Source of the DNA: Desulfurivibrio sp. | Lineage (GTDB): Bacteria; Desulfobacterota; Desulfobulbia; Desulfobulbales; SURF-16 | Assembly: GCA_003605035.1 (NCBI GenBank) | Contig: QZKJ01000007.1 | Span: 41,560-105,559, forward strand | DNA length: 64,000 bases | Direction: 5' to 3' | In this document: positions 1-64,000 of the stretch, piece by piece | Layout of the letters: every line of letters begins with the position of its first letter | Numbering within the stretch: position 1 is the first letter of the stretch | The notes under the pieces: model-generated | The model's database searches: none | Seen by the model: only the letters and a program-made list of their open reading frames with translations | Told to the model about the DNA's origin: nothing | Program-made: the position numbers and the translations under genes

Positions 1-529
1 TTTCATATCTGTTCAGGAAAATATCCACCCGGGCGATGCCGTGTTGCTTGAGCCAGCCCTCCACACTGAGCAGCAGCTGGTAGACCGTGGCGTTGATGCC
101 GTTGACCGAGCCGGGCACCCAGAACTGTTGATCAATGGCAAAGCCGGCGGCCTCGAGCCGGGCTGCCATCCGTGCGCCGATAACCAGCAGTTTGACGGAG
201 GAGAAATCGGGGGCCGCCATAGCGGCCAGCTGCTGTCTGACATAATCGGCCAGCCGTTCATTGAATCTGCCGCAGAGACCCTGATCCGAGCCGAAGATGA
301 TCAGCCCTCGGGGCAGCCGCTCTGCGGCGGCGGCACCCCCGGGCAAGGTGGTTTCCTTGAGCACCGTCTGCAGGCCCAGCTCGATGACCTCGACAAAGGT
401 GTCCAGCGAGGCAAGGGCCCGTTCATACTGACGAATATTGACGGCCGACAGGGTTTTCATGCTTTTGACAATCCCCTGCAGCTTGGCGGTGGTGCTTATT
501 CTTTTGTCCAGGGTCTGCAGGGTATCCAT
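1..529 (-). CDS. atpG: ATPase gamma subunit, N-terminal part (C-terminus lies beyond the window start)
   Basis: It is not in the ORF track because it has no stop inside the window. The ATG is at 529..527, 6 nt after the atpA stop. My hand translation, MDTLQTLDKRISTTAKLQGIVKSMKTLSAVNIRQYERA..., is gamma-like. It is the last gene in the atpDCQRBEFAG order. Confidence 0.85.
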   Translation of the reverse strand, partial: MDTLQTLDKRISTTAKLQGIVKSMKTLSAVNIRQYERALASLDTFVEVIELGLQTVLKETTLPGGAAAAERLPRGLIIFGSDQGLCGRFNERLADYVRQQLAAMAAPDFSSVKLLVIGARMAARLEAAGFAIDQQFWVPGSVNGINATVYQLLLSVEGWLKQHGIARVDIFLNRYE

Positions 530-535
530 GGGCCT

Positions 536-2056
536 TTATTCCCTGGTGCCGGCAAGGGCGGCAATGGCCTGCCGGCAGCAGTTCTGCATCATGGTTTTGT
601 CTTTGTCAGACAGTTTGTTTCCCTGCTGGATCCTCTGGCAGATATGAGGAAGATCAATGAAGATCTTCTCCCTGATTTTCTGCTCGGCCACCTTGATCTC
701 CCTGATGGCAACGGAGTCAAGCAGACCCTCGGTGAGGGCCAGCATGACCGCCACCTGTTCATAATCCTTCAGGGGTGAGTAGCGGCGCTGCCCCAGGATT
801 TCCCTGACCCGCTTGCCCCGCTCCAGGGCTTTCCTGGTATTGTCGTCAAGTCTGGTGGCGAAACGGGCAAAGGTTTCCAGTTCCTCGAACTGGGCATAGG
901 ACAGACGCATCTGGCCGACAAGATCCCGGTAGGCGTCCTTCTGCGCCTTGCCGCCAACCCTGGAAACGGATTTGCCCACATCCACCGCCGGCAGGGTGCC
1001 CCTGGAGAAGAGATCAGGCGAAAGGTAGATCTGGCCGTCCGTGATGGAAATGATATTGGTCGGAATATAGGCGGAGAGGTTCTGCGCCTCGGTTTCCACA
1101 ATGGGCAGGGCGGTCAGGCTGCCGCCGCCCAGATTCTCCCGCAGATGGGTTGCTCTTTCCAGCAGCCGGGAATGGATGTAAAAGATATCGCCCGGATAGG
1201 CCTCCCTGCCGGGGGATCGCTCCAACAGCAGAGAGATCTCGCGATAGGCGCGGGCATGCCGGGTGAGATCATCATAAACGATCAGCACATCTCTGCCCTT
1301 TGCCATGAAATATTCGCCGATGCTGGTGGCGGCGTAAGGGGTGATGAACTGCAGCCCCGGGGCATCCTGACCGCTGGAGGCGACCACCACCGTATAGGGC
1401 AGCGCGCCTTGTTCCGCCAGTTCATGGAGCACCTTGGCCACCGCTGATTCCCTTTGCCCGATGGCGGCATAGATGCAGATGACGTCCCTGCCCCTCTGGT
1501 TGGCGATGGCATCCAGGGCGATGGCGGTTTTGCCGGTCTGGCGGTCGCCGAGTATCAGCTCGCGCTGCCCCTTGCCGATGGGAATCAGGGCGTCAATGAC
1601 CTTGATGCCTGTTTCCAGAGGACTCGCAACCGGCAGGCGATCCATGATGGCCGGGGCCGGGCGTTCGAGAGCGCTTCGTATCTGAGACGGGATGGTTCCC
1701 TTCTCGTCAAGGGGTTTGCCGGTGGCGTCGATCACCCGGCCGAGCAATGCCTCTCCCACCGGCACGTCGGCCACCCGGCCGAGCCGTTTTATTTCATGGC
1801 CGGCCTTGAGGGAATAGCCGGTGCCCAGCAGCATGATGCCGACCTTGTCAGGATCGAGACTGGCAACGATGCCGAGGGTGCCGTCTTCGGCCTGCACCAG
1901 TTCTTCGGAGGTGACGCTGCCCAGGCCGCTGGCATAGGCAACCGGTCCGGTGACCGACATGATCCGGCCGACATCCTCGGCCTGCAGGGAAAATTCCTGG
2001 GAATCCAGGGTACGTTCCAGGGCGTTGCGGGTTTTTTCCAGCGATGCTTTCAGCAT
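536..2056 (-). CDS. atpA: ATPase alpha subunit
   Basis: 506 aa. It has a Walker A motif (GDRQTGKT) and alpha-subunit sequence throughout, including ...[15 protein letters not shown].... Confidence 0.97.
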
Positions 2057-2070
2057 GATATCAGACCAGC

Positions 2071-2838
2071 TCAGGTGAATGTTTCCCTCTCCAGGTTTGC
2101 CGCCAGTTCCTTTTCAAAACGAGCAAGATAGCAGCCTGCGTCCCACTGGATTTTCTTGCCGGCAATCTCGATATGGATGCCGGCCAGCAGGGACTCGTCC
2201 ACCACAAAAAGGCTGCGCTGATGTTCTCCCCACAGAAAAGCAAGACGTCTGTCAATTTCCTCCTGCAGCGCGGCAGAGAGGGCAAAGGCGCTGGTGACGA
2301 TGGCCTGGTCCCCGGTTGCGGCAATGTGGCGGCTGATCTGTTCGTTGTCCTGTGGAGAGAGTTTGCCGAGTTCAGAGAGAAAAACGGTCAGCACCCTTTT
2401 TTCAAGGTCATCGCCGGCCAGATCGCGCAGGGTGTTGCGGGCCAGCTTATGAAAGCCTCTGGCCATGGACAGGCTCGTTTCCTTTAAAAAAGATTCCTTT
2501 TCCCTGGCAAGGGCGGCGAGCCACTGGGACCTGTTCTGCTCAATCTCCCGGCGCACCGAGTCAATCAGTTCGTCGCGGAACTGGTCCGCTTCCTTGGTTG
2601 CCCGCTGCATTTCAGCGGCAGCGGAGGATTGCAGCCGCTGCTGCAGGTCGAGAAATTTCTCCCTTTCCTGCTCCGCCAGGGCCGCCTTTTCTTCCGCATC
2701 CCGCAAACGCGCGGCGATCTTTGCTTCCCGGGCAGCCATGACGTTCAATACGGGTTGATACAGTACTTTCTTCAGCAGCCAGACCAGAATGAGGAAATTG
2801 ATGATCTGGGCGCAGAGGGTAAACCAGTCGATGACCAT
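2071..2838 (-). CDS. atpF: ATPase b subunit, long b/delta-like form
   Basis: 255 aa. It has an N-terminal TM helix ([18 protein letters not shown]) followed by a long charged coiled-coil and a C-terminal extension. No separate delta gene is present, as expected in N-ATPase operons. Confidence 0.85.
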
Positions 2839-2841
2839 TGG

Positions 2842-3120
2842 TTAACCCGCGGCATGCTTGATGGCGTAATCCCAGAAGGGATTGGCAAAGATCAGGATGA
2901 TGGCGATGACCAGTGCGTAGATGCCGGTGGATTCAATCATGGCCATGGCGACAAAAAGAGTGCGGGTTATTGCTGCGGCTTCATCCGGCTGCTGCGCGAT
3001 GGAGCGCAGGGCCGCCGCCGCGGCCATTCCTTCGCCGATGGCCGGACCGAGGGCGCCGATGCCCATGCAGAGGCCGGCTGCCAGAACCGACGTCATTCCG
3101 ATTAATTCTATTGCACCCAT
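2842..3120 (-). CDS. atpE: ATPase c subunit (proteolipid) with a two-carboxylate, Na+-type ligand set
   Basis: 92 aa two-helix hairpin. Helix 1 carries GPAIGEG and helix 2 carries MIESTGIYALV, which aligns with the ESTxxY Na+ motif of Ilyobacter-type c rings. Confidence 0.95.
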   Translation of the reverse strand: MGAIELIGMTSVLAAGLCMGIGALGPAIGEGMAAAAALRSIAQQPDEAAAITRTLFVAMAMIESTGIYALVIAIILIFANPFWDYAIKHAAG

Positions 3121-3172
3121 ATTTCCCCCTTTCGTGTGTTTGACGGGCTTGTTATGAAATTTTCAGAGAAGT

Positions 3173-3871
3173 TCATTCTGTTTGGCGTTTGTCAGGATGA
3201 TCGGGTTCTTCATTTTTCAACACTGAGGCGATGTAGATCATGGCCAGCAGCGCAAAGATATATGCCTGGATCGTGCCGGTCAGCATGCCCAGGGCACTCA
3301 TGACCACCGGTAAAAAGAGCGGCACGATGAGCAGCAGGACAGCGCCGATTATCGAGCCGCTCAACACGTTGCCGTATAAACGGACAGCCAGGGCCAGGGT
3401 GCGGGACAGGTCGCCGATGATGTTGAACGGCAGCATGAACAGGGTTGGTTCGATATATTGCCGGAGATAACTGCCGAGACTTCTGGTGGACAGGCCATAG
3501 ACCGGCACGGCGATAAAAACACAGAGAGCCAGGGCGGAGGTGGTGGAAAGAGAGGCGGTTGGCGGGTGATAATAAGGGACCACCGCCAGCAGATTGGAGA
3601 GCAGGATGAAGAGGAAGAGGGTGCCGACAAAGGGCAGGAAAGGTTCGGGCCTCTGCCTGGTGATGTCGGCGATTTGCCCGGCAATGCCGCTGACCAGGAT
3701 CTCCAGCAGATTCTGCCAGCGGCTGATGTTCACCTCGCTGGACAGATTTCTGGTGATCAGACGGGAGCCGGCCACCAGCAGCGCCATCTCAAACCAGGTG
3801 AAGAGCAGGGTGGCGTTAAGCTGACCCCAGCCCCACTCAATGATGACAAACTGGTCGGGTGAAAATTTCAT
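3173..3871 (-). CDS. atpB: ATPase a subunit
   Basis: 232 aa polytopic membrane protein. It contains the conserved stator Arg context (LALAVRLYGNVLSG). Confidence 0.93.
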   Translation of the reverse strand: MKFSPDQFVIIEWGWGQLNATLLFTWFEMALLVAGSRLITRNLSSEVNISRWQNLLEILVSGIAGQIADITRQRPEPFLPFVGTLFLFILLSNLLAVVPYYHPPTASLSTTSALALCVFIAVPVYGLSTRSLGSYLRQYIEPTLFMLPFNIIGDLSRTLALAVRLYGNVLSGSIIGAVLLLIVPLFLPVVMSALGMLTGTIQAYIFALLAMIYIASVLKNEEPDHPDKRQTE

Positions 3872-3875
3872 GGCA

Positions 3876-4178
3876 TCAGTTCACATGAGATTTGGCGGCA
3901 GAAGATGGTTGCCGCAATCGGCGGATCATCACCTGCCGGGCGATCAAAAACCCGACAAGCAGCAGGATCAGTCGCCGCCAGTCATCCTGCATGCAGTAAA
4001 AAAAAACCGCTATGGCCAGGGACAGGCGGATGAGAAAGCTGACGAGCAGTTTGGCGCCGAAATTATCCGTGTCGCCATATCTGCTTAAGGTCAGCCATAA
4101 CCCCTGGAAATAAAGAATGCCCACCGCAAAACCGACAACAGGCATGGCGGCAAGCATGATCATCCGCTCAATCTGCAC
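3876..4178 (-). CDS. atpR: N-ATPase AtpR subunit (small membrane protein)
   Basis: 100 aa with three hydrophobic segments. It starts with GTG, preceded by a strong SD (GAGGAGG) 5 nt upstream. Its position between the AtpI-like gene and the a subunit is diagnostic of N-ATPase operons. Confidence 0.75.
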   Translation of the reverse strand: MQIERMIMLAAMPVVGFAVGILYFQGLWLTLSRYGDTDNFGAKLLVSFLIRLSLAIAVFFYCMQDDWRRLILLLVGFLIARQVMIRRLRQPSSAAKSHVN

Positions 4179-4192
4179 CTGATCCTCCTCAT

Positions 4193-4250
4193 GGGCCGTT
4201 ACGAAATAATCTCTTCATTTTGAGCATTTCGTTACGGTTCCTTATGCCGT
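4193..4250. repeat. Dispersed hairpin repeat, copy A (between atpQ and atpR)
   Basis: The sequence is GGGCCGTTACGAAATAA...TTTCGTTACGGTTCCTTATGCCGT. The 5' 10-mer and the 3' ~20-mer are shared with copy B. In reverse orientation it resembles copy C. Confidence 0.75.
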
Positions 4251-4291
4251 CTCTGCCAAGAAGGACGGCGATGTTATTTTATTGCAACGGC

Positions 4292-4600
4292 TCAGCGGCT
4301 TCCTCCGCTTTCTTTTTTTACCCAGCCCCAGGCCGCTACAGCGCCGAGAAATAAACCGCCGAACAGGCCGGTGAGGGTCCAGGAAATCCGGTTGTCAAGC
4401 AGGTGCAGCCCGTCAAGCCAGCGGCCGATGAAGGTACCGATGACCGTTGGCACGGCAACGGTCCAGCCGATGGTGCCGAACATGCCGAGTCCGAAAAAGA
4501 TCGGTTTTTGTCTTTCCTGGCGGGCCTGTTGCCTTTTCTGGTATTTTTTTTCAACAATTTCCGGCAGATGTTCTTTATGCGGCTTCTGTTCCCTGGGCAT
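4292..4600 (-). CDS. atpQ: N-ATPase AtpQ (AtpI/AtpZ-like membrane protein)
   Basis: 102 aa. It has a basic N-terminus followed by two TM helices (IFFGLGMFGTIGWTVAVPTVIGTFIGRWLD), and it lies immediately after atpC. Confidence 0.7.
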   Translation of the reverse strand: MPREQKPHKEHLPEIVEKKYQKRQQARQERQKPIFFGLGMFGTIGWTVAVPTVIGTFIGRWLDGLHLLDNRISWTLTGLFGGLFLGAVAAWGWVKKESGGSR

Positions 4601-4605
4601 GATGG

Positions 4606-5004
4606 CTAGCTTTTTTTCAGTTCCGCAAAACGGCGGAGCATGGAATGTTCCAGGCCGGCAAGGGCGGTCCTGGCTTTTTTCTCAAGGTCATCGATCTGGT
4701 GAAACTCCGTGGCAACGATAGTGACCAGCGAGCTGAAATCCTTCCCCTGTATGCAGTTGCGGGTGGAGATGTTCACCCTGCCGCCCTGTTTGACCAGTGA
4801 GCCATGATCAACGGCAAAGTAGCGGGCGCCGCCGCCGTGATCTTCCACGGTGAGGACCCCCGGCACGAGAACAGCAATATAGTCGACATGGCGGGGCAGC
4901 AGGGTGAAATACCCTTCAAGCCCTTCGGCAATGATCTTGCTGACCGTGTCAGCCTGCCAGTAAATTCTGGTGGGCAGATAGATGCCGAGCGAAATCGAGT
5001 TCAT
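4606..5004 (-). CDS. atpC: ATPase epsilon subunit
   Basis: 132 aa. The N-terminal beta-sandwich pattern is epsilon-like (ILTVEDHGGGARYFAVDHGSLVKQGGRVNISTR), and the gene follows atpD. Confidence 0.9.
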   Translation of the reverse strand: MNSISLGIYLPTRIYWQADTVSKIIAEGLEGYFTLLPRHVDYIAVLVPGVLTVEDHGGGARYFAVDHGSLVKQGGRVNISTRNCIQGKDFSSLVTIVATEFHQIDDLEKKARTALAGLEHSMLRRFAELKKS

Positions 5005-5010
5005 ATCCGC

Positions 5011-6550
<1,540 letters not shown>

Positions 6551-6714
6551 GCACAACTTCAGCGACCCGTGGCCGGCCGGAAATGCGGCATTGGCGGGAA
6601 AGACAGGCAAAGGCCTTGCCGGCAGGGAAAAGACAGGACCGTGATTGAATTTTTTTTGCCCGGCGGATACCGGTTGCGCGGCAGGACGGTCTTTTCGCCG
6701 GCCGCCGGGGACGG

Positions 6715-8982
6715 TTAGCGGCGTTCTTCGGCCTGCCTGAGCAGCACCTCCGTTATCTCATCGGCGGGCAGCGGCTTCATGAAATAATGGCCCTGCATGA
6801 GATCGCAGCGATGCTCCTTCAGGAAGCTGTACTGCTCCGCGGTCTCCACCCCTTTGGCGGTGACCAGCAGGTCCATGTTGTGCGCCAGGGAGATGATGGC
6901 CTTGATGATTGTTTCATCGTGGACGCTGCGGCCGATATTGGCCACAAAGGAGAGGTCGATTTCCAGTTTGTCGATGGGCAGGCGTTGCAGATATTTCAAA
7001 GACGAGTAGCCGGTGCCGAAATCATCGATGGCAATCCGCACCCCCAGGTGATGGATTTTATTGAGCAGGGTAACGGTGGATTCCGGATCATTCATGACCG
7101 CGCTTTCCGTGAGTTCAATTTCCAGCTGATTCGGGGCAAGCCCGGTGGTTGTCAGGATCGTGTCAATGGCTTCCCACAGGTTTTTATTGCGCAGCTGTTT
7201 CATGGACACCTTCACCGCCACAATCATGGCAAACGAGGGGCCGAATCTCCGGTGCCACATGGTGTTGGTGTTACAGGCCGTGCGCAGCGTCCATTCGCCG
7301 AGCGGACCGATGAGTCCGCATTTTTCAGCGATGGGAATGAAAATGCCCGGGCTGACCAGCCCCATGGTCGGGTGATGCCATCGCACCAAGGCCTGCAGCC
7401 GGACAATTCTGCCGCTGCTGATCTCAACCTGGGGCTGGTAGTGGATGGTCAGTTCCTCATTCTGCAGACTGCTGCGCAGGTCCTTTTCCAGCCGCATCCG
7501 ATCCAGCGCCAGTCGCTGCATCTCGGGCTCAAAGAACTTGTAGTTGTTTTTGCCGTCCTCCTTGGCGTGATACATGGCAATGTCGGCCGCCTTGCCGATG
7601 TCCTCCACCGTGTTGCCGCTTAAGGGGTAGACGGCGATGCCGATGCTGAAGGTGGTGCTCAGTTCATGACCGGCCAATTGGTGGGGAACCGCCAGCTTCT
7701 CCAGGATTTTCTGGGCCACCAGGGCGGCATTTTCCGGGTTTTCGATTTCAACAAGCACTATGGCAAACTCATCCCCGCCCAGCCTGGCGACCAGATCTTC
7801 CTTGCGCACGCATTTCCTGACCCGGTCGGCCACGCTTTTGAGCAGCAGATCTCCCACGTCATGGCCCTTGGTGTCATTGATCTGCTTGAAATTGTCCAGG
7901 TCCATGAAGAGAACGGCCATCTGCAGGCTGTGCCGCATGGAGCGGTCAAGTTCCATATCAAGAAATTCCTGATACACCCGGCGATTGGCCAGACCGGTCA
8001 GGGGATCGTGATGGGCGAGTTCCCGGAGTCTTCTCTCCATGGCTTTGCGTTTGGAAATATCCTGCAGGAGCATGACGCCGCCGGTGCCGGCGCAGTTGCC
8101 GCCATGCACCGTGGCGCAGGTGTATTCAACCGGAAACTTTTCGTTGTTGAACCTCCGGAATGTGGCGTCTTCGTCCCGGTGCTGACCACAGTTTCGGAGG
8201 ACGTTGTAAACCGGCGACTCTTCCCAGGTCAGGGCGGGGATGTCCTCGTGGCACATGAAGCGCTTGATGTGGCAGCCGACCAGTTCCTTTTCCATGGAGG
8301 CGAGGATCTTTTCCGCCGCCGGATTGGCATAGGTGATGACCCCTTTGGCGTCAAGCCCGATAATTCCCTCGCCGGCATGGTACAGCAGGAGCTCATTCTG
8401 CTGATAAAGGGCATGCAGATTTTCATTGGCCTTTTTCAATTGCAGCTGCATCCGCATCAGCTCCTCGTTTCTTTCCACCGCATTTTCATAGGTGGAAACG
8501 AGCAGATCAACGATCTGGGTCAGGTCCGAGGTGATGAAGTGCGACTTGCCGGCGAAAAAGATACAGATGCCGTTTTCGCTGGTTGTTTCGCGGCGCATCT
8601 CCTGGTTGACCAGGATATGCCTGATGCGGGAGAGAAGAAATTTTTCCTCGTAGGGCTTGGTGACAAAGCTGTCAGCGCTGCAGGCCAGCGCGTTGATCAC
8701 CTCCTCGGGATTTGACAGGGAGGTGAGCAGAATCACCGGCACATCCTTCAAGGCATCATCCGCCTTGATATTGCTGCATAGCTCATAGCCATCCATCTCC
8801 GGCATGACAATATCGCTGATGATGACAGCCGGTTTCTCTCTGCGGGCGCTTTCCAGTCCCTGCCTGCCGTTGTGGGCGCAAGTCACCTTGAAGCCGTTTT
8901 TTTCCAGGAGAAACTGCAGCTGCACTGCCTGGGTGAGACTGTCTTCGACGATTAAAATATGGGTATCTTGCGAAAGTGGCAT
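6715..8982 (-). CDS. Response regulator REC-PAS-GGDEF-EAL, with a canonical GGDEF and I-site and a degenerate EAL
   Basis: 755 aa. The REC domain carries DIVMPEMDG. The GGDEF region reads RKEDLVARLGGDEF, giving an RxxD I-site plus GGDEF. The EAL domain has QAL in place of EAL, VKVS for VNLS, EIDLSF for KIDRSF, and AKGVE for AEGVE. Confidence 0.93.
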   Translation of the reverse strand: MPLSQDTHILIVEDSLTQAVQLQFLLEKNGFKVTCAHNGRQGLESARREKPAVIISDIVMPEMDGYELCSNIKADDALKDVPVILLTSLSNPEEVINALACSADSFVTKPYEEKFLLSRIRHILVNQEMRRETTSENGICIFFAGKSHFITSDLTQIVDLLVSTYENAVERNEELMRMQLQLKKANENLHALYQQNELLLYHAGEGIIGLDAKGVITYANPAAEKILASMEKELVGCHIKRFMCHEDIPALTWEESPVYNVLRNCGQHRDEDATFRRFNNEKFPVEYTCATVHGGNCAGTGGVMLLQDISKRKAMERRLRELAHHDPLTGLANRRVYQEFLDMELDRSMRHSLQMAVLFMDLDNFKQINDTKGHDVGDLLLKSVADRVRKCVRKEDLVARLGGDEFAIVLVEIENPENAALVAQKILEKLAVPHQLAGHELSTTFSIGIAVYPLSGNTVEDIGKAADIAMYHAKEDGKNNYKFFEPEMQRLALDRMRLEKDLRSSLQNEELTIHYQPQVEISSGRIVRLQALVRWHHPTMGLVSPGIFIPIAEKCGLIGPLGEWTLRTACNTNTMWHRRFGPSFAMIVAVKVSMKQLRNKNLWEAIDTILTTTGLAPNQLEIELTESAVMNDPESTVTLLNKIHHLGVRIAIDDFGTGYSSLKYLQRLPIDKLEIDLSFVANIGRSVHDETIIKAIISLAHNMDLLVTAKGVETAEQYSFLKEHRCDLMQGHYFMKPLPADEITEVLLRQAEERR

Positions 8983-8990
8983 GTTGTATC

Positions 8991-10037
8991 CTATGCAGTT
9001 ACACGTTGTGTCACTTTGTTGAGCAGCCTGGCTATTTCCACCGGCGGCAGAACATAGCAGGCTGCCTGCAGTTTTACCGCCTCACCCGGCATGCCGTTGA
9101 CCACCGCGCTTGCCTCGTCCTGGGCGATGGTAAGAGCGCTTTTTTTCCGTAGAGACTTCAGTTCAGCGGCGCCGTCCCTGCCCATGCCGGTGAGCAGCAC
9201 GCCGATGCCATACATGCCGTATTGTTCAGCCACCGAACGGAACAGAAACGAGATAGCCGGCCGCAGCCCGTTTTCCGGGAAGGCTGTTTTGTCGATGATG
9301 ATTCTTCCCTTGGCCACCCCCATCTGCACCGCCGCCGGAGCAAGGTAGACATGGCCGGCCAGCAGCCGTTCATCATGCTCGGCGATCTTCACCGGTAAGG
9401 GAATGCTCTTTTCCAGCCAGGAAGCCATTCCCTCAACAAAGCCGGTGGCGATATGCTGCACAATAACAATGGGTATGGGGAAATTTCTGGGCAGCCCCTC
9501 CAGAATCACCTTGATGGCAGGCGGCCCCCCGGTTGAGGCGCCCATGGCCAGCAGCTGGGGCACAACCTTCATCTCCCCCAGGGAAACAGGTGCCAGGTTG
9601 CTTTTTTTCATCTGCTGCCAGGGTTTCCGGCACACCACCCGGATCTCGGCCATGGCTTTGACGGTCTGCACGAACTGGCTGGCCAGCCGTTTGAAATCAG
9701 GATGCCCCGGACCGGGGGGTTTGGGGATGGCGGTCACCGCCCCGGCCTCAATTGCCTGAAAGGAATGGGCTATCTCGCCCGGCTGCCACATGTTGCTGCA
9801 GATGATGATGGGCACCGGATGGATTTCCAGAATCCGCATGGTTGCCTCATAGCCGTTCATTTTCGGCATATTGATGTCCATCACCACGATATCCGGCTGC
9901 AGCAGGGTCATCAGCCGGATTGCCTGTTCGCCGTCCTGGGCCCTGCCCACTACGCTGAGTTCATCATCCGCATCGATGAGCGCGGAGATGAATGCCGCGG
10001 TGGTGGCTGAATCGTCAACAAGGAGAACGCGAATCAT
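8991..10037 (-). CDS. cheB: Chemotaxis response regulator protein-glutamate methylesterase
   Basis: 348 aa with a REC domain followed by a CheB methylesterase domain (GASTGGP, VQHI). Its start overlaps the cheA stop (ATGA). Confidence 0.93.
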   Translation of the reverse strand: MIRVLLVDDSATTAAFISALIDADDELSVVGRAQDGEQAIRLMTLLQPDIVVMDINMPKMNGYEATMRILEIHPVPIIICSNMWQPGEIAHSFQAIEAGAVTAIPKPPGPGHPDFKRLASQFVQTVKAMAEIRVVCRKPWQQMKKSNLAPVSLGEMKVVPQLLAMGASTGGPPAIKVILEGLPRNFPIPIVIVQHIATGFVEGMASWLEKSIPLPVKIAEHDERLLAGHVYLAPAAVQMGVAKGRIIIDKTAFPENGLRPAISFLFRSVAEQYGMYGIGVLLTGMGRDGAAELKSLRKKSALTIAQDEASAVVNGMPGEAVKLQAACYVLPPVEIARLLNKVTQRVTA

Positions 10038-12445
10038 ATCAGTTTCTCTATCACCTGCAGGAGATTGCTCTGGTCAAAATTGCTCTTGACAATATAGGCA
10101 TTTGCTCCTACCTGGATGCCCCGTTCCCGGTCCTGGTCGGTGGCGAGGCTGGTGCAGAGAATCAAGGGGATATTGGCCAGGGTCTCATCGGCCCTGATTT
10201 TTTCCGTCAGTTCAAATCCGTTCATGCGAGGCATTTCCACATCTGATAAAACGAGATCAATATCGTTTGTTTTGAGTTTCGTGTAGCCGTCGAGACCATC
10301 AACCGCGGTGGTAACCACATAGCCTGATGCCTCCAGAATACTTTTCAGCAGGGTGCGCGAGGTGATGGAATCTTCCACCACCAGGATTGACTTCGGTTTC
10401 TGTTCCTCCTGCTTTGTCCGCGGCCCGGCAAATCTCTCTCCGGCGGTGCCTACGGCGGATTTGAGCAGATCATGGACATTGAGAATGGGCACCACCCGGC
10501 CTGTGCCGAGAATGGTGGCGCCGGCGATATTTTTTACCCGGAGGAGCTGTTTGCCCAGCTCTTTGAACAGCACCTCCTGCTCAGCCAGCACCTCGTCAAC
10601 CTCAAAGCCAATTCGTCTCTTGGAGGTGCCAAGCACCATCACCTGGATTTTATTTGATTCCTTGCGGATGCCCGGTTTTTTCAGCTGCAGGGTGTCGGCC
10701 AGCGCCACCAGGGACAGGGGCTCCCCGTCATAGGTGATGGTGGCCTTGTTCTCCACGGTCCGGATGGAGCCGACATTCACATGCAGCACCGCGACCAGGT
10801 GCGAACTGGGGGCCAGAAAGGGCTGTCCGGCAACCTGCACCAGGGTGCCCCGGAAGGTTGCCAGGGACAGGGGAAGGTAGACGGTGAATGAGGAGCCTTT
10901 TTTCGGGATGCTGGCAAAATCAAGCTGGCCGCCCAGTTTTTCCACCCGCTCCAGAAAAATGGCCATGCCGAGCCCCCGGCCGGAAATCTGGGAAAGGCTG
11001 GAGGCGGTTGACATGCCTGAGTGAAAAATAAGGCCCTGGGCCTCTTTTTCCGTCAGCCTTGCCGCATCCTCGACAGAGATCAGGCCTCTTTTCACTGCCG
11101 AGTTGCGCACCATGTCCGGATCAATGCCGTTACCGTCATCGCCCAGGGTTATCTCCACCTTGCCCCCCTCGACCTGATCGATATGCAGGAAGATGCGGCC
11201 CCGTTCCGGCTTGTTCAGCATCCGGCGTTCCTCGGGTTTTTCCACGCCGTGATCCACGCAGTTGCGCAGCAGATGCACCAGCGGATCCTTGAGCTCCTCC
11301 AGGATACGCCGGTCGATTTCCACCTCCGCGCCTTTCAGATCCAGATCAATTTCCTTGCCCTGACTTCTGCCCAGTTCTCTTACCATGCGGGGAAAGGGGG
11401 CAAAGAGCGTGGTGCAGGGCAGCATGATGACCCGTTTCATATCCTCCAGAAAATAGGTGATCTTCCTGTCGAGAAAACGCTGGTTCAGCTCAGCGGTTTT
11501 CGTCAGCACGCGGATGTCCTTGTGCATCGAAGTGATGAATTCCTTGTTCCAGTCGAGAAATTTCTGGATTTCCTCACTCCTGGTATCGCCCTGTTCCTTC
11601 TCGACTGCCAGCTCTTTCCGGTATCGCCTGAGCAGGGAATCCTTGCGCAGCCATTTCTTATGCCAGCTTTCAAAGCTTTGACAGAGCTTTTTCAGTTCAT
11701 TCACTTCCTGGGAAATACTCAGTTTTACGGCGATCATCTCTTCGGCTTTCAGAAGCAGCTTGTCCAGCCGGTCGGTGGAAATCCTCACGCTGCTGCCTAA
11801 ATGGGGATTTTCCACCGCGGGTTTCGGTTTCTGCGGTGCTTTGTCAGGAGTTGGATGGTCTGGTACTTGGTCAGGAGCGGGAGGGGCAGCCTGCTCAGGC
11901 CTGGCGTCGGCATGCGCCGCTGCTTCCGGCGCCTGTTTGTCCGGCTGCTCGTGCAGCAGGGCGCTCATGGTATCCATGATCTGCCTGGCGGCATTATTGA
12001 GTGCCTGCGGGGCGGGCACGGAGGCCCTTGTCTTGCCCGGTCCTTTCTGCCCTTTGTGCAGATCTTCGAGCTGCTGCAGAACCGCGGAGAGCTCATCCTT
12101 ATCCGCGCTCTGCTGCTCGGTTGCCAGGATTTTTTCAATAAAGCTCACCACCTCATGCATGGTGTCAAAAACAGTGGTGGATGGGGTAATTTCTCCCCGT
12201 TTCATGGCGCCGAAGACGCCTTCCATGGTCTGGCTGATCGCCTCGATTTCCGTGAGATTGACGGCGCGGGCGGCCCCTTTCAGGCTGTGCGCCTCCCGGT
12301 AGATCACCTCAAGGATTTCCTGACACTGTTGGCCGTCATCAGTTTTTTCCAGCTCCATGAGCCGGGTGGAAAGGGATGCAAGCCGCTCCCCTGATTCCAT
12401 CTTGAATGCTTCCCTGAGTCTTCTGAGCAGTTCTTGTTCGTCCAT
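10034..12445 (-). CDS. cheA: Hybrid CheA-type histidine kinase (HPt, dimerisation, HATPase, CheW-like and C-terminal REC domains)
   Basis: 803 aa. The HPt domain has REAHSLKGAARAV. The kinase has N and G boxes (HLLRNCVDHGVE, DDGNGID, GRGLGM). The C-terminal REC (LVVEDS...LSDVEMPRMNG) gives a WspE-like architecture. Confidence 0.93.
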   Translation of the reverse strand: MDEQELLRRLREAFKMESGERLASLSTRLMELEKTDDGQQCQEILEVIYREAHSLKGAARAVNLTEIEAISQTMEGVFGAMKRGEITPSTTVFDTMHEVVSFIEKILATEQQSADKDELSAVLQQLEDLHKGQKGPGKTRASVPAPQALNNAARQIMDTMSALLHEQPDKQAPEAAAHADARPEQAAPPAPDQVPDHPTPDKAPQKPKPAVENPHLGSSVRISTDRLDKLLLKAEEMIAVKLSISQEVNELKKLCQSFESWHKKWLRKDSLLRRYRKELAVEKEQGDTRSEEIQKFLDWNKEFITSMHKDIRVLTKTAELNQRFLDRKITYFLEDMKRVIMLPCTTLFAPFPRMVRELGRSQGKEIDLDLKGAEVEIDRRILEELKDPLVHLLRNCVDHGVEKPEERRMLNKPERGRIFLHIDQVEGGKVEITLGDDGNGIDPDMVRNSAVKRGLISVEDAARLTEKEAQGLIFHSGMSTASSLSQISGRGLGMAIFLERVEKLGGQLDFASIPKKGSSFTVYLPLSLATFRGTLVQVAGQPFLAPSSHLVAVLHVNVGSIRTVENKATITYDGEPLSLVALADTLQLKKPGIRKESNKIQVMVLGTSKRRIGFEVDEVLAEQEVLFKELGKQLLRVKNIAGATILGTGRVVPILNVHDLLKSAVGTAGERFAGPRTKQEEQKPKSILVVEDSITSRTLLKSILEASGYVVTTAVDGLDGYTKLKTNDIDLVLSDVEMPRMNGFELTEKIRADETLANIPLILCTSLATDQDRERGIQVGANAYIVKSNFDQSNLLQVIEKLI

Positions 12446-12489
12446 ATGCTTTCAGTCCGGTAGGCTGCGGATGGCAGGTTTATCGGCGG

Positions 12490-14532
12490 TCATACCGTAA
12501 ACCGTTCCGCAATCATTTTGAGACTGCGGGCAAGCTCATCAAGATCATGGGTGGCGTTTTCCAGCTGTTTGGTGCTGTCGACGTTCTGGGCCGTGGCGTC
12601 CTTGATGTTTTCCATGGCCAGCACCAGCTGATCCATGCCGACCAGCTGCTGATGGCTGGAGGCGTTGATCTGGCCGACGGTCTGGGAGGATTCGGCCATG
12701 GTGTTTTCAAGGGTGGCAATGGTCTCGCCGGCCTCAGCGGTCAGATTCATCCCCGCCTTCACCGCCTTGCTGCCCCGTTCCGTGGCCATTACCGCGGCAC
12801 TGGTTGCCTTCTGGATGTCATTGAGAATGGACCTCACCTGACTGGTTGCCTCTTTGGACTGTTCCGCCAGGCTTTTCACTTCCTGGGCGACCACGGCGAA
12901 TCCCTTGCCGTACTCCCCGGCCTTGGCCGCCTCGATGGCGGCGTTGACGGACAGCAGATTGGACTGGTCGGTGATATCGTTTACCGCGCCGATGATTTCG
13001 CCGATATTCTGGGTCTGTTCACTGAGGCGGATGATGCTGTCAGCCACATACTCCATTTCCTCATTAATCTTTTTCATGCCTTCCACCGCCTCTTCGGAGG
13101 CCCGCTTGCCGGCCGTCGATATCTGGCTGGCCTGGCTGGCCTGCTCGGCCACCTGCTTGGCCTTGGTGTCGGAGAGCTGCACCGTATGTCGCACCTCTTC
13201 CAGGGTGCTGCCCACCTCGACAATGGTGGTCGAAGTTTCCGTGGAGCTGGTGGCGAGCTGGGCCACCGACGAGGAAATTTCCGTGATGGAGGAGGCCAGG
13301 CGGTTGGTGCCTTCCCGGATCTGCTCCACCTGGCCGCGCAGGGTGTCCACCATGTGATAGGTGGCATTCATCAGCATGCCCACCTCATCCTGCCGGGTGG
13401 TCCGCTCAACGGAGACGGTCAGATCACCTTTTGAAACGCGGGAGAATATGTCTGACATGTGGGCCAGCGGTTTGACGATGGTCTTGGCAATGTAAAAACC
13501 GACCAGGCTGGAAAGGGTAACCAGGCCCAGGGCCAGCCAGGCGGTTTTGATGGCCAGCTGTTTGATGGGGGCAAAGGCTTCGGCCTTGGAGATTTCCGAG
13601 ACGATGACCCAGTCAAAATTTGCCCCCAGCTGTTCGTTGAGGCCCAGATGACTGAAGCTGTTCAAGACATCTGTGCCTCGATAATTGGTAATGACCGTCT
13701 CGCCGTAATCATGCTGCAGGCCTCTGTTGACCGCCTCGGTTTTCACCATCTGCTGCAGAATCGTCGGATTGTCGGTCAGGCGGGAGTCGGAACGCATGAG
13801 ATGATCCTGGCCTACCAGATAGGTTTCACCGGTATTGCCCATGCCGGTTTTTTCCTGCATGATCTGATTGATCTGCTCGGTGTTGAGCTGCAGGGCAAGA
13901 ACCGCGGATAATGCTCCGGATTCATTAAAGACCGGCGTGCCGATGAAGATGGCGGCTTTGTTATTCAGCGGGGCATAGCGGGAAAAATCAACCAGCACGG
14001 TCTTTTTCTCGTTGATGACCCGGGACCAGAGTTCCCCGAGGCCCGAGTCATGCAGGGGACCAACCTTGAGATTGGTGCCGAGATCGCCCTTGCGCAATAC
14101 CGTATACATGACATGTCCATGGGCGGTACAGATGAAATACATGTCCGAGTAGCTGTAGGCGTTGAGATATTTACGGAAGTAGGGATCGATTTCCGTATAG
14201 ATCTGTTTGTATTCCTCTGTGCTGATGTCATAATCCCCGGTGGGGTCACCGCCGCCCGCGTCATGGTATTTCCTGAGCTTATCAAAAGAAGTAGTGATAT
14301 CGACTGACTGGGCCAGGATATTCAGATCGTTGCTTCTGCTCTGCAGATAATCCAGAATCTGCTTTCGCTTGATCTCATTGACCGCGGAAAGCTGCCTGAA
14401 GTAGTTTTTTTCCAGACAAATCTTGGAATAAGTGAAGGTCGTGGCAGCGACAACGCCGATGGCAAACATTGCCCCGGTGATATAAAAGAATATCATCTGC
14501 CGCATCAGGTTCACTTTGATCATCTGTCTCAT
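12490..14532 (-). CDS. Methyl-accepting chemotaxis protein (Cache-like periplasmic domain, HAMP, MA domain)
   Basis: 680 aa with two TM segments flanking a periplasmic region of about 280 aa. The signalling hairpin is conserved ([35 protein letters not shown]). Confidence 0.93.
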
Positions 14533-14556
14533 ACTTGCTTTTCCTCCTGATATTGA

Positions 14557-14605
14557 GGGGCCGTTACCTTAGCTTGCCCGCATTCCGTAAGGCCCCTTAT
14601 GCCGT
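14557..14605. repeat. Dispersed hairpin repeat, copy B (between cheW and the MCP gene)
   Basis: The sequence is GGGGCCGTTACC...CCGTAAGGCCCCTTATGCCGT. It forms a 10-bp stem with one bulge (14557-14567 pairing with 14587-14596). Confidence 0.75.
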
Positions 14606-14717
14606 TCACAGTGTTGGGATGTTCAGTTATTTTTACAAGGTCTTTTTCCGCAGTGCTCAGCACGCTTTTCATGGCTTTTGCCGGGATTTCCGGATGGCAG
14701 CCTCTCTAAAGGCCTGT

Positions 14718-15236
14718 TCAGACGACTTCTTCATTGACAATCAGCCGGGTATCGGCCAGCAGTTTTGCTCCATCGAGGATCACCAGGCGCTCCCTGCTTA
14801 CCCCTTTCAGGAAATCGGCCCTGATGCCGGTAAGGGTGGGAAGCGTGGGCATGATCTCTTTTTTGGCAATGGTATCGATGCCGATAATCGCATCGGCCAG
14901 GATGCCGAATTCCATATTCTTTGACTGCAGGATAATCACACTGGTGCTGTCGGTTAATTCCTGGCTTTGCATCTCAAAAAAGATGCGCAGATCGATCACG
15001 GAAACGATCTGGCCCCGGACATTGATGATGCCCTGCACAAAGGACGGGACGCCCGGTATCGGGGTGAGGCCCCGCAGAGGGTAGACTTCCAGGATAAGAT
15101 CAAGCTCCAGCCCGTAGATTTCCCCTCCCAGCTGGAATTCGACAATTTTCAGGACATCGTTTTCCCGCTCCATGTCCTGCAACGGTCTGGCCAGTTCCCT
15201 GGCCCGTTTCCGGAGGATGTCAAGTTGATCGTTCAT
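14718..15236 (-). CDS. cheW: CheW-like coupling protein
   Basis: 172 aa single CheW domain (GEIYGLELDLILEV...PGVPSFVQGIINVRGQIVSVIDL). Confidence 0.9.
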   Translation of the reverse strand: MNDQLDILRKRARELARPLQDMERENDVLKIVEFQLGGEIYGLELDLILEVYPLRGLTPIPGVPSFVQGIINVRGQIVSVIDLRIFFEMQSQELTDSTSVIILQSKNMEFGILADAIIGIDTIAKKEIMPTLPTLTGIRADFLKGVSRERLVILDGAKLLADTRLIVNEEVV

Positions 15237-15241
15237 GTCCG

Positions 15242-16807
15242 TCAGTCACCTATCCGTGCCAGCATTGACTGGGCAGTTTCCCGCAAGCGGCCGACCGTCA
15301 GTCCGTCGGAACCGGCAAGCACCTCATCAGCCGGGAGCGAACTCAGCAGCGAGAGGGTATTTTTGAGATATTTTCTTGCCTCTGCCTGATCGGTTACCAG
15401 GCTGGCCAACTGAAAGTGGGCCAGCACAAAGTCGTGCTCGAGATAGAGAGATTGCTTGAGCAGTCTTATCGCCTGCAGCTTTTCCCCCTGTTCCTGGCAG
15501 ACCGTGGCGAGGAAATAGTAATAGCCGGTATTGAGCCTGTCCAGGGCGATTACCTGTTCGCCAAGGTTTCTGGCTTCGGTCAGATTGCCCTGATTGGCAT
15601 GCGTTTTGGCCAACAGGGCCAGCGCCTTGGTTTTGAAACAACAGATATTCTGCAGCTCGTTGCTCTCCAACAGTTCCAACAGTTCCAGCAGTTTTATTCT
15701 GGCATCTTCATAGCATCTGTCCTGAAAGAGTTTATCGGCTGCCTGATACTGAGCCATGAGAGAATCGTTCTTGCCCGCTTCAGCCGGATCTTTCTTCTCA
15801 GGCTCAGCCGCCGGCCGAGGCTGTTGGCCTTGTTCAGGCTGAGTCAGCGCCGCGGGAGCCGGTCTCTGGTTTTGCTGCGGCCTGAACGTCCTGCCGGAAG
15901 ACGGCGGGAAATATTTCCCGGGCCGGTCGGTAGGCAGGGCGGCGCCCTGTTTGCGGAATACATGCACCCCATCCACCAGTTCGCCATTGAGCCCGGGATG
16001 GGTGATGAAACCTATCTCGCTTGCGGAAAGCAGCAGCCAGCCGTTCGGGTGCAGCGCCATAAAGAGACGATTGATGACGCGTTGCCGCAGTTTGGCGGGA
16101 AAGTACATGAGAACATTGCGGCAGAAGATGATATCAACACCCTGGGTATGATTCAGGCCGGAAGGATAATTGTTGCCCGCCAGATTGAGCTGGAGGAAGG
16201 TCACAGTTTTTTTCAGGGAGGGGGCGATGCTGTAGCAGTTGTCATTTTTTTTGTTGAAGTACTTGCTCACCAGCCAGGAGTTCATGTTGCGGAAAGACCA
16301 TTTGCTGTAGTCGCCCTGCTGGGCCTTGGCAATGAAGTTTTTGTTGATGTCCGTGGCCAGGATGGTTACCTCCCATTCCTCCAGAGTCGGGATCTGGGCC
16401 ACGGTCATGGCCATGGAATAGGGCTCTTCACCGGAAGAACAGGCCGCGCTCCACAGGGTTAATTGCCGGGCATTTCCCTTTTGGGCGGCCATTCTTTCAG
16501 GAATGATGGCCTGCCTCAGGAGGTTCCATACCTCCTGATCCCGGAAAAAGAAGGTTTCGCCAATGGTCAGATAGCAGGTCAGCAGATCTTCACGCCTCTG
16601 CTGATGGGGCAGATCAAGCAGCCATTGCACCGTGGCTCTGGCGTCGCCAAGGTTCAGATCACGACCCATGATCATGATCTTGCGCTGCAGTTCCGGCCAG
16701 CGGTTTTCCGGAAAATAGAGACCAATGCTTTTCCTGATCACCTCGTTAAGCAGTACCATCAGGGCACGTGGAATCTCGGTCTCTGTCTGTGAAAGAGCGT
16801 TATTCAT
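15242..16807 (-). CDS. cheR: CheR-type MCP methyltransferase with a C-terminal TPR region (WspC-like)
   Basis: The SAM-binding core includes LWSAACSSGEEPYS and DIIFCRNVLMYF. A Pro/Gln-rich linker and TPR-like repeats follow. I prefer the ATG at 16807 (MNNALSQTE...), which overlaps the upstream cheW stop by 8 nt. The track start at 16873 would overlap by 74 nt. Confidence 0.9.
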   Translation of the reverse strand: MNNALSQTETEIPRALMVLLNEVIRKSIGLYFPENRWPELQRKIMIMGRDLNLGDARATVQWLLDLPHQQRREDLLTCYLTIGETFFFRDQEVWNLLRQAIIPERMAAQKGNARQLTLWSAACSSGEEPYSMAMTVAQIPTLEEWEVTILATDINKNFIAKAQQGDYSKWSFRNMNSWLVSKYFNKKNDNCYSIAPSLKKTVTFLQLNLAGNNYPSGLNHTQGVDIIFCRNVLMYFPAKLRQRVINRLFMALHPNGWLLLSASEIGFITHPGLNGELVDGVHVFRKQGAALPTDRPGKYFPPSSGRTFRPQQNQRPAPAALTQPEQGQQPRPAAEPEKKDPAEAGKNDSLMAQYQAADKLFQDRCYEDARIKLLELLELLESNELQNICCFKTKALALLAKTHANQGNLTEARNLGEQVIALDRLNTGYYYFLATVCQEQGEKLQAIRLLKQSLYLEHDFVLAHFQLASLVTDQAEARKYLKNTLSLLSSLPADEVLAGSDGLTVGRLRETAQSMLARIGD

Positions 16808-17261
16808 GATCTGCAGCGACTTTTTCCATACAGATGAATTCCTGATCGTTAAAAAAACGGGCCATATCAACAATAATCACGCTGCTGTTATTGAACCTCC
16901 CCACCCCCTCAATATAGCGCTGCAGACCTGGATGGATCTCTTCCGCCTCATGGAATTTCAGATGATCAAACTGGACGATGCCTTCCACGCCGTTCACGAT
17001 AAAACTGACCAGCGCCCCGGCCTTGAAGAGGATGATCCGGTCATCGACTTCCATGGCGCGTTCCGGCAGGTGCCATTTTTTTCTGATATTGACCACCGGC
17101 AGGACGCGGCCCTCCACATTCAACAGGCCGATAATGGTTTCAGGGCCTTCGGGCAGAGGGATAACGGCCGCGGCGCGAATAATCTTTTCCACGTGCGAAA
17201 CAGCAACTCCATACAGCTGGTCGTCAATCTTGAAAATGCAATAACAACTGATCTGATCCAT
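16800..17261 (-). CDS. cheW: CheW-like coupling protein (first gene of the operon)
   Basis: 153 aa CheW domain (DDQLYGVAVSHVEKI...PETIIGLLNVEGRVLPVVNI). Confidence 0.88.
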   Translation of the reverse strand: MDQISCYCIFKIDDQLYGVAVSHVEKIIRAAAVIPLPEGPETIIGLLNVEGRVLPVVNIRKKWHLPERAMEVDDRIILFKAGALVSFIVNGVEGIVQFDHLKFHEAEEIHPGLQRYIEGVGRFNNSSVIIVDMARFFNDQEFICMEKVAADHE

Positions 17262-17483
17262 GGTTTTACTGAGAAAATTCTGGTTTTGGCCGGCAGCCCG
17301 TTACCAGAGTGAGAGGTTTTGCCGCGACAACATCCCTGCCGATAGTGTCAAGTCTGATTGGTACAATATCCATCAGGCAGCCGGGGAATTCCCCCTGGAC
17401 CATGAAGTTTTCTGCCGCGAAGAAGCGCATCAGGCGATTGCTGGCAGCAGCAGAGGTTGTGATATCAGGGAGGGGAGCAGGCA

Positions 17484-17681
17484 TCAACTTGGAAACCGCT
17501 GGTGATGGAAGAGGTTCTTCTGTTGGGATTGGCTGGCAGCGGCAGGATTTTTCCCTGGTCTGCCCTGGATGACCCCGGCATGCAGGCAGAGATGATCGCC
17601 TGCCAGGGGAACTTTATAATTCCCCTGGATTTCTGGCGCCTGCCCAGGGGCAGGCTGCATAAAATATCCGACATGACTCAT
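17484..17681 (-). CDS. Short hypothetical ORF upstream of the che operon (doubtful)
   Basis: 65 aa. The ATG is preceded by GGGGGA at 7-nt spacing. I see no recognisable family, and an overlapping ORF in another frame (17266..17487) follows it. See the related finding. Confidence 0.2.
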   Translation of the reverse strand: MSHVGYFMQPAPGQAPEIQGNYKVPLAGDHLCLHAGVIQGRPGKNPAAASQSQQKNLFHHQRFPS

Positions 17682-18126
17682 ATTATTTCCCCCAGCATGA
17701 AAGGTAGGAATCTTTTGTTGGCAAGCGTTGCAGGTATTACTACGGACTACTTAATTTACGCATTTAAAAAAAAATATGTCAATCACTGATGGAACATATT
17801 TGTAACGATACTAAGATAATAGCACCTTTTTTTTGTTAATTGCCGGGCAATGACAATCCGCGACAGCATATCCTGCTGAAAACAGGCGGAATATTCCTCC
17901 TGTTTTGCAGCGGGATGGCTCCATTTTCTGCAAAGCGGGGATGGCGGCGGGGGCAGTTATCGTGTGCCGCCCGCCGGTATGCTCAGATTGAAATTACCTT
18001 GCGGCATCGGGAGAGGCGGATCGACCGTTGATGCGCCGCGGCATGGGAAGAGAGGGCTTTCTGATTGAACGGTTGCCTGCCAGACGACGTGCCCTGGGTG
18101 GGGAAGCGATGCGGATTTCTTTCCCG

Positions 18127-18702
18127 TTATCGGGTGGTTTTGCTGTGAGCGGCGGCATCGGCGGATGGCGGCAGATATTTCGCCAGCATCTGCCAGGCAG
18201 CCTGGGAGTTCCAGTTCCTGGGGCCGATGATCTTCTCCCGTAAGATTCCCTGGGAATCGATAATAAAGGTCTCCGGCACCCCGGTAATGCCAAACTGTTT
18301 GGCTGCCCTGGCCTCGGGATCCGTGAGAATCGGGAAGGTGAGACCCATCTTGCCCGCGAGCATCCGGGCAAGCTCCGGATTATCATTGCTTAAGATGGTC
18401 AGCATCTGGAACCTGCCCCGGTCCATGCCCCGGTGGAGCGCTTCCATGGAAGGCAATTCCTCCTGGCAGGGAGGGCACCAGGTCGCCCAGAAATTAATAA
18501 AAACCAGCTTGCCGCGCAGGTCGGCAAGCCGCCACCGTTGACCCTGGATATCGGTCAAGGTGATATCAGGGGCAAGACTGTTGACGGTGGCTTTTGCCGG
18601 ATATTTTTCTTTTTCCTGTCCGCAGCCCGCCACCAGCATAGTGATCAGTACAAGCAGAACAGCGGAAAGGAAGGCGGATGCATATTTCATTTTCCAGCTC
18701 AT
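18127..18702 (-). CDS. TlpA/ResA-like periplasmic thiol:disulfide oxidoreductase, probable lipoprotein
   Basis: The thioredoxin fold carries WATWCPPCQEELP. A lipobox (LVAGC) follows the signal sequence. I place the start at ATG 18702, where AAGGAAG lies 9 nt upstream. The track start at 18711 is a TTG. Confidence 0.88.
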   Translation of the reverse strand: MSWKMKYASAFLSAVLLVLITMLVAGCGQEKEKYPAKATVNSLAPDITLTDIQGQRWRLADLRGKLVFINFWATWCPPCQEELPSMEALHRGMDRGRFQMLTILSNDNPELARMLAGKMGLTFPILTDPEARAAKQFGITGVPETFIIDSQGILREKIIGPRNWNSQAAWQMLAKYLPPSADAAAHSKTTR

Positions 18703-19266
18703 GGTCGGCAACTTCCTTGCGGGTAAATTTTATCTCCGGACTTTTTCAGCATTATACTACGCCGCCTGCGCAAGAAAAATAAGTAAAATCTCGGGAAAAT
18801 CGATCCGGCCGCGGATTTGCGCCCGGTAATTTTCGAAAAACCGGAAAAGAGGCGTCGCGGCTGATTATGCCTGATCACTGTATCATAATGGAAAGTTCTA
18901 TAATAACAAATAATTATAATTTTTCACAACTTTTTTTCACAATTTTTTTTTCTGTAAGCTTCCTGTAAGATTTTACCTGTCATATTCAATGATCTCTAAG
19001 ACCGTATAATGCTGACCCGTATGCCAGGGAAAGGACAGTATTCTGCTCGGTCACAAAGGATTGTAAAAGGTTTCAGCGAAAAGGGAAACGGAGATTCCCG
19101 GGAAACGGGGTGAAATGCTGAAACAGAATGAAAAGGATCCTCAATTTACAAGTTCAACATATTGGCAAGGAGGTGGAAACAGGATGGGGGCGTCCCGGTA
19201 ATAAAAGGAAATAAGCCTGACGATACATTCGTGTCAAAAGATGATGAAATGAAAAGGAGAAAATGA

Positions 19267-20367
19267 ATGATGAGAAAAGATACATTGAAAACATCCGTGT
19301 TTGCCGTTGCTTCCAGCGGTCTGCTGTTCCTGTCGGTTGCATCATTTGATGCAGCGGCTGAACCGCCGATCGAACCTGATGAAGAGGAGTCAAATTTTCT
19401 TTCCGTACCGGCCATTTTCGCCGAAGGCTATGGCTTGTCCGGCTTGCAGATCGTTGAAGAGCATGACACCGGTTTGCCGGAAGGTTCTGACCCCGACACC
19501 TGGGGGCTACCATATTGCTCTGAGGGGGGGGCGACGCAGTACTATCTTCAGGGGAGCTATCTTGAGGAGGGCGACCCCACCAGCTGGCAAGCACAATGGG
19601 CTGTCGCCGCTGCCTCAGAGAAGGTGTCCGTGACAGTGGACTGGTCCAAGGAGGTTATTGAGAAAGAATGGAACGACAAGTCAGTCATTCCGGTAAGTGT
19701 TACTTTGTATACGGGGAACGAGGGGAACTTGAAGGGATATGAAATGAAAGATTTTATCCTGGATACTGATACTGCTGAATGTGTTTTTGACCCGGAAGTA
19801 GAAGAGGACAGTGATGACGTAAAATGGGGAACTACCCCCGAAGCTTATGGCGATTATTACGACAGGGCGACTGTTTTTACCGTGGGGGCCAAGCTTACCA
19901 TTCAGAAATATGAAGAGAAAGTAAACGGGGATGGAACAGTTGAACTCGTCCCATTTGTTGATGAGGACGGTGAGCCAGTAATCGTTCTCGGTGACGATTA
20001 TGGCGAGGTCACCGCGAGCTTTGATAATCTGGGAAAACCTGAATGGCTCGCACCTGCCATTGATGTTGAGGGCAGGATAACCTATCTGTTCAACTGGAAT
20101 CTGGCGGCAAAGCAGTTTGGTCCTAATGTGGATAGATCAGGGTGGTACCGTCTGACTTTCAGTATCGTTAATCCGGTAACATACACACTCTCTAATGGAT
20201 ATAGTGTCGAAGATAGAGGTACTTACGAAAATATCAGTACTAATGTAATCCTTGCCGGGGTTGATGCATCAGATACCGGTGAAGACGTTGTATATGAACC
20301 GACGGTTGATATTACCAATCAGTCGACATCAGTGGATATTCATATTAGCAATGTCATGGGGGAATAA
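19267..20367 (+). CDS. Secreted acidic protein of unknown function
   Basis: 366 aa. AAGGAGA lies 7-8 nt upstream of the ATG. The signal peptide is MMRKDTLKTSVFAVASSGLLFLSVASFDAAA. The protein is very D/E-rich, and I recognise no family. Confidence 0.75.
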   Translation: MMRKDTLKTSVFAVASSGLLFLSVASFDAAAEPPIEPDEEESNFLSVPAIFAEGYGLSGLQIVEEHDTGLPEGSDPDTWGLPYCSEGGATQYYLQGSYLEEGDPTSWQAQWAVAAASEKVSVTVDWSKEVIEKEWNDKSVIPVSVTLYTGNEGNLKGYEMKDFILDTDTAECVFDPEVEEDSDDVKWGTTPEAYGDYYDRATVFTVGAKLTIQKYEEKVNGDGTVELVPFVDEDGEPVIVLGDDYGEVTASFDNLGKPEWLAPAIDVEGRITYLFNWNLAAKQFGPNVDRSGWYRLTFSIVNPVTYTLSNGYSVEDRGTYENISTNVILAGVDASDTGEDVVYEPTVDITNQSTSVDIHISNVMGE

Positions 20368-20470
20368 AAGGCACTGAATGACAGATGTTGTAAGTTTTTT
20401 AATTCTTAAATGCCTTGCTGGTTCAGCCGGCGGCAAAATGAGCAGGATAATGATGAAAATGAGGAGCAAA

Positions 20471-22426
20471 ATGATGAAAAGGTCAAGAGAGACTGCTTCA
20501 CAATTATCAGGGTTTGTTGCGTTTGCTTTAGCTGGCGCCTTAGCGCTGCCGGCGATGTCTTTTGCCGGAGGCGGCTTCATGGGGGGACAGGGAGACATTG
20601 TCGACGAGGTGTCCTCTGCGACCGTCGTCGAAGAGGTTTCCACGGATGCAACGGAGGTGCCCGTTGACGTAGAGACCGATGGCCCTCTGAATGACAATAT
20701 GTCGAGTCAGGGCAAGCTGTTTGGCGATCTTTACAAGATTCTCAGGTACCAAGGCAGTGAAGAATCCAAGCTGATACCTCAAGTCGATGGGAATGGTGAT
20801 CCGGTTCTGGACCTCATTAGCGGAAAACAGTTACTCGTGGCGAGTGAAGAGCCGCCGGTGGGCGGGGAGCCGGTGCCCTCCGCCGGCTACGGCTATTATG
20901 TCAAGGAGGTATTGGTTGGGGATGTAGTTACCTATGAGGTGGCAACCTCACCCTATCCGAGCCAGTGTGTGCAACCGGTGGCCGATTACAGCAAGTGGGG
21001 GGATATCTGGGGGGATCCGACAAAACAGAATGCCCTGCCGCTCATCATCACGTACGATGCCACATGGGGAAGATCCGAATGCGCTGTCGGTGAGTTGACA
21101 GCGGTCGCGGCCAACTCTGATGGCACACTCAAATTAACCGTCGATGAATGGTTCATCGAGCCGGACGGGTCATGGGATGGCGTTATATACTGTGATGGCA
21201 TCAAGTGGACCGACCTGATCGACGAGGTGAGTTTCGGTCGTCTCAACCTGAGCCGGTCGCCGGAAGCGGTTCTGCAGGCAGCCTTTGACGAGGCTATCAA
21301 CTCGATCAACAATGCCGACAAGGTAGAGATCGACGCTGCAGGACGCCTGTTGCTGACCACGGCCATCTATGAGGAATTTGACACGGGTCTGACCTGTGAG
21401 GCTAAACTGATCGAGACAGTGACAAAAGCCATCGATTCTCCCCTGGAGAACCTGGCCTTATATGTCAAGCTGATGCAGGACGGCCATCTGGTAACCCCTG
21501 GAGATGAGCGGGCGCCGATCGACCGGTCCCTTAACGGCGGCATTCCTTTGTGGAAGATGCTGGAACTGGAGGACGGCCCATCCACTGCTCTGAGGCCCAC
21601 CATCAACATCACCAAGATGAGAGAGTGGGGGCTCAATGACCTGGTGGATGTCACTGAGGTCGACTACTACACCTACTATCAATGTTATGGCGTCGACGGC
21701 GTTGATGAAGATGTCGAGGAGGATGAAGTCGAATGCCTCTGCGTGAACCAAGATGGCGATTCCGTAACATGTCCTGATGTTGTCAGTCGAGAACTTAAGG
21801 CTGTCGCCGTCGCTTGTCCGGTGGACAAAGTGTGCGAGGGGCCTTTCTCCGGCATCACGACTGATGACGGAACGATCACACCTGTGGGTGTGCACTTTGG
21901 TTTTGCCGCCTCGTTTCTGGCCGCGGCGGCGGACAAAACCGGAGATATCGGGGTGGACATGGTGGTGTACCTGAATTCGATCCTCGGCATCAACAAGGTC
22001 ATCGGCTACAGCGCCTATGATCTGGATGGCAACCCGGCTGCCACCGCTATCAACTACGCAGAAAACCCGGTCTACTTTGACTATGGCGTGATATCGGGGG
22101 AATCCGACTATGCGCGGGATGAAGTATTCAAAGATCCAATTCGGGGACAAGTGAGGACGCAGGGAGGCGTGGAGGACCATCCTCGTCCTGAATATGACGG
22201 CCAGGTTACGGTGCTTAAGTCAACCAGTGATGGCGTCTGGGCTGAAACCCCGTGTCCGATTATCGGCGATGACAGTGTCTCCTTTGACAATATCGGATTG
22301 GGCGATAACGGGTTTCCAAACGGAACTGTGGCCGCCAATGATATCTTGGGGTTCTCCCAGATGGCGGACGACGATCTGAGCGTGATTAAATTCATTCATA
22401 CCTACCAGATACCAGGGTTGAAATAA
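20471..22426 (+). CDS. Secreted acidic, Cys-rich protein of unknown function
   Basis: About 651 aa from ATG 20471. GAGGAG lies 4 nt upstream of that ATG, and in-frame alternative starts exist back to 20378. The signal peptide is MMKRSRETASQLSGFVAFALAGALALPAMSFA. The mature part contains 12 Cys. I recognise no family. Confidence 0.75.
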   Translation: MMKRSRETASQLSGFVAFALAGALALPAMSFAGGGFMGGQGDIVDEVSSATVVEEVSTDATEVPVDVETDGPLNDNMSSQGKLFGDLYKILRYQGSEESKLIPQVDGNGDPVLDLISGKQLLVASEEPPVGGEPVPSAGYGYYVKEVLVGDVVTYEVATSPYPSQCVQPVADYSKWGDIWGDPTKQNALPLIITYDATWGRSECAVGELTAVAANSDGTLKLTVDEWFIEPDGSWDGVIYCDGIKWTDLIDEVSFGRLNLSRSPEAVLQAAFDEAINSINNADKVEIDAAGRLLLTTAIYEEFDTGLTCEAKLIETVTKAIDSPLENLALYVKLMQDGHLVTPGDERAPIDRSLNGGIPLWKMLELEDGPSTALRPTINITKMREWGLNDLVDVTEVDYYTYYQCYGVDGVDEDVEEDEVECLCVNQDGDSVTCPDVVSRELKAVAVACPVDKVCEGPFSGITTDDGTITPVGVHFGFAASFLAAAADKTGDIGVDMVVYLNSILGINKVIGYSAYDLDGNPAATAINYAENPVYFDYGVISGESDYARDEVFKDPIRGQVRTQGGVEDHPRPEYDGQVTVLKSTSDGVWAETPCPIIGDDSVSFDNIGLGDNGFPNGTVAANDILGFSQMADDDLSVIKFIHTYQIPGLK

Positions 22427-22467
22427 GCGGCACGCACTTGGCGCGGACTCGTTCTATTTTGCAGCCG

Positions 22468-22493
22468 CCGGCCCGGGATTAATCCCGGGCCGG
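22468..22493 (+). terminator. Perfect 13+13 nt palindrome downstream of the unknown-protein pair
   Basis: The sequence is CCGGCCCGGGATT/AATCCCGGGCCGG, 42 nt after the stop at 22426. The trailing T-run is weak (TGTTGCTT). Confidence 0.5.
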
Positions 22494-22774
22494 TGTTGCT
22501 TACTCCTTGAAGTGTCCATGATTTTGTTCAATTACAGGCTCGATCATCTCAACACCGGGCATCAGGTTTTTCCTCCCTCAATACAAGCACTATGCAGTAA
22601 TCTCTTAACCAATCAGCTTTTTCCTGTCTGACGGATGTAATGCTTGAATTCCGCCCGGTTATGTTGTTTATTGAGCACTGAATCGTCCGGATGTCTGCCT
22701 GTCATGCTGTCCGGCGCTTATTTTTCTTTACTCTTACGTCGACAATGCTGCGCAACCGTTACAGGAGGTAACCA

Positions 22775-24427
22775 ATGGCTCTGCACCCGCGTGCTGGTAA
22801 ACCCGCTGCACCTGAAGATTTATGCAATATCCCCCGGCTGATTGCCGCCTATTATCAGTATGCGCCGGATGTCAGTCAGGATGAGCAGAAGGTCAGCTTC
22901 GGCACCTCGGGACACCGGGGCAGCTCCCTGAAGAAGAGTTTCAACGAGCAGCATATCCTGGCGGTCTCCCAGGCCATTGTCGAGTATCGTCTCAACCAGG
23001 GCATCAGCGGTCCGATCTTTGTCGGCATGGACACCCATGGCCTGTCCGAGCCCGCCTTTGCCACCGCGTTGCAGGTCTTTATCGCCAACGGGCTGGAGGT
23101 TCGCTACCAGCAGGGCAGGGGGTACACCCCCACGCCGGTGGTGTCCCATGCCATCCTCGGCTGGAACAAACAGCATCCCGCCAATCAGGCCGACGGGGTG
23201 GTGATCACCCCCTCCCACAATCCCCCGGAGGATGGCGGCTTCAAGTACAATCCCCCCCATGGCGGCCCGGCGGACAGCGATGCCACCAAGGTGATCGAGC
23301 AACGCGCCAATGAGTTGCTTGCCGTAGGCCTGCAGGGGGTGCGCTTCCTGCCGCTGACCGAGGCCTTTGCCTCTGCCCGGGCCGTGGCCCATGATTTTGT
23401 CCGGCCCTATGTGGATGATCTGCAGGAGGTTATCGACATGGAGGCCATCCGCAAGGCCGGCATCAGGATCGGAGTTGACCCCCTGGGCGGCTCCGGCATC
23501 GCCTTCTGGCCGGCGATTGCCGAAAGATACGGCCTGGATATCGAGGTGGTGAATAACCGGGTTGATCCGACCTTTTCCTTCATGACCCTGGACAAGGATG
23601 GCAAGATCCGCATGGATTGCTCATCACCCTACGCCATGGCCTCGCTCATCGCCCTCAAGGACCGTTTCGACATCGCGGTGAGCAACGACCCGGATTACGA
23701 CCGGCACGGCATTGTCACCCGGGAGTCCGGCCTGCTCAACCCCAATCACTACCTGGCCGTGGCCATCAATTATCTTTTTACCCATCGACCCGGCTGGGGT
23801 GCGGAACTGGCCGTGGGCAAGACTCTGGTGTCAAGCTCAATGATTGACCGGGTGGCCGCCGGCATCAAGCGGCGATTGTCGGAGGTGCCGGTGGGCTTCA
23901 AATGGTTTGTCCAGGGGCTGTTTAAGGGCGAATACGGCTTCGGCGGCGAGGAAAGCGCGGGGGCCTCCTTTCTGCGCAGGGACGGCAGCGTCTGGACCAC
24001 GGACAAGGACGGCATCATCATGGCGCTGCTGGCGGCCGAGATCACCGCGGTCACCGGCAAAGACCCCGGCCTGCATTACCGGGAACTCGTGCGGCAGTTC
24101 GGTGCCCCGCTCTATGAGCGGATTGAGGCGCCGGCCAATACGGAGCAGAAAAAGGTGCTGGCCACTCTTTCCCCCGAGGATGTGGAGGCCAGGACCCTGG
24201 CCGGCGAAGCGGTGCTGGCCAGGCTGACCCATGCCCCGGGCAACGGGGCCGCCATCGGCGGACTCAAGGTCGTCACCGAAAACGGCTGGTTTGCCGCCAG
24301 ACCTTCGGGCACCGAGGATGTCTACAAGATTTACACGGAAAGCTTCAAGGGTGAGGCCCACCTGAAATTGATCCAGCAGGAGGCCAGGGAGATTGTCGCC
24401 GCCTCTTTTGCCAAAGCCGGCTTATAA
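22775..24427 (+). CDS. pgm: Phosphoglucomutase (alpha-D-glucose phosphate-specific)
   Basis: 550 aa. It has the active-site loop [15 protein letters not shown] and the Mg loop GVDPLGG. An AGGAGG SD precedes the start. Confidence 0.95.
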
Positions 24428-24464
24428 GGCGTCCGGGCCGGCGCCACAAGCGGCAGGCCGCCGC

Positions 24465-25133
24465 CTAAATGGAGCAGGCAAGCTCCAGCCGTATCGAGGC
24501 GCCTGACATCGCCACCCGCAGACGCGGGTGCTGCAGGGTCTGGAAGAGGGGACGGCCGAAATAGAAAAGTTCCTGCTGCAGACTGAGGCGCAAGGCGGAG
24601 ACGGCCTGGTCGCGCAGCAGCAGGTCCAGCTGCATGAGGTCGGTAAGTGCCGCAAGTGTTGTTTCAGCAGGCCTTGGCGAGGAGAGTTGCTCCAGCAGCG
24701 GCAGCGCCCTGGCGTAGGAGCATTGCTGCTCGTGGCTCCTGATCCGGTCCGCGACAAGATCCTGATCCGCCACCAGATCGAAACGGCCCAGGCAATCCTT
24801 GCCGCTGGCCGCCTCAATTCCCCTGGTGTCCCAGCATTGCAGCAGCCGGCACTCCAGTGGCCGGTCTGCATGGATAGTGCAGGCGGACTGGCCGGCATCA
24901 TAAAAGAGACACTCCCAGCTGGCGCCCTTGCCGGCAATCTTGATCATTTCCCGGCTGGCCGGCTCAACCTTTCCGGTAAAGGGGTTGAAGGAAGGCTCCC
25001 CCTTTCTGATGGTCACCAGATTTTCGTGAGAAAGGATGCCTTTCCGCACCAGGGGCAGATCTTCCGGATGCAGAATCGGCCCGCCGTTCTTACAGCAGGT
25101 GCCGCATCTCTGGCAGTGTTGTTGTAATTGCAT
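24465..25133 (-). CDS. YkgJ-family (CxxCxxCC) zinc/iron-chelating domain protein
   Basis: 222 aa. The N-terminal CQRCGTCCKNGGP motif is typical of the UPF0153/YkgJ family. Confidence 0.75.
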   Translation of the reverse strand: MQLQQHCQRCGTCCKNGGPILHPEDLPLVRKGILSHENLVTIRKGEPSFNPFTGKVEPASREMIKIAGKGASWECLFYDAGQSACTIHADRPLECRLLQCWDTRGIEAASGKDCLGRFDLVADQDLVADRIRSHEQQCSYARALPLLEQLSSPRPAETTLAALTDLMQLDLLLRDQAVSALRLSLQQELFYFGRPLFQTLQHPRLRVAMSGASIRLELACSI

Positions 25134-25295
25134 AAGGTAATGATTATAAATTTATTTATGGAATTTTCCAACAGGTTGTTTTATTTTGATTCATTTTCGT
25201 CGAACCGCAGCAGAAATTTTTTCGCGATCGTTCAGGAATTCTGGCTATTGCTTAAAGTGCGTTACACCCATATGAGGGAAGGGGCATAAGCTGGT

Positions 25296-26309
25296 ATGGA
25301 TAGTTGTGATAAATCCCGGGAAGAACTGGCCGGGGATGTGGCCGAATTACGCAGGAGAATCGCGCAGCTAGAGCAGGCGGCGGGCGCGGGCAAAAGAGAA
25401 AACGGTCTGGACCGGCATCTCGATCATTTCCGTCTCTGGCAGGAAACCTTTGATGTGGTTGACGATATGATCTATATCGTTGACCGCGAATTTACAATCG
25501 TCCGGGCCAATAAAGCCGCCTGCGACAGTGCCGCCTCGCCGGAATTGCTGGGCAAAAAATGTTTCCAGTATTTCCATAACCTCACTAATCCCGCCAATCA
25601 CTGCCCCGCCTGCAAGGTGTTTCATTCCGGCAAGCCCTTTCATGTCGAACGCCAGGATCCAGCCCGGCAGAACAGGTGGTTTGCCATTTCAGCCTATCCC
25701 ATTCAAGACAGTCATGGCTTTGTCTGGCAGTGTCTCGTCATCTGCCGGGACATCACCGACTGTAAAAATATGCTGAGCAAGCTCAATGAGCTGGCGATCA
25801 AGGATGACCTGACCGGGCTGATCAACCGCCGTCATTTCATCGAGGTGCTTGCCCGGGAATTCAGGCTGGCCGCCCGCCGGGGCAGCGGACTGGTGTTCAT
25901 TATCTTCACCATCGATAAATTCAAGGAAATCAATTCTTCCTGCGGCAGAAAATTCGGCGATTTCCTGTTAAAGGAAATCTCCGATATCCTGGTCAACCAT
26001 GTGCGCAACACCGATATCTGCGGCCGCATCGGCGCCGATGAATTCGGCGTGCTGCTGCCTGATGCGGATGCCGTTGAAGGCAAGATCATTGCCGGCAATA
26101 TCCATTCCCAGCTGTGTCAGTTTGTTTTTGATGATGGCGAGATTGGCCGGCAGATCTCCATCAGTGTCGGGGTGGCGGCAAATAATGCGCTCAATCTGCA
26201 AAACCATGAGGATTTTTTCTCCCTGGCGGACAGGGCCATGCATGAGGCCAAGACCCAGGGCGGCAACAGGGTGGTGCTGCTCCTGGAAAGTGATGCGGAT
26301 GCCGCTTGA
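25296..26309 (+). CDS. PAS-GGDEF diguanylate cyclase-like protein with a GADEF variant motif
   Basis: 337 aa with a coiled-coil, a PAS domain and a GGDEF domain. The motif region reads RNTDICGRIGADEF, giving an RxxD I-site and G-A-DEF in place of GGDEF. Confidence 0.9.
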   Translation: MDSCDKSREELAGDVAELRRRIAQLEQAAGAGKRENGLDRHLDHFRLWQETFDVVDDMIYIVDREFTIVRANKAACDSAASPELLGKKCFQYFHNLTNPANHCPACKVFHSGKPFHVERQDPARQNRWFAISAYPIQDSHGFVWQCLVICRDITDCKNMLSKLNELAIKDDLTGLINRRHFIEVLAREFRLAARRGSGLVFIIFTIDKFKEINSSCGRKFGDFLLKEISDILVNHVRNTDICGRIGADEFGVLLPDADAVEGKIIAGNIHSQLCQFVFDDGEIGRQISISVGVAANNALNLQNHEDFFSLADRAMHEAKTQGGNRVVLLLESDADAA

Positions 26310-26407
26310 AACCAATGCCGTTCACGGTATTGCGCTCAAAATCTGACCGGATTGCGGCCCCCTCCGCTTTTGCCTGGTATTCCCTTCCCCGCCTGCTAAT
26401 GCCTGCC

Positions 26408-27262
26408 TTACGATAATTTAGCAGTTTCGTTGAACTGATAGAAGAATTCATCAATAATTCTTTCCATGTTTTCCTGGAAATTGGGCACGTCCGGCAGCTG
26501 CTGGTTCTGATCAATGAAATCCTGAACATTGAAGGTAAAGTTTTCCGGCAGCACCGAGCGGATGCCGATGCTTTCCACCAGAAAATTCGACAGGCTGACG
26601 ATTTTAACGTTCAGCTGTTCAGCCTCCGGGCAGTTCTGCATGTGGTGGAAGCCGACCGGAATGGTGATATTGTCAGGCAGACCCCACTTCTGCAGCAGCG
26701 CCATGCCGACCCTGGCATGATCCGTACCAAGCAGGAACTGCTCCAGTTCAACCAGGCAATTGAATTTCCGGCCCAGATTTTTGTTGTTGGAGATGGCAAT
26801 CTGCAGGGGTCTGTTCAAAATTACCTTGCCGATATCATGGAGCAGGGAGGCCGTATAAATACTGCCGGACTCTACTATTTTTGCATATTTTGCGATGACC
26901 GATGACAGCACCGCCGTGGCATGGGAGTGATGCCAGAGGGTGCCTGGTTCAAGGTTATAGGCCTGTTGGGGGGAACGCATCAAACCGGCCGAGGCGCCGG
27001 TAATGGCGATAATTTTTACCGTTTCCAGGCCAAGCCGGATAATGATGTCCTTGATTGACGTGATTTCCCGCATATGGCCGAAATATGCTGAATTCGCCAG
27101 ACGCAGCATGTTGGCAGTCAGGTTGGGGTCCATCTCGATCTTGTTTGCCATGGCCGGGATGCTGACCTGGTTGTCATAGGCCATCTGCAGGACCTCCAGA
27201 GCTATGTCCGGACGGGGAACCAGTCTGTCCACATCTTTGATATATTTTTTTTCCGTTTCCAT
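26408..27262 (-). CDS. HDOD domain signalling protein
   Basis: 284 aa. The HDOD pattern is present (ALEVLQMAYD..., LWHHSHATAV, LLHDIGKVIL). Confidence 0.88.
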   Translation of the reverse strand: METEKKYIKDVDRLVPRPDIALEVLQMAYDNQVSIPAMANKIEMDPNLTANMLRLANSAYFGHMREITSIKDIIIRLGLETVKIIAITGASAGLMRSPQQAYNLEPGTLWHHSHATAVLSSVIAKYAKIVESGSIYTASLLHDIGKVILNRPLQIAISNNKNLGRKFNCLVELEQFLLGTDHARVGMALLQKWGLPDNITIPVGFHHMQNCPEAEQLNVKIVSLSNFLVESIGIRSVLPENFTFNVQDFIDQNQQLPDVPNFQENMERIIDEFFYQFNETAKLS

Positions 27263-27318
27263 ATGCTCGTGCCGTGAGTTTAATGCAATATTCTGATCGG
27301 ATTGCCGCAGCGGCCAGC

Positions 27319-28314
27319 TTACAGCCGGACAACAATCCTTCCCTTGGTTTTCCCTTGCAGCATGTTGTCTATCTCGTTGTTTAACTGATGCAGATCGATC
27401 TCTGTCGCCAGCTCATGCAGTTGGCTGATCTGCCACTCTGCGCTGAGCTTGTGCCAGATCCTCTGCCGCACGGCAAGCGCGCAGCTGGCCGAGTCGATGC
27501 CGCTCAAGGTGACTCCTCTGAGGATGAACGGGTAGACCGAGATGTTGAGCGCGGGTGAGGCCACATTGCCGCAACAGGTGACCATGCCTCCGTAGCGGGT
27601 GGTTCTGATGGCGGTGGACAGAATTTCGCCTCCCACGGTATCAACAACCCCGGCCCATTTCTCTTTGAGCAGCATCCTACCGGTGGTGTCAGTGGCCTGC
27701 TCCCGGCTGAGGATGCGTGTCGCGCCAAGGCGCGCAAGCAGGGTCTGTTCCTCGCTCTTGCCGGTTACCGCGGTCACCTCGTAACCCAGTCTGGCCAGAA
27801 TGGCCACGGAAACGCTGCCGACCCCGCCGGTTGCGCCGCTGACCAGGATTCTGCCGTCCTCAGGTTTGACGCCGTGCTCAACTATTCTGAGCACCGACTG
27901 GGCGGCGGTAAAACCAGCCGTGCCGTAGATCATGCTCTCATACAAGCTCATGCCGGCCGGCAGGGGCACGATCCAATCCGCCGGCACCCTGATGAAGCGG
28001 CCGAAACCGCCCGGTATTTTTGTTCCCAGTTCATAGCCGCTGACAATCACCTCGTCGCCGGCCTTGAATTTTGCCGAGCGGCTTTCCACCACCATACCCG
28101 CGGCATCCACTCCGGGCGTATGCGGGTAGCGGCGGGTAACGCCCCGGTTGCCGGAGGCGGACAGGGCATCCTTGTAATTGAGGGAGGAAAAATGTACGGC
28201 GATAAGCACCTCATGATCCGGGAGTTCGGCAATGTTTCGTTCTTTTATTTCTCTGGTAAAAACATGGTCAGGTTCTTCGCTGACAACCATGGCCTGAAAC
28301 TGCTGCTGCATCAT
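27319..28314 (-). CDS. YhdH/YhfP (AcuI-like) MDR-family NADPH-dependent oxidoreductase
   Basis: 331 aa. It has the signature regions FSSLNYKDALS and VSGATGGVGSVSVAILARLGY and the C-terminal GKTKGRIVV. Confidence 0.9.
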   Translation of the reverse strand: MMQQQFQAMVVSEEPDHVFTREIKERNIAELPDHEVLIAVHFSSLNYKDALSASGNRGVTRRYPHTPGVDAAGMVVESRSAKFKAGDEVIVSGYELGTKIPGGFGRFIRVPADWIVPLPAGMSLYESMIYGTAGFTAAQSVLRIVEHGVKPEDGRILVSGATGGVGSVSVAILARLGYEVTAVTGKSEEQTLLARLGATRILSREQATDTTGRMLLKEKWAGVVDTVGGEILSTAIRTTRYGGMVTCCGNVASPALNISVYPFILRGVTLSGIDSASCALAVRQRIWHKLSAEWQISQLHELATEIDLHQLNNEIDNMLQGKTKGRIVVRL

Positions 28315-28410
28315 AATTTAAACTGTTATAAAGGATTATATTTTTCGGGAAACGCCATTGCATGCATCGGTAAGTTTTTATGAAATCATCTTACCTGATT
28401 CCTTAGTTTA

Positions 28411-28438
28411 TTGACAAAGATTTATTTTCATTTAGACT
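28411..28438 (+). promoter_or_regulatory. Candidate sigma70-type promoter
   Basis: The sequence reads TTGACA-N16-TAGACT, about 95 nt upstream of the ATG at 28535. The call rests on sequence pattern only. Confidence 0.3.
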
Positions 28439-28534
28439 GGCGGCAAGAAACCGCGATGCCGGCAGGACCGGTTTTCTCCGCCAGCATGGGGCGGAAGAGC
28501 GGCTGTTAACCTAGACGGGTGAAAACTGTTTTTA

Positions 28535-29059
28535 ATGAGCAAACAAGCCACACAGGAGAAACTTTTCGCCCTTTACCGGGTCAGTGCGGAGTATCTGACG
28601 GATTTTCTGAAAAGGGGGAATGTCGACGAATATGCCATCCGGGCCAACGAATTTGACGTGTTCTGCGCCTTCTGGGTAACCGCTTCCTATCTGCGCGGCA
28701 CAAGCCGGCCGAGTAAAGCGGTGGTGGAGGATTTCAACCGGGCGATTGTCGTCAGTATTGTCGACCGGATCATCGCCAGCCAACCCCATGAACTTGCCGA
28801 TGAACGGATCGGATCCCTCTCGCAGACCATAACCGGAGTGTTTGTCGAGCGATTTTCCCGTTACCGCGAGTTCCTGCAGGCCGATCTGGGTCAACAGGAG
28901 CCGGGCGGCATCCGTTTCTTTCCCTGCCTGGTCGAGGGCTTTCTGGGTAATGTCCTTGACAGGCCGGTGCCCGAGCACTCGCCCATCCGGCAGCTTCTTG
29001 ATGCAACCCTGGAAGACATGCAGAGCAGGTCCGCGATTTTCTGGTCCACTGACCTGTAA
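28535..29059 (+). CDS. Hypothetical protein (174 aa)
   Basis: I chose this ORF over the fully overlapping minus-strand ORF 28532..29062 for two reasons. Its composition is protein-like, and it is co-directional and tightly spaced with the following Gfo/Idh/MocA and lpxB genes. I recognise no family. Confidence 0.55.
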   Translation: MSKQATQEKLFALYRVSAEYLTDFLKRGNVDEYAIRANEFDVFCAFWVTASYLRGTSRPSKAVVEDFNRAIVVSIVDRIIASQPHELADERIGSLSQTITGVFVERFSRYREFLQADLGQQEPGGIRFFPCLVEGFLGNVLDRPVPEHSPIRQLLDATLEDMQSRSAIFWSTDL

Positions 29060-29076
29060 CAATAGATAGAGATACT

Positions 29077-30048
29077 ATGCAGAAAACGAAAATTGGTGTG
29101 ATCGGCGTGGGATATCTTGGCAAATTCCATGCCCAGAAATATGCCGCCATGGAGGATGTGGAACTGGTGGGCGTGGCGGATGTGGCGGGCGAGCTGGCCC
29201 GGCAGGTGGCCCAGGCCAACCGGACCAGGGCGTTTGCGGATTACCGGGAGCTGTTGCGGCAGGTTGACGCAGTCAGCGTGGTGGTGCCGACCCCGCTGCA
29301 TCATCAGGTGGCCAGCGACTGTTTTGCCGCAGATGTCGATGTGATGCTGGAAAAACCCATGACCGTCACCCTGGCCGAGGCGGATGATCTCATCAATAAG
29401 GCGGAAAAGGGCGGGCGCATCCTCCAGGTTGGCCATCTGGAGCGGTTCAACCCGGCCATCGTCGCCATGCAGAATTACCTGACCTGCCCGGTCTTTATCG
29501 AATCCCAGCGGGTCCATTCCTTCAAGCCCCGGGGCGTTGAGGTGGATGTGGTGCTTGATCTGATGATTCACGATATTGATATCATCCTCACCGTGGTGCC
29601 GGCGCCCCTGGAATCCATCTCCACCATCGGCGTGCCGGTGGTGACCAAGGAAACCGATGTGGCCGCGGCCCAGCTGATCTTCGCGAACGGCTGCACGGCC
29701 AATGTCTCGGTGAGCCGGGTGGCCCATGACAATGTCCGCAGCCTGCGCATCTATCAAGCCGGCAGTTCGCTGACGGTCAATTATGCCACCAAGGAAATCA
29801 CGGTCATCGAGCGGCTGCCCGGTTCAACGCCGGATGGCTATCCCAATGAAAAAACAGCGCATTTCTGTTTTACCGAACAGGACGCCCTGGCTGCGGAGCT
29901 GACGGATTTTGTCAGCAATGTCCGCCTGCGGCAGCGGCCCAAGGTTTCCGGCCGGGAAGGCAGGCGGGCCCTGGAGGTGGCGCTGCAGATCATCAACCAG
30001 ATCAGAGATCATATCAGCAGGCATAAAGACGTTTTATGCTCAGAATAA
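29077..30048 (+). CDS. Gfo/Idh/MocA family NAD(P)-dependent oxidoreductase
   Basis: 323 aa. The N-terminal Rossmann motif is KIGVIGVGYLGKFH, and the EKP motif is present (MLEKPM). Confidence 0.9.
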   Translation: MQKTKIGVIGVGYLGKFHAQKYAAMEDVELVGVADVAGELARQVAQANRTRAFADYRELLRQVDAVSVVVPTPLHHQVASDCFAADVDVMLEKPMTVTLAEADDLINKAEKGGRILQVGHLERFNPAIVAMQNYLTCPVFIESQRVHSFKPRGVEVDVVLDLMIHDIDIILTVVPAPLESISTIGVPVVTKETDVAAAQLIFANGCTANVSVSRVAHDNVRSLRIYQAGSSLTVNYATKEITVIERLPGSTPDGYPNEKTAHFCFTEQDALAAELTDFVSNVRLRQRPKVSGREGRRALEVALQIINQIRDHISRHKDVLCSE

Positions 30049-31169
30049 TGATCGTGGCCGGCGAGGCCTCGGGCGACCTGCACGGGGCGCATCTGGTTGC
30101 CGCCATGAAGAAACTCGTCCCTGACCTTTCCCTGTGCGGCATGGGGGGTACGGAGCTGCGTCGCCAGGGCGTTGACATCCTCTATGATGCCGCGGCCATG
30201 GCGGTGGTCGGCCTGGTGGAGGTCATCGCCCATCTCAAGGATATCCGGGCGGCCCGGAACATCCTGGTCAATGAACTGCGCCACAACCCGCCCAACCTGC
30301 TGATTCTCATCGACTACCCTGATTTCAATCTGCTGCTGGCGCAGAAGGCCAGACAGTTCGGCATCCCCGTCTTTTATTACATCAGCCCGCAGGTCTGGGC
30401 CTGGCGCAGCGGCCGGGTTAAAAAGATCGGCAGCATCATTGACCGGATGGCGGTCATCCTGCCCTTTGAAAAAGAATTTTATGGGAAGCGCGGCGTTGCG
30501 GTTGATTATGTGGGCCATCCGCTGCTCGATTCGGTGCGGCGCAGCATGTCAAGAAGCGATTTTTGCCGGCTGCATCAGATCAGGCCGGATACGGTGCTGC
30601 TGGGCCTGCTGCCGGGCAGCAGGAAAAAGGAGATCCGCGCCATGCTGCCTGTTTTTCTGGAGAGCGCCCGACGGCTGCAGGAAAGCCACGGCAACCTGAC
30701 CATCCTGCTGCCCCTGGCACCGACTCTCACCCGGGAGGATCTGCTTGAGTGCGGCCTGGACCGGCCGGGGCTTGCGGTCAAGGTCATTGCCGAGAATCGT
30801 TATGATCTCATGGGCTGCTGCGATCTGGCCCTGGCGGCCTCCGGCACGGTGACCCTTGAACTGGCCATTCTCGATGTGCCCATGGTGGTGGCCTATAAGG
30901 TATCCCCCCTGACCTGGCTGGTGGGCAATCTGCTGGTCAAGGTGGACTTTGCCTCACTGGTCAACCTCATCGCCGGCCGGCAGGTGGTCAGCGAACTGCT
31001 GCAGCAGGAGGCCGAGCCCGGAAAAATCCTGGCCGCCCTGCAGGATATCTGGCCCGGCAGCGTCAGAAGAGAGGAGATGCTGCAAGGGCTGGCAGAGGTG
31101 CGGGAGAAGCTGGGCAGCGGCGGGGCCTCAGAGCGGGCTGCCCGGCTTGCCCTGGCCACCGCCCGCTGA
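30036..31169 (+). CDS. lpxB: Lipid-A-disaccharide synthase
   Basis: 377 aa LpxB-like protein (IVAGEASGDLHGA..., LLPGSRKKEI). The start could instead be ATG 30048, which overlaps the upstream stop as TAATG. Confidence 0.93.
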   Translation: MLRIMIVAGEASGDLHGAHLVAAMKKLVPDLSLCGMGGTELRRQGVDILYDAAAMAVVGLVEVIAHLKDIRAARNILVNELRHNPPNLLILIDYPDFNLLLAQKARQFGIPVFYYISPQVWAWRSGRVKKIGSIIDRMAVILPFEKEFYGKRGVAVDYVGHPLLDSVRRSMSRSDFCRLHQIRPDTVLLGLLPGSRKKEIRAMLPVFLESARRLQESHGNLTILLPLAPTLTREDLLECGLDRPGLAVKVIAENRYDLMGCCDLALAASGTVTLELAILDVPMVVAYKVSPLTWLVGNLLVKVDFASLVNLIAGRQVVSELLQQEAEPGKILAALQDIWPGSVRREEMLQGLAEVREKLGSGGASERAARLALATAR

Positions 31170-31258
31170 CGGCTGCAGAAAAAAGGTGAAAAAATTCCCG
31201 TTGCCTGGTAAGTATTTTTTGGTGAAGCTAAAGATGATAATATGTTAAAGGTTCAACC

Positions 31259-31669
31259 ATGAAGATTTTGATTGCTGAAGATGATGTGATGACCAGGGTC
31301 ATCCTGCAGGAGATGCTGGCTGATGTTGGTACGACCCATGGGGCCGAAAACGGACGGGAGGCAATTGAAATCTTTACCCAGGCCTTGAAGGACCGGGACC
31401 CTTTTGATCTGGTCTGCCTGGATATCATGATGCCCGAGATGAACGGCCAGGACGCCCTGCTGAAGATCAGGAAAATCGAGGAGGATCTGGGGGTGATCCC
31501 CGAGTATCAGGTCAAGGTGATCATGATCACCGCCCTGTCTGATCCGGAAAACATCAGAAAGGCCAAGGAGGAAGGCCACTGCGAGGCCTACATGACCAAG
31601 CCGGTCAAGATGGATCAGCTGATTGAACAGATCAAGAAGCTGGGGCTGGTGGTGTCGTATTCGTTTTAA
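31259..31669 (+). CDS. Single-domain CheY-like response regulator
   Basis: 136 aa REC domain (KILIAEDD..., LDIMMPEMNG, KP). Confidence 0.9.
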   Translation: MKILIAEDDVMTRVILQEMLADVGTTHGAENGREAIEIFTQALKDRDPFDLVCLDIMMPEMNGQDALLKIRKIEEDLGVIPEYQVKVIMITALSDPENIRKAKEEGHCEAYMTKPVKMDQLIEQIKKLGLVVSYSF

Positions 31670-31716
31670 AGAAGAAGGCTGGGGCTGGTGGTGTCGTATT
31701 CGTTTTAAAGAAGAAG
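31639..31716. repeat. Perfect 39-bp tandem duplication (2 copies) spanning the regulator gene stop codon
   Basis: The unit CTGGGGCTGGTGGTGTCGTATTCGTTTTAAAGAAGAAGG occurs at 31639-31677 and again at 31678-31716. AAGAAG microhomology lies at the junctions. Confidence 0.95.
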
Positions 31717-31803
31717 GTGGATAGTCTGTAGGTTTTTAGGGGTTTAGGTAAACCCTGAAGAAGGTGAATAGTCTGAAGGTTTTTAGCTGTTTAGGTAAAC
31801 CCT
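31709..31803. repeat. Imperfect tandem repeat of about 47 nt (2 copies), each with an internal palindrome
   Basis: The copies are GAAGAAGGTGGATAGTCTGTAGGTTTTTAGGGGTTTAGGTAAACCCT and GAAGAAGGTGAATAGTCTGAAGGTTTTTAGCTGTTTAGGTAAACCCT. They contain the palindromes GGGTTTAGGTAAACCC and GTTTAGGTAAAC respectively. Confidence 0.85.
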
Positions 31804-31880
31804 AAAACCCTAATCACCTAACCACCTAACCGCCTAAACCCCTAAACCCCTAAACCCCTAAACCCCTAAACCCCTAAACC
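31801..31880. repeat. 8-bp-periodic tandem array, 10 units of CCTAAnnn (the last 6 are perfect CCTAAACC)
   Basis: I read the register directly. There are four degenerate units at 31801-31832 and six perfect units at 31833-31880. The last 8 codons of mutY and its TAG stop lie inside the array. Confidence 0.9.
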
Positions 31881-32949
31881 CCTCTTCAACCTCTTCGATC
31901 AGTTTCCGGTGGCCGGCCGGGAAGGCGAAGTTGCGCAGTTCCGTAAAATCCACCCACCTGTTCTCCTGGGCCGCGTGCAGGGCCGGCTCCTTCTTCTCAC
32001 TGCCGGCATCTTTACAGAAAAATCCGTGCAGAATCACCCGGTAATGCATGTAGCTGTGCCGGACGCTGGTGATTGCGTCGCTCACCTGCACCTGCAGTCC
32101 TGTTTCTTCCAGAAATTCCCGCACCACCGCCTGCTGCGGCGTTTCCCCCTCTTTGAGCCGCCCGCCCGGAAACTCCCACAGATTTGCCCAGACGTCATCC
32201 GCCTTTCTTTTCTGGATCAGGATCTTTTCGCCGCGCATCAGGATGCCGGTGGCCATCTCAATGATAATGCTCTTCTTTTTCGGAGGCAGCACCGGCCGCT
32301 CATCAATGATGTCCTGGCGGTGCGCCATGCACCATGGGACCAGGGGACACTGGCTGCAGCGGGGTTTTCTGGGCAGGCAGACCAGGGCGCCCAGCTCCAT
32401 CAGGGCCTGGTTGAAAAGGCGGGATTGGCCGGCCGGCAGCAGTTCCGTCGCCTTTTGCCAGACCAGGGCTTTGCTTTCGCTGCTCTTGATCGGGGTAATG
32501 ATATCAAAGAGGCGGGCGAAGAGGCGTTCAATATTGGCGTCCACCACCGGATAGTCCTGATTATAGGCAATGCTCATGATGGCGCCGGCCGTATAGGGGC
32601 CGATGCCCGGCAGTTGGAGCAGCTCCTCGTAGCGATCAGGCAGCCGGTGGCCATGCTCGGCCAGGAGTCTGGCGGTGCGCTGCAGATTCCTGGCCCGGGT
32701 GTAATAGCCGAGCCCCTCCCAGCAGCGCAGTACCTGGTCCTCGTCAGCCGCGGCCAGGGTCGGGATATCAGGGAAGTGTTCAAGCCACCTGTTGAAATAA
32801 AAGACCACCCGGTCCATCTGGGTCTGCTGCAGCATGATCTCGGCAATCCAGACATGATAGGGAGCGTAAGTCTGACGCCAGGGCAGATCACGCTGGTGTA
32901 AATGAAACCAGGCGAGCAGCCGGTCGCTGAAGCGGCGGTCAAAGGGCAT
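31858..32949 (-). CDS. mutY: A/G-specific adenine DNA glycosylase with a C-terminal NUDIX-like domain
   Basis: It has the HhH-GPD core, a 4Fe-4S loop (CLPRKPRCSQCPLVPWC) and a MutT-like C-terminus. I prefer the ATG at 32949 (MPFDRRFSDRLLAWF...), which matches the usual MutY N-terminus. The track start at 32997 is a GTG that would overlap the upstream gene by 43 nt. Confidence 0.9.
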   Translation of the reverse strand: MPFDRRFSDRLLAWFHLHQRDLPWRQTYAPYHVWIAEIMLQQTQMDRVVFYFNRWLEHFPDIPTLAAADEDQVLRCWEGLGYYTRARNLQRTARLLAEHGHRLPDRYEELLQLPGIGPYTAGAIMSIAYNQDYPVVDANIERLFARLFDIITPIKSSESKALVWQKATELLPAGQSRLFNQALMELGALVCLPRKPRCSQCPLVPWCMAHRQDIIDERPVLPPKKKSIIIEMATGILMRGEKILIQKRKADDVWANLWEFPGGRLKEGETPQQAVVREFLEETGLQVQVSDAITSVRHSYMHYRVILHGFFCKDAGSEKKEPALHAAQENRWVDFTELRNFAFPAGHRKLIEEVEEGFRGLGV

Positions 32950-32954
32950 GGCTG

Positions 32955-33680
32955 CTAGGAACGGCGCTGGCTGTTCAGCCAGTCGATGCGGCTCCACAGA
33001 CCACGGATGATGCGCACCTCACGCTGATCAAGGCCGGCCCGGCCGAAGATGCGGCGGAAGGTGCGCAGGATATGGTCGGGATTCTGCGGGTCAAGATATT
33101 CGGCATCAAGCAGGGTCCGGCGCATGTGCTGGTACATGCTCTCCAGGGTGCCGCTGTCGGCCGGCTCCAAGCCGCCGGGCTCGGCCAGCCCCTGCCGGTC
33201 CCTGCTCAGCTCATAGAGACAGATGGTTACCGCCTGGGCCAGGTTGAGGGAGGGCAGGGCAGGGTTGGTGGCAATGGTGATGAAAAACTGGCAGAGATCG
33301 AGCTCCGCCGTGGTGAGGCCGTCGTCTTCCCGGCCGAAGACCAGGGCGGTTTTCACCCCGGCATCGTACCGGGCCAGCAGCGGGGCGATCTCCTGGGGTG
33401 CGAGAAAATCCTGCCGGTATTTGCCGAAGCGGCGAGTGGTGCCCAGGCAGAGACCGCAGTCGGCCAGGGCCTCGGCCAGGGTGCCGAACAGTCCGGCATT
33501 CTTGAGCAGATCCCTGGCGTTGACCGCCATGTCGCGGGCCTGTTTGCTGAGATGATCGGCCCGGGGTTTGACCAGACGCAGATCGGCAAAGCCGAAATTC
33601 ATCATCACCCGGCAGACGGAACCGATATTGAGCGCTCCCTGGGGTTCCACCAGGACCACACTGACGGCCGGGGCGGTCAT
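32955..33680 (-). CDS. trmJ: SpoU/TrmJ-family tRNA/rRNA 2'-O-methyltransferase
   Basis: 241 aa. It has the SPOUT motifs (VLVEPQGALNIGSVCRVMMNFG, LVFGREDDGL, SLNLAQAV) and a TrmJ-like C-terminal extension. Confidence 0.8.
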   Translation of the reverse strand: MTAPAVSVVLVEPQGALNIGSVCRVMMNFGFADLRLVKPRADHLSKQARDMAVNARDLLKNAGLFGTLAEALADCGLCLGTTRRFGKYRQDFLAPQEIAPLLARYDAGVKTALVFGREDDGLTTAELDLCQFFITIATNPALPSLNLAQAVTICLYELSRDRQGLAEPGGLEPADSGTLESMYQHMRRTLLDAEYLDPQNPDHILRTFRRIFGRAGLDQREVRIIRGLWSRIDWLNSQRRS

Positions 33681-34784
<1,104 letters not shown>

Positions 34785-35042
34785 TTATTTAATAGGATGA
34801 TCAGAGTCTATCTGTTTTCAAGCAATTTCCGCCGCAAAAAATTGCGCAACATCAGGTCCGCTTGAAAAAATATGGTGGCCGGGTTTAAACGGTTTCTGTG
34901 GCGGACAAGGCCGAAAACTTACTAAAATAGCAGCGGGAAGGCGAGAAAAAAAAGTACACATGGCCAAGCTCATTGTTTTTTTTGCTGCGGCTTTTTTCAC
35001 CAACTCTTAATGAACCAGACTCATTGCCGATAAAATACCTTC

Positions 35043-36902
35043 ATGCCAGCAGTTAATACAGAACAGCAGGTTCTCAGTGCCGATTTTCTGAAAACCATCC
35101 CCACCAGCCCCGGCGTCTATCTGATGCACAACCGCGCCGGCAAGGTGATCTATGTGGGCAAGGCCCTGGATCTACGCAAGCGGCTGGCCTCCTATGCCCG
35201 GGTGCAGGGGGCGGCCCATGCGAAAACCGCGGTCATGGTCAGCCGTATTGCCCGGGTGGAGACCATCCTCACCCGCACGGAAAAGGAGGCCCTGCTTCTT
35301 GAATCCTCGCTGATCAAGGAGCATCGACCCAGGTACAATGTCATTCTGCGCGATGACAAGAATTACCCGCTGATCAAGGTGACGGTGGGCGAAACCTGGC
35401 CGCGGGTGGTCATGACCCGGCGCCGGCTCAAGGATAAGTCCCGCTATTTCGGGCCCTTCAGCTCGCCGTCGGCCATGTGGTCGACCATCCGGCTGCTGCA
35501 GTCCCTGTTCCCGCTGCGGCGCTGCAAGGGGGCTGAGGTGGAAAAGCGGTCGCGCCCCTGCCTCAATTATCAGATGAAGCAATGTCCGGGCGTCTGCCTG
35601 GGGCTGGCGGACCCTGATCACTACCAGGAGATGGTGCGGGATGTGCTGCTGGTGCTCGAAGGCAGAAACCGGGAGCTGGCGCACAAGCTCAAGGAGAAGA
35701 TGGCGCTCGCCGTTTCCCGGCTGCAGTTTGAGGAGGCGGCCCTTTACCGGGACCAGCTGCGGGCCCTTACGGAAACCCTGGAAAAACAGATCGTGGCAGG
35801 CGACGCCGCGCTCGAGCTTGACGTGTTCGGCCTGGTGCGCCAGGGGCCGTCGGTGGCGGTCTCGGTCATCAGCGTCCGCCACGGCCGGGTGCTGGGCCAG
35901 CAGGTTTTCTTTCTGGCCGAGCCGGTGGGTGAAGACAGCGAGGTGCTGGCGGAAAGCGTCAAGCGCTACTATGAGGAGGCGGATTTCATCCCCAGGGAGA
36001 TTCTGTTGCCCATGCTGCCCGATGATCAGCAGTTGCTCGGCGACTGGCTTTCGGAGCGGAAAGGGCAGGGGGTGGCCTTCAAGGTGCCGGTGCGGGGCGA
36101 CAAGACCCGGTTGCTCGACATGGCCCTGGCCAATGCCAGGCAGGTCTTCAGCGAACGGGACAAAAAGGAGAAGAGCTGGGAGGTGCTGACCGCGTCCCTG
36201 GAAAAAACCCTGCACCTGGGGCGCCGGCCGGAGCGCATCGAGTGTCTGGATATCTCCAATATCAGCGGCCAACAGGCGGTGGGCGCGCTGGTCTGCTTTG
36301 AAAAGGGGGAAAAGGCGGGCAAACGCTACCGCCATTTCAAGATCAGGACGGTAGCCGGACCCGATGATTACCGCATGATGGCCGAGGTGCTGGAGCGCAG
36401 ATTTACCAGAGGGGTGGCTGAGGATGATCTGCCTGACCTGCTGATGCTTGACGGCGGCAAGGGCCAGCTGCATGTGGCCCTTGATCTGGTCAGGCGTTTC
36501 GGCCTGGCAGAGCGGATCGAGCTGGTGGGCATTGCCAAGGAAAGGGGGGAGGAGGGGGAGAAGCTCTTTCGGCCGGGTCGCAAGAATGCCATTCTGCTGC
36601 CCCGCCATTCCCCGCTGCTGCTCTTTCTCATGCGCATCAGGGATGAATCCCACCGCTACGGCGTCACCTTTCACCGGAAACTGCGCAGCAAAGCGGCCTT
36701 TACCTCGGAGCTCGACACCATTGCCGGCATCGGGCCCAGGCGAAAAAAGAAATTGCTGCAGACCTTCGGCAGCCTGGCGCAGCTGAGGAAGGCCACGGTC
36801 GACGAACTTGCCGCCGTGCCGGGCATCAGCCCTGATCTGGCCAGGTCGATCCATGATTCTCTCCGGAAACCCGCGCCGCCTGCCATCACCCATGAGCCAT
36901 GA
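35043..36902 (+). CDS. uvrC: Excinuclease ABC subunit C
   Basis: 619 aa with a GIY-YIG N-terminus (PGVYLMHNRAGKVIYVGKA), a UVR domain and a C-terminal HhH2. Confidence 0.96.
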   Translation: MPAVNTEQQVLSADFLKTIPTSPGVYLMHNRAGKVIYVGKALDLRKRLASYARVQGAAHAKTAVMVSRIARVETILTRTEKEALLLESSLIKEHRPRYNVILRDDKNYPLIKVTVGETWPRVVMTRRRLKDKSRYFGPFSSPSAMWSTIRLLQSLFPLRRCKGAEVEKRSRPCLNYQMKQCPGVCLGLADPDHYQEMVRDVLLVLEGRNRELAHKLKEKMALAVSRLQFEEAALYRDQLRALTETLEKQIVAGDAALELDVFGLVRQGPSVAVSVISVRHGRVLGQQVFFLAEPVGEDSEVLAESVKRYYEEADFIPREILLPMLPDDQQLLGDWLSERKGQGVAFKVPVRGDKTRLLDMALANARQVFSERDKKEKSWEVLTASLEKTLHLGRRPERIECLDISNISGQQAVGALVCFEKGEKAGKRYRHFKIRTVAGPDDYRMMAEVLERRFTRGVAEDDLPDLLMLDGGKGQLHVALDLVRRFGLAERIELVGIAKERGEEGEKLFRPGRKNAILLPRHSPLLLFLMRIRDESHRYGVTFHRKLRSKAAFTSELDTIAGIGPRRKKKLLQTFGSLAQLRKATVDELAAVPGISPDLARSIHDSLRKPAPPAITHEP

Positions 36903-36918
36903 GCCATGAGCCACCAGC
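36891..36918. repeat. Heptanucleotide tandem repeat (CATGAGC x3 plus one degenerate unit) across the uvrC stop codon
   Basis: The units are CATGAGC CATGAGC CATGAGC CACCAGC. The uvrC TGA (36900-36902) lies within unit 2. Confidence 0.85.
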
Positions 36919-37044
36919 CATATATTTGTTGCTTTTTACGGGGCAAATCACTATGTTTGTTACTTCTGTCCTGTAATCTTCGGTGATGCGCCTCAGTGTG
37001 TAAATACAATCATCCTGTTATCATGTGAAAGGGAATTTTGAATT

Positions 37045-37887
37045 ATGTGGGAATATTCGGATAAAGTCAAAGAGCACTTCCTGAACCCGAGAAATGTCGG
37101 GGAAATCGAAAATCCCGACGGGGTGGGAGAAGTTGGTTCCCTGTCCTGCGGCGATGCCTTGAAACTCACCTTCAAGCTTGATGAGGCAAAACAGAAAATT
37201 ATTGATGCCAAATTCAAGACCTTTGGCTGCGCCAGCGCCATTGCTTCCTCCTCGGCTCTGACCGAGATGATTAAGGGCCTCGATCTGGAGGAGGCCGCCA
37301 GGATAACCAATGAGGATATCGCCGACTATCTCGGCAGCCTGCCCAAGGAGAAGATGCACTGCTCCGTCATGGGACGTGAGGCCCTGGAGGCGGCCATTGC
37401 CAATTACCGGGGGGTTGCCCTGCCCATGGCGGAAGGGGAACTGGTCTGCGAATGTTTTGGCGTCACCGACCTGGAAATCAAGCGGGCCGTTGAGGAGAGC
37501 AATCTGCGCACGGTGGAGGAGGTGACCAACTTCACCAAGGCGGGCGGCGGCTGCGGTAAATGCCAGGAGCGCATCCAGGAGCTGATCAACGAGGTACGAA
37601 AGACGGGCAAGCCGAAGATCATTCCCATGAGCGGCCCCAAGCGGCTGACCAATATCCAGAAGATCAAGTTGATCGAGGACGTTTTTGAACGGGAGGTCAG
37701 GCCGACCCTGAAAAAAGACGGCGGCGATGTCGAGCTGCTCGACGTGGACGGGGATTTCGTCATTGTCTCGCTGCGGGGCTCCTGCGCCAGCTGCGCCAAG
37801 TCACAGACGACCTTGAAGGAATATATCGAGAAAAAACTCAGGGAGCAGGTGCTGGATACCTTGATAGTTGAGGAGAGCAGGCTATGA
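37045..37887 (+). CDS. nifU: NifU-type Fe-S cluster scaffold protein
   Basis: 280 aa with an IscU-like N-domain (SCGDALKL, FGCASAIASSS, HCSVMG), a central Cys domain and a C-terminal NifU domain (CASC). Confidence 0.93.
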   Translation: MWEYSDKVKEHFLNPRNVGEIENPDGVGEVGSLSCGDALKLTFKLDEAKQKIIDAKFKTFGCASAIASSSALTEMIKGLDLEEAARITNEDIADYLGSLPKEKMHCSVMGREALEAAIANYRGVALPMAEGELVCECFGVTDLEIKRAVEESNLRTVEEVTNFTKAGGGCGKCQERIQELINEVRKTGKPKIIPMSGPKRLTNIQKIKLIEDVFEREVRPTLKKDGGDVELLDVDGDFVIVSLRGSCASCAKSQTTLKEYIEKKLREQVLDTLIVEESRL

Positions 37888-39065
37888 GCGGAGCTGAGAG
37901 AGTCATCTACATGGACAACAATGCAACCACCATGGTTGCCCCCGAGGTTCTTGCGGCCATGCTGCCCTATTTTTCGGAGCTCTACGGCAATCCGTCCAGC
38001 ATGCACAATTTCGGCGGGCAGGTGGGCAGGGCGGTGCGGGCCGCCAGGGAGCAGATTGCCGCCCTGATCAATGCCGAGCCGGAAGAGATCATCTTCACCA
38101 GCTGCGGCACGGAAAGCGATTCCACCGCCATCCTGGCCGCCCTGCAGGCCCAGCCCGGGAAAAGACATATCGTCACCACCAGGGTGGAGCATCCGGCCGT
38201 CAAAAACCTCTGCCGGGGCCTTGATACCCTCACCGGCCATAAACACCGGGTGACCGAACTGCCGGTGGAAAGCGACGGCACCCTTGATCTTCAGCGCTAT
38301 GAGGACAGTCTGGAGGATGAAACGGCCATTGTCAGCGTCATGTGGGCCAACAACGAGACCGGGGTGATTTTCCCCATTGAGGAGATGGCGAAGATCGCCA
38401 GGAACCGGGGGATCCTCTTTCATACCGATGCCGTGCAGGCGGTGGGGAAAATTCCCATCGATCTGTCCGCGGTGCCGGTTGATTTCCTTTCCCTGTCCGG
38501 CCATAAACTGCATGCCCCCAAGGGCATAGGGGTGCTCTATGTCAGAAAGAGAACCCCTTTCGTGCCCTTTCTCATCGGCGGACATCAGGAGCATGGCCGC
38601 CGGGGCGGCACGGAAAATGTCGCCTCCATCATCGGGCTGGGCAAGGCCTGTGAGCTGGCCACCCGTCATATTACCAAGGAAAACACCACGGTCAGGGCCC
38701 TGCGCGACAAACTGGAAAAAGGGCTGCTGGAAAAAATCCCCAACAGCCTGCTCAACGGCCACAAAACCCAGCGGCTGCCCAATACCGCCAATGTCAGTTT
38801 CGAGTATGTGGAAGGGGAGGCGATTCTCCTGCACATGGATCGCTTCGGCATCTGCGCCTCTTCCGGCTCTGCCTGCACTTCCGGTTCGCTGGAGCCGTCG
38901 CATGTGCTGCGCGCCATGGGGGTGCCGTTCACCGCGGCCCATGGTTCGATCCGTTTCAGTCTCAGTGTCTACAACAATGAGGACGAGGTGGATTTCGTGC
39001 TGACTAAAATGCCGGGCATCATCGCCAACCTGCGGGAGATGTCGCCTTTCTGGCAGGGCAAATGA
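37884..39065 (+). CDS. nifS: Cysteine desulfurase (NifS/IscS class)
   Basis: 393 aa (SGHKLHAPKG, SSGSACTSG). Its start overlaps the nifU stop (ATGA). Confidence 0.95.
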   Translation: MSGAERVIYMDNNATTMVAPEVLAAMLPYFSELYGNPSSMHNFGGQVGRAVRAAREQIAALINAEPEEIIFTSCGTESDSTAILAALQAQPGKRHIVTTRVEHPAVKNLCRGLDTLTGHKHRVTELPVESDGTLDLQRYEDSLEDETAIVSVMWANNETGVIFPIEEMAKIARNRGILFHTDAVQAVGKIPIDLSAVPVDFLSLSGHKLHAPKGIGVLYVRKRTPFVPFLIGGHQEHGRRGGTENVASIIGLGKACELATRHITKENTTVRALRDKLEKGLLEKIPNSLLNGHKTQRLPNTANVSFEYVEGEAILLHMDRFGICASSGSACTSGSLEPSHVLRAMGVPFTAAHGSIRFSLSVYNNEDEVDFVLTKMPGIIANLREMSPFWQGK

Positions 39066-39089
39066 TGGTTGCACATATACCTGGGAATT

Positions 39090-39160
39090 CAGGAGACAGG
39101 AGTCAGGATCCAGAATAAAACGTAATAAAATCAATCATTCTGAATTCTGTCTCCTGTTTT
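39090..39160 (+). terminator. Long interrupted hairpin followed by TTTT, downstream of nifS
   Basis: The outer stem pairs CAGGAGACAG (39090-39099) with CTGTCTCCTG (39147-39156). An inner stem pairs CAGAAT with ATTCTG. TTTT follows at 39157-39160. Confidence 0.55.
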
Positions 39161-39214
39161 CTGGATTCTCACCTACAGACAACCCGGACAGAATCGAGGA
39201 GATAACCTACAGCC

Positions 39215-40168
39215 ATGCAAGTAATCCCCCCCTCCTATGAAATTCTCACCGATCTTGACCGGCAGAGCCTGGCCGTGCGCATTGAGGCCTGCGGACGCCT
39301 CTGCTATAAAAGCGAGGATAAGATCACCGCCGATTCCGCCCCTCCCTTTATCCGCCGGATACTCAAGCACGGCCATAACTCTGTTGCTGAAATGGCTGTT
39401 CTGACGTTGAAAATTGATGTAGACCGCGAGTCGCATGTAGCCCAGCTCTTTGCCGTGCTGCCCAAATTTCTGCAGATTGACCGGCTGGAAAAAAAAGGCC
39501 TGCTGGTCAGCGGTTCGGTCCGCGGTTTCCGCGAACTTTTCCAGGGCCACGGCAACCTGAAGATCGTCAAGGGAATCACCCATTTTCTGGCGGAAAGGCA
39601 TCCGCTTTTTTTCGAAGATATCCTGCCGAAAAGGGGTCTGCTTCCCCAGGAAGGGGTGCTGGTGGAAAAACTGCCGCTGGCCGAGGTCGATGTTTTGTCC
39701 TCCGATCTGCTGGCCAAGCATCGCTTCATTGCGGTGCGATTCATCGTCAATCGGGCCGTCACCCATGAAATGGTCCGGCATCGCCCCTGCAGCTTTCTCC
39801 AGGAGAGTCAGCGCTACTGCCGTTACAGCGACAGCAAATTCGGCAGCCAGGTGACCTTTATCAAGCCTCTTTTTTACGAGGAGGGCAGCCCGGCGTACAG
39901 GCTGTGGGAGGCTGCCATGCTGGAGACGGAAAGGCTGTATGTCCAGCTGCTGGAAACCTCAACTCCCCAGGCCGCCAGGACCGTGTTGCCCAATTCCTGT
40001 AAAACCGAACTGATCGTCTATGCCAATCTGCTGCAATGGCTGCATATGTTTAAACTGCGTACTTCCAAGGGCGCCGATCCTTCCATGCGGGAGGTGATGA
40101 TCCCCCTGCTGGAGGATTTCAAGGCGCTCTTTCCTTCTGTTTTTGCGTATTTGACTCCTGAAAAATAA
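39215..40168 (+). CDS. thyX: FAD-dependent thymidylate synthase
   Basis: 317 aa. The ThyX signature RHRPCSFLQESQRY (RHRxxSxxxxSxR) and HGHNSVAE are present. Confidence 0.9.
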   Translation: MQVIPPSYEILTDLDRQSLAVRIEACGRLCYKSEDKITADSAPPFIRRILKHGHNSVAEMAVLTLKIDVDRESHVAQLFAVLPKFLQIDRLEKKGLLVSGSVRGFRELFQGHGNLKIVKGITHFLAERHPLFFEDILPKRGLLPQEGVLVEKLPLAEVDVLSSDLLAKHRFIAVRFIVNRAVTHEMVRHRPCSFLQESQRYCRYSDSKFGSQVTFIKPLFYEEGSPAYRLWEAAMLETERLYVQLLETSTPQAARTVLPNSCKTELIVYANLLQWLHMFKLRTSKGADPSMREVMIPLLEDFKALFPSVFAYLTPEK

Positions 40169-40239
40169 GCCGTTGTTCAAAAATGACTGCTACATTGAAA
40201 TGCTGCAGACGGCACTCTTTTCAGTACCCCCTTGAGGGG

Positions 40240-40300
40240 TATAGGGCCGTAACGAAACAGCCGCCAAAGGAATGTTTATTTCTTAGCGGCCCCTATGTAG
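40240..40300. repeat. Dispersed hairpin repeat, copy C (between thyX and fhs; opposite orientation on the + strand)
   Basis: The sequence is TATAGGGCCGTAACGAAAC...TTCTTAGCGGCCCCTATGTAG. Its reverse complement aligns with copy A (GGGCCG-TA-GAAATAA ... TTTCGTTACGG). It forms a 9-bp stem with a bulge. Confidence 0.7.
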
Positions 40301-40435
40301 ATTTGCCGATTGTTTTCACAAAAATAATGTAGTAATGACAGTTGTCTCCAGCCAGTACCACGGGAGACGTGCGTCCAAAATTCGCCTTAATTGCCATATA
40401 TCATTAATAAAATTGTGATGAGAAGGAGGAAAGTG

Positions 40436-42199
40436 ATGGTTCTTGATCCCACCAAGCACGCAGATTGGGAAATTGCTGAAGATGCTGAAAAAAATATGAA
40501 GACGGTTTACGAACTTGCGGAACAGCTCGGGCTGGAAAAGGAAGAGCTGCTGCCCCATGGCCATTATGTGGCCAAGCTCGATTACCGCAAGATTCTTGAC
40601 CGGTTAAAGGACAGGCCGGACGGAAAATATATTGACGTAACCGCCATCACCCCAACCCCGCTGGGTGAGGGAAAGAGCACCTGCGCCATGGGACTGGTGC
40701 AGGGCCTCGGCAAAAGAAACAAAAGCGTAATCGGCGCCATCCGCCAGCCATCCGGCGGTCCCACCATGAACATCAAGGGCAGCGCCGCCGGCGGCGGTCT
40801 GGCCCAGTGCATCCCGCTGACCCCGTTTTCCCTGGGTCTCACCGGGGATATCAATGCCATCATGAACGCCCACAATCTCGGCATGGTGGCCCTCACCTCC
40901 CGCATGCAGCATGAGGCCAACTACACCGACGAGCAGCTGGCCAAGAGGAATCTCAAAAGGCTGGATATTCATCCCAAGAAGGTGGAATTCGGCTGGATCA
41001 TCGATTTCTGCGCCCAGGCCCTGCGCAACATCACCATTGGCCAGGGCGGCAAAATGGATGGCTATACCATGCAGTCCAAGTTCGCCATTGCCGTAAGCTC
41101 CGAGATTATGGCCATTCTGGCCATCGCCACTGACCTCAAAGACATGCGCGAGAGAATCGGCAAAATCGTCGTGGCCTATGACCGGCAGGACCGGCCGGTC
41201 ACCACCGCTGACCTGGAGGTGGACGGCGCCATGACCGCCTGGATGGTGGAGGCCCTGAATCCCAATATGCTGCAGACTATCGAAGGCCAGCCGGTCATCG
41301 TCCATGCCGGCCCCTTTGCCAACATCGCCATCGGCCAGTCCTCGGTCATCGCTGACCGGGTGGCCTTGAAAATCGCCGATTACAACGTGACTGAAAGCGG
41401 CTTCGGGGCGGATATCGGTTTTGAGAAATTCTGGAATCTCAAATGCCGCTACAGCAAGCTCAAACCCCACTGCGCGGTGGTGGTCGCCACCATCCGGGCC
41501 CTCAAATGCCATGGCGGTGCCCCGATCCCGGTGCCCGGCAAGCCCATGCCCGAAGAGTACAAGAAAGCAAATGTCGGCTGGGTCGAGGCGGGCTGCCAGA
41601 ATCTCATCCATCATATCCAGACCGTGAAAAAGGCCGGCATCAATCCGGTGGTCTGCCTCAATGCCTTCTACACCGATACCGAAGAGGAGATCAAGGCGGT
41701 GCGCCGGCTCGGCGAGGCCGCCGGCGCCAGGGTCGCCCTGTCGCGCCATTGGCAGTATGGCGGGGATGGGGCGGTTGAATTCGCCGATGCGGTCATCGAC
41801 GCCTGCGAGGAGAAAAATGACTTCAAGTTCCTCTATGACCTGGACACCCCGCTGGCCAAACGCATTGAGCTGATCGCCAAAGAGGTCTATGGCGCCGACG
41901 GCGTCAGCTACACCCCGGAGGCCCAGGAGAAGCTGAAACGGATGGAGTCCGATCCGGAGATGAAGGAAATGGGCACCTGCATGGTGAAAACCCATCTCTC
42001 CCTGTCCCATGAACCGAGACTGAAAGGGGTGCCCAGGGGCTGGACCCTGCCGATCCGCGATATCCTCACCTACAAGGGGGCCGGTTTTGTCGTTCCCGTG
42101 GCCGGCGCCATCAGCCTGATGCCTGGCACGGCCTCAGACCCCGCTTACCGGCGCATTGATGTGGATGTGGAAACCGGCAAGGTGAAAGGCGTATTCTAA
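40436..42199 (+). CDS. fhs: Formate-tetrahydrofolate ligase
   Basis: The protein begins [19 protein letters not shown]... and carries [12 protein letters not shown] place the start at ATG 40436, preceded by AAGGAGGA. The track start at 40391 adds 15 unlikely residues. Confidence 0.96.
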
Positions 42200-42225
42200 T
42201 AAAAAATTTTCCCCAGTAAATCCAG

Positions 42226-42271
42226 GGCGATACCGACGGGAGTTCACGCTCCCCCGGTATCGCCTTTTTTA
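42226..42271 (+). terminator. Rho-independent terminator after fhs
   Basis: The stem pairs GGCGATACCG with CGGTATCGCC, with an inner GGGAG/CTCCC pairing. TTTTTT follows at 42265-42270. Confidence 0.9.
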
Positions 42272-42280
42272 TTAGTTTCT

Positions 42281-42296
42281 ATAGGGCCGCTATGTG
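42281..42296. repeat. Short, possibly collapsed copy of the same hairpin repeat
   Basis: ATAGGGCCGCTATGTG combines the left-arm start and the right-arm end of copy C. It lies just after the fhs terminator. Confidence 0.4.
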
Positions 42297-42369
42297 AAAA
42301 AGTTGTTAAGCAAACCATAATACGCTAATATAAAAAATAGTCTCGACCAACCTCCACCACATTTGATAT

Positions 42370-44589
42370 ATGGCGCTTCCAGCACAGAAAATACCAGACA
42401 AGAAAGCTGGCCTCCGGACCACCGTCAAGGACCAGTCCGGCGCCGGCAAAACCAAGATCGGCGAGGTGCTCAGGAAGGAGGGGCATATCCTCAATACCCA
42501 GCTTGAGGAAGCCCTGGCCATCCAGAAGAAATCCGGCCAGCGGCTGGGCAGTATTCTGATCAAGCTCGGCTATATAGAGGACTCCACCATCCTCAATGTG
42601 TTAAGCCGGCTCCATAATTTCCCGCCTGTTGACATCAAGAAGGAACCGCCTAACCCGGAAATCTTCAAATCCGTCCCCTTTGAAGTCGTCAAAAAATATT
42701 GCGCCCTTCCTCTGCGGGTGACCGGCAAGACCCTGCAGGTCACCATGGCCGAACCCACGGACACCAACGCCGTGGAGGAACTCCAGTCTGAAGTGAAGAT
42801 GGTGCTGTCCGTCTGTGTCTCCACGGAAAAGGACATTTTTGAAGCCTATAAGAAATATTACAAGATCAGCGAGGAGGAATTCCGCCAGCTGACCGGCGCT
42901 GATGAGAAAATCGAGGAAGAAGAGGAAGATGTCACCAGTATCGATGACTTCGGCACCCTGGCCTCGGAGGCTGCCGAGGACATGGCCATCGAGGATAGCA
43001 GCGGCAGAGAGGCGGAAGAGTTTTCCGCCTCTGATGCGCCGATCATCAAGCTGGTGAACGGCATCCTCATCAAGGCGGTCAAGGACGGGGTCAGCGACAT
43101 CCATATCGAGCCGTACGAGAAGTCGCTGCAGGTCCGTTACCGTCTGGACGGCGCCCTCTACAAGTCGATGAATCTGCCGCTCAGTATCAAAAACGCCTTG
43201 AATTCCAGGGTGAAAATCCTGTCAAACCTTGATATCACCGAACGCCGTGTTCCCCAGGACGGCAGAATCAAGATGCGCATCGGCAGAAACAAGGTGGTTG
43301 ATTTCCGGGTCTCCACCCTGCCCACCCTTTTCGGGGAAAGTATTGTTCTGCGTATTCTCGATAAGGATTCACTCAACGTCGATCTGACCAAACTCGGCTT
43401 TGAGCCGCAGGTCTTCGCCACCCTGAAGCGCTGTCTGAACCGCCCCCAGGGGCTGCTGCTGGTTACCGGCCCCACCGGCAGCGGCAAGACGGTTACCCTC
43501 TATTCCGCCCTGAACTCGCTCAACAGTGAGGACACCAAGATTCTGACCGCCGAGGATCCGGTGGAGTTCAACTTCAAGGGGATCAACCAGGTCAATGTCC
43601 ATCAGGAGGTGGGCATGACCTTTGCCGCGGCCCTCAAGGCCTTTCTGCGGCAGGACCCGGATATCATCATGGTCGGTGAGATCCGTGACATGGAAACCGC
43701 CGAGATTGCCATCAAGGCGGCCATGACCGGCCATCTCGTCTTCTCCACCCTGCATACCAATGACTGCGCCGCCACCATCGGCCGTCTGGTTGATATCGGC
43801 ATTCCCCCCTATATGCTGGCCTCGGCCATCACCATGGTGCAGTCCCAGCGGCTGGGCCGCCGTCTGTGCCCGGCCTGCAAGGTGGAGATACCCCCGCCGG
43901 ACGCCAAGGAACTGCTTGGCATCGGCTTCCGGGAAGAACAGATCAAGGGACTGGCCAAGCTCTATGCCCCCAAGGGCTGCCCGGTCTGCCGCGGCGGCGG
44001 CTACAAGGGCAGGGTGGGTTTTTTTGAGCTGATGGAGGTTACCGATGAGGTGGCCAAGGCCATCGGCGCCGAGGTGCCTGAGGATCAGCTGCGCAAGGTG
44101 GCCATCCAGGAAGGCATGATTCCGCTGCGCAATGCCGCCATCCTCAAGGCGATCCAGGGCGTCACCAGTATCGACGAGGTGTTGAAGAAGACCGTCATTA
44201 CCGAAGAAAGTCTGCCGGCCTATCTGGTCAATCCGGATATTGAAAGATACGAGGACGGCGATGTCATTATCCGCCAGGGCAACTCCGACATTGATTTCTT
44301 CCAGTTGATTCAGGGGGCGCTGATGGTGGTCAAGGATGGCAAGAAAATTGCCGAAATCACCGAGCCCAACGAATATTTCGGTGAGATGTCGGCAATCTCC
44401 GGGGTGGTCCGTTCCGCCTCCATCCTCTCCAAGGGCAGATCCACCATCAAGCGTTTCCCCGGCGATAAAATCATGGAGATCATTGAAAAACATCCGCAGG
44501 TTGCCAAACATTTCTTCAAGACCCTGGTGACCCGTCTCGGTCAGGCCAATGACATCATCGTCAAGCTGGCCGAGAGTCGTGCTAGGTAG
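42370..44589 (+). CDS. PilB/GspE/MshE-family secretion ATPase with an N-terminal MshEN-type domain and a C-terminal cyclic-nucleotide-binding domain
   Basis: 739 aa. The ATPase core has Walker A (GPTGSGKT), Walker B (DPDIIMVGEIRD), a His box (TGHLVFSTLHTND) and a tetra-Cys motif (CPACK...CPVCRGGG). The N-terminus carries a tandem 24-aa MshEN motif (aa 29-81). The C-terminal ~130 aa form a cNMP-binding fold (YFGEMSAISGVVRSASI). Confidence 0.9.
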   Translation: MALPAQKIPDKKAGLRTTVKDQSGAGKTKIGEVLRKEGHILNTQLEEALAIQKKSGQRLGSILIKLGYIEDSTILNVLSRLHNFPPVDIKKEPPNPEIFKSVPFEVVKKYCALPLRVTGKTLQVTMAEPTDTNAVEELQSEVKMVLSVCVSTEKDIFEAYKKYYKISEEEFRQLTGADEKIEEEEEDVTSIDDFGTLASEAAEDMAIEDSSGREAEEFSASDAPIIKLVNGILIKAVKDGVSDIHIEPYEKSLQVRYRLDGALYKSMNLPLSIKNALNSRVKILSNLDITERRVPQDGRIKMRIGRNKVVDFRVSTLPTLFGESIVLRILDKDSLNVDLTKLGFEPQVFATLKRCLNRPQGLLLVTGPTGSGKTVTLYSALNSLNSEDTKILTAEDPVEFNFKGINQVNVHQEVGMTFAAALKAFLRQDPDIIMVGEIRDMETAEIAIKAAMTGHLVFSTLHTNDCAATIGRLVDIGIPPYMLASAITMVQSQRLGRRLCPACKVEIPPPDAKELLGIGFREEQIKGLAKLYAPKGCPVCRGGGYKGRVGFFELMEVTDEVAKAIGAEVPEDQLRKVAIQEGMIPLRNAAILKAIQGVTSIDEVLKKTVITEESLPAYLVNPDIERYEDGDVIIRQGNSDIDFFQLIQGALMVVKDGKKIAEITEPNEYFGEMSAISGVVRSASILSKGRSTIKRFPGDKIMEIIEKHPQVAKHFFKTLVTRLGQANDIIVKLAESRAR

Positions 44590-44671
44590 TATCCACTAGG
44601 TACTATTACCTAACTATTTGGAATCTAAAACTTTCTTTTGCGGTATTCTGGTTAAAATCACCATAATTCCC

Positions 44672-44700
44672 TTGCAAAAGTGGATTGAGTTCACTAAGAT
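44672..44700 (+). promoter_or_regulatory. Candidate sigma70-type promoter ahead of folD and the Wood-Ljungdahl genes
   Basis: The sequence reads TTGCAA-N17-TAAGAT and lies in a 215-nt AT-rich spacer, about 100 nt upstream of the folD ATG. The call rests on sequence pattern only. Confidence 0.3.
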
Positions 44701-44804
44701 ATTTAACTCAGTTTAGCTATCTTTCTGCTTTCCCCAAGCAAGTCACGGCAAACACAAGACTTTTTCCATATTCATTTTTTTCATTTGTTTCTTTCCATTA
44801 AGGA

Positions 44805-45698
44805 GTGATAATGACAGCAAAAATTATCAGCGGGACCGAGACCGCTAAAGCCATTCGCGAGGAACTCAAAACCGAAATCGCCGAGTTGAAGGAAAAGCAC
44901 AATGTCGTGCCCGGTCTGGTAACTATTCTTGTCGGTGAGGACCCTGCCTCCCAGTCCTACGTGAGCGCTAAAAATAAAACCGCCCACGCCCTGGGCATCC
45001 ATTCGGAGCAGGTGACTCTTGCCGCGGATAGTAGTGAACAGGAACTTCTTAATCTGATTGACAAATATAATAATGATGAGAAAATTCACGGCATTCTGGT
45101 GCAGCTCCCCCTGCCGAAACATATCAATGAAGCGAAAGTCCTCTATGCCATCAACCCGGACAAGGATGTGGACGGTTTTCATCCGGTCAACGTCGGCAAG
45201 ATGGTGCTGGGCGAACAGTGCTATCTTCCCTGCACACCCCACGGCATCCTTGAACTTTTGACCCGCAGCGGTGTCAATACTAGTGGTGCCGAGGTGGTGG
45301 TCATCGGCCGCAGCAATATTGTCGGCAAACCGATCAGCAACCTCATGCTGCAGAAACGGGACGCCGGCAACGCCACGGTTACCATCTGTCATACCCGCAC
45401 CAGGGACATGGCGGCCCATACCAGACGCGCCGACATCATCATCGCCGCGGTCGGCGTGCCGAAAATGGTCACCGCCGACATGGTCAAGGACGGGGTGGTG
45501 ATTATTGATGTCGGGGTTAACCGCATCGGCAAGACCGCGGACGGCAAGGCGATTCTTGCCGGTGATGTGGATTTTGACGCGGTCAAGGAAAAGGCTGCCG
45601 CCATTACTCCCGTCCCGGGCGGCGTTGGTCCCATGACCATAACCATGTTGATGAAAAATACCGTGCAGGCGGCCAGACTGGCTGCCGGCCTGATATAA
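44805..45698 (+). CDS. folD: Bifunctional methylene-THF dehydrogenase / methenyl-THF cyclohydrolase
   Basis: 297 aa (PGLVTILVGEDPASQSYV, GILVQLPLP, VVVIGRSNIVGKP, TPVPGGVGPMT). Confidence 0.96.
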   Translation: MIMTAKIISGTETAKAIREELKTEIAELKEKHNVVPGLVTILVGEDPASQSYVSAKNKTAHALGIHSEQVTLAADSSEQELLNLIDKYNNDEKIHGILVQLPLPKHINEAKVLYAINPDKDVDGFHPVNVGKMVLGEQCYLPCTPHGILELLTRSGVNTSGAEVVVIGRSNIVGKPISNLMLQKRDAGNATVTICHTRTRDMAAHTRRADIIIAAVGVPKMVTADMVKDGVVIIDVGVNRIGKTADGKAILAGDVDFDAVKEKAAAITPVPGGVGPMTITMLMKNTVQAARLAAGLI

Positions 45699-45717
45699 AC
45701 CTTGAGGGAGAAAAAAT

Positions 45718-47715
45718 ATGGCAATCTCAAGAAACGGATGTGAAGGCTGTACAGAGATAACCTGCACCTCCACGAAAAATGTTCTTGCCAAAGACATCGC
45801 AAAAAATGTCATTACCGCCTACGACCGGGTAAAGATGCGCGGCATGTCGGCCTGTCTTTTCGGTTCCACCGGCACCTGCTGCCGCAACTGCAATATGGGA
45901 CCCTGCCAGATCATCGATGGCGTTGATGAGATGATCGGCGTCTGCGGCGCCACGGCCGACACGGTGGTTGCCCGCAATTTCTGCCGCACCATTGCCTCCG
46001 GATCCGCCGCCCACACCGACCATGCCCGGGAAATGGTCAAAGGCTTCATTGCCACGGCCAAGGGCGAAACCCCTCATGAAATCAAGGATGTCAACAAGCT
46101 GATGATGCTGGCCAACATCTTCGGCGTGGCCACCGAGGGCAAGGACAAAAATGCCATTGCCCTGGAAATCGGTGAACTCGCCCTGGCGGATTTCGGCAAG
46201 CAGGACGACAAGCCGGTCACCATGCTGAAGCGTGCCCCGAAAAAACGCCAGGAACTGTGGAAACGGCTGGGCATCGAACCGCGCGGCATTGACCGGGAGG
46301 TGGTGGAGATCATGCACCGCACCCACATGGGCGTAGATCAGGAATACCAGAATCTCATGCTGCAGGGGGCCCGCTGCGCCCTGGGCGACGGCTGGGGTTC
46401 CTCCATGCTCTCCACCGAACTGACCGACATCATGTTCGGCACCCCGGTGCCCCGGCGGTCCATCGTCGATCTCGGCGTGCTCAAACCGGACCAGGTGAAT
46501 GTCACGGTGCACGGCCATGAGCCGCTGCTGGCCGAGGCCCTCTGTCTGGCCGCCCAGGACGAGGAACTGCTCGCCCTGGCCCGCAAGGTCGGCGCCAAGG
46601 GCATCAACCTGGCCGGGGTCTGCTGCACCGGCAATGAAATTCTCATGCGGCGCGGCATTCCGGTGGCGGCAGGCTTCATCCAGCAGGAAATGGCCCTGGC
46701 CACCGGCGCCATCGAGGCCATGGTGGTTGATGTGCAGTGCATCATGCAGTCGCTCGCCGAGGTGGCCAAATCCTTCCATACCGACGTGATCACCACCAAT
46801 TACCGGGCCAAGATGCCCGGCGCGGTGCACATCCAGTTTAATGAGGAGGACGCCCTGGGCAGCGCCAAGGAGATTCTCAAAAAAGCCGTCAACAACTTCA
46901 AGAAACGCGGCGAATTCTTTATTCCCCAGGACAACAAGCTCGATGTGGTGGTCGGTTTCAGCCATGAAACGATCAATTACATGCTGGGCGGCCGTTTCCG
47001 TTCAAGCTACCGGCCGCTCAACGACAACATCATCAACGGCAGAATCCGGGGCGTGGCCGCCATTGTCGGCTGTGACAACTACAAGTTTCCGGACAACAAT
47101 CATGAAATCATCGCCCGGGAACTGATCAAGAATGATGTGCTGGTGCTGGCCACCGGCTGCGCGGCCACCGGGCTCGGCCGGGTCGGGCTGGTCCGTCCCG
47201 AGGCCGCCCAGTTTGCCGGCCCCGGTCTGCGCGAGGTGTGCGAGACGGTTGGCATGCCTCCGGTGCTGCACTGCGGATCCTGCGTGGATAACAGCCGGCT
47301 GCTCATTGCCGCCACCGAGATGGTGCGCGAAGGCGGCCTGGGTGACGACATCTCCTCCCTGCCGCTAGCCGGCACCGCGCCGCTGTGGATGAGCGAGAAG
47401 GCGGTGGCCATTGGTCAGTACTTTGTGTCCAGCGGCGCCTATGTCATCTTCCAGAGTCTGCCGCTCACCGGCTCCAAGAATTTCCATAAATTCATGACCG
47501 AGGGAATGGATGAAATTTACGGCGGCTGCTGGGATATTGAAGAGGATCCGTTGAAGCTTGCCCGGAAGATGATTGCCAGGATCGATCTCAAGCGCAAGGA
47601 ACTCGGCATTGACAAGAAACGCGAAAGGGTTCTCTTTGATATGGAGATGCGCCGTGATCTGGGCGCCGGCAGCCCCCTGAAGGATGTCGGCTGCCACGGT
47701 CCGACGCCGGCCTGA
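45718..47715 (+). CDS. cooS: Anaerobic Ni-Fe carbon monoxide dehydrogenase catalytic subunit
   Basis: 665 aa. The N-terminal B/D-cluster Cys pattern is present (CLFGSTGTCCRNCNMGPC), and the C-cluster region has HGHEP, CCTGNE and GSCVDN. Confidence 0.95.
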   Translation: MAISRNGCEGCTEITCTSTKNVLAKDIAKNVITAYDRVKMRGMSACLFGSTGTCCRNCNMGPCQIIDGVDEMIGVCGATADTVVARNFCRTIASGSAAHTDHAREMVKGFIATAKGETPHEIKDVNKLMMLANIFGVATEGKDKNAIALEIGELALADFGKQDDKPVTMLKRAPKKRQELWKRLGIEPRGIDREVVEIMHRTHMGVDQEYQNLMLQGARCALGDGWGSSMLSTELTDIMFGTPVPRRSIVDLGVLKPDQVNVTVHGHEPLLAEALCLAAQDEELLALARKVGAKGINLAGVCCTGNEILMRRGIPVAAGFIQQEMALATGAIEAMVVDVQCIMQSLAEVAKSFHTDVITTNYRAKMPGAVHIQFNEEDALGSAKEILKKAVNNFKKRGEFFIPQDNKLDVVVGFSHETINYMLGGRFRSSYRPLNDNIINGRIRGVAAIVGCDNYKFPDNNHEIIARELIKNDVLVLATGCAATGLGRVGLVRPEAAQFAGPGLREVCETVGMPPVLHCGSCVDNSRLLIAATEMVREGGLGDDISSLPLAGTAPLWMSEKAVAIGQYFVSSGAYVIFQSLPLTGSKNFHKFMTEGMDEIYGGCWDIEEDPLKLARKMIARIDLKRKELGIDKKRERVLFDMEMRRDLGAGSPLKDVGCHGPTPA

Positions 47716-47785
47716 TGCGCACGGGAAACCCATATCCGTTCATTCCAGCAACTACTTTCAATTCTTCACATAAGGATATAACCGA

Positions 47786-50482
47786 ATGAAATCGGGAAGT
47801 CGTTTAGAAAGGATTCTGACCTCCGGGGGCTTTGCCGTGACCGGAGAACTGGGACCGCCTAAAAGCGGGGATCCCGAGGTCGTCAGGAAGAAGGCCGCCA
47901 TACTGCGCGGCCATGTGGACGCGGTCAACATCACGGACTGCCAGACTGCCATTGTCCGCATGTCAAGCATCGCCGCCGGACTCATCGCCCAGCAGGAGGG
48001 CGTGGAGCCGGTCATCCAGATGACCTGCCGTGACCGCAACCGCATCGGCATGCAGAGTGATATCTTAGGCGCCGCGGCCCTTGGTCTGAAAAATCTTCTC
48101 TGTCTGACCGGCGATCACCAGAAATTCGGCAACCACCCCGGCTCCAAGGGGGTATTTGATATGGATTCCATTCAGCTGCTCGGCATGGTCCGCGGCATGC
48201 GGGATGAGAAGAAGTTTCAATGCGGCGAGGCGATCAAATCCGCCGAGCCGCGGCTCTTTCTCGGCTGCGCCGCCAATCCCTTTGCCAATCCCTTTGAGTT
48301 CCGCGCCCCGCGGCTGGCCAAAAAGGTGGCGAGCGGCGCCGACTTCGTGCAAACCCAGATTATCTATAATGTTGAAAAATTCGCCAGGTTCATGGAAATG
48401 GCCCGCGACCTGGGGTTGCCCGAGAAGGTTTATATCCTCGCCGGCGTTACCCCGCCCAAATCGCTGGGCATGGCCCGCTACATGAAAAGTTCGGTGCCCG
48501 GCATGGATGTGACCGACGAGGTGATCAACCGCATGAAGGATGCCGCTGACAAGCAGGAAGAGGGCATCAATATCTGCGTGGATATCATCAATCGGGTCCG
48601 GGAAATCAAAGGGGTTTCCGGCGTGCATATCATGGCCATCGAGTGGGAGGAGGCGGTACCTGAGATCGTCAAGCGCGCCAAGCTCGAACCGCGGCCGGTA
48701 TTTGCCGAGGATGAGCGGCAGCCGGTGCAGGCAAAAGAGGTCATTGAAGTTGTTGCGCCTGCGGTGCAGCCGGCCGCGGCGCCCCCTGCGCTTGACACGG
48801 ACAAGCTGCTGGCTGAGGCCAGAGCAGAGGCGGAAAAAATCATTGCCGGCGCCCGTGCTGAAGTTGAAAAAATGCGAGCCGCAGCTGTTCTGCAAACAAC
48901 AGCCGGCTCAGCCCCAGAATATGAAGATGCAGGAGAGCATGAGATGAATGAAAAAGAACGTCAGATGGCGTTGCAGTCTGTGCAGATGGGTCTGAACGCC
49001 CTGAAAAAGGCCTTTAACCTGAGCGATGAGCAGTTTGAGGCCCTGGCTAGCTTTGCCAGCGCCGAGGCAGTGCTGAAACGCCAGCCGCCTGAAACCGCAA
49101 GCGCTGGATCTGTGATTGCACCAGTTGCCGCCGAGATGGTCAAACCCGCCCCGGATAAGGCGGCAGAAGAGGCCAACAAGGCCGCTGAAGCCAGGGACGC
49201 GGCAGAGGCAAAAAAGGCCGCAGAGGCAAAAGCTGCCGAAGAGGCCAGGAAAGCTGCTGAGGGAAAAGCTGCGGACGAGGCCAGGAAGGCCGCTGCGGCC
49301 AAGGCTGCTGAAGAAGCCAGGAAGGCTGCCGAAGCCAAAGCCGCTGAAGAGGCCCAAAAGGTAGCTGAAGCCAAAAAAACCGCTGATGCCAAAGCTGCGG
49401 AAGAGGCCAAGGCAGCAGAAGAGACCAAAAAGGCTGCTGAGGCAAAGGTAGCAGTCGCGCCTAAGGCCGTTGCCCCTGCCGGCGATCTGGCGGTAGCCGC
49501 GCTGGCCGTTGAAAAAACGCCTTTTGCCGAGCGCGCCAAAAAGATCCCGGCCGCTTCCTATCAGGTCAAATATACGGGACAGATTAAAGAGACGCTGCTC
49601 GGCAGCGGCGATAAGGCAATCAAAGTCGGTGGTGAATCCTCCATGCCCTTCCATCTTTTTGAAGGGGCCATGCCCAATAAGCCGCTGATCGCCATGGACG
49701 TGCTGGATGTGCAGCCCGAGGAGTGGCCGGACTCGCTGGCCCGCCATTTCAGCGGGGTGCTGGATAATCCGCTGGCCTGGGCCAGAAAATGCGTTGATGA
49801 CTACCAGGCGGAAGCACTCTGCCTCTCCCTGGTCAGCACCGATCCCAACGGCATGAACAGGAGCGCCGCGGAGGCGGCCAAGGTCGCCGCCGAGGTGATC
49901 AATAATATCAATGTGCCGATTATTATCTGGGGCTGCGGCAACGCCGACAAGGATACCGAGACGCTGCGGGAAATCACTTCGCTCACCGGCGACAAAAAGG
50001 TGTGCCTGGCGCCCCTTTCCGACAGCAATTACCGCTCCCTGGGCGCCACCGCCATGGCCTTCCAGTATCCCATGGTCGCTGCTTCGCCCATTGATGTCAA
50101 TCTCGCCAAACAGCTCAATATCCTGCTCGAGAACCTGGGGGTTTCCCTGAACTCCGTCATGATGGATCCGTCAGTCGGCGCTCTCGGCTACGGCATCGAG
50201 TATACCTATTCCGTCATGGAGCGCATCAGGCTGGCCGCGCTTACCCAGCAGGATGAAAAACTGCAGGTGCCGATCATCTGCAATCTGGGCCGGGAGGTCT
50301 GGAAGGCCAAGGAGTGTCGGCTTCCCTCTGATGCCGTGCTGGGAGATCAGGAGAGAAGAGGGGTGATGATGGAGGCGATCACTGCCACCTGCATGCTGCT
50401 GTCAGGCGGTGAGGTGCTGATCATGCGGCATCCCAAGGCCATCAATCTCACCAAGTCTCTGATCAACAGCCTGATAAGCTAA
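47786..50482 (+). CDS. Fusion protein: acetogen-type methylene-THF reductase (MetF) domain, a ~280-aa linker with Ala/Lys/Glu repeats, and a corrinoid Fe-S protein small subunit (AcsD/CdhD) domain
   Basis: One uninterrupted 898-codon ORF. Residues 1 to ~300 are MetF-like (VTGELGPPK, NITDCQTAIVRMSS, QMTCRDRNR, LCLTGDH). Residues ~590-898 are AcsD-like (VGGESSMPFHLFEG, IIWGCGNADKD, DPSVGALGYGIEYTYS). Confidence 0.9.
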   Translation: MKSGSRLERILTSGGFAVTGELGPPKSGDPEVVRKKAAILRGHVDAVNITDCQTAIVRMSSIAAGLIAQQEGVEPVIQMTCRDRNRIGMQSDILGAAALGLKNLLCLTGDHQKFGNHPGSKGVFDMDSIQLLGMVRGMRDEKKFQCGEAIKSAEPRLFLGCAANPFANPFEFRAPRLAKKVASGADFVQTQIIYNVEKFARFMEMARDLGLPEKVYILAGVTPPKSLGMARYMKSSVPGMDVTDEVINRMKDAADKQEEGINICVDIINRVREIKGVSGVHIMAIEWEEAVPEIVKRAKLEPRPVFAEDERQPVQAKEVIEVVAPAVQPAAAPPALDTDKLLAEARAEAEKIIAGARAEVEKMRAAAVLQTTAGSAPEYEDAGEHEMNEKERQMALQSVQMGLNALKKAFNLSDEQFEALASFASAEAVLKRQPPETASAGSVIAPVAAEMVKPAPDKAAEEANKAAEARDAAEAKKAAEAKAAEEARKAAEGKAADEARKAAAAKAAEEARKAAEAKAAEEAQKVAEAKKTADAKAAEEAKAAEETKKAAEAKVAVAPKAVAPAGDLAVAALAVEKTPFAERAKKIPAASYQVKYTGQIKETLLGSGDKAIKVGGESSMPFHLFEGAMPNKPLIAMDVLDVQPEEWPDSLARHFSGVLDNPLAWARKCVDDYQAEALCLSLVSTDPNGMNRSAAEAAKVAAEVINNINVPIIIWGCGNADKDTETLREITSLTGDKKVCLAPLSDSNYRSLGATAMAFQYPMVAASPIDVNLAKQLNILLENLGVSLNSVMMDPSVGALGYGIEYTYSVMERIRLAALTQQDEKLQVPIICNLGREVWKAKECRLPSDAVLGDQERRGVMMEAITATCMLLSGGEVLIMRHPKAINLTKSLINSLIS
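49154..49450 (+). repeat. Coding low-complexity repeat (KAAEEA/RKAAEAKAAEE)n within the MetF-AcsD linker
   Basis: The translation reads DKAAEEANKAAEARDAAEAKKAAEAKAAEEARKAAEGKAADEARKAAAAKAAEEARKAAEAKAAEEAQKVAEAKK.... Repetition is also visible at the nucleotide level. Confidence 0.8.
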
Positions 50483-50516
50483 GAAAACATACAGATAATC
50501 TGAGAGGAGCGATTCA

Positions 50517-52721
50517 ATGTCAAAAATAATCTGTTCTGCTGCTATCCGAGGCGCCCATAAGATCACTGATATGGCCGAGGAGAAATTTGAGGCAGCTTTA
50601 AAGAAATATGGTGCGGAGCAGGCGGTCTCCTTTCCCAATACCGCCTATTTCCTGCCGGTTATCTACAGCATGCTGGGTGCCAAGGTGGAAAAACTGGGCG
50701 ATATGAAGGATATCTTCCAGGAGTGCCGCAAGCTGCTGCCCCCCATGGTGAGCGAGCATAACTGGCTGCCCTATCTCGCCCCGGCCCTTGATGCCGGCAT
50801 GGCCACCTTTTTCGCCGAGGAGATGTATGAGGCGGTCCGCTATCTGGAGCAGCCCGAATACTATACCAAGACCGAGGATCCGACTGCCGGCAATATCTGG
50901 CTGGGCGCGGCGGATGACGTAATCTTCCGCAAACGCGGGGTGGAGTTTGTCGATGGCACGGCCCCCGGCTTTGCCGCCATCATGGGCTCGCCGGCCGACA
51001 AGGAGGTGGCCAGTAAGATCGCCCTGGAACTGCAGGAAAAAAATCTCTACATCTTCATGCATGACCACTCCAACGGGGTGAGAATGCCCGAGCAGCTGGT
51101 AAATAACAACGTTCAGGTCGGCTGGAACACCCGCCTGGTCCCCTTTGGCGACAGCTATACCACCGCGGTTTTCGCCATCGGCTTTGCCTGCCGCGTGGCC
51201 ATGGCCTTCGGCGGCATCAAGCCGGGCGATTACCGGGGCAACCTGATCTACAACAAGGACCGTACCTTTGCCTTTGTCATGGCCTTCGGCCCGGTCAGCG
51301 ACGAGTGGTACGCCAATGCCGCCGGCGCCATCAACTGGGGTTTCCCGACCATTTCCGACTATGATATTCCCGAGGTGCTGCCCACCGGCATCTGCACCTA
51401 TGAGCATGTGGTGAGCAAGGTGCCCCATGAGGAAATCGTCCAGAAGGCCATTGAGGTGCGGGGTCTCAAGGTCAACGTTGCCAAGATCGATATCCCCATG
51501 TCCTTCGGTCCGGCCTTTGAGGGTGAGAGGATCAGGAAGGATGATCTCTACATGGAATGCGGCGGCGGCAGGACCAGCGGCGTCGAGGTGCTCATCTCCA
51601 AGGACATGCACGATGTCGTGGACGGCGAGGTCATCCTCGAGGGCAAGGACATCTGTGACATCTCCCAGGGCCAGAACCTGCCCATCGCCATCCTGGTCGA
51701 GGTGGCCGGCCGCGAGATGCAGTCGGATTTCGAGCCGATCCTCGAGCGTCAGTTCCACCACCTGATCAACTACATCCAGGGCATCATGCACATCGGCCAG
51801 CGCAACATCATGTGGGTCCGCATCGGCAAGGCCGCGGTGGAGAAGGGTTTCTCCTTCAAACACATCGGCAAGGTGCTGCACGGCAAGCTGCATCAGGAGT
51901 TCGGCGCCATTCTCGACAAGGTGCAGGTGAAAATCTATACCGAACAGGCCAAGGTGGAGGAGGTGCAGGAACTGGCCAAGAAGGTCTATGCCGAGCGCGA
52001 CTTGCGGCTGGGCAACATGACCGATGAAACCGAGGAGGTTTTCTACTCCTGCACCCTCTGCCAGTCCTTTGCCCCCAGCCACGTCTGCGTCATCACCCCG
52101 GAAAGGGTGGGCATGTGCGGCGCCTACAACTGGCTGGACGGCAAGGCCTCCTTCCAGATCAACCCCACCGGGCCGAACCAGCCGATCGCCAAGGGTGAAT
52201 GCAGCGATCCGGTGCTGGGCGATTTCGTCGGCATCAACGAGTTCGTCAACCAGGCCTCCCGCGGCGCGGTGCCGGCGGTGAGCTGCTACTCGCTGATGAC
52301 CAACCCCATGACCGCCTGCGGCTGTTTTGAGGCCATTGCCGCCATGCTGCCCCAGTGCAACGGCATCATGGTGGTAAACCGCGACTACATGGGCATGACC
52401 CCCAGCGGCATGAAGTTCACCTCCCTGGCCGGTATGGCCGGCGGCGGGGCCCAGACCCCGGGTTTCATGGGCGTCAGCAAGCACTATCTGACCAGCCCGA
52501 AACTTTTCATGGCCGAAGGTGGTCTTAAAAGAGTGGTCTGGCTGCCCAAGATGCTCAAGGAAGAGCTGAAGGAAAAACTGATGGCGCGCTGCGAAGCCAT
52601 CGGCATGCCGGAGCTTTTTGACATGATCGCTGACGAGGAAGTGGGAACCACCGAAGAGGCGGTACTGGCCTTTCTCAAGGAGAAAGGTCATCCGGCGCTC
52701 AAAATGGAAACAGTTATGTAG
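50517..52721 (+). CDS. acsB: Acetyl-CoA synthase (CO-methylating; A-cluster subunit)
   Basis: 734 aa. The A-cluster ligands are present (CTLCQSFAPSHVC...GMCG, and the Cys-Gly-Cys in MTACGCFE). Confidence 0.96.
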   Translation: MSKIICSAAIRGAHKITDMAEEKFEAALKKYGAEQAVSFPNTAYFLPVIYSMLGAKVEKLGDMKDIFQECRKLLPPMVSEHNWLPYLAPALDAGMATFFAEEMYEAVRYLEQPEYYTKTEDPTAGNIWLGAADDVIFRKRGVEFVDGTAPGFAAIMGSPADKEVASKIALELQEKNLYIFMHDHSNGVRMPEQLVNNNVQVGWNTRLVPFGDSYTTAVFAIGFACRVAMAFGGIKPGDYRGNLIYNKDRTFAFVMAFGPVSDEWYANAAGAINWGFPTISDYDIPEVLPTGICTYEHVVSKVPHEEIVQKAIEVRGLKVNVAKIDIPMSFGPAFEGERIRKDDLYMECGGGRTSGVEVLISKDMHDVVDGEVILEGKDICDISQGQNLPIAILVEVAGREMQSDFEPILERQFHHLINYIQGIMHIGQRNIMWVRIGKAAVEKGFSFKHIGKVLHGKLHQEFGAILDKVQVKIYTEQAKVEEVQELAKKVYAERDLRLGNMTDETEEVFYSCTLCQSFAPSHVCVITPERVGMCGAYNWLDGKASFQINPTGPNQPIAKGECSDPVLGDFVGINEFVNQASRGAVPAVSCYSLMTNPMTACGCFEAIAAMLPQCNGIMVVNRDYMGMTPSGMKFTSLAGMAGGGAQTPGFMGVSKHYLTSPKLFMAEGGLKRVVWLPKMLKEELKEKLMARCEAIGMPELFDMIADEEVGTTEEAVLAFLKEKGHPALKMETVM

Positions 52722-52771
52722 CCTGGCGAATAGGCTTTTACATTTTTTATATGCGAACGAGGAGATAAACA

Positions 52772-54127
52772 ATGGCTCTTACTGGTATACAAATCCTTAA
52801 AATGCTCCCCAAAAAGAATTGCGGGGAGTGCGGGATTCCCACCTGTCTCGCCTTTGCCATGAAAGTTGCCGCCGGACAGGCTGAAATTGAAAAATGCCCT
52901 TATGTTTCCGAGGAGGCCAAAGCGACCATCGGCGAGGCGTCCGCGCCGCCGATCAGGACCATCAAGCTCGGGGCAGGCGAGTCCGCCTTCACCACCGGCG
53001 GCGAGACCTGCATGTTCCGCCATGAAAAACGCTTTGAGAATCCCACCGGCATCGCCGTACTGGTCGGGACGGACATGGCTGAGGCGGACATCGACGGCCG
53101 GCTCAGCCGCTTCAAGCAACTGCGCTATGAGCGGGTCGGCGTGCTGATGAAGGGCAGACTGGTGGCCGTCAAGGACAGCGATGGCGATCAGGGTAAATTT
53201 GTCGCCCTGGTCAACAAGGTGCTGGCCGGCGCGGATGATGCGGGCCTGATCCTCATGAGCGGCAAGCCGGAAAATCTGGCCGCCGGCGCCAAGGCCTGCG
53301 GAGAACGCAAGCCGCTGCTCTATGGCGCCACCGCTGACAATGCCGTTGCCATGGCCGCCATGGCCAAGGAAACCGGCTGTCCCCTGGGTGTGCGCGGCGC
53401 AAGCCTCGATGACAGTGTGGAGATTGCCGAAAAGCTGCTGGCCGAAGGGCTGAAGGATCTGGTCATTGACACTGGCGCCCGCACCATGAAGGCGGCCCTG
53501 GAAAACAATATCGTGGCCCGCCGCTCCGCCATCAAGTCCAAGTTCAAACCCCTGGGCTTTCCGTCCATTGCCTTTCCCTGTGAAATGACCGACGATCCCA
53601 TGCTGGAGGCGATGATCACCTCGGTGCTCATCGCCAAATACGCGGGCATTGTCGTATTGTCCGATCTGCAGGGCGATATCCTCTTTCCTCTGCTCCTTGA
53701 GCAGCTGAACATCTTCACCGATCCCCAGCGGCCCATGGTGGTGCAGGAAGACATTTACAGCGTCAACGGCCCGGCCGAGAATTCGCCGGTGCTGATCACC
53801 TGCAACTTCTCGCTGACCTATTTCATTGTTTCCGGCGAGATCGAAGGCAGCAAGGTGCCCTCCTGGCTGCTGATCAAGGACACCGAGGGCCTTTCCGTGC
53901 TGACCGCCTGGGCGGCAGGAAAATTCGGCGCTGACATGATCGCCCAGTTCATCAAGAAATCCGGCATCATGGACAAGATAAAACATCGCGAACTGATCAT
54001 CCCCGGCTATCTGGCCAGCATCAAGGGCGAGCTTGAGGAAGAGCTGCCCGAGTGGACCATCACCATCGGTCCCCGGGAGGCCGGCCATCTTCCCGCTTTC
54101 CTCAAGGAGTGGAAGCCGGCTGCCTGA
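52772..54127 (+). CDS. acsC: Corrinoid iron-sulfur protein large subunit
   Basis: 451 aa. The N-terminal 4Fe-4S motif is KKNCGECGIPTCLAFAMKV....C, followed by a TIM-barrel and a corrinoid-binding C-terminus. Confidence 0.95.
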   Translation: MALTGIQILKMLPKKNCGECGIPTCLAFAMKVAAGQAEIEKCPYVSEEAKATIGEASAPPIRTIKLGAGESAFTTGGETCMFRHEKRFENPTGIAVLVGTDMAEADIDGRLSRFKQLRYERVGVLMKGRLVAVKDSDGDQGKFVALVNKVLAGADDAGLILMSGKPENLAAGAKACGERKPLLYGATADNAVAMAAMAKETGCPLGVRGASLDDSVEIAEKLLAEGLKDLVIDTGARTMKAALENNIVARRSAIKSKFKPLGFPSIAFPCEMTDDPMLEAMITSVLIAKYAGIVVLSDLQGDILFPLLLEQLNIFTDPQRPMVVQEDIYSVNGPAENSPVLITCNFSLTYFIVSGEIEGSKVPSWLLIKDTEGLSVLTAWAAGKFGADMIAQFIKKSGIMDKIKHRELIIPGYLASIKGELEEELPEWTITIGPREAGHLPAFLKEWKPAA

Positions 54128-54151
54128 TGCGCCAGGCTGCGGATCTTTGCA

Positions 54152-54174
54152 GGGGGCGGTCGCGAACCGCCCCC
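54152..54174 (+). terminator. GC-rich hairpin between acsC and fdhA (terminator or attenuator candidate)
   Basis: GGGGGCGGT pairs with ACCGCCCCC around a CGCGA loop. Only a weak T-run follows. Confidence 0.45.
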
Positions 54175-54188
54175 GCGGTGTCTTTGGA

Positions 54189-54214
54189 GTAAATTTGCAG
54201 TTATTACGAATCCA
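54189..54214 (+). promoter_or_regulatory. Conserved 26-nt box, copy 1 (upstream of fdhA)
   Basis: GTAAATTTGCAGTTATTACGAATCCA matches the copy at 58355-58380 at 24 of 26 positions. Confidence 0.5.
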
Positions 54215-54235
54215 ACAGTATATTTTTAGCAAATA

Positions 54236-57200
54236 ATGTCGACAATACATCTTGAAATAAACGGCATGGAGCTTGTCGCCGAGCCCGGCCTGACCATTCT
54301 CGAAGTGGCCAGGCGCTCGGAGATCGACATCCCCTCTCTCTGCTCGGTGAACGGCAAAAACAGCCAGGCGCCGTGCGGCCTCTGTGTCGTTGAGATAGAA
54401 GGCATGGGCGAGCCTGTCCGTGCCTGTGCTACCCCGGCCGAAGACGGCATGAAGATCACCACCTCTTCCCCCGCTCTGGTGAAGATCCGCCAGGACAGGC
54501 TGGCCAGGATTTCCGCCAGCCATTTCGGCGACTGCAAGGCCCCCTGCAATCTGACCTGTCCCGGCCAGATCAATGTGCAGGGTTATATCGCCCATATCAG
54601 CAAGGGTGAATATGAAGAGGCCATGCGGCTCATCATGGAGCGCAATCCCTTTCCCTTTTCCGTCGGACGGGTATGCCCCCGTTTCTGTGAAACCCGCTGC
54701 CGCAGAATTCTGGTGGATGACCCGGTTTCCATCAACCATCTGAAACGCTTTGTGGCAGACTGGTGCATGACCAACCATATCGATCTGAAAATTCCCCGGG
54801 AAAAGGCCACCGGCAAACGGGTGGCCGTGATCGGCGGCGGACCCGCAGGGCTCACCGGCGCCTATTATCTGGCCCGCAAGGGGCATGATGTCACCATTTT
54901 TGAGGCCAATCCCAAGCTGGGCGGCATGCTGCGCTACGGCATCCCCACCTATAAGATTGACCGCAACGTGCTCGATTACGAGACCAACATGATCCTGCGC
55001 ATGGGCATTTCGGTGAAGCTGAGCCAGCGCTGGGGGGTGGATTTCACCCTGCAGGATCTGAAGGATCAGGGTTATCATGCCATCCTGCTGGCCACCGGCA
55101 CCGGGCTGGACCGGCCGCTGGAAATTCCCGGCGGCAGACTGCCCAAGGTGCTGACCGCCACCAAGGTCCTGCGCGATGCCGCGGAAGGCAAACGCATCAA
55201 GTACGGACTGCGCGCCGCGGTCATCGGCGGCAACAATATTGCCATGGAGGTGGCCCGTACCCTGCTGCGCCAGGGGGTGGACCAGGTGACGGTGGTCTAT
55301 CCCCGCTCCCAGGAAGAGATGGTGGCCAACCAGCGCGTCATCCGCGAGGCGGAGAGGGAAGGGGTGCAGTTTCTGCTCATGGCCTCGCCGGTGCAGATCT
55401 GCGAGGTCGACAACGGCGGCCTCAGCGTTGAACTGGTGAGGATGAGACTGGGTGAGCCTGATGCCCGCGGCATCAGGCAGCCGGAGGCTATCCCCGGCAC
55501 CACCAATACCATCATTGTCGATACCCTGGTCACCTCCCTTGGCCAGATGGCCTGCGTGGACGGCTTCAAGGGCGGGGACCTGGAGGAGCAGATCGAGATC
55601 GCTCCCAACAATACCATCAATGCCTCACCGCGGGATTTCACCACCTCGGTGCAGGGCGTCTATGCGGCCGGCGATGCGGTGAACGGCCCCCGCACGGTCA
55701 TCCAGGCCGTGGTCGGCGCCCGCCGGGCCGCGGAAAATATCCATGCCTACATGATGGATGCTCCCAAGGAGGCGGGGGAGAACCGCTTTAATTTCACCCG
55801 CGGCAAAACCTTTGACCAGGTCCATCTGAGCAACTTTGACGGCGTCAATATCAAGCTGCGGGAAAAGATGCCCACCAGGCCTCCCCAGACGGCGGTGCAG
55901 GATTTTGACGTGATCAAGCTCGGCTTCAATGAGCAGATGGCCCGCAAGGAGGCGGAACGGTGTCTCTCTTGCGGCTGCAACGCCTTTGAAAATTGTGATC
56001 TCAAAAGGCTCAACATTGATTTCAATGTCAACATCAATAAAACAGGCATGGGTGAGAAACCGCTCTATAAAAAGGACGATTCCCATCCGGTGCTCAAGGT
56101 GGACCTCAACAAGTGCATCTTCTGCCAGCGCTGCATGCATGCCTGCGAGTATGGCGCGGTCACGGTCACGGCCGGCCATATTGATGCCAATAATGTCGCC
56201 TCACGCCTGCAGCTCGCCTTTAATGACAAATGCGTCAACTGCGGCAAGTGCGCGGAAAACTGCTCCACCGGGGCCCTGACCAAAAAGGTTGCCCTGGTGC
56301 CGGTGATCAGCGAGGCGGTGCGTGATGTGCGCACCACCTGTCCTTACTGCGGGGCCGGCTGTCAGCTTACCCTGCGGGTCAAGGGCAATACCATCATGGA
56401 GGTGACGGCCGATCCTGATCTGGCCCCGAATTACGGCGCCCTGTGTGTCAAGGGCCGTTTCGCCTATGACTTCGTCCGGGACAAGGAACGTCTGACCAGG
56501 CCGCTGGTCAGACGGCACGGCCACCTGGTGGAGACCAGCTGGGATGATGCCCTGGAGATCGTCGCCCGTAATTTCTTTGATCTGAAGGCCATGTACGGGC
56601 CTGATTCCATTGCTGGATTTTCCTGCGCCAGGGCGACCAACGAAGAAAATTATCTGATGCAGAAATTCATGCGGACGGTGATCGGCACCAACAACATCGA
56701 ACATTGTGCAAGGCTTTGACACGCTCCCACGGTGGCCAGTCTGGCCCTCACGTTTGGCAGCGGCGCAATGACCAACTCCATTGCCGATGCCTCCAGGACC
56801 GATCTGTTTCTCATGATCGGCAGCAACCCTGACACCAGTCATCCCACCATCGGCCTGCGCATTCACCAGGCGGTGGACCGGGGCGCGAAACTGATCGTCG
56901 TCGATCCCCGCCGGACACAGCTGGCCGAGCGGGCCGATCTCTGGCTGCGCATCAAGCCGGGCACCGATGTGGCCCTGCTCAACTCCATGATGCAGGTGAT
57001 CATCGAGGAAGATCTGCTGGATAAGCGCTTCGTGGCGGAGCGCACCGAGGATTTCGATGAACTGGAGCGGCTGGTGAAAAAATACCGGCCCTTCATGGTG
57101 GAAAAAATCACCGGCATCCCGGCCGAGCAGATCCGCCAGGCGGCCCGCATGTATGCGGCCCAGGGCCGGCACGCCATTTACCATGGCATGGGCATCACCC

Positions 57201-58351
57201 ATTACGTCACCGGCACCGACCGGGTGAAGAGCATTGCCAACCTCGCCATGCTGTGCGGCAAGGTCGGGGTGGAAGGCGGCGGCTGCAACCCGCTGCGCGG
57301 CCAGAACAATGTGCAGGGCGCCTGCGACATGGGGGCCCTGTTCAATACCCTGCCCGGCTATGCCAGCCTGAGCAACGAAGACCTGTTCGACCGCTATGAA
57401 CGGATGTGGAAGGTCAAGCTGCCCAGGCGTCCCGGCAAACCGGCCACCGAGGTGTGGGACAACATCCTGAAGGGGGAAATTCATTCCCTGTACATCTTCG
57501 GCGAGGACCCGGCAGTGGCGGACGCCAACATCTCCCACGTGCAGGCTGCCCTGGAAAAATGTGATTTCGTGGTGGTGCAGGACATCTTCATGACCAAAAC
57601 CGCCCAGATGGCTGATGTGGTGCTGCCCGCCGCCTGTTTTGCTGAAAAGGACGGCACCTTCACCAGCACCGAGCGCCGGGTGCAGCGGGTGCGCAAGGCA
57701 GTCGACCCGCCCGGGGAAGCCCGGCCGGACTGGAAGATCTTCGGCGATCTCTCCAGGAAAATGGGCTACGAGATGAACTACCGCTCGCCCAGGGAGGTTT
57801 TCGAAGAGGTTTGCACCATTCTGCCCCAGTATGCCGGCTTGAGCTATGAACGGCTGGAGAAAGTGGGCCTGCAGTGGCCGGTGCCCACGGCGGATCATCC
57901 CGGCACCCCGGTCCTGCACACCAGGGAGTTCACCCGCGGCAGGGGCCTTTTTATTCCGGAGGATTATATCCCGCCGGTTGAGGTGGCCGATCAGGAGTAT
58001 CCCCTGCAGTTCACCACCGGACGTGATCTGTCCCGCTACAACTTCAGCAGCATGACCGGCAAGACCCGGGAGATCAATGCCATCAGTCCCGAGTGCTTTG
58101 CCGAGTTCCACCCCGAGGACGCGAAACTTTTCGGCATTGAGGACAAAGATTCGGTACGCTTGACCTCGCGCCGCGGCTCAGTGGTGCTGCGGGCCAAGGT
58201 GACGGACCGCACCCAGCAGGGTACGGTATTTGCCACCTACAACCATGTTGAGGCGCTGGTCAATCTGCTGACCCTGGACGCCCTTGACCGCCTGTCCCGG
58301 ACGCCGGAGTACAAGCTGTGCGCCATCAAGGTGGAAGTGGTTGATGCATAA
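54236..58351 (+). CDS. fdhA: Selenocysteine-containing formate dehydrogenase catalytic subunit fused to N-terminal 2Fe-2S ferredoxin and GltD-like NAD(P)H/FAD modules (UGA-Sec at 56717-56719)
   Basis: Track ORFs 54236..56719 and 56732..58351 are in the same frame and separated only by a TGA. The junction reads [30 protein letters not shown], the FDH active-site motif. The MopB 4Fe-4S motif is CPYCGAGC. The GltD-like part carries VIGGGPAGLTGAYYL. Confidence 0.9.
56734..56746 (+). other. SECIS-like hairpin downstream of the fdhA UGA
   Basis: GGCCA-GUC-UGGCC begins 15 nt after the UGA. This is positionally equivalent to the apical stem-loop of the E. coli fdhF SECIS. Confidence 0.6.
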
Positions 58352-58354
58352 AGG

Positions 58355-58380
58355 GTAAATTTTCAGTTTTTACGAATCCA
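58355..58380 (+). promoter_or_regulatory. Conserved 26-nt box, copy 2 (upstream of hdrA)
   Basis: GTAAATTTTCAGTTTTTACGAATCCA begins 4 nt after the fdhA stop and lies about 80 nt upstream of the hdrA ATG. Confidence 0.5.
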
Positions 58381-58460
58381 TTAAATCAATAACTTGATCG
58401 CCCCTGCAGCTCTTTTGCCTGCTGAACAGGACGGTCGGCAATCCATACACGGAGTAAACC

Positions 58461-61400
58461 ATGGGTCACGCAGAAGAAAGTAAATCGGGAGCAGTGCTGG
58501 TCGTAGGCGGCGGAGTCGCCGGCGTCCAGGCGGCCCTCGACCTGACCGAACTCGGCTATTATGTTTATCTGGTTGAAAAATCAGCGGCTGTGGGTGGCGC
58601 CATGGCCCAGCTTGACAAAACCTTCCCAACCAATGACTGCTCACTCTGAATTCTCGCGCCGAAGCTGGTAGAGGCCGGTCGGTCTCCCAATATCGAAATA
58701 CTGAGCAACGCCGATTTCCTTTCCCTGGCTGGCAAGCCCGGGGATTTCCAGGCCAGGATCCGCCTGAACCCCCGCTACATCGATGCGGACAAATGTACAG
58801 CCTGCGGACTGTGCACCCAATACTGCCCGCGGCATATGGTGGATGCCTATAACGAGGGGCTGAAAATCACCCGGCCCATTCATATCGATTATCCCCAGGC
58901 CGTGCCGGCCACCTATTACATTGATCCCGGCGCCTGCCTGCATCTCAAGCATGGCACCTGTAAAATCTGTGTGCCGGTATGCCGCAGCCACGCCATTGAT
59001 TTCAGCCAGCAGCCCGAGGAACGCACCCTGCAGGTCGGGGCGGTGATCATGGCCCCGGGTTTTGGCAAGGTGCCGGATAAGGCCCTGGAGAAATACAGCT
59101 ACGGCAAGCATCCCGACGTGGTCACCAGCATCGAGTTTGAAAGGCTGCTCAATCCTTCCGGCCCCTTCCAGGGCGAGGTCCGCTGCATCTCCGACCATCG
59201 TCATCCGCACAAAATCGCCTTTATTCAGTGCGTCGGCTCCCGGGACATCGGCTGTGACAACGGCTACTGTTCATCGGTCTGCTGCATGTACTCCATCAAA
59301 GAGGCCATGGTGGCCAAGGAGCATGATCCGGACTGTGAGATCACCATCTTCTACATGGACATGCGCACCCAGGGCAAGGATTTTGACGCGGCCCGCACCC
59401 GGGCTGAAGAGCAGTTCGGCATCAAGTTTGTCCGGGCCAAGGTGGCTGATGTCATGCCGTGGGGCAAACAGCTGAAACTGACCTACTCCACCCTGGCCGC
59501 CAGTCACCATTTCGAGGCCTTTGACATGGTGGTCCTCTCCGTCGGGCTTGACTCGCCCAAAAGCGCAGGGGAGCTGGCGCAGATCGGCGGTTTCGCGCTC
59601 AATAAATACGATTTCTGCCAGACCGATACCTTTGCCCCGCTCAATACCAGCAGGGAAGGCATCTTTGTGGCCGGCGCCTTTCAGGGACCGAAAGACATCC
59701 CGGAAAGCGTCACCCAGTCCAGCGCCGCCGCCGGTATTGCCTCAGCCCTGATCAAACAGCAGCGCGGCACCGGCATTGTGCATAAGGCCTATCCCGACGA
59801 ACAGCAGGTCAAGGCCGGGGATGAGGTGCGCATCGGCGTGTTTGTCTGCCGCTGCGGCATCAACATTGCCGGTACGGTTGATGTGCCGCAGGTGGTCGAT
59901 TATGCCGGCAACATGGAAAACGTCGTCTATTTCAGCGACAGCCTGTACAGTTGCTCCCAGGATGCCCAGGAGGTGATCAAGGAGCAGATCAAAAAACACA
60001 AGTTGAATCGCATCGTCATGGCCGCCTGCTCGCCGCGGACCCACGAGCCGCTTTTCCAGGAGACCCTGAAAGACGCCGGCCTCAACCGCTCGCTGTTTGA
60101 GATGGTCAATATCCGCGACCAGTGCTCCTGGGTGCATGCCAATGAACCGGACGAGGCAACGGATAAGTCCAGGGATCTGGTCCGCATGGGGGTTGCCAAG
60201 GCCCGGCTGAGCCAGCCCCTGCCCGAACAGACCGTGCCCGTCACCCCCCAGGCCCTGATTATCGGCGGCGGGGTGGCTGGCCTTACCGCGGCCGAGAACC
60301 TGGCCAATCAGGGGTTCCAGTGCTATCTCATTGAAAAAAATGACAGACTGGGCGGTCATGCGGTCAAGGCCCAGGATACCCTGCAGGGCGAAAACACCGC
60401 GAAGATGATGCAGGAACTGATTCATCGCGTGCAGCAGCATGAGAAGATCGAGGTGATGGCCGGGGCCGAGCTGGCGGCGGTCAACGGTTTTGTCGGCAAC
60501 TTTTCCTCGGTGGTCAAAATGACCAGAGGCACTGAGGAGACGGAACAGACCATTGATCACGGGGTGATTATCATCGCCACCGGCGGCAGGGAACACCGGC
60601 CGGACAGGTATCTGCTCGGTCAGGTGAAAAAGGTCGTCACCCAGCAGGAGCTGGAGACCCGTCTGGCCGGCAAGGCCAGGGACCGGGCTCCGGAATCGGT
60701 GCTGATGATCCAGTGCGCCGGTTCCCGCGGGGATGATCTCAAGTACTGCAGCAAGGTATGCTGTAATACGGCCGTAAAAAATGCCTTGAAGATCAAGGAG
60801 ATCAATCCCGCCTCCCAGGTGATTGTCCTGTACCGGGATATGCGCACCTATGGGTATGCCGAGGACGCCTATCAGCTGGCCCGCGAAAAAGGGGTGGTTT
60901 TCATCCCCTACGAGCTGGACCGCAAGCCCGAGGTGGAAAAGAAGGGCAACAGGGTGCAGGTCAACTTCTTTGATCCCATCCTGCAGGAAGATGTCTCGCT
61001 CAGTCCCGAACTGATTGTGCTCAGTGTCGGCATTGTGCCGGAGGATACGGAAAACCTCAGCAAGCTGCTGAAGATCCCGGTCAATGAAAACAAATTCTAT
61101 CTGGAGGCCCACGTTAAACTGCGGCCGGTGGAGCTTGCCGTGGATGGCGTCTATGTCTGCGGGCTGGCCCATTCCCCCAAACCCCTGGACGAGGTGATTG
61201 TCCAGGCCCAGGCCGCGGCTGCCAAGGCCTCCATCCCGCTGATCAAGGGCTTTGTCTCCGTTGAGCCGATCGTCTCCTCGGTGGACCAGGAGATCTGTAT
61301 CGGCTGCGGCATCTGCGCCGGCCTCTGTCCCTATCAGGCAATCCAGATGATCAAGGTGGACAACAAAAAGAAGGCGGAAACCATTGCCGCCTCCTGCAAG

Positions 61401-61505
61401 GGGTGCGGCATCTGCTCTTCCCGCTGCCCGACCTTTGCCATCTCCATGGGCGGTTTTACCCGGGAACAGATCAATGCCCAGATCAAGGCGTTCGGGGAAA
61501 TTTGA
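58461..61505 (+). CDS. hdrA: Selenocysteine-containing heterodisulfide reductase subunit A-like flavoprotein, tandem double-HdrA architecture (UGA-Sec at 58647-58649)
   Basis: Track ORFs 58461..58649 and 58836..61505 are in the same frame. My hand translation across the gap gives ...[28 protein letters not shown]..., the HdrA NDCSMC(I) motif with U at the second Cys. There are two GxGxxG modules ([15 protein letters not shown] at aa 14 and [15 protein letters not shown] at about aa 600), several ferredoxin CxxCxxCxxxCP motifs, and the internal CRCGINI domain. Confidence 0.9.
58671..58686 (+). other. SECIS-like hairpin downstream of the hdrA UGA
   Basis: GAGGCC-GGUC-GGUCUC forms a 6-bp stem (including one G-U pair) with a GGUC loop, as in E. 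coli fdhF. It begins 21 nt after the UGA. Confidence 0.5.
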
Positions 61506-61510
61506 AAAAA

Positions 61511-61607
61511 CCAGGTGTTCAGGTGTTTAGTCTGTAGTCTTTTAGTCATAGTCTTTCAGCTAAACACCTAATAACCTAAACATCTAAACACCTAAATACC
61601 TAAACGA
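61511..61607. repeat. Intergenic element of the same family as 31709-31880: a hairpin plus an 8-bp-periodic CTAAAnnn array
   Basis: CAGGTGTT occurs twice. AGGTGTTTAG (61521-61530) pairs with CTAAACACCT (61560-61569). TAGTCTGTAG is shared with position 31721. Six 8-mers (CTAAACAC CTAATAAC CTAAACAT CTAAACAC CTAAATAC CTAAACGA) occupy 61560-61607. Confidence 0.85.
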
Positions 61608-61615
61608 GGTATCGA

Positions 61616-62215
61616 ATGACCATTGAAGAATTCAACCCCAAGATCCTGGGGTTTCTCTGTAACTGGTGCTGTTACGCCGCCGCCGATGCGGCAGGGGTCT
61701 CCCGTTACCAGTATCCGCCCAACCTGCGCACCATCAGGGTCATGTGCACCGGACGCATCGACCCCGCCTTTATCCTGCAGGGTTTTGCCGAGGGCGCGGC
61801 CGGCATCTTCACCGGCGGCTGACAGCTTGGTGAATGCCATTACCAGGTTGGTAATTACGACGCCATGAGTGTCAATGCGCTGGTCAAGCGGGTGCTGGAG
61901 GGCATCGGGGTAAATCCCGCCCGTTATAATCTGCAGTGGGCCTCAGCTGCCGAGGCCCCACGCTTTGTCAAGCTCATCACCGAGTTTACCAAAAAGATTC
62001 GCGAGCTGGGGCCGCTCGGTCATGCCGAGGGCATCAAGCCCGATGAGCTCAAGGCGCGGATCAACAAGGCAGTTGAGCTGGTCAACAGCCAGAAGCTGCG
62101 CATGAGCTTCGGCACCACTACCAGGGCCCTGCGCAAGGACAATGATTACAGCGATGCCCATATCGTGGAAGTGATTGATGCCAAGCTGGGCAAGGCCATT
62201 GCCGGCGGTCTGTAA
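61616..62215 (+). CDS. mvhD: Selenocysteine-containing MvhD/VhuD-like [2Fe-2S] electron-transfer protein (UGA-Sec at 61820-61822)
   Basis: Track ORFs 61616..61822 and 61865..62215 are in the same frame. The junction reads ...GAAGIFTGG-U-QLGECHYQVGNY, the MvhD GCxxGxCHY motif with U at the first Cys. The N-terminus is also MvhD-like (KILGFLCNWCCY...RVMCTGRIDP). Confidence 0.88.
61839..61855 (+). other. SECIS-like hairpin downstream of the mvhD UGA
   Basis: ATTACC-AGGTT-GGTAAT begins 16 nt after the UGA. Confidence 0.5.
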
Positions 62216-62219
62216 CAAG

Positions 62220-62290
62220 GCGTTCCAGCTTAAGCGATCAAGCGTTCCAACATTTAAACGCTTGATCGCTGGAACGCTGGAACGTTTCTT
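62220..62290 (+). terminator. Strong compound hairpin plus T-rich tail after mvhD
   Basis: The inner 12-bp stem pairs GCGATCAAGCGT with ACGCTTGATCGC. The outer 8-bp stem pairs GCGTTCCA with TGGAACGC. TGGAACGTTTCTT follows. Confidence 0.7.
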
Positions 62291-64000
62291 ATGAAACTCG
62301 GTATTGATACCGGCGGCACCTTTACTGATTTTCTTCTGCTCACCGACCAGGGAATTGCCACCCACAAGGTCTCTTCCACCCCTGACGACCCCGGCCGGGC
62401 CATCCTGGCCGGCCTCCGTCATTTCTTCCCCGCCCCAGACCTCCCGCCCGGCTTTTGCCTGCCGGATAATCTGGAAATCATCCATGGCACCACGGTGGGC
62501 ACCAATGCCCTGCTGCAGCGCAAGGGGGCGCGAACCCTGCTGGTGACCACCCGGGGGTTTGAGGATGTGCTGGCCATCGGCCGGCAGAACCGGGCCAGTC
62601 TGTACGATCTCCAGCAGGAGCGTCCGGCGGAGATCATCGGCCGCGCTGACTGCGTCGGGGTAAAGGAGCGCCTGCGCTGGGACGGTTCGGTGCAGACCCC
62701 GCTGGCCCCAAGCGCGGGCAAAAGGCTGCGCCGGCTCTGCCGGCAGCAGGGCATCGAGGCCGTTGCCGTCTGTCTGCTCCATTCCTATGCCAACAGCGCC
62801 CATGAAAGGATGCTGGCCGACGAGTTGCGCCGCCTGGCCATCCCGGTAAGCATCTCGTCAGAGGTGCTGCCGGAGTTCCGGGAATACGAGCGGCTGACCA
62901 CCACCCTGATCAATGCCTATCTGGCCCCGCTCATCTCCTCCTATATCAAGCGCCTGACGGCAAAACTCGGGGACATTCCCCTCTATATCCAGCAGTCGGG
63001 CGGCGGGGTGCTGCCAGGCGAAACCGTCGGGGAGCGGGCGGTGCATACCGTGCTGTCCGGCCCGGCCGGCGGGGTGCACGGCGCCTTTCAGCTGGCAGCG
63101 GAGATGGGGCGGGAGAAGATCATCACCTTTGACATGGGCGGCACCTCAACCGATGTCTCCCTCTGTGACGGCCAGCCCACCCTTACCCGTGACTACCGCC
63201 TTGATTCCTATCCGCTGCGCATCCAGGTGATGGATATTCACACCGTGGGGGCCGGCGGCGGCTCCATCGCCAGGCTTGATGCGGGCGGCCTGCTGCATGT
63301 CGGCCCGCAGAGCGCCGGAGCTGATCCCGGCCCGGTCTGTTACGGGACAGGGGAAGAGCTGACCGTCACCGATGCCAATCTCTTCCTCGGCCGGCTGCTG
63401 GCCGACCGCTTTCTGGGGGGCGCCATGCCGCTTCTGTCTGAGCGGGTGAAGCGGAAAATGACCGAACTGGGCCGCCGCCTCGGCCTGTCCGCCCGGGACA
63501 CCGCGCTCGGCATCATCCGTCTGGTCAACATCGGCATGGCCAAGGCCATCCGCGCGGTTTCCCTGGAGCGGGGTCATGATCCCAAGGAGTTCACCCTCTT
63601 TTCCTTTGGCGGCGCTTCGGGTCTGCACTGCTGTGAACTGGCCGCCGAACTCGGCATCACGGAAATAGTGGTGCCGGCCAGGGCAGGCATCCTGTCCGCC
63701 CAGGGCATGGTCATGGCTGACCCGGCGCTCGATGCCAGTCAGTCGCTTTTTCTGCGGGGCAGACAGCTTGACGGCTCGCTGCTGGCTGAACGCTTTGCCC
63801 GGCTGGTGGCGGACAAGAAAAAAGAGATCCTGCAGCTGTGCCGCTCAGGCAGGCTCAGCATCGCACGATTCGTGGACATCCGTTACCAGGGCCAGTCCTT
63901 TGAACTGACCGTGCCCTATGACGATCATTGTACCGATACCTTTCATGCGATGCACCGGCAGCAGTTCGGTTACGCGCTGCCGGATGCTCCTCTGGAAGTG
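62291..64000 (+). CDS. Hydantoinase A / oxoprolinase-family (HyuA-like) ATP-dependent hydrolase or carboxylase subunit, 3' partial
   Basis: It is not in the ORF track because it has no stop inside the window. My hand translation from ATG 62291 gives MKLGIDTGGTFTDFLLLTDQ...IIHGTTVGTNALLQRKGA...FDMGGTSTDVSL...DIHTVGAGGGSIA.... The frame stays open to position 64000. Confidence 0.9.
   Translation, partial: MKLGIDTGGTFTDFLLLTDQGIATHKVSSTPDDPGRAILAGLRHFFPAPDLPPGFCLPDNLEIIHGTTVGTNALLQRKGARTLLVTTRGFEDVLAIGRQNRASLYDLQQERPAEIIGRADCVGVKERLRWDGSVQTPLAPSAGKRLRRLCRQQGIEAVAVCLLHSYANSAHERMLADELRRLAIPVSISSEVLPEFREYERLTTTLINAYLAPLISSYIKRLTAKLGDIPLYIQQSGGGVLPGETVGERAVHTVLSGPAGGVHGAFQLAAEMGREKIITFDMGGTSTDVSLCDGQPTLTRDYRLDSYPLRIQVMDIHTVGAGGGSIARLDAGGLLHVGPQSAGADPGPVCYGTGEELTVTDANLFLGRLLADRFLGGAMPLLSERVKRKMTELGRRLGLSARDTALGIIRLVNIGMAKAIRAVSLERGHDPKEFTLFSFGGASGLHCCELAAELGITEIVVPARAGILSAQGMVMADPALDASQSLFLRGRQLDGSLLAERFARLVADKKKEILQLCRSGRLSIARFVDIRYQGQSFELTVPYDDHCTDTFHAMHRQQFGYALPDAPLEV

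Follow-up and report, generated by a model that had tools for sequence, protein, structure and literature searches.

A probable PilB-type pilus extension ATPase with a C-terminal cyclic nucleotide-binding domain between fhs and folD in Desulfurivibrio

The pilB locus and its transcriptional context

In a metagenome-assembled genome of Desulfurivibrio, an open reading frame of 739 amino acids occupies positions 42370–44589 of the plus strand of a 64-kb stretch of DNA, the whole of which was analysed and is referred to here as the window. The gene, designated pilB in the following, is flanked by fhs (40391–42199) and folD (44812–45698), after which cooS and the acs genes follow. The features of the locus are:

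42224–42266, plus strand: fhs intrinsic terminator, in which a T-run follows a GC-rich hairpin, detected by RNA folding
42267–42369, plus strand: AT-rich intergenic region upstream of pilB with sigma-70-like hexamers, the presumed promoter region
42370–44589, plus strand: pilB–cNMP gene, 739 amino acids plus stop codon
42424–42447, plus strand: invariant N-terminal peptide VKDQSGAG (residues 19–26), predicted to be disordered
42454–42612, plus strand: MshEN_N, two 24-residue c-di-GMP-type motifs (residues 29–52 and 58–81) with a 5-residue spacer, matched by NF053729
42613–42879, plus strand: MshEN_C/GSPII N1D subdomain (residues 82–170), PF05157 at residues 83–168, AF2 pLDDT ~78–86
43024–44193, plus strand: ATPase core, N2D and CTD (residues 219–608), PF00437, with Walker A and B, Asp and His boxes and a tetra-Cys Zn site
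44197–44238, plus strand: junction ITEESLPAYLVNPD (residues 610–623) from the ATPase CTD to the cyclic nucleotide-binding (CNB) domain, recognized by family conservation
44233–44586, plus strand: CNB domain (residues 622–739), PF00027, with the phosphate-binding cassette at 44377–44418
44590–44811, plus strand: AT-rich intergenic region before folD, 222 bp, 33% GC

The ATG at 42370 is the earliest start codon past an in-frame TGA (42364–42366) and lies upstream of a family-invariant peptide; hence, the start is considered well placed. Residues K20–G26 of this peptide are unchanged in all 90 aligned homologues, while AF2 assigns the VKDQSGAG region a pLDDT below 50. No Shine–Dalgarno sequence precedes the ATG (upstream sequence ACCTCCACCACATTTGATAT), as an earlier reading of the window made from the sequence only had noted; in contrast, folD possesses its own AAGGAG.

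Upstream of pilB, the terminator of fhs folds with −30.4 kcal/mol (z = −5.97; 0 of 200 shuffled sequences fold as well), and its hairpin, which was missed by a simple consensus terminator scan, is conserved among the nearest relatives. The whole fhs–pilB gap has a GC content of 41% and includes, according to a promoter scan, the candidate element GTGAAA-16-CATAAT at 42294–42321; furthermore, a block of the form GTGAAAAAGTTGTTA...ATAATA..CTAATATAAAAAATA is conserved upstream of pilB in three related loci (L008, L009, and L011). With its terminator-bounded upstream side and this conserved block, pilB looks like a transcription unit of its own. Downstream of the gene, no terminator-like site was found by the consensus scan that had also overlooked the fhs hairpin, and Rfam revealed neither riboswitches nor other known RNAs in the two intergenic regions or elsewhere in the window.

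The GC and GC3 values of pilB match those of its neighbours; therefore, horizontal transfer of the gene was rejected. An origin of the fusion from an assembly or frameshift artefact was likewise rejected, because the fusion recurs in isolate genomes and in many independent assemblies.

Domain architecture and the two candidate second-messenger modules

The MshEN, T2SSE and cNMP-binding domains, for which HMM searches had been proposed in the sequence-only reading, were all recovered above curated cut-offs. In Pfam, MshEN is found at residues 83–168 (E 1.3e-13), T2SSE at residues 220–605 (E 6.6e-134), and cNMP_binding at residues 625–708 (47.6 bits versus a cut-off of 27.5), while the NCBIfam c-di-GMP_motif model NF053729 matches residues 29–80 (56.8 bits versus a cut-off of 38). 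AF2 modelling of the full protein gave good individual domains but an unreliable inter-domain geometry (overall pTM 0.38).

The ATPase core is intact, in line with what had been read from the sequence, and comprises Walker A (367–374), the Asp box (391–399), Walker B (429–440), the His box (453–464), and the tetra-Cys motif (C500, C503, C537, C540). The catalytic motifs are complete and invariant in fused and unfused homologues alike. The PilB equivalog TIGR02538 is passed with 759 bits versus a cut-off of 675.65, covering residues 29–609 and HMM positions 1–563 of 564, whereas the protein stays below the cut-off of the GspE equivalog TIGR02533 (569.6 versus 630.25 bits) and also scores under those of the TfpB and ComGA models. 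Among sequences in the PDB, PilB of Myxococcus xanthus is the best match (E 2e-158), with Geobacter PilB also among the best. By Foldseek, the Geobacter PilB structures 5TSH and 5ZFR are retrieved with E ~1e-40 and 53% identity over the core; the same search against the PDB yielded PilB, GspE, and PilT cores only, and no structure combining such an ATPase with a CNB domain. The PilB proteins of Geobacter metallireducens, Geobacter sulfurreducens, and M. xanthus (5TSH, 5ZFR, 6OLJ, 3JC8) share with the window protein the N1D (MshEN)–N2D–CTD arrangement over residues 27–610, the catalytic motifs, the tetra-Cys site and the equivalog HMM. In contrast to them, the window protein carries an additional C-terminal CNB domain of 130 amino acids as well as a 28-residue N-terminal extension with the invariant VKDQSGAG. 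Furthermore, its gene lies apart from pilT and pilC, which adjoin pilB in Geobacter and Myxococcus. Taken as a whole, the protein is a full-length PilB orthologue, and probably a type IVa pilus (T4aP) extension ATPase, with a CNB domain fused to its C-terminus.

At the N-terminus, the sequence-only reading had seen a match to the tandem 24-residue pattern described for c-di-GMP-binding MshEN domains. While the 5-residue spacer between the two stretches is indeed present, neither the published pattern nor its authors' relaxed version is literally matched. Motif 1 (29–52) meets seven of the 11 specified positions, deviating at K1, I2, R7, and H11; motif 2 (58–81) meets eight of 11, with Y11, I17, and L24 (instead of Q) as deviations. 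In a comparison by NF053729 (cut-off 38), the window protein reaches 62.6 bits, next to M. xanthus PilB (62.3), PilF GSPII-B (63.2), and Geobacter PilB (68.1). MshE of Vibrio cholerae (5HTL; Wang et al. 2016, PMC5013675) is a T2SSE ATPase whose N-terminus is organized in the same way, with a 5-residue spacer between two 24-residue motifs, but scores higher (86.1 bits); relative to it, the window protein has the substitutions R9K, L10I, V15R, I19H, and Q61L, and G40S occurs in ~45% of the family. The positions of I19H and Q61L (V. cholerae numbering) also figure in the list of changes by which XpsE loses c-di-GMP binding. Judged from these motifs, c-di-GMP binding by the MshEN domain of the window protein is plausible, yet it is left uncertain because of the substitutions at positions that are known to matter.

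The last ~130 amino acids form, as had been supposed, a CNB fold with an intact phosphate-binding cassette (FGEMSAISGVVRSA, residues 670–683). The best matches of the tail are the cNMP-binding domains of Plasmodium PKG, PKA RI, and HCN, with PDB sequence matches to PKG and PKA CNB domains at E 4e-19 to 1e-9. AF2 models it as a β-barrel, the cassette helix, and helices B and C at the C-terminal end (pLDDT 75–88); an N-terminal helix of its own is missing, and the domain directly follows the last CTD helix. The dN/dS values of the tail (0.015–0.09) are as low as those of the ATPase core and indicate strong purifying selection. Thus far, the description of an intact motor ATPase bearing two candidate second-messenger modules is upheld, both modules being conserved under such selection. 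Within the family, no segment is better conserved than the junction ahead of the tail (residues 609–621), where identity to the window protein averages 92%; the LPAYL motif of this junction is kept even in P0121 and P0148, two distant clusters of fused proteins. AF2 confidence is low across the junction (pLDDT ~33 for linker residues 611–621), and where the tail sits with respect to the ring is not confidently predicted.

CNB folds are versatile; heme, 2-oxoglutarate, and c-di-GMP are each bound by some domains of the CRP/FNR type. The tail might, in this vein, be a ligand-independent or non-cNMP module that serves in docking, oligomerisation, or the binding of another small molecule. Such a role would agree with the missing N-terminal helix and with the degraded cassettes of two distant fused clusters (P0127, FCE...HTA; P0276, FGL...RST). 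However, the F-G-E...R-S-A cassette is retained in 117 of 120 close homologues, and the cNMP-contacting Gly, Glu, Arg, and Ser/Thr-Ala residues are also kept in the more distant clusters P0121, P0126, and P0148. Together with the PKG, PKA, and HCN domains as top matches and with the cyclases of the relative D. dismutans—a class I adenylate cyclase and a class III cyclase, besides at least 12 diguanylate cyclases, in the part of Table S1 of PMC12142623 on which all D. dismutans protein data used here are based—this makes a non-cNMP tail highly unlikely. A cyclic mononucleotide remains the favoured candidate ligand, the R-S-A cassette being compatible with cAMP and cGMP equally.

Distribution of the fusion and its conserved neighbourhood

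The fused protein is represented by at least 120 protein clusters with at least 72% identity, all of which have the three Pfam domains; cluster P0001 is 100% identical to the window protein. The fused gene was found in 78 of the 80 best GTDB species loci, and a genome scan for tail relatives, performed with a five-sequence tail alignment, revealed at least 512 stretches encoding one. This puts the number of Desulfobulbia species with the fusion at 78 or more, perhaps several hundred; among them are the isolates Thiovibrio frasassiensis, D. dismutans, and Hydrosulfovibrio ferrireducens. The fusion is an old and widespread, lineage-specific form of PilB. In the literature searched, no cNMP-fused PilB or T2SSE ATPase is described, and nothing further was found on the pili of cable bacteria, Thiovibrio, or CB1MN; a CNB-fused PilB is, thus, apparently undescribed.

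Synteny in related genomes, which the sequence-only reading had suggested to inspect, turned out to be strikingly conserved along with the three-domain architecture. The order uvrC–nifUS–thyX–fhs–pilB–folD–cooS–acs recurs across the Desulfobulbia, and about 80% of the loci with sufficient flank retain the neighbours, with fhs immediately upstream in 44 of 56 and folD or cooS downstream in 46 of 56. Pilus and T2SS genes are absent throughout the window, confirming the initial impression that partner genes are not nearby. The alternative that relatives would show a complete pilus operon, rearranged in the window, is not seen either: in ~80 related loci, pilC, pilT, and pilM never adjoin the gene, and T4aP genes within 10 kb of it were not found.

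The gene had been described as sitting inside a carbon-fixation cluster, and the conserved position holds; a functional meaning of this position is, in contrast, weakly founded. Coupling could mean that the ATPase is kept in the Fe–S/C1 block in order to signal carbon or energy status to pilus or nanowire export, or that it influences Wood–Ljungdahl expression. PilB would then use cAMP or cGMP as a readout of carbon/energy status and couple it to how the very abundant pilin filaments of these electroactive sulfur bacteria are exported or extended, coordinating extracellular electron exchange or attachment with autotrophy. The synteny persists despite saturated synonymous divergence, and the neighbours other than uvrC are coherent in function—nifU and nifS in Fe–S assembly, thyX, fhs, and folD in folate and C1 metabolism, and cooS, acs, and fdh—with pilB being the odd one out. 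A signalling role of PilB also has precedent (PMC5544727). The PilB of M. xanthus reportedly moonlights in the regulation of EPS. However, the presence of uvrC in the same conserved block suggests that low rearrangement alone can explain the gene order. In addition, pilB is set apart by the strong fhs terminator and by long AT-rich gaps on both sides, more distant fused homologues neighbour unrelated genes (PPDK, ABC-F, UDP-glucose dehydrogenase, cysS), and in four Desulfurivibrio loci (L035, L044, L061, and L074), 3–6 kb of other genes lie between fhs and pilB (PMC5016858).

Expression data on D. dismutans point in the same direction. Its 72%-identical orthologue P0N66_RS08765 is expressed (riBAQ ranks 933 and 807), but its riBAQ abundance is ~10–30 times lower than that of Fhs or FolD, and with a log2FC of −0.17 (p = 0.31) the protein does not co-vary with FolD (+1.34) and Fhs (+0.88) in the part of the table covered (PMC12142623). 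The terminator, the separate AT-rich gaps and this lack of co-variation speak against co-transcription or co-regulation of pilB with fhs, folD, and acs, and we regard functional coupling to the Fe–S/C1 block as improbable.

Candidate pilus partners and proposed mechanism of regulation

The designation of the protein as an orphan whose target machine is unknown was not borne out. Apart from the equivalog assignments and the T4aP PilB proteins of M. xanthus and Geobacter as closest solved relatives, this follows from D. dismutans, where P0N66_RS08765 is the only protein named PilB among the entries listed in Table S1 of PMC12142623. The T4aP genes among these entries are scattered: a platform gene of the T2SS-F family (RS08935) lies next to eno and is without an adjacent ATPase, a pilMNO–secretin cluster is formed by RS12225–12250, and PilT is RS07425. 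The same entries include four T2SSE-family ATPases and three platform genes. Besides GspE, these ATPases comprise two further PilB-like proteins, namely, RS10835, located within a secretin–ATPase–platform–sigma54–prepilin cluster, and RS12065, a GspE/PulE-family PilB-like ATPase adjoining PilY1 and minor pilins; therefore, as far as these entries go, the assignment of the fused protein to a machine is not settled.

The fused ATPase could accordingly be a paralogous motor that drives another type IV filament or T2SS-like system, e.g., one exporting abundant e-pilin-like prepilins or cytochrome filaments, or that acts as a second, conditional extension motor. The surplus of ATPases over platform genes among the entries listed would suit this explanation, as would the proximity of RS12065 to PilY1 and minor pilins. 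A GAF-fused PilB-like gene, moreover, stands in tandem with the cNMP-fused gene in two loci (L079 and L063), which suggests sets of differently regulated motors, and in Acinetobacter baylyi two extension ATPases, PilB and TfpB, serve one machine (PMC11656802). Still, the fused protein is alone in passing the PilB equivalog cut-off, while missing those of GspE and TfpB, and RS10835 and GspE each have their own adjacent platform; among the entries listed, this leaves the orphan platform and the pilMNO–secretin cluster as natural partners of the fused protein. We hold a different machine to be rather unlikely and favour the T4aP assignment, although electron microscopy of D. dismutans cells, in which no pili were seen, counts against the PilB explanation, as does the lack of pilC, pilT, or pilM beside the gene in the ~80 loci.

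As a PilB motor, the hexameric protein would work with pilus components whose genes lie at other places in the genome, i.e., a PilC platform lacking an adjacent ATPase, PilMNOPQ, and PilT. The CNB tail may bind cAMP or cGMP, both the ligand and the regulatory sign being guesses, and could act through the highly conserved junction on the last helix of the ATPase CTD, with an effect on the packing of the hexamer or on its ATP turnover. If the tail behaves like the PKA, PKG, and Epac modules, the ligand would most likely relieve auto-inhibition, so that pilus extension is licensed. The MshEN domain would add a probable c-di-GMP input, whereby two messengers would converge on one motor. The position between fhs and folD would, under this proposal, reflect inherited synteny and not co-transcription.

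Fold and phosphate-binding cassette of the tail are common to the PKA R subunit, PKG, Epac, and HCN/MloK1, in which relief of auto-inhibition by the ligand is the usual logic. The window protein differs from these in its output, which is a hexameric secretion ATPase of the PilT/VirB11 class, and in the lack of an N-terminal helical subdomain of the CNB, which is placed directly after the last CTD helix. In the Pil-Chp–CyaB–Vfr system of Pseudomonas, a cyclic mononucleotide likewise governs type IV pilus output (PMC11656802), as is proposed for the window protein; there, however, it alters gene expression by way of a transcription factor distinct from the motor, while in the window protein the covalent attachment of the sensor domain to the motor implies post-translational control. 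Similarly, FimX, PilZ, SgmX/MglA, CpiA, and TfpB decide when and where an extension motor is active (PMC11656802), but are separate proteins, whereas the regulatory module of the window protein is fused in cis. Among regulators of PilB, a 2024 review covers c-di-GMP, acting via MshEN, and separate proteins such as FimX, PilZ, SgmX, and CpiA, and describes cAMP as affecting type IV pili only transcriptionally, via Vfr (PMC11656802).

The on–off control of the PilB extension motor is under active study. Fused in cis, a CNB domain would let a cyclic mononucleotide act directly on the motor and, with MshEN, would make the motor a convergence point for two messengers; possibly, such a protein could also be exploited as a ligand-controllable PilB for mechanistic work. 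Desulfurivibrio belongs to the order Desulfobulbales, as do the cable bacteria. Published reports describe conductive pili made from Desulfurivibrio pilin genes as well as dense biofilms on anodes, and in D. dismutans, prepilins rank among the most abundant proteins in the part of the protein table covered.

Domain organisation and the cyclic-nucleotide tail

The pilB-cNMP gene (42370–44589, forward strand) encodes a 739-aa PilB with a C-terminal cNMP-binding (CNB) tail. Its start is well defined because an in-frame TGA lies two codons 5' of the ATG and a family-invariant peptide lies downstream of it. As had been remarked from the sequence, no Shine-Dalgarno motif was found ahead of this ATG; folD, by contrast, has AAGGAG. 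The stretch just 5' of the start (42350–42369) holds CCTCCACC, the complement of a Shine-Dalgarno rather than the motif itself, which is kept in the three nearest relatives (loci L008, L009 and L011) and is not found in loci L007, L010 and L014.

Domain matches of the PilB-cNMP protein
Residues 29–80: c-di-GMP_motif NF053729 (NCBIfam), 56.8 bits against a cut-off of 38
Residues 83–168: MshEN (Pfam)
Residues 220–605: T2SSE (Pfam), E 6.6e-134
Residues 625–708: cNMP_binding (Pfam), 47.6 bits (gathering score 27.5)

All three domains proposed by the sequence-only reading were thus recovered by domain HMMs, and Walker A, Asp box, Walker B, His box and the four cysteines are intact, located where they had been placed, as is the CNB phosphate-binding cassette, FGEMSAISGVVRSA. 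Among NCBIfam models, the product passes the PilB equivalog TIGR02538 (759 bits, cut-off 675.65) over essentially the whole model and stays below cut-off for GspE, TfpB, ComGA and PilT. By sequence, the solved structures nearest to it are the PilB proteins of M. xanthus (E 2e-158) and Geobacter, with an alignment spanning residues 27–610, and the core of the AF2 model is 53% identical to Geobacter PilB. Up to residue 610 the protein is an ordinary deltaproteobacterial-type PilB; the new element is the CNB fusion. A database entry 100% identical to it comes from a Desulfurivibrio sp.

The extra 130 residues make up a bona fide CNB domain. Their best PDB sequence matches are the cNMP-binding domains of Plasmodium PKG, PKA RI and HCN channels, and AF2 gives a beta-barrel, a cassette helix and two C-terminal helices (pLDDT 75–88). 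An N-terminal helical subdomain is missing from the tail, which is joined to the last CTD helix via the segment ITEESLPAYLVNPD. This junction (residues 609–621) is the most conserved segment of the family, averaging 92% identity to the window protein, and its LPAYL core is retained also by distant fused clusters. The inter-domain geometry of the AF2 model is unreliable (pTM 0.38; linker pLDDT ~33).

The tandem MshEN pattern claimed for the N-terminus holds in part. The two 24-residue motifs have the published 5-residue spacer and the domain HMM scores above its cut-off, but neither the published pattern nor its authors' relaxed search pattern is literally matched. Pattern positions 1, 2, 7 and 11 of motif 1 are occupied by K, I, R and H, and motif 2 closes with L where the pattern has Q; numbered as in V. 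cholerae MshE, the substitutions are R9K, L10I, V15R, I19H and Q61L, and the loss of binding in XpsE has been blamed on changes at positions including I19 and Q61. With a curated HMM for the MshEN segment, the protein reaches 62.6 bits, level with M. xanthus PilB (62.3) and Thermus PilF GSPII-B (63.2), and not far below Geobacter PilB (68.1), while V. cholerae MshE reaches 86.1. Although the motif departs from consensus, the score equals those of M. xanthus PilB and PilF, and c-di-GMP binding is plausible.

The N-terminal extension that leads up to the MshEN motifs, a stretch of predicted disorder, contains the peptide VKDQSGAG (42424–42447; residues 19–26), of which K20–G26 are invariant in 90 of 90 homologues. 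The peptide is absent from unfused PilBs and could be a short linear motif for interaction or modification.

Distribution and genomic setting of the fusion

The same three Pfam domains occur in all 120 homologues listed (72–100% identity), and the cassette pattern F-G-E...R-S-A is conserved in 117 of them. Searched exhaustively, the 50%-identity representatives showed the fusion only in the protein clusters P0121, P0122/P0276, P0126, P0127 and P0148, the last being a GspE-N1E-type protein; the closest unfused protein is a Nitrospinota PilB (55% identity). When one genome per GTDB species was scanned with the tail only, at least 512 stretches encoded a relative, lower-ranked matches possibly including unrelated CNB proteins. 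The best 80 of these are labelled mostly Desulfobulbia, Desulfurivibrionaceae, Desulfobulbaceae or generic MAG, and the isolates among them include D. dismutans, Hydrosulfovibrio ferrireducens, Desulfurivibrio spp. and Desulfobulbus sp. Tol-SR; in 78 of the 80, the tail runs on unbroken from a PilB body. Among close relatives in which dS is not saturated, dN/dS is 0.015–0.09 for junction plus CNB, 0.03–0.08 for the ATPase core and 0.04–0.06 for MshEN. An assembly artefact as the source of the fusion is rejected on the basis of this wide distribution, the kept cassette and the low dN/dS, which mark the fusion as old and functional. Recent horizontal transfer is argued against by GC and GC3 values equal to those of the neighbours. 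A PilB with a cis-fused cyclic-nucleotide sensor is conserved across Desulfobulbia.

In the window, the gene order is uvrC, nifU, nifS, thyX, fhs, pilB-cNMP, folD, cooS, a metF-acsD fusion, acsB, acsC, formate dehydrogenase and an hdrA-like gene; the remainder comprises ATP synthase, a chemosensory cluster and housekeeping genes. The order from uvrC to acsC is repeated in both Thiovibrio genomes (proteins 75% identical) and in several metagenomic contigs. Among the 56 species loci with enough flank, fhs lies directly upstream of pilB in 44, and folD or cooS downstream in 46. Exceptions are the Desulfurivibrio loci L035, L044, L061 and L074, with 3–6 kb between fhs and pilB, an insertion with which the D. 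alkaliphilus locus tags agree (PMC5016858). More distant homologues (66–68% identity) also depart from it, being flanked by unrelated genes, among them PPDK, ABC-F, UDP-glucose dehydrogenase and an epimerase. The reported lack of nearby pilus or T2SS partners was borne out for the whole 64-kb window, and none of the related loci examined places pilT, pilC or pilM beside the gene. FolD (44812–45698) is only 38–76% identical across loci L001–L086, and in several of them undetected at the tblastn thresholds used, against 65–97% for the flanking Fhs, CooS and AcsB.

Two related loci, likewise exceptions to the usual order, carry a second PilB-like ATPase directly upstream of the fused one, which suggests paired motors carrying different small-molecule sensors.

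Tandem PilB-like ATPases
L079, 195–2522 and 2523–4775: upstream copy with an N-terminal GAF domain, then cNMP-fused PilB
L063, 4–423 and 873–3053: upstream copy a C-terminal fragment at the contig edge, then cNMP-fused PilB

Despite its place, pilB-cNMP is probably not a member of the carbon-fixation operon, because several features set it apart. The fhs 3' end forms a terminator-like hairpin (-30.4 kcal/mol, z = -6) with a T-run after it; the flanking gaps (170 bp at 41% GC, 222 bp at 33%) are AT-rich in a window of 57% GC; and the upstream gap has sigma-70-like hexamers within a block conserved among nearest relatives. Known RNA elements were not present. The D. dismutans AMeS2 orthologue P0N66_RS08765 (complement 179431..181659), whose position coincides exactly with locus L035 and which is 72% identical to the window protein, was found in the published proteome under each of the two growth conditions, with intermediate abundance (riBAQ rank 933 and 807) and no change between them (log2FC -0.17, p = 0.31), while the adjoining FolD rose by 1.34 log2 units and Fhs by 0.88 (riBAQ ranks 48 and 29) (PMC12142623, Table S1). 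We consider a functional link between the gene and its conserved place in the Fe-S and C1 block quite unlikely; the position remains a curiosity.

Candidate machine and proposed regulatory inputs

PilB hexamers power pilin polymerisation via PilC. The gene had been called an orphan with an unknown target machine, a description at odds with the PilB equivalog match and with a platform gene lacking its own ATPase in D. dismutans, the kind of partner whose search had been proposed. Among the entries listed for that organism, RS08765 is the only protein named PilB (PMC12142623, Table S1).

Pilus and secretion genes of D. dismutans (PMC12142623, Table S1)
RS02145: GspE, T2SSE-family ATPase, beside GspF and GspD
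RS10835: T2SSE-family ATPase, clustered with a secretin, platform RS10840, sigma-54 regulator and prepilin
RS12065: GspE/PulE-family protein, adjoining PilY1
RS08935: third platform gene, alone next to enolase, ~33 kb from pilB
RS12250–12225: separate cluster of pilM, pilN, pilO, a hypothetical gene and secretin
RS07425 (PilT) and RS00395 (PilT/PilU-family ATPase): both solitary

Given these separate clusters and solitary genes, T4aP genes are scattered in the Desulfurivibrio-related lineage. On the simplest reading, the fused protein is the T4aP extension motor working with the RS08935 platform and PilMNOPQ; with RS12065 also present, a two-motor arrangement in which it acts alongside the fused PilB is conceivable. 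Two prepilin-type proteins of D. dismutans, RS12095 and RS10850, rank near the top in abundance (riBAQ ranks 3 and 6; 12 and 45), yet pili were not seen by electron microscopy (PMC12142623).

For the extension motor, a mechanism can be proposed. The CNB domain hangs from the last helix of the CTD by a near-invariant junction; once cAMP or cGMP occupies the cassette, the C-terminal helices and junction would shift and change the packing of the ring or its turnover of ATP. If the tail behaves like the modules of PKA, PKG and Epac, it would restrain the motor while empty, and bound ligand would free the motor for extension; which nucleotide binds, and whether it activates or inhibits, is guesswork. 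A second input, c-di-GMP, would arrive through MshEN, as it does in MshE, M. xanthus PilB and PilF. The D. dismutans genome contains genes for an adenylate cyclase of class I, a cyclase of class III and 12 or more diguanylate cyclases (PMC12142623). Of the sequence-only reading, the observed architecture is confirmed, the motif caveat apart, and the interpretation is partly supported.

A review of PilB regulation from 2024 is silent on a CNB fusion and treats cAMP solely as a transcriptional signal through Vfr (PMC11656802); the MshEN paper describes fusions to ATPase, glycosyltransferase and other domains, with cNMP domains unmentioned (PMC5013675). No description of a cNMP-fused PilB was found in the full text of papers open without subscription, and in databases proteins of this architecture appear simply as PilB.

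Two GGDEF proteins are encoded in the window, one being the output of a chemosensory cluster.

6715–17261, reverse strand: CheR, CheW, MCP (dCache/HAMP), CheA-REC, CheB and, last, a REC-PAS-GGDEF-EAL protein

This cluster is a Wsp-like pathway with c-di-GMP output, ~25 kb from the MshEN-bearing PilB.

Other features of the window

536–6483, reverse strand: ATP synthase genes (beta, three small ORFs, a, c, b, alpha)
19267–20367 and 20378–22426, forward strand: adjacent ORFs of 366 and 682 aa, without Pfam match at E <=1e-5
47786–50482, forward strand: methylenetetrahydrofolate reductase and AcsD/CdhD corrinoid-protein subunit in one 898-aa ORF
54236–58351, forward strand: formate dehydrogenase alpha subunit, one frame broken by an in-frame TGA at 56717–56719

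The ATP synthase order resembles N-type (Na+) ATPase operons more than the standard F-type operon. The metF-acsD fusion is kept in relatives. The formate dehydrogenase alpha subunit is N-terminally fused to 2Fe-2S and GltD-like NAD(P)H/FAD domains; its TGA is a candidate selenocysteine codon, and in a relative the gene is annotated as one product of 1371 aa.

Follow-up and report, generated by a model that had tools for sequence, protein, structure and literature searches.

A Wood-Ljungdahl operon typical of Desulfurivibrio-like Desulfobulbales closes with three selenoprotein redox genes that probably rely on partners encoded elsewhere

The window, the 64 kb stretch of Desulfurivibrio sp. DNA analysed here, carries Wood-Ljungdahl pathway genes followed by genes for a formate dehydrogenase (FDH), HdrA and MvhD, raising the question of what these three redox proteins do in a region where the expected partners MetV, HdrB and HdrC are not encoded. 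The block is a lineage-typical Wood-Ljungdahl operon of Desulfurivibrio-like Desulfobulbales, ending in a three-gene selenoprotein redox module (Table 1). A sequence-only reading had proposed a co-directional run of folD, cooS, metF::acsD, acsB, acsC, FDH, hdrA and mvhD; all eight genes were found on the + strand at or near the coordinates it gave (44805-62215), and its gene identities, including the NAD(P)H type of the FDH, were correct. The Wood-Ljungdahl region starts 5′ of that run, with fhs. A PilB/GspE-type ATPase gene occupies the same position in nearly all related loci and is labelled 'pulE' in Fig. 3 of PMC5016858; its D. dismutans orthologue has low abundance, and the gene, although syntenic, is probably outside the pathway.

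Table 1. Features of the Wood-Ljungdahl region, in window coordinates.
Feature	Coordinates	Strand	Evidence
fhs, formate-tetrahydrofolate ligase	40391..42199	+	Pfam FTHFS, 761 bits
PilB/GspE-type ATPase with MshEN and cNMP-binding domains	42370..44589	+	TIGR02538, 759 bits
folD, methylene-THF dehydrogenase/cyclohydrolase	44805..45698	+	Pfam THF_DHG_CYH and THF_DHG_CYH_C
cooS/acsA, Ni-CODH catalytic subunit	45718..47715	+	TIGR01702, 633 bits, above its cutoff
metF::acsD fusion, 898 aa	47786..50482	+	Pfam MTHFR and CdhD; NF003376, 373 bits
acsB, acetyl-CoA synthase	50517..52721	+	NF040764, 1074 bits
acsC, CFeSP large subunit	52772..54127	+	NF003195, 589 bits
Fused FdhB/A-type Sec formate dehydrogenase, 1371 aa	54236..58351	+	TIGR01591, 857 bits; Pfam architecture
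hdrA, Sec double HdrA, 1014 aa	58461..61505	+	NF040770 HdrA2, 956 bits
mvhD, 'long' Sec MvhD with C-terminal extension, 199 aa	61616..62215	+	Pfam FlpD, 163 bits
Hairpin at operon end	62218..62287	+	dG -40.9 kcal/mol, z -7.5
hyuA-like hydantoinase/oxoprolinase A, exceeding the window end	62291..64000	+	Pfam Hydantoinase_A and Hydant_A_N

The strong hairpin previously placed at the operon end was borne out, with 26 pairs, an equal stability in 0 of 200 shuffles, and a short 3′ U-rich tail that extends into the start of hyuA. It is likely an intrinsic terminator or processing site, and was not listed by a consensus terminator scan because its loop exceeds 8 nt. The hyuA-like gene is unrelated to the operon and is the 3′ neighbour of mvhD in the closest relatives only.

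The metF::acsD product consists of MetF (aa 1-300; MTHFR Pfam match at aa 7-298), an A/E/K-rich repeat linker (aa ~300-590; 36/72-nt tandem repeats at 49157-49454) and the CFeSP small subunit AcsD (aa ~592-897; CdhD/AcsD match at aa 592-897), and is a single ORF in 50 of 54 related loci. Judged by conservation, the three in-frame TGA codons already read as selenocysteine (Sec) are real Sec codons and not lesions, since the TGA and its flanks are conserved at the same positions in related loci. The position is kept in 68 of 69 motif matches for FDH (56717-56719, Sec828, 'EHCARL-U-HAPT'; one match has TGT), in 59 of 59 for HdrA (58647-58649, Sec63, '[14 protein letters not shown]') and in 51 of 51 for MvhD (61820-61822, Sec69, 'GG-U-QLGECHY'), the last two tallies including the window's own copy.

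By its domain sequence, the FDH protein combines a Sec-FdhA that has all its catalytic elements and an NfnB/StnC-like FAD-NAD(P)H module in one chain. Its first ~685 residues comprise a [2Fe-2S] domain and an NfnB/GltD/StnC-like FAD-NAD(P)H module, followed by two [4Fe-4S] clusters and a Mo/W-bisPGD FdhA with Sec828; U-H and 'LRGQNNVQG' motifs are present. The N-terminal 684 aa score 464-469 bits against 8OH5_C and 9BOV_A, aligning end to end (464 bits) with StnC of the Sporomusa Stn transhydrogenase (8OH5), and 250 bits against NfnI-L (NfnB; 5JCA_L), the NfnI large subunit and a bifurcating NADPH-FAD module. In StnC the FDH-like C-terminal part is non-catalytic, whereas the FdhA part encoded in the window retains Sec, His, Arg and the full Mo/W-bisPGD domain. 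D. alkaliphilus carries an alternative FDH type ('ARY-U-HSPT') with ~54% identity to the window FDH.

HdrA is, on its domain sequence, a fused pseudo-heterodimer. Module 1 (aa 12-~450) has a TrxR-like FAD domain with an inserted ferredoxin domain and Sec63, while module 2 (aa 454-1014), 28% identical to it, has the HdrA N-terminal Fe-S domain, a divergent flavin domain without the Cys197 motif or the inserted ferredoxin, and a C-terminal ferredoxin domain. In phmmer alignments to methanogen HdrA (5ODC_A), residues 12-332 match 146-461, with Sec63 at Cys197, and residues 454-608 and 829-1009 match 2-156 and 467-647. The protein has exactly one copy each of the methanogen (HdrA)2 functional elements, namely the N-terminal Fe-S domain, Cys197 (Sec63), and the inserted and C-terminal ferredoxin domains; across 53 orthologues, the Sec and 33 of the 36 Cys vary little or not at all. 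Complementary loss of Cys197 and the N-domain has been reported in fused HdrAs, Moorella's included (Chadwick et al., PMC9012536). HdrAs encoded next to metVF in other phyla are colinear with the window protein; the one in a Chloroflexi hdrA-mvhD-metV-metF-hdrCB cluster shares 46% identity across the full length of the window HdrA, and another MAG splits the two modules into neighbouring genes beside mvhD-metV-metF-hdrC-hdrB. HdrL-type relatives have an NfnB/GltD-like module fused into the same double HdrA, which provides a Rosetta-stone link between NfnB/GltD-like and HdrA flavin modules. An HdrL identity for the window protein itself was rejected, as it lacks the GltD insertion of true HdrL-type relatives.

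The absence of MetV, AcsE, CooC, HdrB and HdrC genes from the 64 kb, as previously noted, held in three kinds of search. Pfam and NCBIfam scans of most non-shadow window ORFs of at least 150 aa, a few being left out (41-778 on the + strand; 28532-29062), found no Pterin_bind, MTHFR_C, CCG, HdrC or CooC family; tblastn of the window with MetV, AcsE, HdrC-like and short-MvhD proteins from a Desulfobacteraceae MAG (L081) gave no MetV or AcsE match and only weak cross-hits; and no CooC-type P-loop or HdrB CCG motif occurs in the six frames of the window. MetV/HdrC-type partner genes were also not found within 10 kb of acsC in 80 relatives, and no CCG-domain (HdrB/HdrD-like) protein is encoded in or beside the module in the window, L081, L083 or D. 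dismutans.

The relatives suggest where such partners lie. The same gene order occurs in 80 of 80 related Desulfobulbales loci, among them D. alkaliphilus (L041) and D. dismutans (L059). In D. alkaliphilus AHT2, strain MLMS-1 and D. dismutans AMeS2 the order fhs ... pulE/pilB, folD, acsA, mthfr/acsD fusion, acsB, acsC, fused FdhAB, HdrA, MvhD is identical (PMC5016858; PMC12142623), with protein identities of 65-85% and shared Sec codons. The window represents a different species from the named Desulfurivibrio strains: its AcsC is 91-92% identical to the best species representatives and exactly matched in MAGs GCA_040756855.1 and GCA_049325115.1. Other genomes share the arrangement, which has already been described in cultured relatives, so that the novelty implied earlier does not stand; a 2016 paper shows the mthfr/acsD fusion and this gene order in D. 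alkaliphilus and MLMS-1 (PMC5016858), and co-location and co-expression of fused FdhAB, HdrA and MvhD with pathway genes were discussed for D. dismutans in 2025, where RS08760-08725 show similar expression throughout (PMC12142623). A separate operon encoding an HdrC-like di-ferredoxin (188 aa), MvhD (141 aa) and MetV (222 aa) is present in L083-85 and D. dismutans (RS09145/40/35), and in the latter these proteins have proteome abundances similar to those of Wood-Ljungdahl pathway enzymes. D. dismutans also has two abundant AcsE-like 'dihydropteroate synthases' and MetV at loci other than the operon, consistent with the earlier expectation that AcsE and MetV must be encoded elsewhere. In L081 all parts, AcsE among them, form one cluster (folD, cooS, double HdrA, panB, DUF2520, long MvhD, HdrC-like, short MvhD, MetV, MetF, AcsD, AcsB, AcsC, AcsE, fused FDH) with unfused metF and acsD, and proteins 49-73% identical to those of the window (MetF 73%, AcsD 53%). 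The window's long MvhD shares 58% identity with its 263-aa counterpart in L081, against only 29-30% with short, MetV-adjacent MvhDs. In the source organism, MetV, a second MvhD, an HdrC-like ferredoxin and AcsE are thus probably encoded elsewhere and not missing, MetV, the short MvhD and the HdrC-like protein being placed there from relatives; HdrB could likewise lie elsewhere in the genome.

The best overall explanation, to which we give an even chance, is a lineage-typical operon whose products would couple an NfnB-like NAD(P)H/formate dehydrogenase to a version of the Moorella-type MetFV-Hdr-MvhD system without HdrB. Moorella thermoacetica MetFV-HdrABC-MvhD is a methylene-THF reductase complex according to the accounts of Mock et al. 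(2014) given in PMC5736913 and PMC6295475, and its second acceptor is not proven. We infer that the proteins would assemble as an HdrB-less relative of this complex, in which NAD(P)H or formate would supply the FDH protein with electrons that pass through the long MvhD to an Fe-S cluster common to the HdrA module-2 N-domain and Sec63, and on to the module-1 FAD as the putative bifurcation point. From there, one branch would reach ferredoxin by way of the inserted ferredoxin domain. The second would leave by the C-terminal ferredoxin domain and run over the HdrC-like protein, the short MvhD and MetV to MetF for the reduction of methylene-THF; the methyl-THF formed may then be passed towards the corrinoid protein by the long flexible tether to AcsD. 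The high-potential acceptor would be methylene-THF and not a disulfide, which would explain the absence of HdrB. How two MvhD paralogues share one N-domain/Cys197 entry site, and hence the wiring of the second MvhD, is speculative.

Acetogen-type MetF, MvhD, MetV (in the window's relatives) and a double HdrA with complementary Cys197/N-domain loss (PMC9012536) are common to this system and Moorella. Unlike the Moorella complex, the window system lacks HdrB, has HdrC replaced by a protein combining an HdrC N-half and a ferredoxin (as seen in relatives), has a second, long MvhD, a MetF fused to AcsD, three Sec residues and an attached NfnB-like Sec-FDH, and has MetV, short MvhD and the HdrC-like protein unlinked from HdrA. 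As in the methanogen Fdh-MvhD-HdrABC(-Fmd) bifurcating complexes (7BKB, 5ODC), an FdhA-type catalytic subunit adjoins MvhD and HdrA, and the HdrA domains align at 480-640 bits with Sec at the Cys197 position; however, an NfnB/GltD-like NAD(P)H module takes the place of the FdhB F420 module, HdrBC and a heterodisulfide are absent, and in place of a homodimer there is a fused pseudo-heterodimeric HdrA. Desulfobacterium autotrophicum HRM2 (hdrA/hdrL-mvhD-fdhB-fdhA) and Desulfobacula toluolica (HdrBCA-MvhD-FdhBA) also encode Sec HdrA, MvhD and cytoplasmic FdhA together, but with separate FdhB and FdhA genes outside the acs operon, and HdrL itself carries the GltD-like module.

These last loci lie away from metF, so the FDH module may function on its own. 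Two independent enzymes are a less likely alternative: FDH, long MvhD and double HdrA would form a self-contained bifurcating or confurcating FDH/CO2 reductase linking formate, NAD(P)H (at the NfnB-like site) and ferredoxin, MetF::AcsD, MetV, short MvhD and the HdrC-like protein would form a separate ferredoxin- or NADH-dependent methylene-THF reductase, and co-location would reflect a shared pathway only. Contiguity of fdhA, hdrA and mvhD in about 60 genomes agrees with this, as do the D. autotrophicum genes outside Wood-Ljungdahl clusters, HdrBCA-MvhD-FdhBA in D. toluolica and Chloroflexi, the separate short MvhD, MetV and HdrC-like operon of Desulfobulbales, and the low identity of the two MvhD types (~30%). 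Conversely, the window HdrA is colinear with the L086 HdrA directly beside metV-metF, where L087 has a split HdrA; in L081 HdrA and long MvhD adjoin HdrC-like, short MvhD, MetV and MetF genes, with FDH about 7 kb away; and an HdrC-like partner is sensible only if docked on the C-terminal ferredoxin domain of HdrA.

A sulfur-carbon link has been put forward for D. dismutans from co-localisation and similar expression (PMC12142623), in which HdrA ('HdrL') would take DsrC/DsrAB electrons during sulfur oxidation and pass them to FDH, directly or via NAD(P)H, for CO2 reduction. The sulfur disproportionation or sulfide oxidation lifestyle of the host lineage fits this idea, which we nevertheless regard as improbable: the module and its surroundings encode no CCG-domain protein for a DsrC disulfide or trisulfide in the loci listed above, the window HdrA is not an HdrL, and its orthologues are metVF-linked in phyla that do not cycle sulfur. 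Least probable, to the point of being very doubtful, is the truly minimal hub of the sequence-only reading, with HdrA and MvhD alone coupling FDH to the MetF domain in a genome without MetV or HdrC-type partners, as the absence of such genes from the window and the acsC surroundings would allow, since a cultured relative with the same operon abundantly expresses MetV, the second MvhD and the HdrC-like ferredoxin, their three-gene operon recurs by sequence in L083-85, and MetV dependence is the rule in this MetF clade.

What remains plausible of that proposal is a bifurcating or confurcating hub of FDH, HdrA, MvhD and MetF, with which the L081 cluster and the metVF-adjacent HdrAs agree; its minimality, without HdrC and MetV, does not fit the separate operon of the relatives. 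HdrB looks like the sole dispensable component, and the three Sec redox genes probably serve to supply CO2 and folate reduction with electrons, with the help of partners encoded elsewhere.

The sequence-only reading had described a run of genes from folD to a TGA-containing mvhD, closed by a strong terminator, and ORF, profile and folding evidence places these genes and a closing hairpin in the window. The hairpin was missed by a consensus terminator scan and found by direct folding; an unrelated hydantoinase gene lies directly 3′ of it. The same reading had reported no hdrBC, metV, acsE or cooC in the window. Pfam and NCBIfam scans of long ORFs found no AcsE, MetV, CooC, HdrB or HdrC there, tblastn with genuine MetV, AcsE and HdrC-like proteins found no MetV or AcsE, and six-frame motif searches found no CooC-type P-loop and no HdrB CCG motif. 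Since the three tests agree and the gene run is present, the observation is confirmed. The remaining genes of the window have ATP synthase, chemotaxis, c-di-GMP, LpxB, MutY, UvrC, NifUS and ThyX functions. At the window start, ATP synthase alpha/beta-type, a and b subunit genes are arranged separately and may form an additional N-type-like ATPase operon, after which comes a large chemotaxis cluster.

Features of the window (window coordinates)
Feature	Position	Strand	Remarks
ATP synthase genes	536-6483	-
Chemotaxis cluster	8.9-16.9 kb
fhs	40391-42199	+	start of the 40.4-62.2 kb run
PilB/GspE-type ATPase	42370-44589	+	between fhs and folD
folD	44805-45698	+
cooS/acsA	45718-47715	+
metF::acsD fusion	47786-50482	+	898 aa
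Tandem repeats in the fusion linker	49157-49454		36/72 nt
acsB	50517-52721	+
acsC	52772-54127	+
Formate dehydrogenase (FDH)	54236-58351	+	1371 aa; TGA 56717-56719 in 'EHCARL-U-HAPT'
HdrA	58461-61505	+	1014 aa; TGA 58647-58649 in a 14-letter motif
hdrA-mvhD intergenic gap	61506-61615
Reverse complement of the 8-nt repeat	61512-61535		CAGGTGTT x2 / GGTGTTTAG
8-nt repeat	61560-61605		CTAAACAC x5.8
MvhD	61616-62215	+	199 aa; TGA 61820-61822 in 'GG-U-QLGECHY'
Terminal hairpin	62218-62287		26 pairs; dG -40.9 kcal/mol, z -7.5

At the species level the block is a new representative of a published, widespread operon type built from known families. A scan with AcsC, one genome per species, gave 363 relatives, and the best 80 of these, examined for synteny by tblastn, are all Desulfobulbales, including Desulfurivibrio alkaliphilus, D. 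dismutans, Desulfurivibrio sp. D14AmB, Hydrosulfovibrio ferrireducens and Ca. Desulfobia. On contigs of sufficient length the order was pilB, folD, cooS, metF::acsD, acsB, acsC, fdhA, hdrA, mvhD, with two loci (L027 and L079) as exceptions, and gene order across the 80 loci places the window in this Desulfurivibrionaceae/Desulfobulbales-type operon. The exact window AcsC occurs in two Thermodesulfobacteriota MAGs (GCA_040756855.1 and GCA_049325115.1), whose contigs end at or near hyuA and in which NCBI annotates products of 1371, 1014 and 199 aa. In the D. alkaliphilus genome paper, the abbreviations of the Wood-Ljungdahl gene figure, which follows Pierce et al. (2008) for strain MLMS-1, include 'mthfr/acsD ... 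fusion' and 'pulE' (PMC5016858). In D. dismutans, a fused FdhAB with neighbouring HdrA and MvhD was described in 2025, the three being co-localised with pathway genes and similarly expressed (PMC12142623).

The PilB/GspE-type ATPase, with N-terminal MshEN (c-di-GMP-binding) and C-terminal cNMP-binding domains, sits between fhs and folD in almost every one of the 80 loci and is the 'pulE' of the D. alkaliphilus figure; its orthologue in D. dismutans is present at a much lower level than the enzymes of the pathway. The exceptional L027 (MAG SZUA-615) carries a variant cluster of pilB, folD, unfused acsD, a divergent acsB (47%), acsC and fdhA, without cooS or metF.

The FDH, HdrA and MvhD genes each contain one in-frame TGA. 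Among motif matches at related loci the TGA was kept in 68 of 69 for FDH, 59 of 59 for HdrA and 51 of 51 for MvhD (the last two tallies include the window copy), and Cys occupies the Sec sites in homologues at L081, a Desulfobacteraceae MAG locus, and at L001. The three genes thus have the marks of selenoprotein genes: an in-frame UGA, conserved across species, with Cys in homologues. Hairpins can be drawn downstream of the UGAs, most clearly in mvhD (an 11-bp stem 3 nt after the UGA), and folding there was no better than in shuffles (z +0.5, +0.5 and -1.4 for the three genes). A pseudogene reading was rejected, given that the TGAs and their flanks are conserved in 51-68 genomes and that D. 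dismutans has full-length products, both annotated and detected. The gap between hdrA and mvhD holds a tandem 8-nt repeat which, with its reverse complement upstream, could form a long intergenic hairpin; the repeat is kept in the closest relatives (L003-L005) and not in two others (L006 and L010).

MetF and AcsD are encoded by a single 898-aa ORF without stops, as in 50 of 54 complete cases among relatives. The MetF part is of the acetogen type (PF02219, ~300 aa; Pfam MTHFR 127 bits, profile 2-286/287) and is 70-75% identical to MetV-adjacent MetFs. An A/E/K-rich linker of ~290 aa joins it to AcsD; linker length varies, and the whole fusion measures 858-925 aa in 50 orthologues. The linker repeats tend to interrupt assemblies, and the contigs of both MAGs with the exact AcsC start inside metF::acsD.

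The N-terminal 684 aa of FDH align end to end with StnC 8OH5_C (464 bits), with 9BOV_A (469 bits) and with NfnI-L (250 bits). The C-terminal part is a complete FdhA (TIGR01591, 857 bits), with the active-site Sec and His in 'CARL-U-HAPT' and the arginine motif 'LRGQNNVQG'. Two FDH types share this operon slot among relatives, a window-like 'ARL-U-HAPT' type (64-94% identity) and an 'ARY-U-HSPT' type (54-57%) that includes D. alkaliphilus, as if the FDH gene had been replaced in place. Loci noted at the FDH position are L001, L007, L009, L012, L041 (D. alkaliphilus), L065, L066, L075 and L077, and in L001 a Cys codon (TGT) stands in place of Sec. MvhD, 110 nt downstream of hdrA (Pfam FlpD 163 bits), is the long paralogue with a C-terminal extension and shares only about 30% identity with the short MvhDs encoded beside MetV.

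The HdrA is double, with module 1 at aa 12-~450 and module 2 at aa 454-1014, and aligns with M. thermolithotrophicus HdrA (5ODC_A) as three permuted pieces. Residues 12-332 match 5ODC_A 146-461, the TrxR-like FAD domain with its inserted ferredoxin domain; residues 454-608 match the N-terminal Fe-S domain (2-156), and residues 829-1009 the C-terminal ferredoxin domain (467-647). Sec63 coincides exactly with Cys197 of 5ODC_A. The second flavin module (aa ~598-830) shares only 28% identity with the first, and module 2 has the N-domain and lacks the Cys197 motif and the inserted ferredoxin domain. The Sec and 33 of the 36 Cys show little or no variation across 53 orthologues. The protein follows the 'complementary Cys197/N-terminal domain' pattern of fused HdrAs acting as 'their own heterodimeric partners', which was also ascribed to the HdrA of the Moorella MetFV-HdrABC-MvhD complex (Chadwick et al., PMC9012536). 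The window HdrA is colinear with, and 46% identical to, the HdrA of a Chloroflexi hdrA-mvhD-metV-metF-hdrCB cluster (L086), and L087 encodes the two modules by two genes side by side, in the order acsB-acsC-hdrAa-hdrAb-mvhD-metV-metF-hdrC-hdrB ... cooC ... acsE.

A family search with HdrA aa 64-1014 returned 2520 clusters at 50% identity (E <= 1e-30), mostly about 1000 aa long. Longer relatives (1330-1500 aa) carry a GltD/NfnB-like insert within module 1, at aa ~155-550, and represent the 'HdrL' type; the insert lies just ahead of the position that corresponds to the start of the inserted ferredoxin domain of the window HdrA. In three of these long relatives (P0362, P0363 and P0370) a Fer4_20 + Pyr_redox_2 insert follows about residue 100 of module 1. 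Pfam found no Fer4_20 in the window HdrA, and the label 'HdrL', which denotes the HdrA/GltD fusion of D. autotrophicum, was rejected for it, as it has no such insert.

The apparent gaps at MetV and AcsE are explained by genes at other loci, as judged from relatives. The D. dismutans proteome table lists, away from the pathway operon, a three-gene operon (RS09145/40/35) for a 188-aa 4Fe-4S dicluster protein, a 140-aa 'hydrogenase iron-sulfur subunit' (MvhD) and a 222-aa MetV, annotated 'MTHFR C-terminal domain-containing protein' (RS09135), as well as two 'dihydropteroate synthases' at other loci (RS03225, 296 aa; RS05075, 263 aa), all about as abundant as the pathway enzymes (PMC12142623). 'Dihydropteroate synthase' is the PGAP name for the AcsE family, and no Desulfurivibrio entry was among the best 120 AcsE homologues; it is annotation, size and abundance that suggest an AcsE in that genus. 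By sequence, L083-L085 carry the same three-gene operon, for HdrC-like (188 aa), MvhD (141 aa) and MetV (222 aa) proteins, the first combining an HdrC/QmoC-like N-terminal half with a 2x[4Fe-4S] ferredoxin. An AcsE encoded elsewhere, as had been predicted, is consistent with the relatives, as is a MetV encoded elsewhere: both have candidates at other loci of D. dismutans, and MetV is also present in L083-L085. MetV (PF12225) gave no tblastn match in the window or the 80 related loci, and no MetV, AcsE or HdrC-like partner flanks mvhD in D. dismutans. At 6682-9527 of L083-L085 the operon is followed directly by the molybdenum-cofactor genes mobB, mobA and moeA, an arrangement that may tie the cofactor supply of FDH to expression of the MetV module. 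A 242-aa CbiA-like gene beside the metV operon in L083 is BioD, not CooC. In D. dismutans, RS05075 adjoins an MttB-family methyltransferase and an abundant corrinoid protein (RS05075-RS05085), suggesting a route from methylated amines to methyl-THF in a bacterium described as obligately autotrophic.

The most telling locus, L081, has all parts in one unfused cluster: folD, cooS, double HdrA (1008 aa), panB, DUF2520, long MvhD (263 aa), HdrC-like (192 aa), short MvhD (139 aa), MetV (222 aa), MetF (309 aa), AcsD, AcsB, AcsC, AcsE (294 aa, Pterin_bind) and fused FDH (1369 aa). Identities to the window are 59% for HdrA, 58% for long MvhD, 73% for MetF, 53% for AcsD and 49% for FDH, and the operon of Desulfobulbales therefore has the look of a derivative shaped by rearrangement. 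In it metF would have fused to its neighbour acsD, hdrA and long mvhD would have moved behind the FDH gene, and the HdrC-like, short-mvhD, metV and acsE genes would have dispersed; none of these four lies within 10 kb of acsC in the 80 loci.

The window shares the acetogen-type MetF of the Moorella system, and the mapping of U63 to C197 and the colinearity with L086 extend the likeness to HdrA. In contrast to that system, MetV is encoded at another locus in relatives, and the window has neither HdrC nor, by Pfam and motif searches for CCG domains, HdrB. In L081, L083 and D. dismutans no HdrB (CCG) adjoins HdrA or MetV, and the HdrC counterpart there is only a ferredoxin like the N-terminal half of HdrC. 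With the methanogen Fdh-MvhD-HdrABC system the window shares the FdhA active-site residues and an MvhD (FlpD) adjacent to HdrA; the F420-binding FdhB is replaced by an NfnB/GltD/StnC-like partner, and the heterodisulfide-reducing HdrBC module is absent. The system thus appears to be an HdrB-less derivative of the Moorella type, an incremental step. In the literature on the operon we did not find stated this derivation, the Sec63 at Cys197, the MetV-side partners as a separate operon in the lineage, or the unfused all-in-one cluster in Desulfobacterales, each likewise incremental.

From domain maps, cofactor-ligand conservation and synteny in several phyla, we infer as most likely an electron path, all parts of which are expressed in D. 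dismutans. The double HdrA would supply one complete methanogen-like bifurcation path: a [2Fe-2S] MvhD would feed an Fe-S cluster to which Sec63 and the N-domain of module 2 both contribute, and electrons would pass to the module-1 FAD. One branch would then run via the inserted ferredoxin domain to ferredoxin and the other via the C-terminal ferredoxin domain. In methanogens the latter docks HdrC, then HdrB. Here it would lead through the HdrC-like protein, short MvhD and MetV to MetF, and with methylene-THF as the high-potential acceptor HdrB would be unnecessary. Long MvhD would connect the NfnB-like/FDH protein, with its NAD(P)H and formate/CO2 sites, and the repeat-built linker of variable length would tether MetF to the corrinoid protein. 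Textbook potentials are about -320 mV for NAD(P)H, -430 mV for CO2/formate and -200 mV for methylene-THF. That the NfnB-like Sec-FDH, double HdrA, two MvhDs, HdrC-like ferredoxin and MetV-MetF~AcsD form one HdrB-less supercomplex, bifurcating NAD(P)H to CO2 reduction to formate and to methylene-THF reduction, is a bold proposal that we regard as unlikely.

Alternatively, there may be two independent enzymes, the FDH-MvhD-HdrA trio being self-sufficient (reducing CO2 with NADPH and reduced ferredoxin, for instance) and MetFV, short MvhD and the HdrC-like protein forming a separate reductase; D. autotrophicum and D. toluolica have hdrA-mvhD-fdhBA loci that are not near metF, which speaks for such a division, and the consistent metVF linkage of the window HdrA family speaks against it. 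A DsrC to HdrL to FDH route, as proposed for D. dismutans (PMC12142623), seems very improbable, given that no CCG-domain partner lies in or next to the module in the window, L081, L083 or D. dismutans and that the window HdrA is not an HdrL. The minimal hub without MetV or HdrC put forward in the sequence-only reading deserves hardly any credence, contradicted as it is by the separate HdrC-like/short-MvhD/MetV operon of relatives (L083-L085, D. dismutans).

A single supercomplex, if true, would link the first reductive step of the methyl branch to its last, as a bacterial counterpart of methanogenic Fmd-Hdr (Wolfe-cycle) coupling, and the MetF::AcsD linker would tether it physically to the corrinoid protein. 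The energetic wiring of the methylene-THF reductase step is a long-standing question in the Wood-Ljungdahl pathway, and no second electron acceptor has been proven for the Moorella MetFV-HdrABC-MvhD complex. As a kind of system, what the window holds is not new. The Desulfobulbales version is naturally simplified and rearranged: it lacks HdrB, has MetF and AcsD in one protein and carries an attached NAD(P)H/formate module. The lineage is a sensible one for tests of the energetic coupling of methylene-THF reduction. Because the operon occurs in the cultivable autotrophs D. alkaliphilus and D. dismutans, it offers a reasonable system for testing bifurcation.

Follow-up and report, generated by a model that had tools for sequence, protein, structure and literature searches.

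A conserved MetF-AcsD fusion in Desulfobulbales, its modular connector and a probable internal translation start

In a 64,000-nucleotide stretch of DNA from Desulfurivibrio sp., referred to here as the window, a single open reading frame (ORF) encodes a methylene-tetrahydrofolate (THF) reductase (MTHFR, MetF) followed by the small subunit of the corrinoid iron-sulfur protein (CFeSP, AcsD). The locus raises the question of whether these two proteins are genuinely joined, of what the long stretch between them consists, and whether one product or two would be made from it. The answer considered rather probable is that of a selected fusion which originated from adjacent genes, held together by a modular tether, and accompanied by a probable, internally started AcsD product of 512 amino acids. 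The gene, its two enzyme domains and its neighbours are as follows.

47786..50482, + strand: full metF-acsD fusion ORF (898 aa plus stop), both domains of which are present in >120 homologues
47786..48685, + strand: MetF (MTHFR) domain of the MetFV type, aa 1-300 (full-length PF02219; AF2 TIM barrel)
49496..50479, + strand: AcsD (CFeSP small subunit) TIM-barrel domain with a short conserved N-terminal lead-in, aa 571-898 (Pfam, NCBIfam, PDB, AF2)
45718..47715, + strand: acsA/cooS (CODH), directly upstream of the fusion (PF03063; same order in relatives)
50517..52721, + strand: acsB (acetyl-CoA synthase), directly downstream of the fusion (PF03598 and PF19436)
52772..54127, + strand: acsC (CFeSP large subunit), putative partner of the AcsD domain (PF04060 and PF03599)

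The frame starts with ATG and comprises 898 codons with zero internal stops. An earlier note, made from the sequence alone, had described it as a single ORF with MetF first and AcsD last, and this is borne out by the ORF check and by the Pfam, NCBIfam and PDB matches. The MetF domain is complete, with the Pfam MTHFR profile (PF02219) aligned over aa 7-298 (profile positions 2-286 of 287, E 1.5e-36), and is modelled by AF2 as a TIM barrel with pLDDT mostly >80; identity to standalone MetF proteins encoded adjacent to metV is 62-73%. It resembles the acetogen MetFV reductase, as represented by Moorella MetF (Moth_1191, acting with MetV and HdrABC-MvhD), in being a full-length MTHFR domain, but differs from it in that metV is non-adjacent in the window and the C-terminus runs on into AcsD. 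Flavin-dependent, MetV-mediated reduction of methylene-THF is its putative activity. In a BLAST survey with KEGG reference queries, MetF of D. alkaliphilus was matched at 1.3e-120 with 99% coverage (PMC12827605, Suppl. Table 6); the AcsD and AcsE queries of that table are Moorella proteins, as is presumably the MetF query. A fusion of MTHFR with a methyl-transfer enzyme is likewise found in the YitJ-type homocysteine S-methyltransferase/MTHFR (NF006396), the MTHFR half of which is matched by the MetF domain (7e-66, profile positions 311-587). Since the score of 222.6 bits is below the family cut-off of 453, the present fusion is not a member of NF006396; in YitJ, the partner domain is a different one, located at the opposite end of MTHFR and without a long connector.

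The AcsD part is matched by Pfam CdhD (PF03599; aa 604-843, E 5.7e-42, 144 bits at a cut-off of 24.8) and by the NCBIfam AcsD subfamily NF003376 (aa 593-897, profile positions 7-312 of 313, 372.8 bits at a cut-off of 280). Among solved structures, CFeSP small subunits come closest, namely the chains 2h9a_B and 4c1n_B (about 6e-83) and 4djd_D. Residues 594-896 align end to end with the ~310-323-aa small subunits of Carboxydothermus hydrogenoformans (2H9A chain B, E 5.8e-83) and Moorella thermoacetica (4DJD chain D, E 8.5e-78); unlike these standalone subunits, the fusion carries about 570 extra N-terminal residues, consisting of MetF and the connector. Judging from the full-length match and the AcsC/ACS/CODH neighbours, the domain belongs to the CFeSP small-subunit family, and pairing with AcsC as well as corrinoid methyl transfer would be its putative functions. 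The genes acsA, fusion, acsB and acsC are contiguous in the window, and relatives keep this order.

A homologue search, as the earlier note had proposed, revealed the fusion to be widespread in Desulfobulbales. More than 120 protein clusters of 830-941 aa contain both the MetF and the AcsD domain, and among 80 species genomes there are 24 Desulfobulbales-type fusion loci and 4 other fused lineages. Across Desulfobulbales the fusion sits in the same conserved gene cluster, while further Desulfobacterota possess fusions with other connectors. Because metF and acsD are separate yet adjacent genes in two loci (L028, L030), the fusion would be derived from such a neighbouring pair. In relatives, the connector changes in length by indels and is never interrupted; the breaks of the three split ORFs (L007, L018, L021) are all located inside the enzyme domains. 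As judged from these comparisons, the MetF-AcsD fusion is real, is under selection and is the normal form in Desulfobulbales. The arrangement had been called unusual, which fails for this order, where it is the standard, automatically annotated form (>120 clusters, 24 loci); being ordinary applies to the protein, and not to its connector, for which a well-known function did not emerge.

An erroneous joining of metF and acsD by assembly or sequencing error in the repeat region would be suggested by the low-complexity, repetitive character of the connector and by its GC3 of 0.51-0.57, lower than the 0.75 of the enzyme domains. Such an artefact is hardly credible, as >120 independent clusters and 28 genomes, the closed chromosome of D. 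alkaliphilus among them, share this open frame, and conserved protein modules reside inside the connector. The longest exact DNA repeat in the repeat region is 12 nt, which renders assembly collapse unlikely. The artefact is thus refuted by the comparative data.

Annotation pipelines label the fusion solely as "subunit delta" or solely as "MTHFR". With such a one-sided name, one of the two functions can be missed in pathway reconstruction. In the D. hydrothermale genome paper, MTHFR is listed outside the cluster, and the pathway is deemed incomplete by KEGG. A full-text literature search retrieved no description of a MetF-AcsD fusion, and an exact-sequence look-up returned no record for the window protein, for P0076, which is the fusion protein of D. 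alkaliphilus, or for P0344.

The connector of ~270 aa is composed of a flexible Pro/Ala stretch, a 30-aa helix, a second flexible stretch, a 48-aa hairpin, a third flexible stretch and an Ala/Glu/Lys helix, distributed as follows.

48686..48796, + strand: variable Pro/Ala-rich segment 1, aa 301-337 (26-49 aa in homologues; 22-35% column identity; pLDDT <50)
48797..48886, + strand: conserved helix 1, aa 338-367 (predicted helix H338-367; present only in the long product)
48887..48934, + strand: variable segment 2, predicted disordered, aa 368-383, with the Shine-Dalgarno (SD)-like sequence at its 3' end
48935..49078, + strand: conserved helical hairpin, aa 384-431 (AF2 helices H384-409 and H414-431)
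49079..49153, + strand: Pro/Ala-rich flexible segment, aa 432-456 (conservation profile, AF2)
49154..49453, + strand: Ala/Glu/Lys repeat, a spacer of variable length, aa 457-556 (predicted single long helix)
49454..49495, + strand: short variable joint, aa 557-570 (conservation profile, AF2)

Residues 300-590, which had been taken as a mere linker, are therefore not plain, as they carry a strongly conserved helix and a hairpin of invariant length. Helix 1 is 30 aa long in nearly all homologues and shows 70% identity over aa 341-360. The hairpin comprises exactly 48 aa in 120/120 sequences, is about 80% identical in the region of aa 381-420, and its helices are modelled with pLDDT 90-96. A profile of the hairpin matches only fused proteins, including those of three fused lineages outside Desulfobulbales (L026, 2e-12; L015 and L013, about 1e-7); no match was obtained in Pfam, in the PDB (Foldseek) or in other families. 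Searched against Pfam at E up to 1, the connector gave a sole, spurious low-complexity match, and a phmmer search of 1.84 billion representatives with aa 336-436 returned 7 matches, of which all but one spurious repeat protein are fragments of the same family.

The Ala/Lys/Glu repeat had been recognized correctly; its composition (46% Ala, 20% Glu, 19% Lys over aa 457-556) and Tandem Repeats Finder (periods of 18, 36 and 72 nt, 64-79% matches) confirm it. AF2 models it as one helix of 81 residues (H468-548) with pLDDT 50-72. There are 19 i/i+4 and 27 i/i+3 opposite-charge pairs per 100 aa and almost no Leu, Ile or Val, yet Ala amounts to 46%. In homologues, the spacer (aa 432-572) varies between 81 and 178 aa, and in P0101 and P0058 it is rich in Ala and Pro instead. 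Long helical spacers rich in Ala, Glu and Lys are known from TolA domain II, ER/K single alpha-helices and engineered (EAAAK)n linkers, and swinging-arm linkers from the E2 component of 2-oxoacid dehydrogenases. The connector resembles these in composition, in the predicted 81-residue helix, in its variable length and in the Pro/Ala flanks around a small helical domain; a sequence or fold match to them was not found (Pfam, Foldseek on the PDB). The domain arrangement in the AF2 models is not reliable (pTM 0.48 and 0.36). Tight substrate channelling is unlikely with this connector, because it is very long and partly flexible.

Could the fusion replace AcsE, so that the AcsD barrel, like the archaeal gamma-delta CFeSP, would accept the methyl group without an intermediary from the methyl-THF produced by the attached MetF? 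No gene of the pterin-binding AcsE type was detected in the window, either by a Pfam scan of likely-gene ORFs of at least 150 aa or by a tblastn probe, and AcsE is also missing from every Desulfobulbales cluster examined. In addition, AcsE-like proteins match Pfam CdhD weakly, which suggests common descent from a pterin-binding TIM barrel. The absence stated in the earlier note thus holds for the window, but it does not extend to whole genomes: D. alkaliphilus, D. dismutans and Desulfobulbaceae metagenome-assembled genomes (MAGs) encode clear orthologues of AcsE, which share 67-71% identity with the AcsE from the L026 cluster and lie a few kb from a RACo gene. A location of AcsE outside the cluster is consistent with PMC12827605 (Suppl. 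Table 6). Moreover, the lineages L013, L015 and L026 are fused and yet keep acsE in the cluster. With orthologues encoded elsewhere, the fusion does not replace AcsE; such a role is largely refuted and may be regarded as very improbable.

For MetV, the picture is comparable. A MetV (PF12225) probe found the gene directly upstream of metF in ~50 other loci, and gave no match in the window or in the Desulfobulbales fusion loci. In relatives, metV, mvhD and hdrA-like genes directly precede metF, and elsewhere in Desulfobulbaceae MetV orthologues are encoded as a Fer4-MvhD-MetV trio. The hairpin was considered as a substitute for MetV and rejected, because L013, L015 and L026 possess both.

Within the connector, two short elements bear on the number of products.

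48931..48937, + strand: internal SD-like AGGAGAG, in the codons of Ala382-Gly383-Glu384
48944..48946, + strand: in-frame internal ATG (Met387), candidate start of the 512-aa product

AGGAGAG indeed lies 6 nt ahead of the in-frame ATG at 48944 (codon 387). It is possible, though rather doubtful, that only the fusion is made and that no 512-aa protein exists, AGGAG and ATG being kept for reasons other than initiation, such as a codon or RNA constraint (unstructured mRNA), a translational pause between the domains, or a protein constraint on Ala-Gly-Glu-x-x-Met. In the window, AGGAG-N5-9-ATG occurs 15 times, with 13 expected by chance, which fits a single product; any significance of the pair therefore comes only from relatives. 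Met387 is invariant in the 120-sequence alignment and encoded by ATG in 22/22 genes. Met387 and Ala-Gly-Glu sit in a conserved peptide motif, so that part of this conservation is at the protein level, and an RNA signal can be argued from the synonymous positions alone. It is at these positions that the single-product reading meets its difficulty. The codon of Gly383 is GGA in 22/22 genes, although GGA is the rarest Gly codon (14.6% of overall Gly usage); of the 42 invariant Gly columns no other is confined to one codon, and of the 198 conserved four-fold-degenerate columns no other has zero entropy. A protein constraint cannot fix the rarest Gly codon throughout while the other 41 Gly and 197 four-fold codons vary. 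The 22 genes are phylogenetically related and not independent; the control is given by the 197 remaining four-fold columns, to which this tree applies as well. Codon 382 ends in A in 20/22 genes.

In 22/22 genes, the 50 nt of mRNA around the ATG are less folded than the gene average (z +1.05 to +2.7, mean +1.85), and at the median they rank among the 2.8% of 50-nt segments with the least structure; the weak folding here, like the low GC, is partly due to the peptide, which is rich in Glu, Lys, Asn and Asp. The fixed bases form an SD core that is canonically spaced from the invariant ATG and situated where the mRNA is unstructured, which speaks against a single product. In favour of it, the hairpins of the other fused lineages (L013, L015, L026) lack a conserved Met at position 387, which also means that a fusion of this kind can do without the short product. 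A promoter-like site on the + strand inside the gene ahead of 48944 was not found, and an Rfam search of the window yielded no structured-RNA family. Gene calls starting at Met387 (P0122, P0123) were considered as a natural split and set aside; P0122 is uninformative because on its 520-nt contig the frame is open upstream and diverges downstream.

From the synonymous conservation, the internal start at Met387 looks selected, and a 512-aa product consisting of hairpin, spacer and AcsD is plausible. Of the two-product proposal in the earlier note, the part concerning SD and ATG has been carried beyond coincidence by this conservation and the weak folding; the short protein itself remains a candidate. 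In-frame internal starts giving two isoforms are familiar from ClpB 95/80, IF2 alpha/beta, CheA long/short and the carboxysome protein CcmM 58/35. As in these cases, an SD and an in-frame start inside the ORF would result in a full-length and an N-terminally truncated product; unlike there, the candidate short product would be devoid of an entire enzyme domain, with a small conserved hairpin at its N-terminus.

Returning to the proposed tethered fusion with its probable second start, the connector would tie the MetFV-type reductase catalytic subunit to the CFeSP small subunit. Methyl-THF would then be made beside the proteins (AcsE, AcsC/AcsD and AcsB) by which the methyl group is handed on to acetyl-CoA synthase, with MetV and AcsE, encoded elsewhere, joining as separate subunits. 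The hairpin would most likely serve as a protein-docking or oligomerisation element. In Desulfobulbales, ribosomes would probably start also at the internal SD and Met387, and the amount of AcsD could thereby exceed that of MetF from a single gene. A more far-reaching scenario, offered as speculation and on balance not expected to hold, is a two-isoform Wood-Ljungdahl "metabolon" scaffold, in which the long form would tie MetFV(-Mvh/Hdr) to CFeSP, the short form would add hairpin-bearing CFeSP, and the hairpin would be an undescribed docking module assembling both forms or recruiting AcsE/ACS.

To our knowledge, there is no previous description of a physical link in the Wood-Ljungdahl pathway that joins MTHFR, with which the methyl branch ends, to the corrinoid protein of the carbonyl branch, and none was retrieved from the literature searched. 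The fusion bears on the energetic and structural wiring of MTHFR in acetogens and in autotrophic sulfur bacteria, among them cable bacteria and sulfur disproportionators. The tether, the family-specific hairpin and the probable second start are each testable, with cultured carriers such as Desulfurivibrio alkaliphilus being at hand.

The metF-acsD fusion (window 47786..50482, + strand) is one open reading frame of 898 codons without internal stop. In the Pfam scan of its product, the MTHFR domain is complete (aa 7-298, profile positions 2-286 of 287, E 1.5e-36) and aa 604-843 match CdhD (E 5.7e-42), while the NCBIfam AcsD subfamily NF003376 matches aa 593-897 with a score above the family cut-off; the MetF-type start and AcsD-type end claimed in the earlier note are borne out. 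The nearest solved chains for the AcsD part are the CFeSP small subunits 2h9a_B, 4c1n_B, and 4djd_D (E 6e-83 to 8.5e-78). Third-codon-position GC is 0.75 in the enzyme domains (47786-48685, 49508-50479) versus 0.51-0.57 in the connector (48686-49453), a drop that may stem from weaker selection on codons or from a separate origin of the connector.

The fusion sits within a Wood-Ljungdahl cluster in the order nifU, nifS, thyX-like, fhs, T2SSE-type ATPase with cNMP-binding domain, folD, acsA/cooS, fusion, acsB, acsC, formate dehydrogenase, hdrA-like, and mvhD-like. The order from nifU to the hdrA-like gene is the same around the homologue P0046, at a locus which stops before the place where an mvhD-like gene would be expected.

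Other features of the window
536-6483 (-), ATP synthase set: alpha, fused b/delta-like subunit, subunit a, beta
6715-16873, adjoining chemotaxis cluster: cheA/W/R/B, MCP, GGDEF-EAL response regulator
19267-20367 (+), large ORF of 366 aa with an AGGAG-ATG start; without Pfam match (E up to 1)
20378-22426 (+), adjacent large ORF of 682 aa; without Pfam match (E up to 1)
40391-42199 (+), fhs; listed start TTG 40391
42370-44589 (+), type II/IV secretion-family ATPase: MshEN, T2SSE, C-terminal cyclic-nucleotide-binding domain
54236-58351 (+), formate dehydrogenase alpha, one gene read through in-frame TGA 56717-56719 (…HCARL-U-HAPTV…); N-terminal 2Fe-2S, GltD-like, and FAD/NAD(P)-binding domains
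58461-61505 (+), HdrA-like flavoprotein split by in-frame TGA 58647-58649
61616-62215 (+), MvhD/FlpD-like, in-frame TGA 61820-61822 at the usual Cys position (…FTGG-U-QLGECHY…)

For fhs, AGGAGG plus ATG at 40424-40438 and a Pfam match beginning at residue 24 suggest ATG 40436 as the true start. The secretion-family ATPase lies between fhs and folD in a relative, too. The TGA of the formate dehydrogenase gene is probably a selenocysteine codon and the HdrA-like flavoprotein is likely a second selenoprotein; a matching hdrA-like split (62 aa and ~900 aa) is called in a relative. Thus fdhA, hdrA, and mvhD would be three consecutive putative selenoprotein genes.

A homologue search, proposed in the earlier note for gauging the spread of the fusion, revealed that it is common across Desulfobulbales. 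Both Pfam domains are present in all 120 best database matches (66-93% identical; 830-941 aa, bar one 706-aa partial), whose named sources are Desulfobulbaceae, Desulfurivibrionaceae, Desulfurivibrio alkaliphilus, Desulfolithobacter, and similar. Among the best 80 loci from contigs, with one genome per species, 24 carry the Desulfobulbales-type fusion, and four more lineages are fused via other connectors: L013 and L015 (~1077 aa), the Dissulfuribacterales locus L026 (~1011-1039 aa), and the Caldimicrobium locus L064 (897 aa). Separate metF and acsD lie side by side in L028 (Ca. Desulfaltia) and L030, and standalone MetF (62-72% identical) occurs in Chloroflexota, anammox Planctomycetota, and Actinomycetota. 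Judged from these sequences, the Desulfobulbales lineage normally has the two genes fused, and the arrangement is not unusual, contrary to what had been supposed. Since the connector has many indels between relatives and is never interrupted in these loci, the three split ORFs all being broken within enzyme domains, the open frame is maintained by selection. The connectors of L013, L015, and L026 contain coiled-coil-like stretches and TPR-like repeats (…GNVALHNKDYPKAVEAFKKALEIAPDD…), located at ~aa 540-680 in L013/L015; that of L064 is an (EVKP)n repeat, its record holding a run of masked N.

The connector, originally described as a linker with an Ala/Lys/Glu repeat, does contain this repeat but also a conserved helix and hairpin, and is modular, as delineated from homologue conservation, segment lengths in homologues, and AF2 models.

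Connector segments
aa 301-337, variable 1: Pro/Ala-rich; 26-49 aa in homologues; pLDDT <50
aa 338-367, helix 1: 30 aa in nearly all homologues; aa 341-360 at 70% identity
aa 368-383, variable 2: disorder predicted
aa 384-431, hairpin: exactly 48 aa in 120/120 sequences; aa 381-420 at ~80% identity; two helices when modelled alone (pLDDT 90-96)
aa 432-456, flexible segment: Pro/Ala-rich
aa 457-556, Ala/Glu/Lys helix: 46% Ala, 20% Glu, 19% Lys; single helix 468-548 predicted (pLDDT 50-72)

Across homologues, the spacer in its entirety (aa 432-572) measures 81-178 aa, and it is Ala/Pro-rich, not Ala/Glu/Lys-rich, in the fusion proteins P0101 and P0058. With periods of 18, 36, and 72 nt and 64-79% matches, the DNA repeat is an old, diverged one; its longest exact repeat being only 12 nt, assembly collapse is unlikely. 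Among 8,477 locus ORFs, the hairpin profile matches fused proteins only, including L026 (2e-12) as well as L015 and L013 (~1e-7), with no match to L064 or unfused genes. The conserved module has no match in Pfam or, by Foldseek, in the PDB, and 1.84 billion representative proteins yielded nothing beyond fragmentary members of this family.

Within the connector, AGGAGAG (48931-48937) indeed precedes the in-frame ATG 48944 (Met387) by 6 nt. The suggested second product from this ATG finds no support in the frequency of AGGAG-N5-9-ATG in this one sequence, which is that of chance (15 observed versus 13 expected), but gains it from synonymous-site conservation. In 22 Desulfobulbales fusion genes compared by codon, the ATG is always kept and Gly383 is always encoded by GGA, the least-used Gly codon in these genes (203/1,393); of 42 invariant Gly columns, and likewise of 198 conserved four-fold-degenerate columns, Gly383 alone uses a single codon. 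The codon before it has A at its third position in 20/22 genes, and the fixed bases read AGGAGA/G. In 22/22 genes, the 50-nt stretch around the ATG is more weakly folded than the average for the gene (mean z +1.85); its GC lies mostly at 0.40-0.50, with 0.56 in a single gene, versus 0.47-0.64 for whole genes. Given the invariant ATG, the fixed GGA, the weak local folding, and the lack of a promoter-like site upstream within the gene, internal translation initiation, yielding a 512-aa hairpin–spacer–AcsD product, is probable. This reading is qualified by the relatedness of the 22 sequences to one another, by the conservation of the peptide motif itself, and by the other fused lineages, which are without Met387.

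With a Moorella MeTr sequence as probe, no AcsE-like gene was found in the window, as had been noted, while eight loci outside Desulfobulbales have one (three confirmed by Pfam PF00809); L026 has the order metF-acsD, acsB, acsC, acsE, fdh. The absence does not extend to Desulfobulbales genomes: with the L026 AcsE as query, orthologues sharing 67-71% of residues turned up in D. alkaliphilus, D. dismutans, and Desulfobulbaceae. In two of those genomes acsE is an isolated gene, with a RACo gene a few kb away. In the relatives' loci L082 (D. alkaliphilus CP001940, 2,300,903-2,317,793) and L083, the relocated acsE is ~4.7-7.5 kb from the RACo (corrinoid reductive activase) gene, and HSDR_N_2 and DAHP-synthase genes follow; this region makes up a second conserved locus of the pathway in Desulfobulbales. 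A reported AcsE match of 1.9e-50 at 89% coverage, alongside a MetF match of 1.3e-120 (Suppl. Table 6, PMC12827605), is consistent with AcsE being encoded elsewhere in these genomes. The gene metV (PF12225), which immediately precedes metF at ~50 further loci, those of every other fused lineage among them, was found neither in the window nor in Desulfobulbales loci; Desulfobulbaceae have MetV orthologues at other sites, in one case as part of a Fer4–MvhD–MetV trio. Because both orthologues are encoded elsewhere, the fusion does not stand in for AcsE or MetV.

The fusion is abundant in databases, where it is automatically annotated, and no description of it was found in the literature searched; two observations seem to be new, namely the conserved hairpin and the evidence from synonymous sites for an internal start. 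In the best-supported reading, the connector is a tether, which would hold the catalytic subunit of a MetFV-type reductase beside the CFeSP and would comprise the small conserved hairpin, as a proposed docking element, and a long semi-rigid spacer. Since the connector is long and flexible, tight channelling is disfavoured, and the proposed co-localisation or co-assembly is more likely. In Desulfobulbales, a second site of translation initiation would make the dosage of AcsD independent of that of MetF.

Follow-up and report, generated by a model that had tools for sequence, protein, structure and literature searches.

An in-frame UGA in a probable FdhB-FdhA fusion formate dehydrogenase gene of a Desulfobulbales Wood-Ljungdahl cluster

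Introduction

The question raised by this locus is whether two consecutive open reading frames, 54236..56719 (827 aa) and 56732..58351 (539 aa, with a nominal GTG start at 56732), are two genes or one, and what enzyme they encode. Both lie within the 64-kb window, by which we mean the whole stretch of DNA that was analysed. A first-pass annotation of the sequence had read them as a single frame interrupted only by the TGA at 56717-56719, and translation and the ORF list bear this out: that TGA is the sole internal stop between the ATG at 54236 and the TAA at 58349-58351, and the unbroken frame encodes 1371 residues plus the stop. Full-length homologues with Cys in place of selenocysteine (Sec) have 1358-1392 aa. 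It is very probable that 54236-58351 is one gene, fdhAB, encoding a cytoplasmic Sec-containing Mo- or W-pterin formate dehydrogenase (FDH)/CO2 reductase in which FdhB is fused N-terminally to FdhA. The gene is split into two ORFs because gene callers take the Sec UGA as a stop.

54236..58351, + strand: fdhAB, a probable FdhB-FdhA fusion with Sec at residue 828 (one internal TGA; matches to Pfam, TIGR01591 and PRK12814; homologue lengths)

Inspection of the sequence shows no Shine-Dalgarno sequence before ATG 54236, as had also been noted earlier. Among the 26 relatives checked, 24 have the same start and an AU-rich leader, again with no Shine-Dalgarno sequence, while in L021 and L022 no start codon stands where the alignment begins.

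Domain organisation

The predicted protein contains the following domains and cofactor motifs, in order from the N-terminus.

54242..54469, + strand: [2Fe-2S] domain with Cys36, 47, 50 and 64 (Pfam Fer2_4, residues 3-78)
54515..55711, + strand: GltD/NfnB-like module with two [4Fe-4S] motifs and FAD and NAD(P)H sites (Fer4_20, residues 94-181; Pyr_redox_2, residues 195-492)
55961..55996, + strand: four-Cys motif CLSCGCNAFENC, residues 576-587 (motif scan; segment conserved in NfnA 9bov_A)
56096..56275, + strand: ferredoxin-type [4Fe-4S] motifs CIFCQRCMHAC and CVNCGKCAENC (Pfam Fer4/Fer4_9, residues 621-680)
56327..58324, + strand: Mo/W-bis-pterin domain with its own [4Fe-4S] (Molybdop_Fe4S4, Molybdopterin and Molydop_binding; alignments to 7qv7_S, 9t1s_L and 6tg9_A)

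This is the arrangement given in the first-pass annotation, with a 2Fe-2S domain and a GltD-like module first (Pfam and NCBIfam agree), then two ferredoxin clusters and the molybdopterin domain (the Pfam Fer4 dicluster at 621-680 and the Molybdopterin domains). The alignments that it suggested, to the FdhF/FdhA and GltD/NfnB families, both gave matches. The four-Cys motif at 576-587 was absent from that annotation. Altogether, the Cys motifs amount to one [2Fe-2S] and six [4Fe-4S] clusters.

The N-terminal [2Fe-2S] region aligns with the N-termini of FdsA (6tg9_A) and NfnA (9bov_A). In the GltD/NfnB-like module, which has PDB matches to NfnI-L, GltD, StnC and NfnA, the FAD site reads GGGPAG (200-205) and the NAD(P)H site GGNNIA (331-336). 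The FdhB/GltD-like model PRK12814 spans residues 1-638, with a score of 535, which is below the model's cutoff of 916. NADPH, rather than NADH, is the probable donor, although the flank of the second Rossmann motif reads YPRS, as against the usual YRR (as in NfnA).

In the catalytic part, the Pfam domains are Molybdop_Fe4S4 (698-747), Molybdopterin (752-1174) and Molydop_binding (1257-1363), and TIGR01591 matches over profile positions 1-672 of 672 with 857.1 bits against a cutoff of 666.25. The catalytic residues are found in CARL-U-H at 824-829 (Sec828-His829) and at Arg1021 within RGQNNVQG (1021-1028), and the [4Fe-4S] motif has Cys702, 705, 709 and 737; HCARL[U/C]H and RGQNNVQGACDMGAL both align with active FDHs. 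For this domain E. coli FdhH (1AA6), the HDCR subunit FdhF (7QV7), the F420-dependent FDH (9T1S) and FdsA (6TG9) give E values of 1e-177 to 1e-208, with HCAR[LV]-[U/C]-H, the Arg of RGQNNVQG and the [4Fe-4S] motif aligned with those of FdhAB, but none of these chains has a GltD-like NAD(P)H module.

Both modules, in the same order and likewise serving the opening step of the methyl branch, are found in FdhA/FdhB of Moorella thermoacetica (an alpha2beta2 W/Se enzyme that is NADPH-dependent, with a GltD-like beta subunit) and in the FdhB-FdhA pairs of Desulfobacterium autotrophicum, although there they are two polypeptides rather than one. In another lineage (locus L065), too, FdhB and FdhA(Sec) are separate, and the Sec codon is the same.

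Proposed electron path

These motifs suggest how the enzyme might work. Hydride from NAD(P)H, probably NADPH, would pass to the FAD of the GltD/NfnB-like module, and electrons would then move singly along both of that module's [4Fe-4S] clusters, the cluster at 576-587, the clusters of ferredoxin type and that of the pterin domain to the Mo/W-Sec centre. The CLSCGCNAFENC motif probably holds a [4Fe-4S] cluster that bridges the two halves of the protein. At the Mo/W-Sec centre CO2 would be reduced, reversibly, to formate, which would feed the Wood-Ljungdahl methyl branch. It had been claimed earlier that every step between NAD(P)H and CO2/formate lies in a single polypeptide. This is reasonable: the cofactor motifs match the one [2Fe-2S], six [4Fe-4S] and FAD of the solved StnC and NfnA, and from them we infer the electron path itself.

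Genomic neighbourhood and possible partners

The fdhAB gene sits in the Wood-Ljungdahl cluster of a Desulfobulbales bacterium, with fhs, folD, cooS, metF-acsD, acsB and acsC upstream, and hdrL and then mvhD downstream.

58461..61505, + strand: hdrL/hdrA-like gene, 1014 codons, with an in-frame TGA at 58647-58649, codon 63 (best NCBIfam match HdrA2)
61616..62215, + strand: mvhD, 199 codons, with an in-frame TGA at 61820-61822, codon 69, IFTGG-U-QLGECHY (conserved TGA)

These two further TGAs are conserved and fall where HdrA and MvhD are known to carry Sec; such Sec forms have been reported from D. autotrophicum. In hdrL, a hairpin GAGGCC-GGUC-GGUCUC (58671-58686) lies within the minimum-energy fold. 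The hdrL TGA and its motif follow fdhA in all 43 of the Desulfobulbales-type loci with a long enough flank. One related locus, L079, repeats the order fdhAB-hdrL-mvhD; its hdrL has the same TGA and motif, and its mvhD is split at the same TGA, with Pfam FlpD on both halves. Compared with FdhAB, the copies in the closest metagenome-assembled genomes (MAGs) share 92-94% identity with it across the first 827 residues, and those in the Desulfurivibrio MAGs L026, L029 and L059, which carry the TGA, are 66-67% identical.

A fused FdhAB-HdrA/HdrL-MvhD cluster (RS08735, RS08730 and RS08725) was described in 2025 in Desulfurivibrio dismutans AMeS2, where it is co-expressed; judged by that description, it has the same neighbours, with the same Wood-Ljungdahl genes upstream, in a member of the same order, Desulfobulbales (PMC12142623). 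That paper makes no mention of selenocysteine in the RS08735 protein (PMC12142623). The window organism is of a different lineage from D. dismutans.

The strict conservation of hdrL and mvhD as neighbours suggests that the enzyme may not act alone, and the N-terminal [2Fe-2S] cluster of FdhAB may connect it to these two co-conserved selenoproteins. It is possible, though on balance we think it unlikely, that FdhAB, HdrL and MvhD form one soluble complex, modelled on the methanogen Fdh-MvhD/VhuD-Hdr complex, in which CO2/formate conversion is coupled to flavin-based bifurcation or confurcation at an HdrA-type flavin, with NAD(P)H and a second carrier (ferredoxin or DsrC) as the other partners. 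Gene order is no proof of a physical complex, but the arrangement recurs: a Sec-coding hdrL comes after fdhAB in every Desulfobulbales-type locus whose flank suffices, L079 and D. dismutans share the full order, and in D. autotrophicum the FdhB-FdhA genes adjoin hdrL/hdrA and mvhD. In D. dismutans, in addition to the co-expression, such a link has been proposed (PMC12142623). In StnC and NfnA electrons leave for the partner module by the N-terminal [2Fe-2S] cluster; FdhAB, on the other hand, has a complete NAD(P)H input module and so needs no other donor, and neither an HdrB nor an HdrC gene was seen in the cluster. A complex with a defined route, from the FdhAB [2Fe-2S] cluster through MvhD to the HdrA-type flavin, is a little more doubtful again.

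Comparison with StnC and NfnA

We return to FdhAB as a formate dehydrogenase with its own NAD(P)H module, and to the proteins that it most resembles as a whole. The best whole-architecture structures are NfnA 9bov_A (query residues 3-1037) and StnC 8oh5_C (1-1035). Sporomusa ovata StnC (of StnABC, 8OH5/8OH9) and Caldicellulosiruptor saccharolyticus NfnA (of NfnABC, 9BOV/9BP5) share with FdhAB the order [2Fe-2S], GltD/NfnL-like FAD-NADPH module, NuoG/Fdh-like part, and the complement of one [2Fe-2S] and six [4Fe-4S] clusters, the sequence match extending over about 1035 residues. In both, the route from FAD through the clusters has been mapped by cryo-EM, and the N-terminal [2Fe-2S] leads out to the bifurcating module.

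With domain order and cluster number in common, the protein could be read as the NADPH-input subunit of a Stn/NfnABC-type (Bfu) bifurcating transhydrogenase, its FDH-like domain being a structural remnant. This is very improbable. StnC and NfnA are some 200 residues shorter and have neither a pterin site nor the Sec/Cys motif, the deletion in NfnA falling exactly at HCARL-U-H, and their cluster branch is a dead end; in FdhAB the Molybdopterin and Molydop_binding domains are complete, the TIGR01591 cutoff is passed, and a dead site would not keep a costly Sec codon. StnC and NfnA also dock to NuoEF-like bifurcating subunits, and no NuoE/NuoF-like genes (StnAB or NfnBC) are adjacent to fdhAB, which has acsC upstream and hdrL and mvhD downstream. 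With the catalytic motifs and both pterin-binding domains intact, a pterin-less, dead Fdh-like domain of the StnC/NfnA class was rejected. The pterin-ward cluster branch of FdhAB would then be the one that survives in StnC and NfnA as a dead-end 'remnant'.

Selenocysteine codon and SECIS element

FdhA is the commonest bacterial selenoprotein, and three features bear on the reading of the UGA in fdhAB as Sec.

56717..56719, + strand: UGA Sec codon, residue 828 (TGA in 68 related loci, TGC/TGT in 10)
56714..56772, + strand: SECIS element, Rfam RF01989 SECIS_3 (full-length match, model positions 1-59 of 59)
56734..56746, + strand: apical SECIS hairpin GGCCA-GUC-UGGCC, with G and U in the loop (pairing in Sec-type relatives)

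The UGA occupies the metal-ligand position, within what the first-pass annotation had called the formate dehydrogenase active-site motif, and the alignment of HCARL[U/C]H with active FDHs agrees. Its case depended on homologues having a Cys/Sec column here, and they do. TGA is found at codon 828 in 68/78 related genomic loci, which is more than chance, and the frame stays open for about 543 codons further; the other 10 have TGC or TGT. Among database homologues, Cys fills this column in 49 of the 50 that are full-length, and 69 of 70 truncated ones stop at ...HCARL. A non-standard residue (X) is aligned to residue 828 in the F420-dependent FDH structure 9t1s_L, and a single Pfam Molybdopterin match (752-1174) runs across the TGA. 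Together with the full-length SECIS_3 match and the covariation in the hairpin, this upholds the single selenoprotein gene. No selA, selB, selD or tRNA-Sec was found within the 64-kb window; the conserved TGAs of hdrL and mvhD at Sec positions speak indirectly for Sec decoding in this organism.

The least credible alternative is that the TGA is a true stop, a sequencing error or a pseudogene lesion, leaving two ORFs that are separate or dead: public gene callers do split the gene in the same way (827 + 536 aa in L079), the N-terminal piece goes under the name 'FAD-dependent oxidoreductase' in some database entries and the GTG at 56732 nominally opens a second ORF, but the same TGA, with an intact frame downstream, recurs in 68 independent assemblies, 10 loci and 49 proteins have Cys at that position, one Pfam domain crosses the codon, a SECIS match is present, and a split would strip the catalytic domain of its metal ligand and [4Fe-4S] cluster.

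The hairpin GGCCA-GTC-TGGCC begins 15 nt past the TGA, where it had first been noticed. In RF01989 and in the E. coli fdhF SECIS the hairpin likewise comes directly after the UGA. The apical sequence here, gGCcAGUCUgGCc, is identical to the Rfam consensus, and the loop of the E. coli element, GGUC, likewise has G and U. In the relatives, G32 of the loop never varies, and at least 90% of the sequences have U33. SelB would use this hairpin in inserting Sec-tRNA at the UGA.

The covariance-model check proposed earlier gave a full-length match (E 1.4e-13 to 3.5e-13), but the score of 58 bits falls below the gathering score of 63, and an Rfam search at the gathering threshold gave no SECIS_3 match. 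The shortfall of 5 bits is due to mismatches in the lower stem, which has five non-canonical pairs in the Rfam alignment and is paired only 60% across relatives.

All five apical pairs are formed in 53/53 distinct Sec-type sequences, as against 4/10 of the Cys type (Fisher p 3e-6). Two of these pairs show compensatory changes (GC to UA/AU, and CG to AU), which are synonymous in the Sec-type sequences; 10 compensatory cells were observed against 1.6 expected, and 0/500 shuffles exceeded this, although no more than about three independent events lie behind the changes. The folding energy of the hairpin is no better than that of shuffled sequence (z = 0.27 and 0.07), and its support comes from comparison between sequences and not from thermodynamics. 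It is worth adding that Val-Ala-x-Leu-Ala written in GC-rich preferred codons yields the hairpin at 56734-56746 almost by default, and that conserved protein coding contributes part of both the Rfam score and the hairpin conservation.

Significance

The fused selenocysteine FDH is an enzyme type already described, and the present result is a sound correction of annotation; specialists will find nothing surprising in it, the fusion having been reported before. Read correctly, the locus gives this organism back the enzyme that opens the Wood-Ljungdahl methyl branch; gene callers currently leave fdhAB, hdrL and mvhD as six fragments. Dozens of public Desulfobulbales MAGs contain the same split error, so pathway reconstructions there may count formate dehydrogenase as absent or give it the wrong label, 'FAD-dependent oxidoreductase'. 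As judged from its sequence, FdhAB would be a compact single-chain NAD(P)H-to-CO2 reductase. It would be the catalytically intact counterpart of StnC and NfnA, and so a good target for work on the original role of their 'remnant' branch. If the complex with HdrL and MvhD were real, it would amount to a bacterial CO2 reductase, Hdr-coupled and electron-bifurcating, that brings together NADPH, CO2/formate and a third carrier such as ferredoxin or DsrC. Carbon fixation in the Desulfobulbales would then be linked directly with the oxidation or disproportionation of sulfur.

Reading frame of fdhAB

Translation of 54236-58351 in a single frame gives 1371 residues with only one internal stop, the TGA at 56717-56719, and the frame runs on unchanged across it. 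A mechanical ORF list breaks this stretch into 54236..56719 (827 aa) and 56732..58351 (539 aa, with a nominal GTG start), which lie in a common frame. The Pfam Molybdopterin domain gives one match, covering profile positions 1-352 of 353, and the domain therefore spans residue 828. Together with the TGA/Cys column found in relatives, this upholds the proposal of the first-pass annotation that there is one selenoprotein gene here and not two ORFs. Every item in its description of the interval was recovered where it had been placed, and the merged gene is the correct repair of a gene-calling artefact.

The ATG at 54236 does lack a Shine-Dalgarno sequence, as had been noted. The leader (54190-54235) is AU-rich, and the same is true of 24 of 26 relatives examined (a subset of L001-L062), so this is a conserved trait and not a mis-called start. 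Two of the 26 loci (L021 and L022) are exceptions: their leader is repetitive and less AU-rich, and no start codon stands at the printed alignment start.

It is worth adding that a 20-nt motif, TTnCAGTTnTTACGAATCCA, is present in exactly two copies in the window, both on the + strand (54195-54214 and 58361-58380; 0.03 matches expected by chance). One is 22 nt 5' of the fdhAB start, and the other is 10 nt 3' of its stop, upstream of hdrL. Among the relatives, the search found the motif in just three close ones (L002, L003 and L007), in each case upstream of fdhA.

The TGA codons and selenocysteine

Sec-containing FdhA is a classic bacterial selenoprotein. Among the best 120 database homologues of FdhAB, 70 stop at about 825 aa, 69 of them exactly at ...HCARL. 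The other 50 reach full length (1304-1392 aa), all but one (49) with Cys in the Sec column, a column that the first-pass annotation had required homologues to show. The codon for residue 828 was scored in 78 formate dehydrogenase (FDH) copies, from the window and from related loci: 68 have TGA and ten have TGC/TGT, and the frame beyond it is open for ~543 further codons. Residue 828 aligns with the Cys of HDCR FdhF (7qv7_S) and of FdsA (6tg9_A), and with the non-standard residue X of F420-dependent FDH (9t1s_L). The His that follows, and the Arg of RGQNNVQG, are kept in all three alignments. The residues around the TGA are thus the FDH active-site motif, as had been claimed, with Sec at the position of the metal ligand.

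The two genes downstream of fdhAB also contain in-frame TGA codons.

Selenoprotein genes downstream of fdhAB
58461-61505, + strand, hdrL (HdrA/HdrL-like), 1014 codons, in-frame TGA at 58647-58649, Sec at codon 63
61616-62215, + strand, mvhD (FlpD), in-frame TGA at 61820-61822, codon 69, within IFTGG-U-QLGECHY

The hdrL TGA is common to 43 related loci, and the listed ORF 58836..61505 is only the tail of the split gene. The same three TGAs are present in L079, a 478-kb metagenomic contig in which the N-terminal FDH fragment is 91% identical and mvhD is split by the same TGA. A hairpin, GAGGCC-GGUC-GGUCUC, is found in hdrL at 58671-58686. Downstream of the mvhD TGA two alternative hairpins are possible, the minimum-energy fold being different from the hairpin spotted by eye, and an Rfam scan in E-value mode gave no SECIS family match in the hdrL/mvhD region. 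In Desulfobacterium autotrophicum, HdrA/HdrL, MvhD and cytoplasmic FdhA are all known in Sec forms.

Homologues, related genomes, solved structures and neighbouring genes therefore agree on Sec at the fdhAB TGA. Judging from these four lines of sequence comparison, including the TGAs of hdrL and mvhD, the organism very probably reads UGA as Sec. In the 64-kb window ARAGORN detected no tRNA, hence no tRNA-Sec, and Pfam and NCBIfam scans found no selA, selB or selD among the 42 further window ORFs checked.

The SECIS element of fdhAB

The GGCCA-GUC-UGGCC hairpin that had been reported 15 nt downstream of the TGA is present at 56734-56746 (GGCCA-GTC-TGGCC in the DNA). The first-pass annotation had also suggested a covariance-model check, and here the outcome is divided. 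Rfam in gathering mode gave no match in the window; in E-value mode there is a full-length match of RF01989 (SECIS_3) to 56714-56772 with E ~1e-13, but at 58 bits against a gathering score of 63. The apical sequence of the match is the family consensus, and there are five non-canonical pairs in the lower stem.

An alignment was made of 52 distinct Sec-type sequences (relatives with TGA at codon 828). The five apical pairs are unbroken throughout, with changes at 27:39 (GC to UA or AU), 30:36 (CG to AU) and 31:35 (AU/GU alternation). There are 10 two-sided changed cells against 1.6 expected, a number reached in 0 of 500 shuffles, although the sequences are kin and the compensatory changes amount to about three events. 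The same apical helix emerges from RNAalifold. It is fully paired in 53/53 distinct Sec-type sequences, compared to 4/10 of the Cys-type sequences with TGC/TGT (Fisher p 3e-6), bearing in mind that preferred codons for Val-Ala-x-Leu-Ala already yield the hairpin. In the loop of the Sec-type sequences the G is invariant and the U is found in at least 90%; this U is missing from 7/10 Cys-type sequences. The apical hairpin is thus conserved.

The folding energy is no better than that of shuffled sequences (z = 0.27 and 0.07), and thermodynamic stability is therefore not counted as evidence here. In this clade there is little support for the lower stem of the Rfam structure, with 60% of cells paired and no two-sided change at any pair, and the lower stem given by RNAalifold differs somewhat from it.

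Domains and cofactor motifs of FdhAB

Pfam was run with Cys in place of the internal stop, and identified seven domains.

Pfam domains of FdhAB (residues)
3-78, Fer2_4
94-181, Fer4_20
195-492, Pyr_redox_2
621-680, Fer4 dicluster
698-747, Molybdop_Fe4S4
752-1174, Molybdopterin
1257-1363, Molydop_binding

In NCBIfam, TIGR01591 (FDH subunit alpha) matches residues 700-1366 with 857 bits (cutoff 666), and the FdhB/GltD-like model PRK12814 matches residues 1-638, under its own cutoff. These matches agree with the first-pass description of an N-terminal 2Fe-2S domain and GltD-like module followed by ferredoxin-type clusters and a pterin domain. By its domains, FdhAB joins FdhB, made up of a [2Fe-2S] domain and a GltD/NfnB-like FAD-NAD(P)H module, end to end to FdhA.

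The cofactor-binding motifs are complete. The dinucleotide motifs are GGGPAG (FAD) and GGNNIA (NAD(P)H), and the Cys motifs make up one [2Fe-2S] site (Cys36, 47, 50 and 64) and six [4Fe-4S] sites. Of the six, Fer4_20 contains two, a further two are ferredoxin-type, the pterin domain has one, and CLSCGCNAFENC at residues 576-587 accounts for the other. The four-Cys motif CLSCGCNAFENC (55961-55996 in the window) lies outside every Pfam match and is kept in the solved homologue NfnA (9bov_A). It probably binds the sixth [4Fe-4S] cluster, as a bridge between the GltD-like and FDH halves.

Genomic context

The gene is preceded by a run of Wood-Ljungdahl genes.

Genes upstream of fdhAB
40391-42199, fhs, first of the run
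42370-44589, + strand, T2SSE + MshEN ATPase (type II/IV secretion) with a C-terminal cyclic-nucleotide-binding domain, between fhs and folD
44805-45698, folD
45718-47715, cooS
47786-50482, + strand, MetF-AcsD fusion, one 898-aa ORF
50517-52721, acsB
52772-54127, acsC, followed by fdhAB, hdrL and mvhD

The linkage of fdhAB to the two further selenoprotein genes is conserved, and the gene order in L079 is that of the window from the ATPase gene on, the L079 locus beginning within the ATPase, directly before folD. The MetF-AcsD fusion has methylene-THF reductase (MTHFR) at residues 7-298 and AcsD/CdhD at residues 604-843, joined by a ~300-residue linker without a domain match; L079 has an 899-aa call of the same fusion.

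The nearest genomic copies of fdhAB (92-94% identity) are in MAGs whose labels read Desulfobulbaceae, Proteobacteria and uncultured delta proteobacterium; for copies at 66-71% identity the labels are Desulfurivibrionaceae, Desulfobulbaceae and Desulfurivibrio. Exactly the arrangement in the window was reported in 2025 for Desulfurivibrio dismutans, where a cytoplasmic 'fused FdhAB', combining Fdh, NAD(P)H/FAD and ferredoxin domains, precedes HdrA/HdrL and MvhD in a cluster co-located and co-expressed with Wood-Ljungdahl genes; the paper does not discuss selenocysteine in the fused protein (PMC12142623).

Elsewhere in the window, an N-type ATPase operon occupies 536-6483 (- strand); it encodes AtpR, the 'gene 1' protein and subunits alpha, beta, epsilon, a and b. 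The region 18000-22500 has a G+C content of 0.50-0.53, against about 0.57-0.60 elsewhere, with strongly positive GC skew (0.12-0.135). Its large ORFs, 19267-20367 and 20378-22426, have no Pfam match, and by composition the region may be foreign DNA.

Comparison with known enzymes

At least 5195 homologues with E <= 1e-30 were found among 8000 candidates scored. In related locus L065 (2479-7219), FdhB (661 aa) and FdhA (345 + U + 540 aa) are separate adjacent genes, with the same order and Sec codon as in FdhAB. Separate adjacent genes are also found in the other loci of L063-L078 (MAG labels Desulfobacterales, Anaerolineales and Phycisphaerae), with either Sec or Cys, which shows repeated Sec/Cys switching and a fusion event. 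In D. autotrophicum, fdhB-fdhA pairs adjoin hdr and mvhD genes.

The closest solved relatives of the whole architecture are Caldicellulosiruptor saccharolyticus NfnA (9bov_A, query 3-1037) and Sporomusa ovata StnC (8oh5_C, 1-1035). The papers on these proteins describe one [2Fe-2S] cluster, six [4Fe-4S] clusters and FAD, a count that FdhAB shares. There, electrons pass from NADPH to FAD and then from cluster to cluster into a NuoEF-like bifurcating module, and a two-cluster side branch into a pterin-less Fdh-like domain is termed an evolutionary remnant. The active site is deleted in NfnA, whereas FdhAB retains it along with the full pterin domain, and no NuoEF-like genes adjoin fdhAB in the window or in the L079 neighbours. 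A role as a transhydrogenase subunit of the StnC/NfnA type is thus rejected. FdhAB should be an intact enzyme, in which the 'remnant' branch would be a productive route to a Mo/W-Sec centre.

The electron donor is probably NADPH but may instead be NADH, because the second Rossmann motif is followed by YPRS in FdhAB compared to YRR in NfnA. Electrons would then follow a presumed order of clusters along the protein, and in vivo the enzyme may either reduce CO2 for autotrophy or oxidize formate. The N-terminal [2Fe-2S] cluster may pass electrons to MvhD/HdrL, the products of the linked genes. We nevertheless consider it rather unlikely that FdhAB works in an Hdr-coupled complex with HdrL and MvhD, and rank above this our leading reading, a stand-alone NAD(P)H-dependent enzyme.

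Both the fusion of FdhB with FdhA and the HdrL/MvhD genes beside it have been published before, and the consensus of the Rfam model is nearly equal to the fdhAB SECIS. The remaining interest lies in the biochemistry of the fused FdhAB and in the operon of three selenoproteins.
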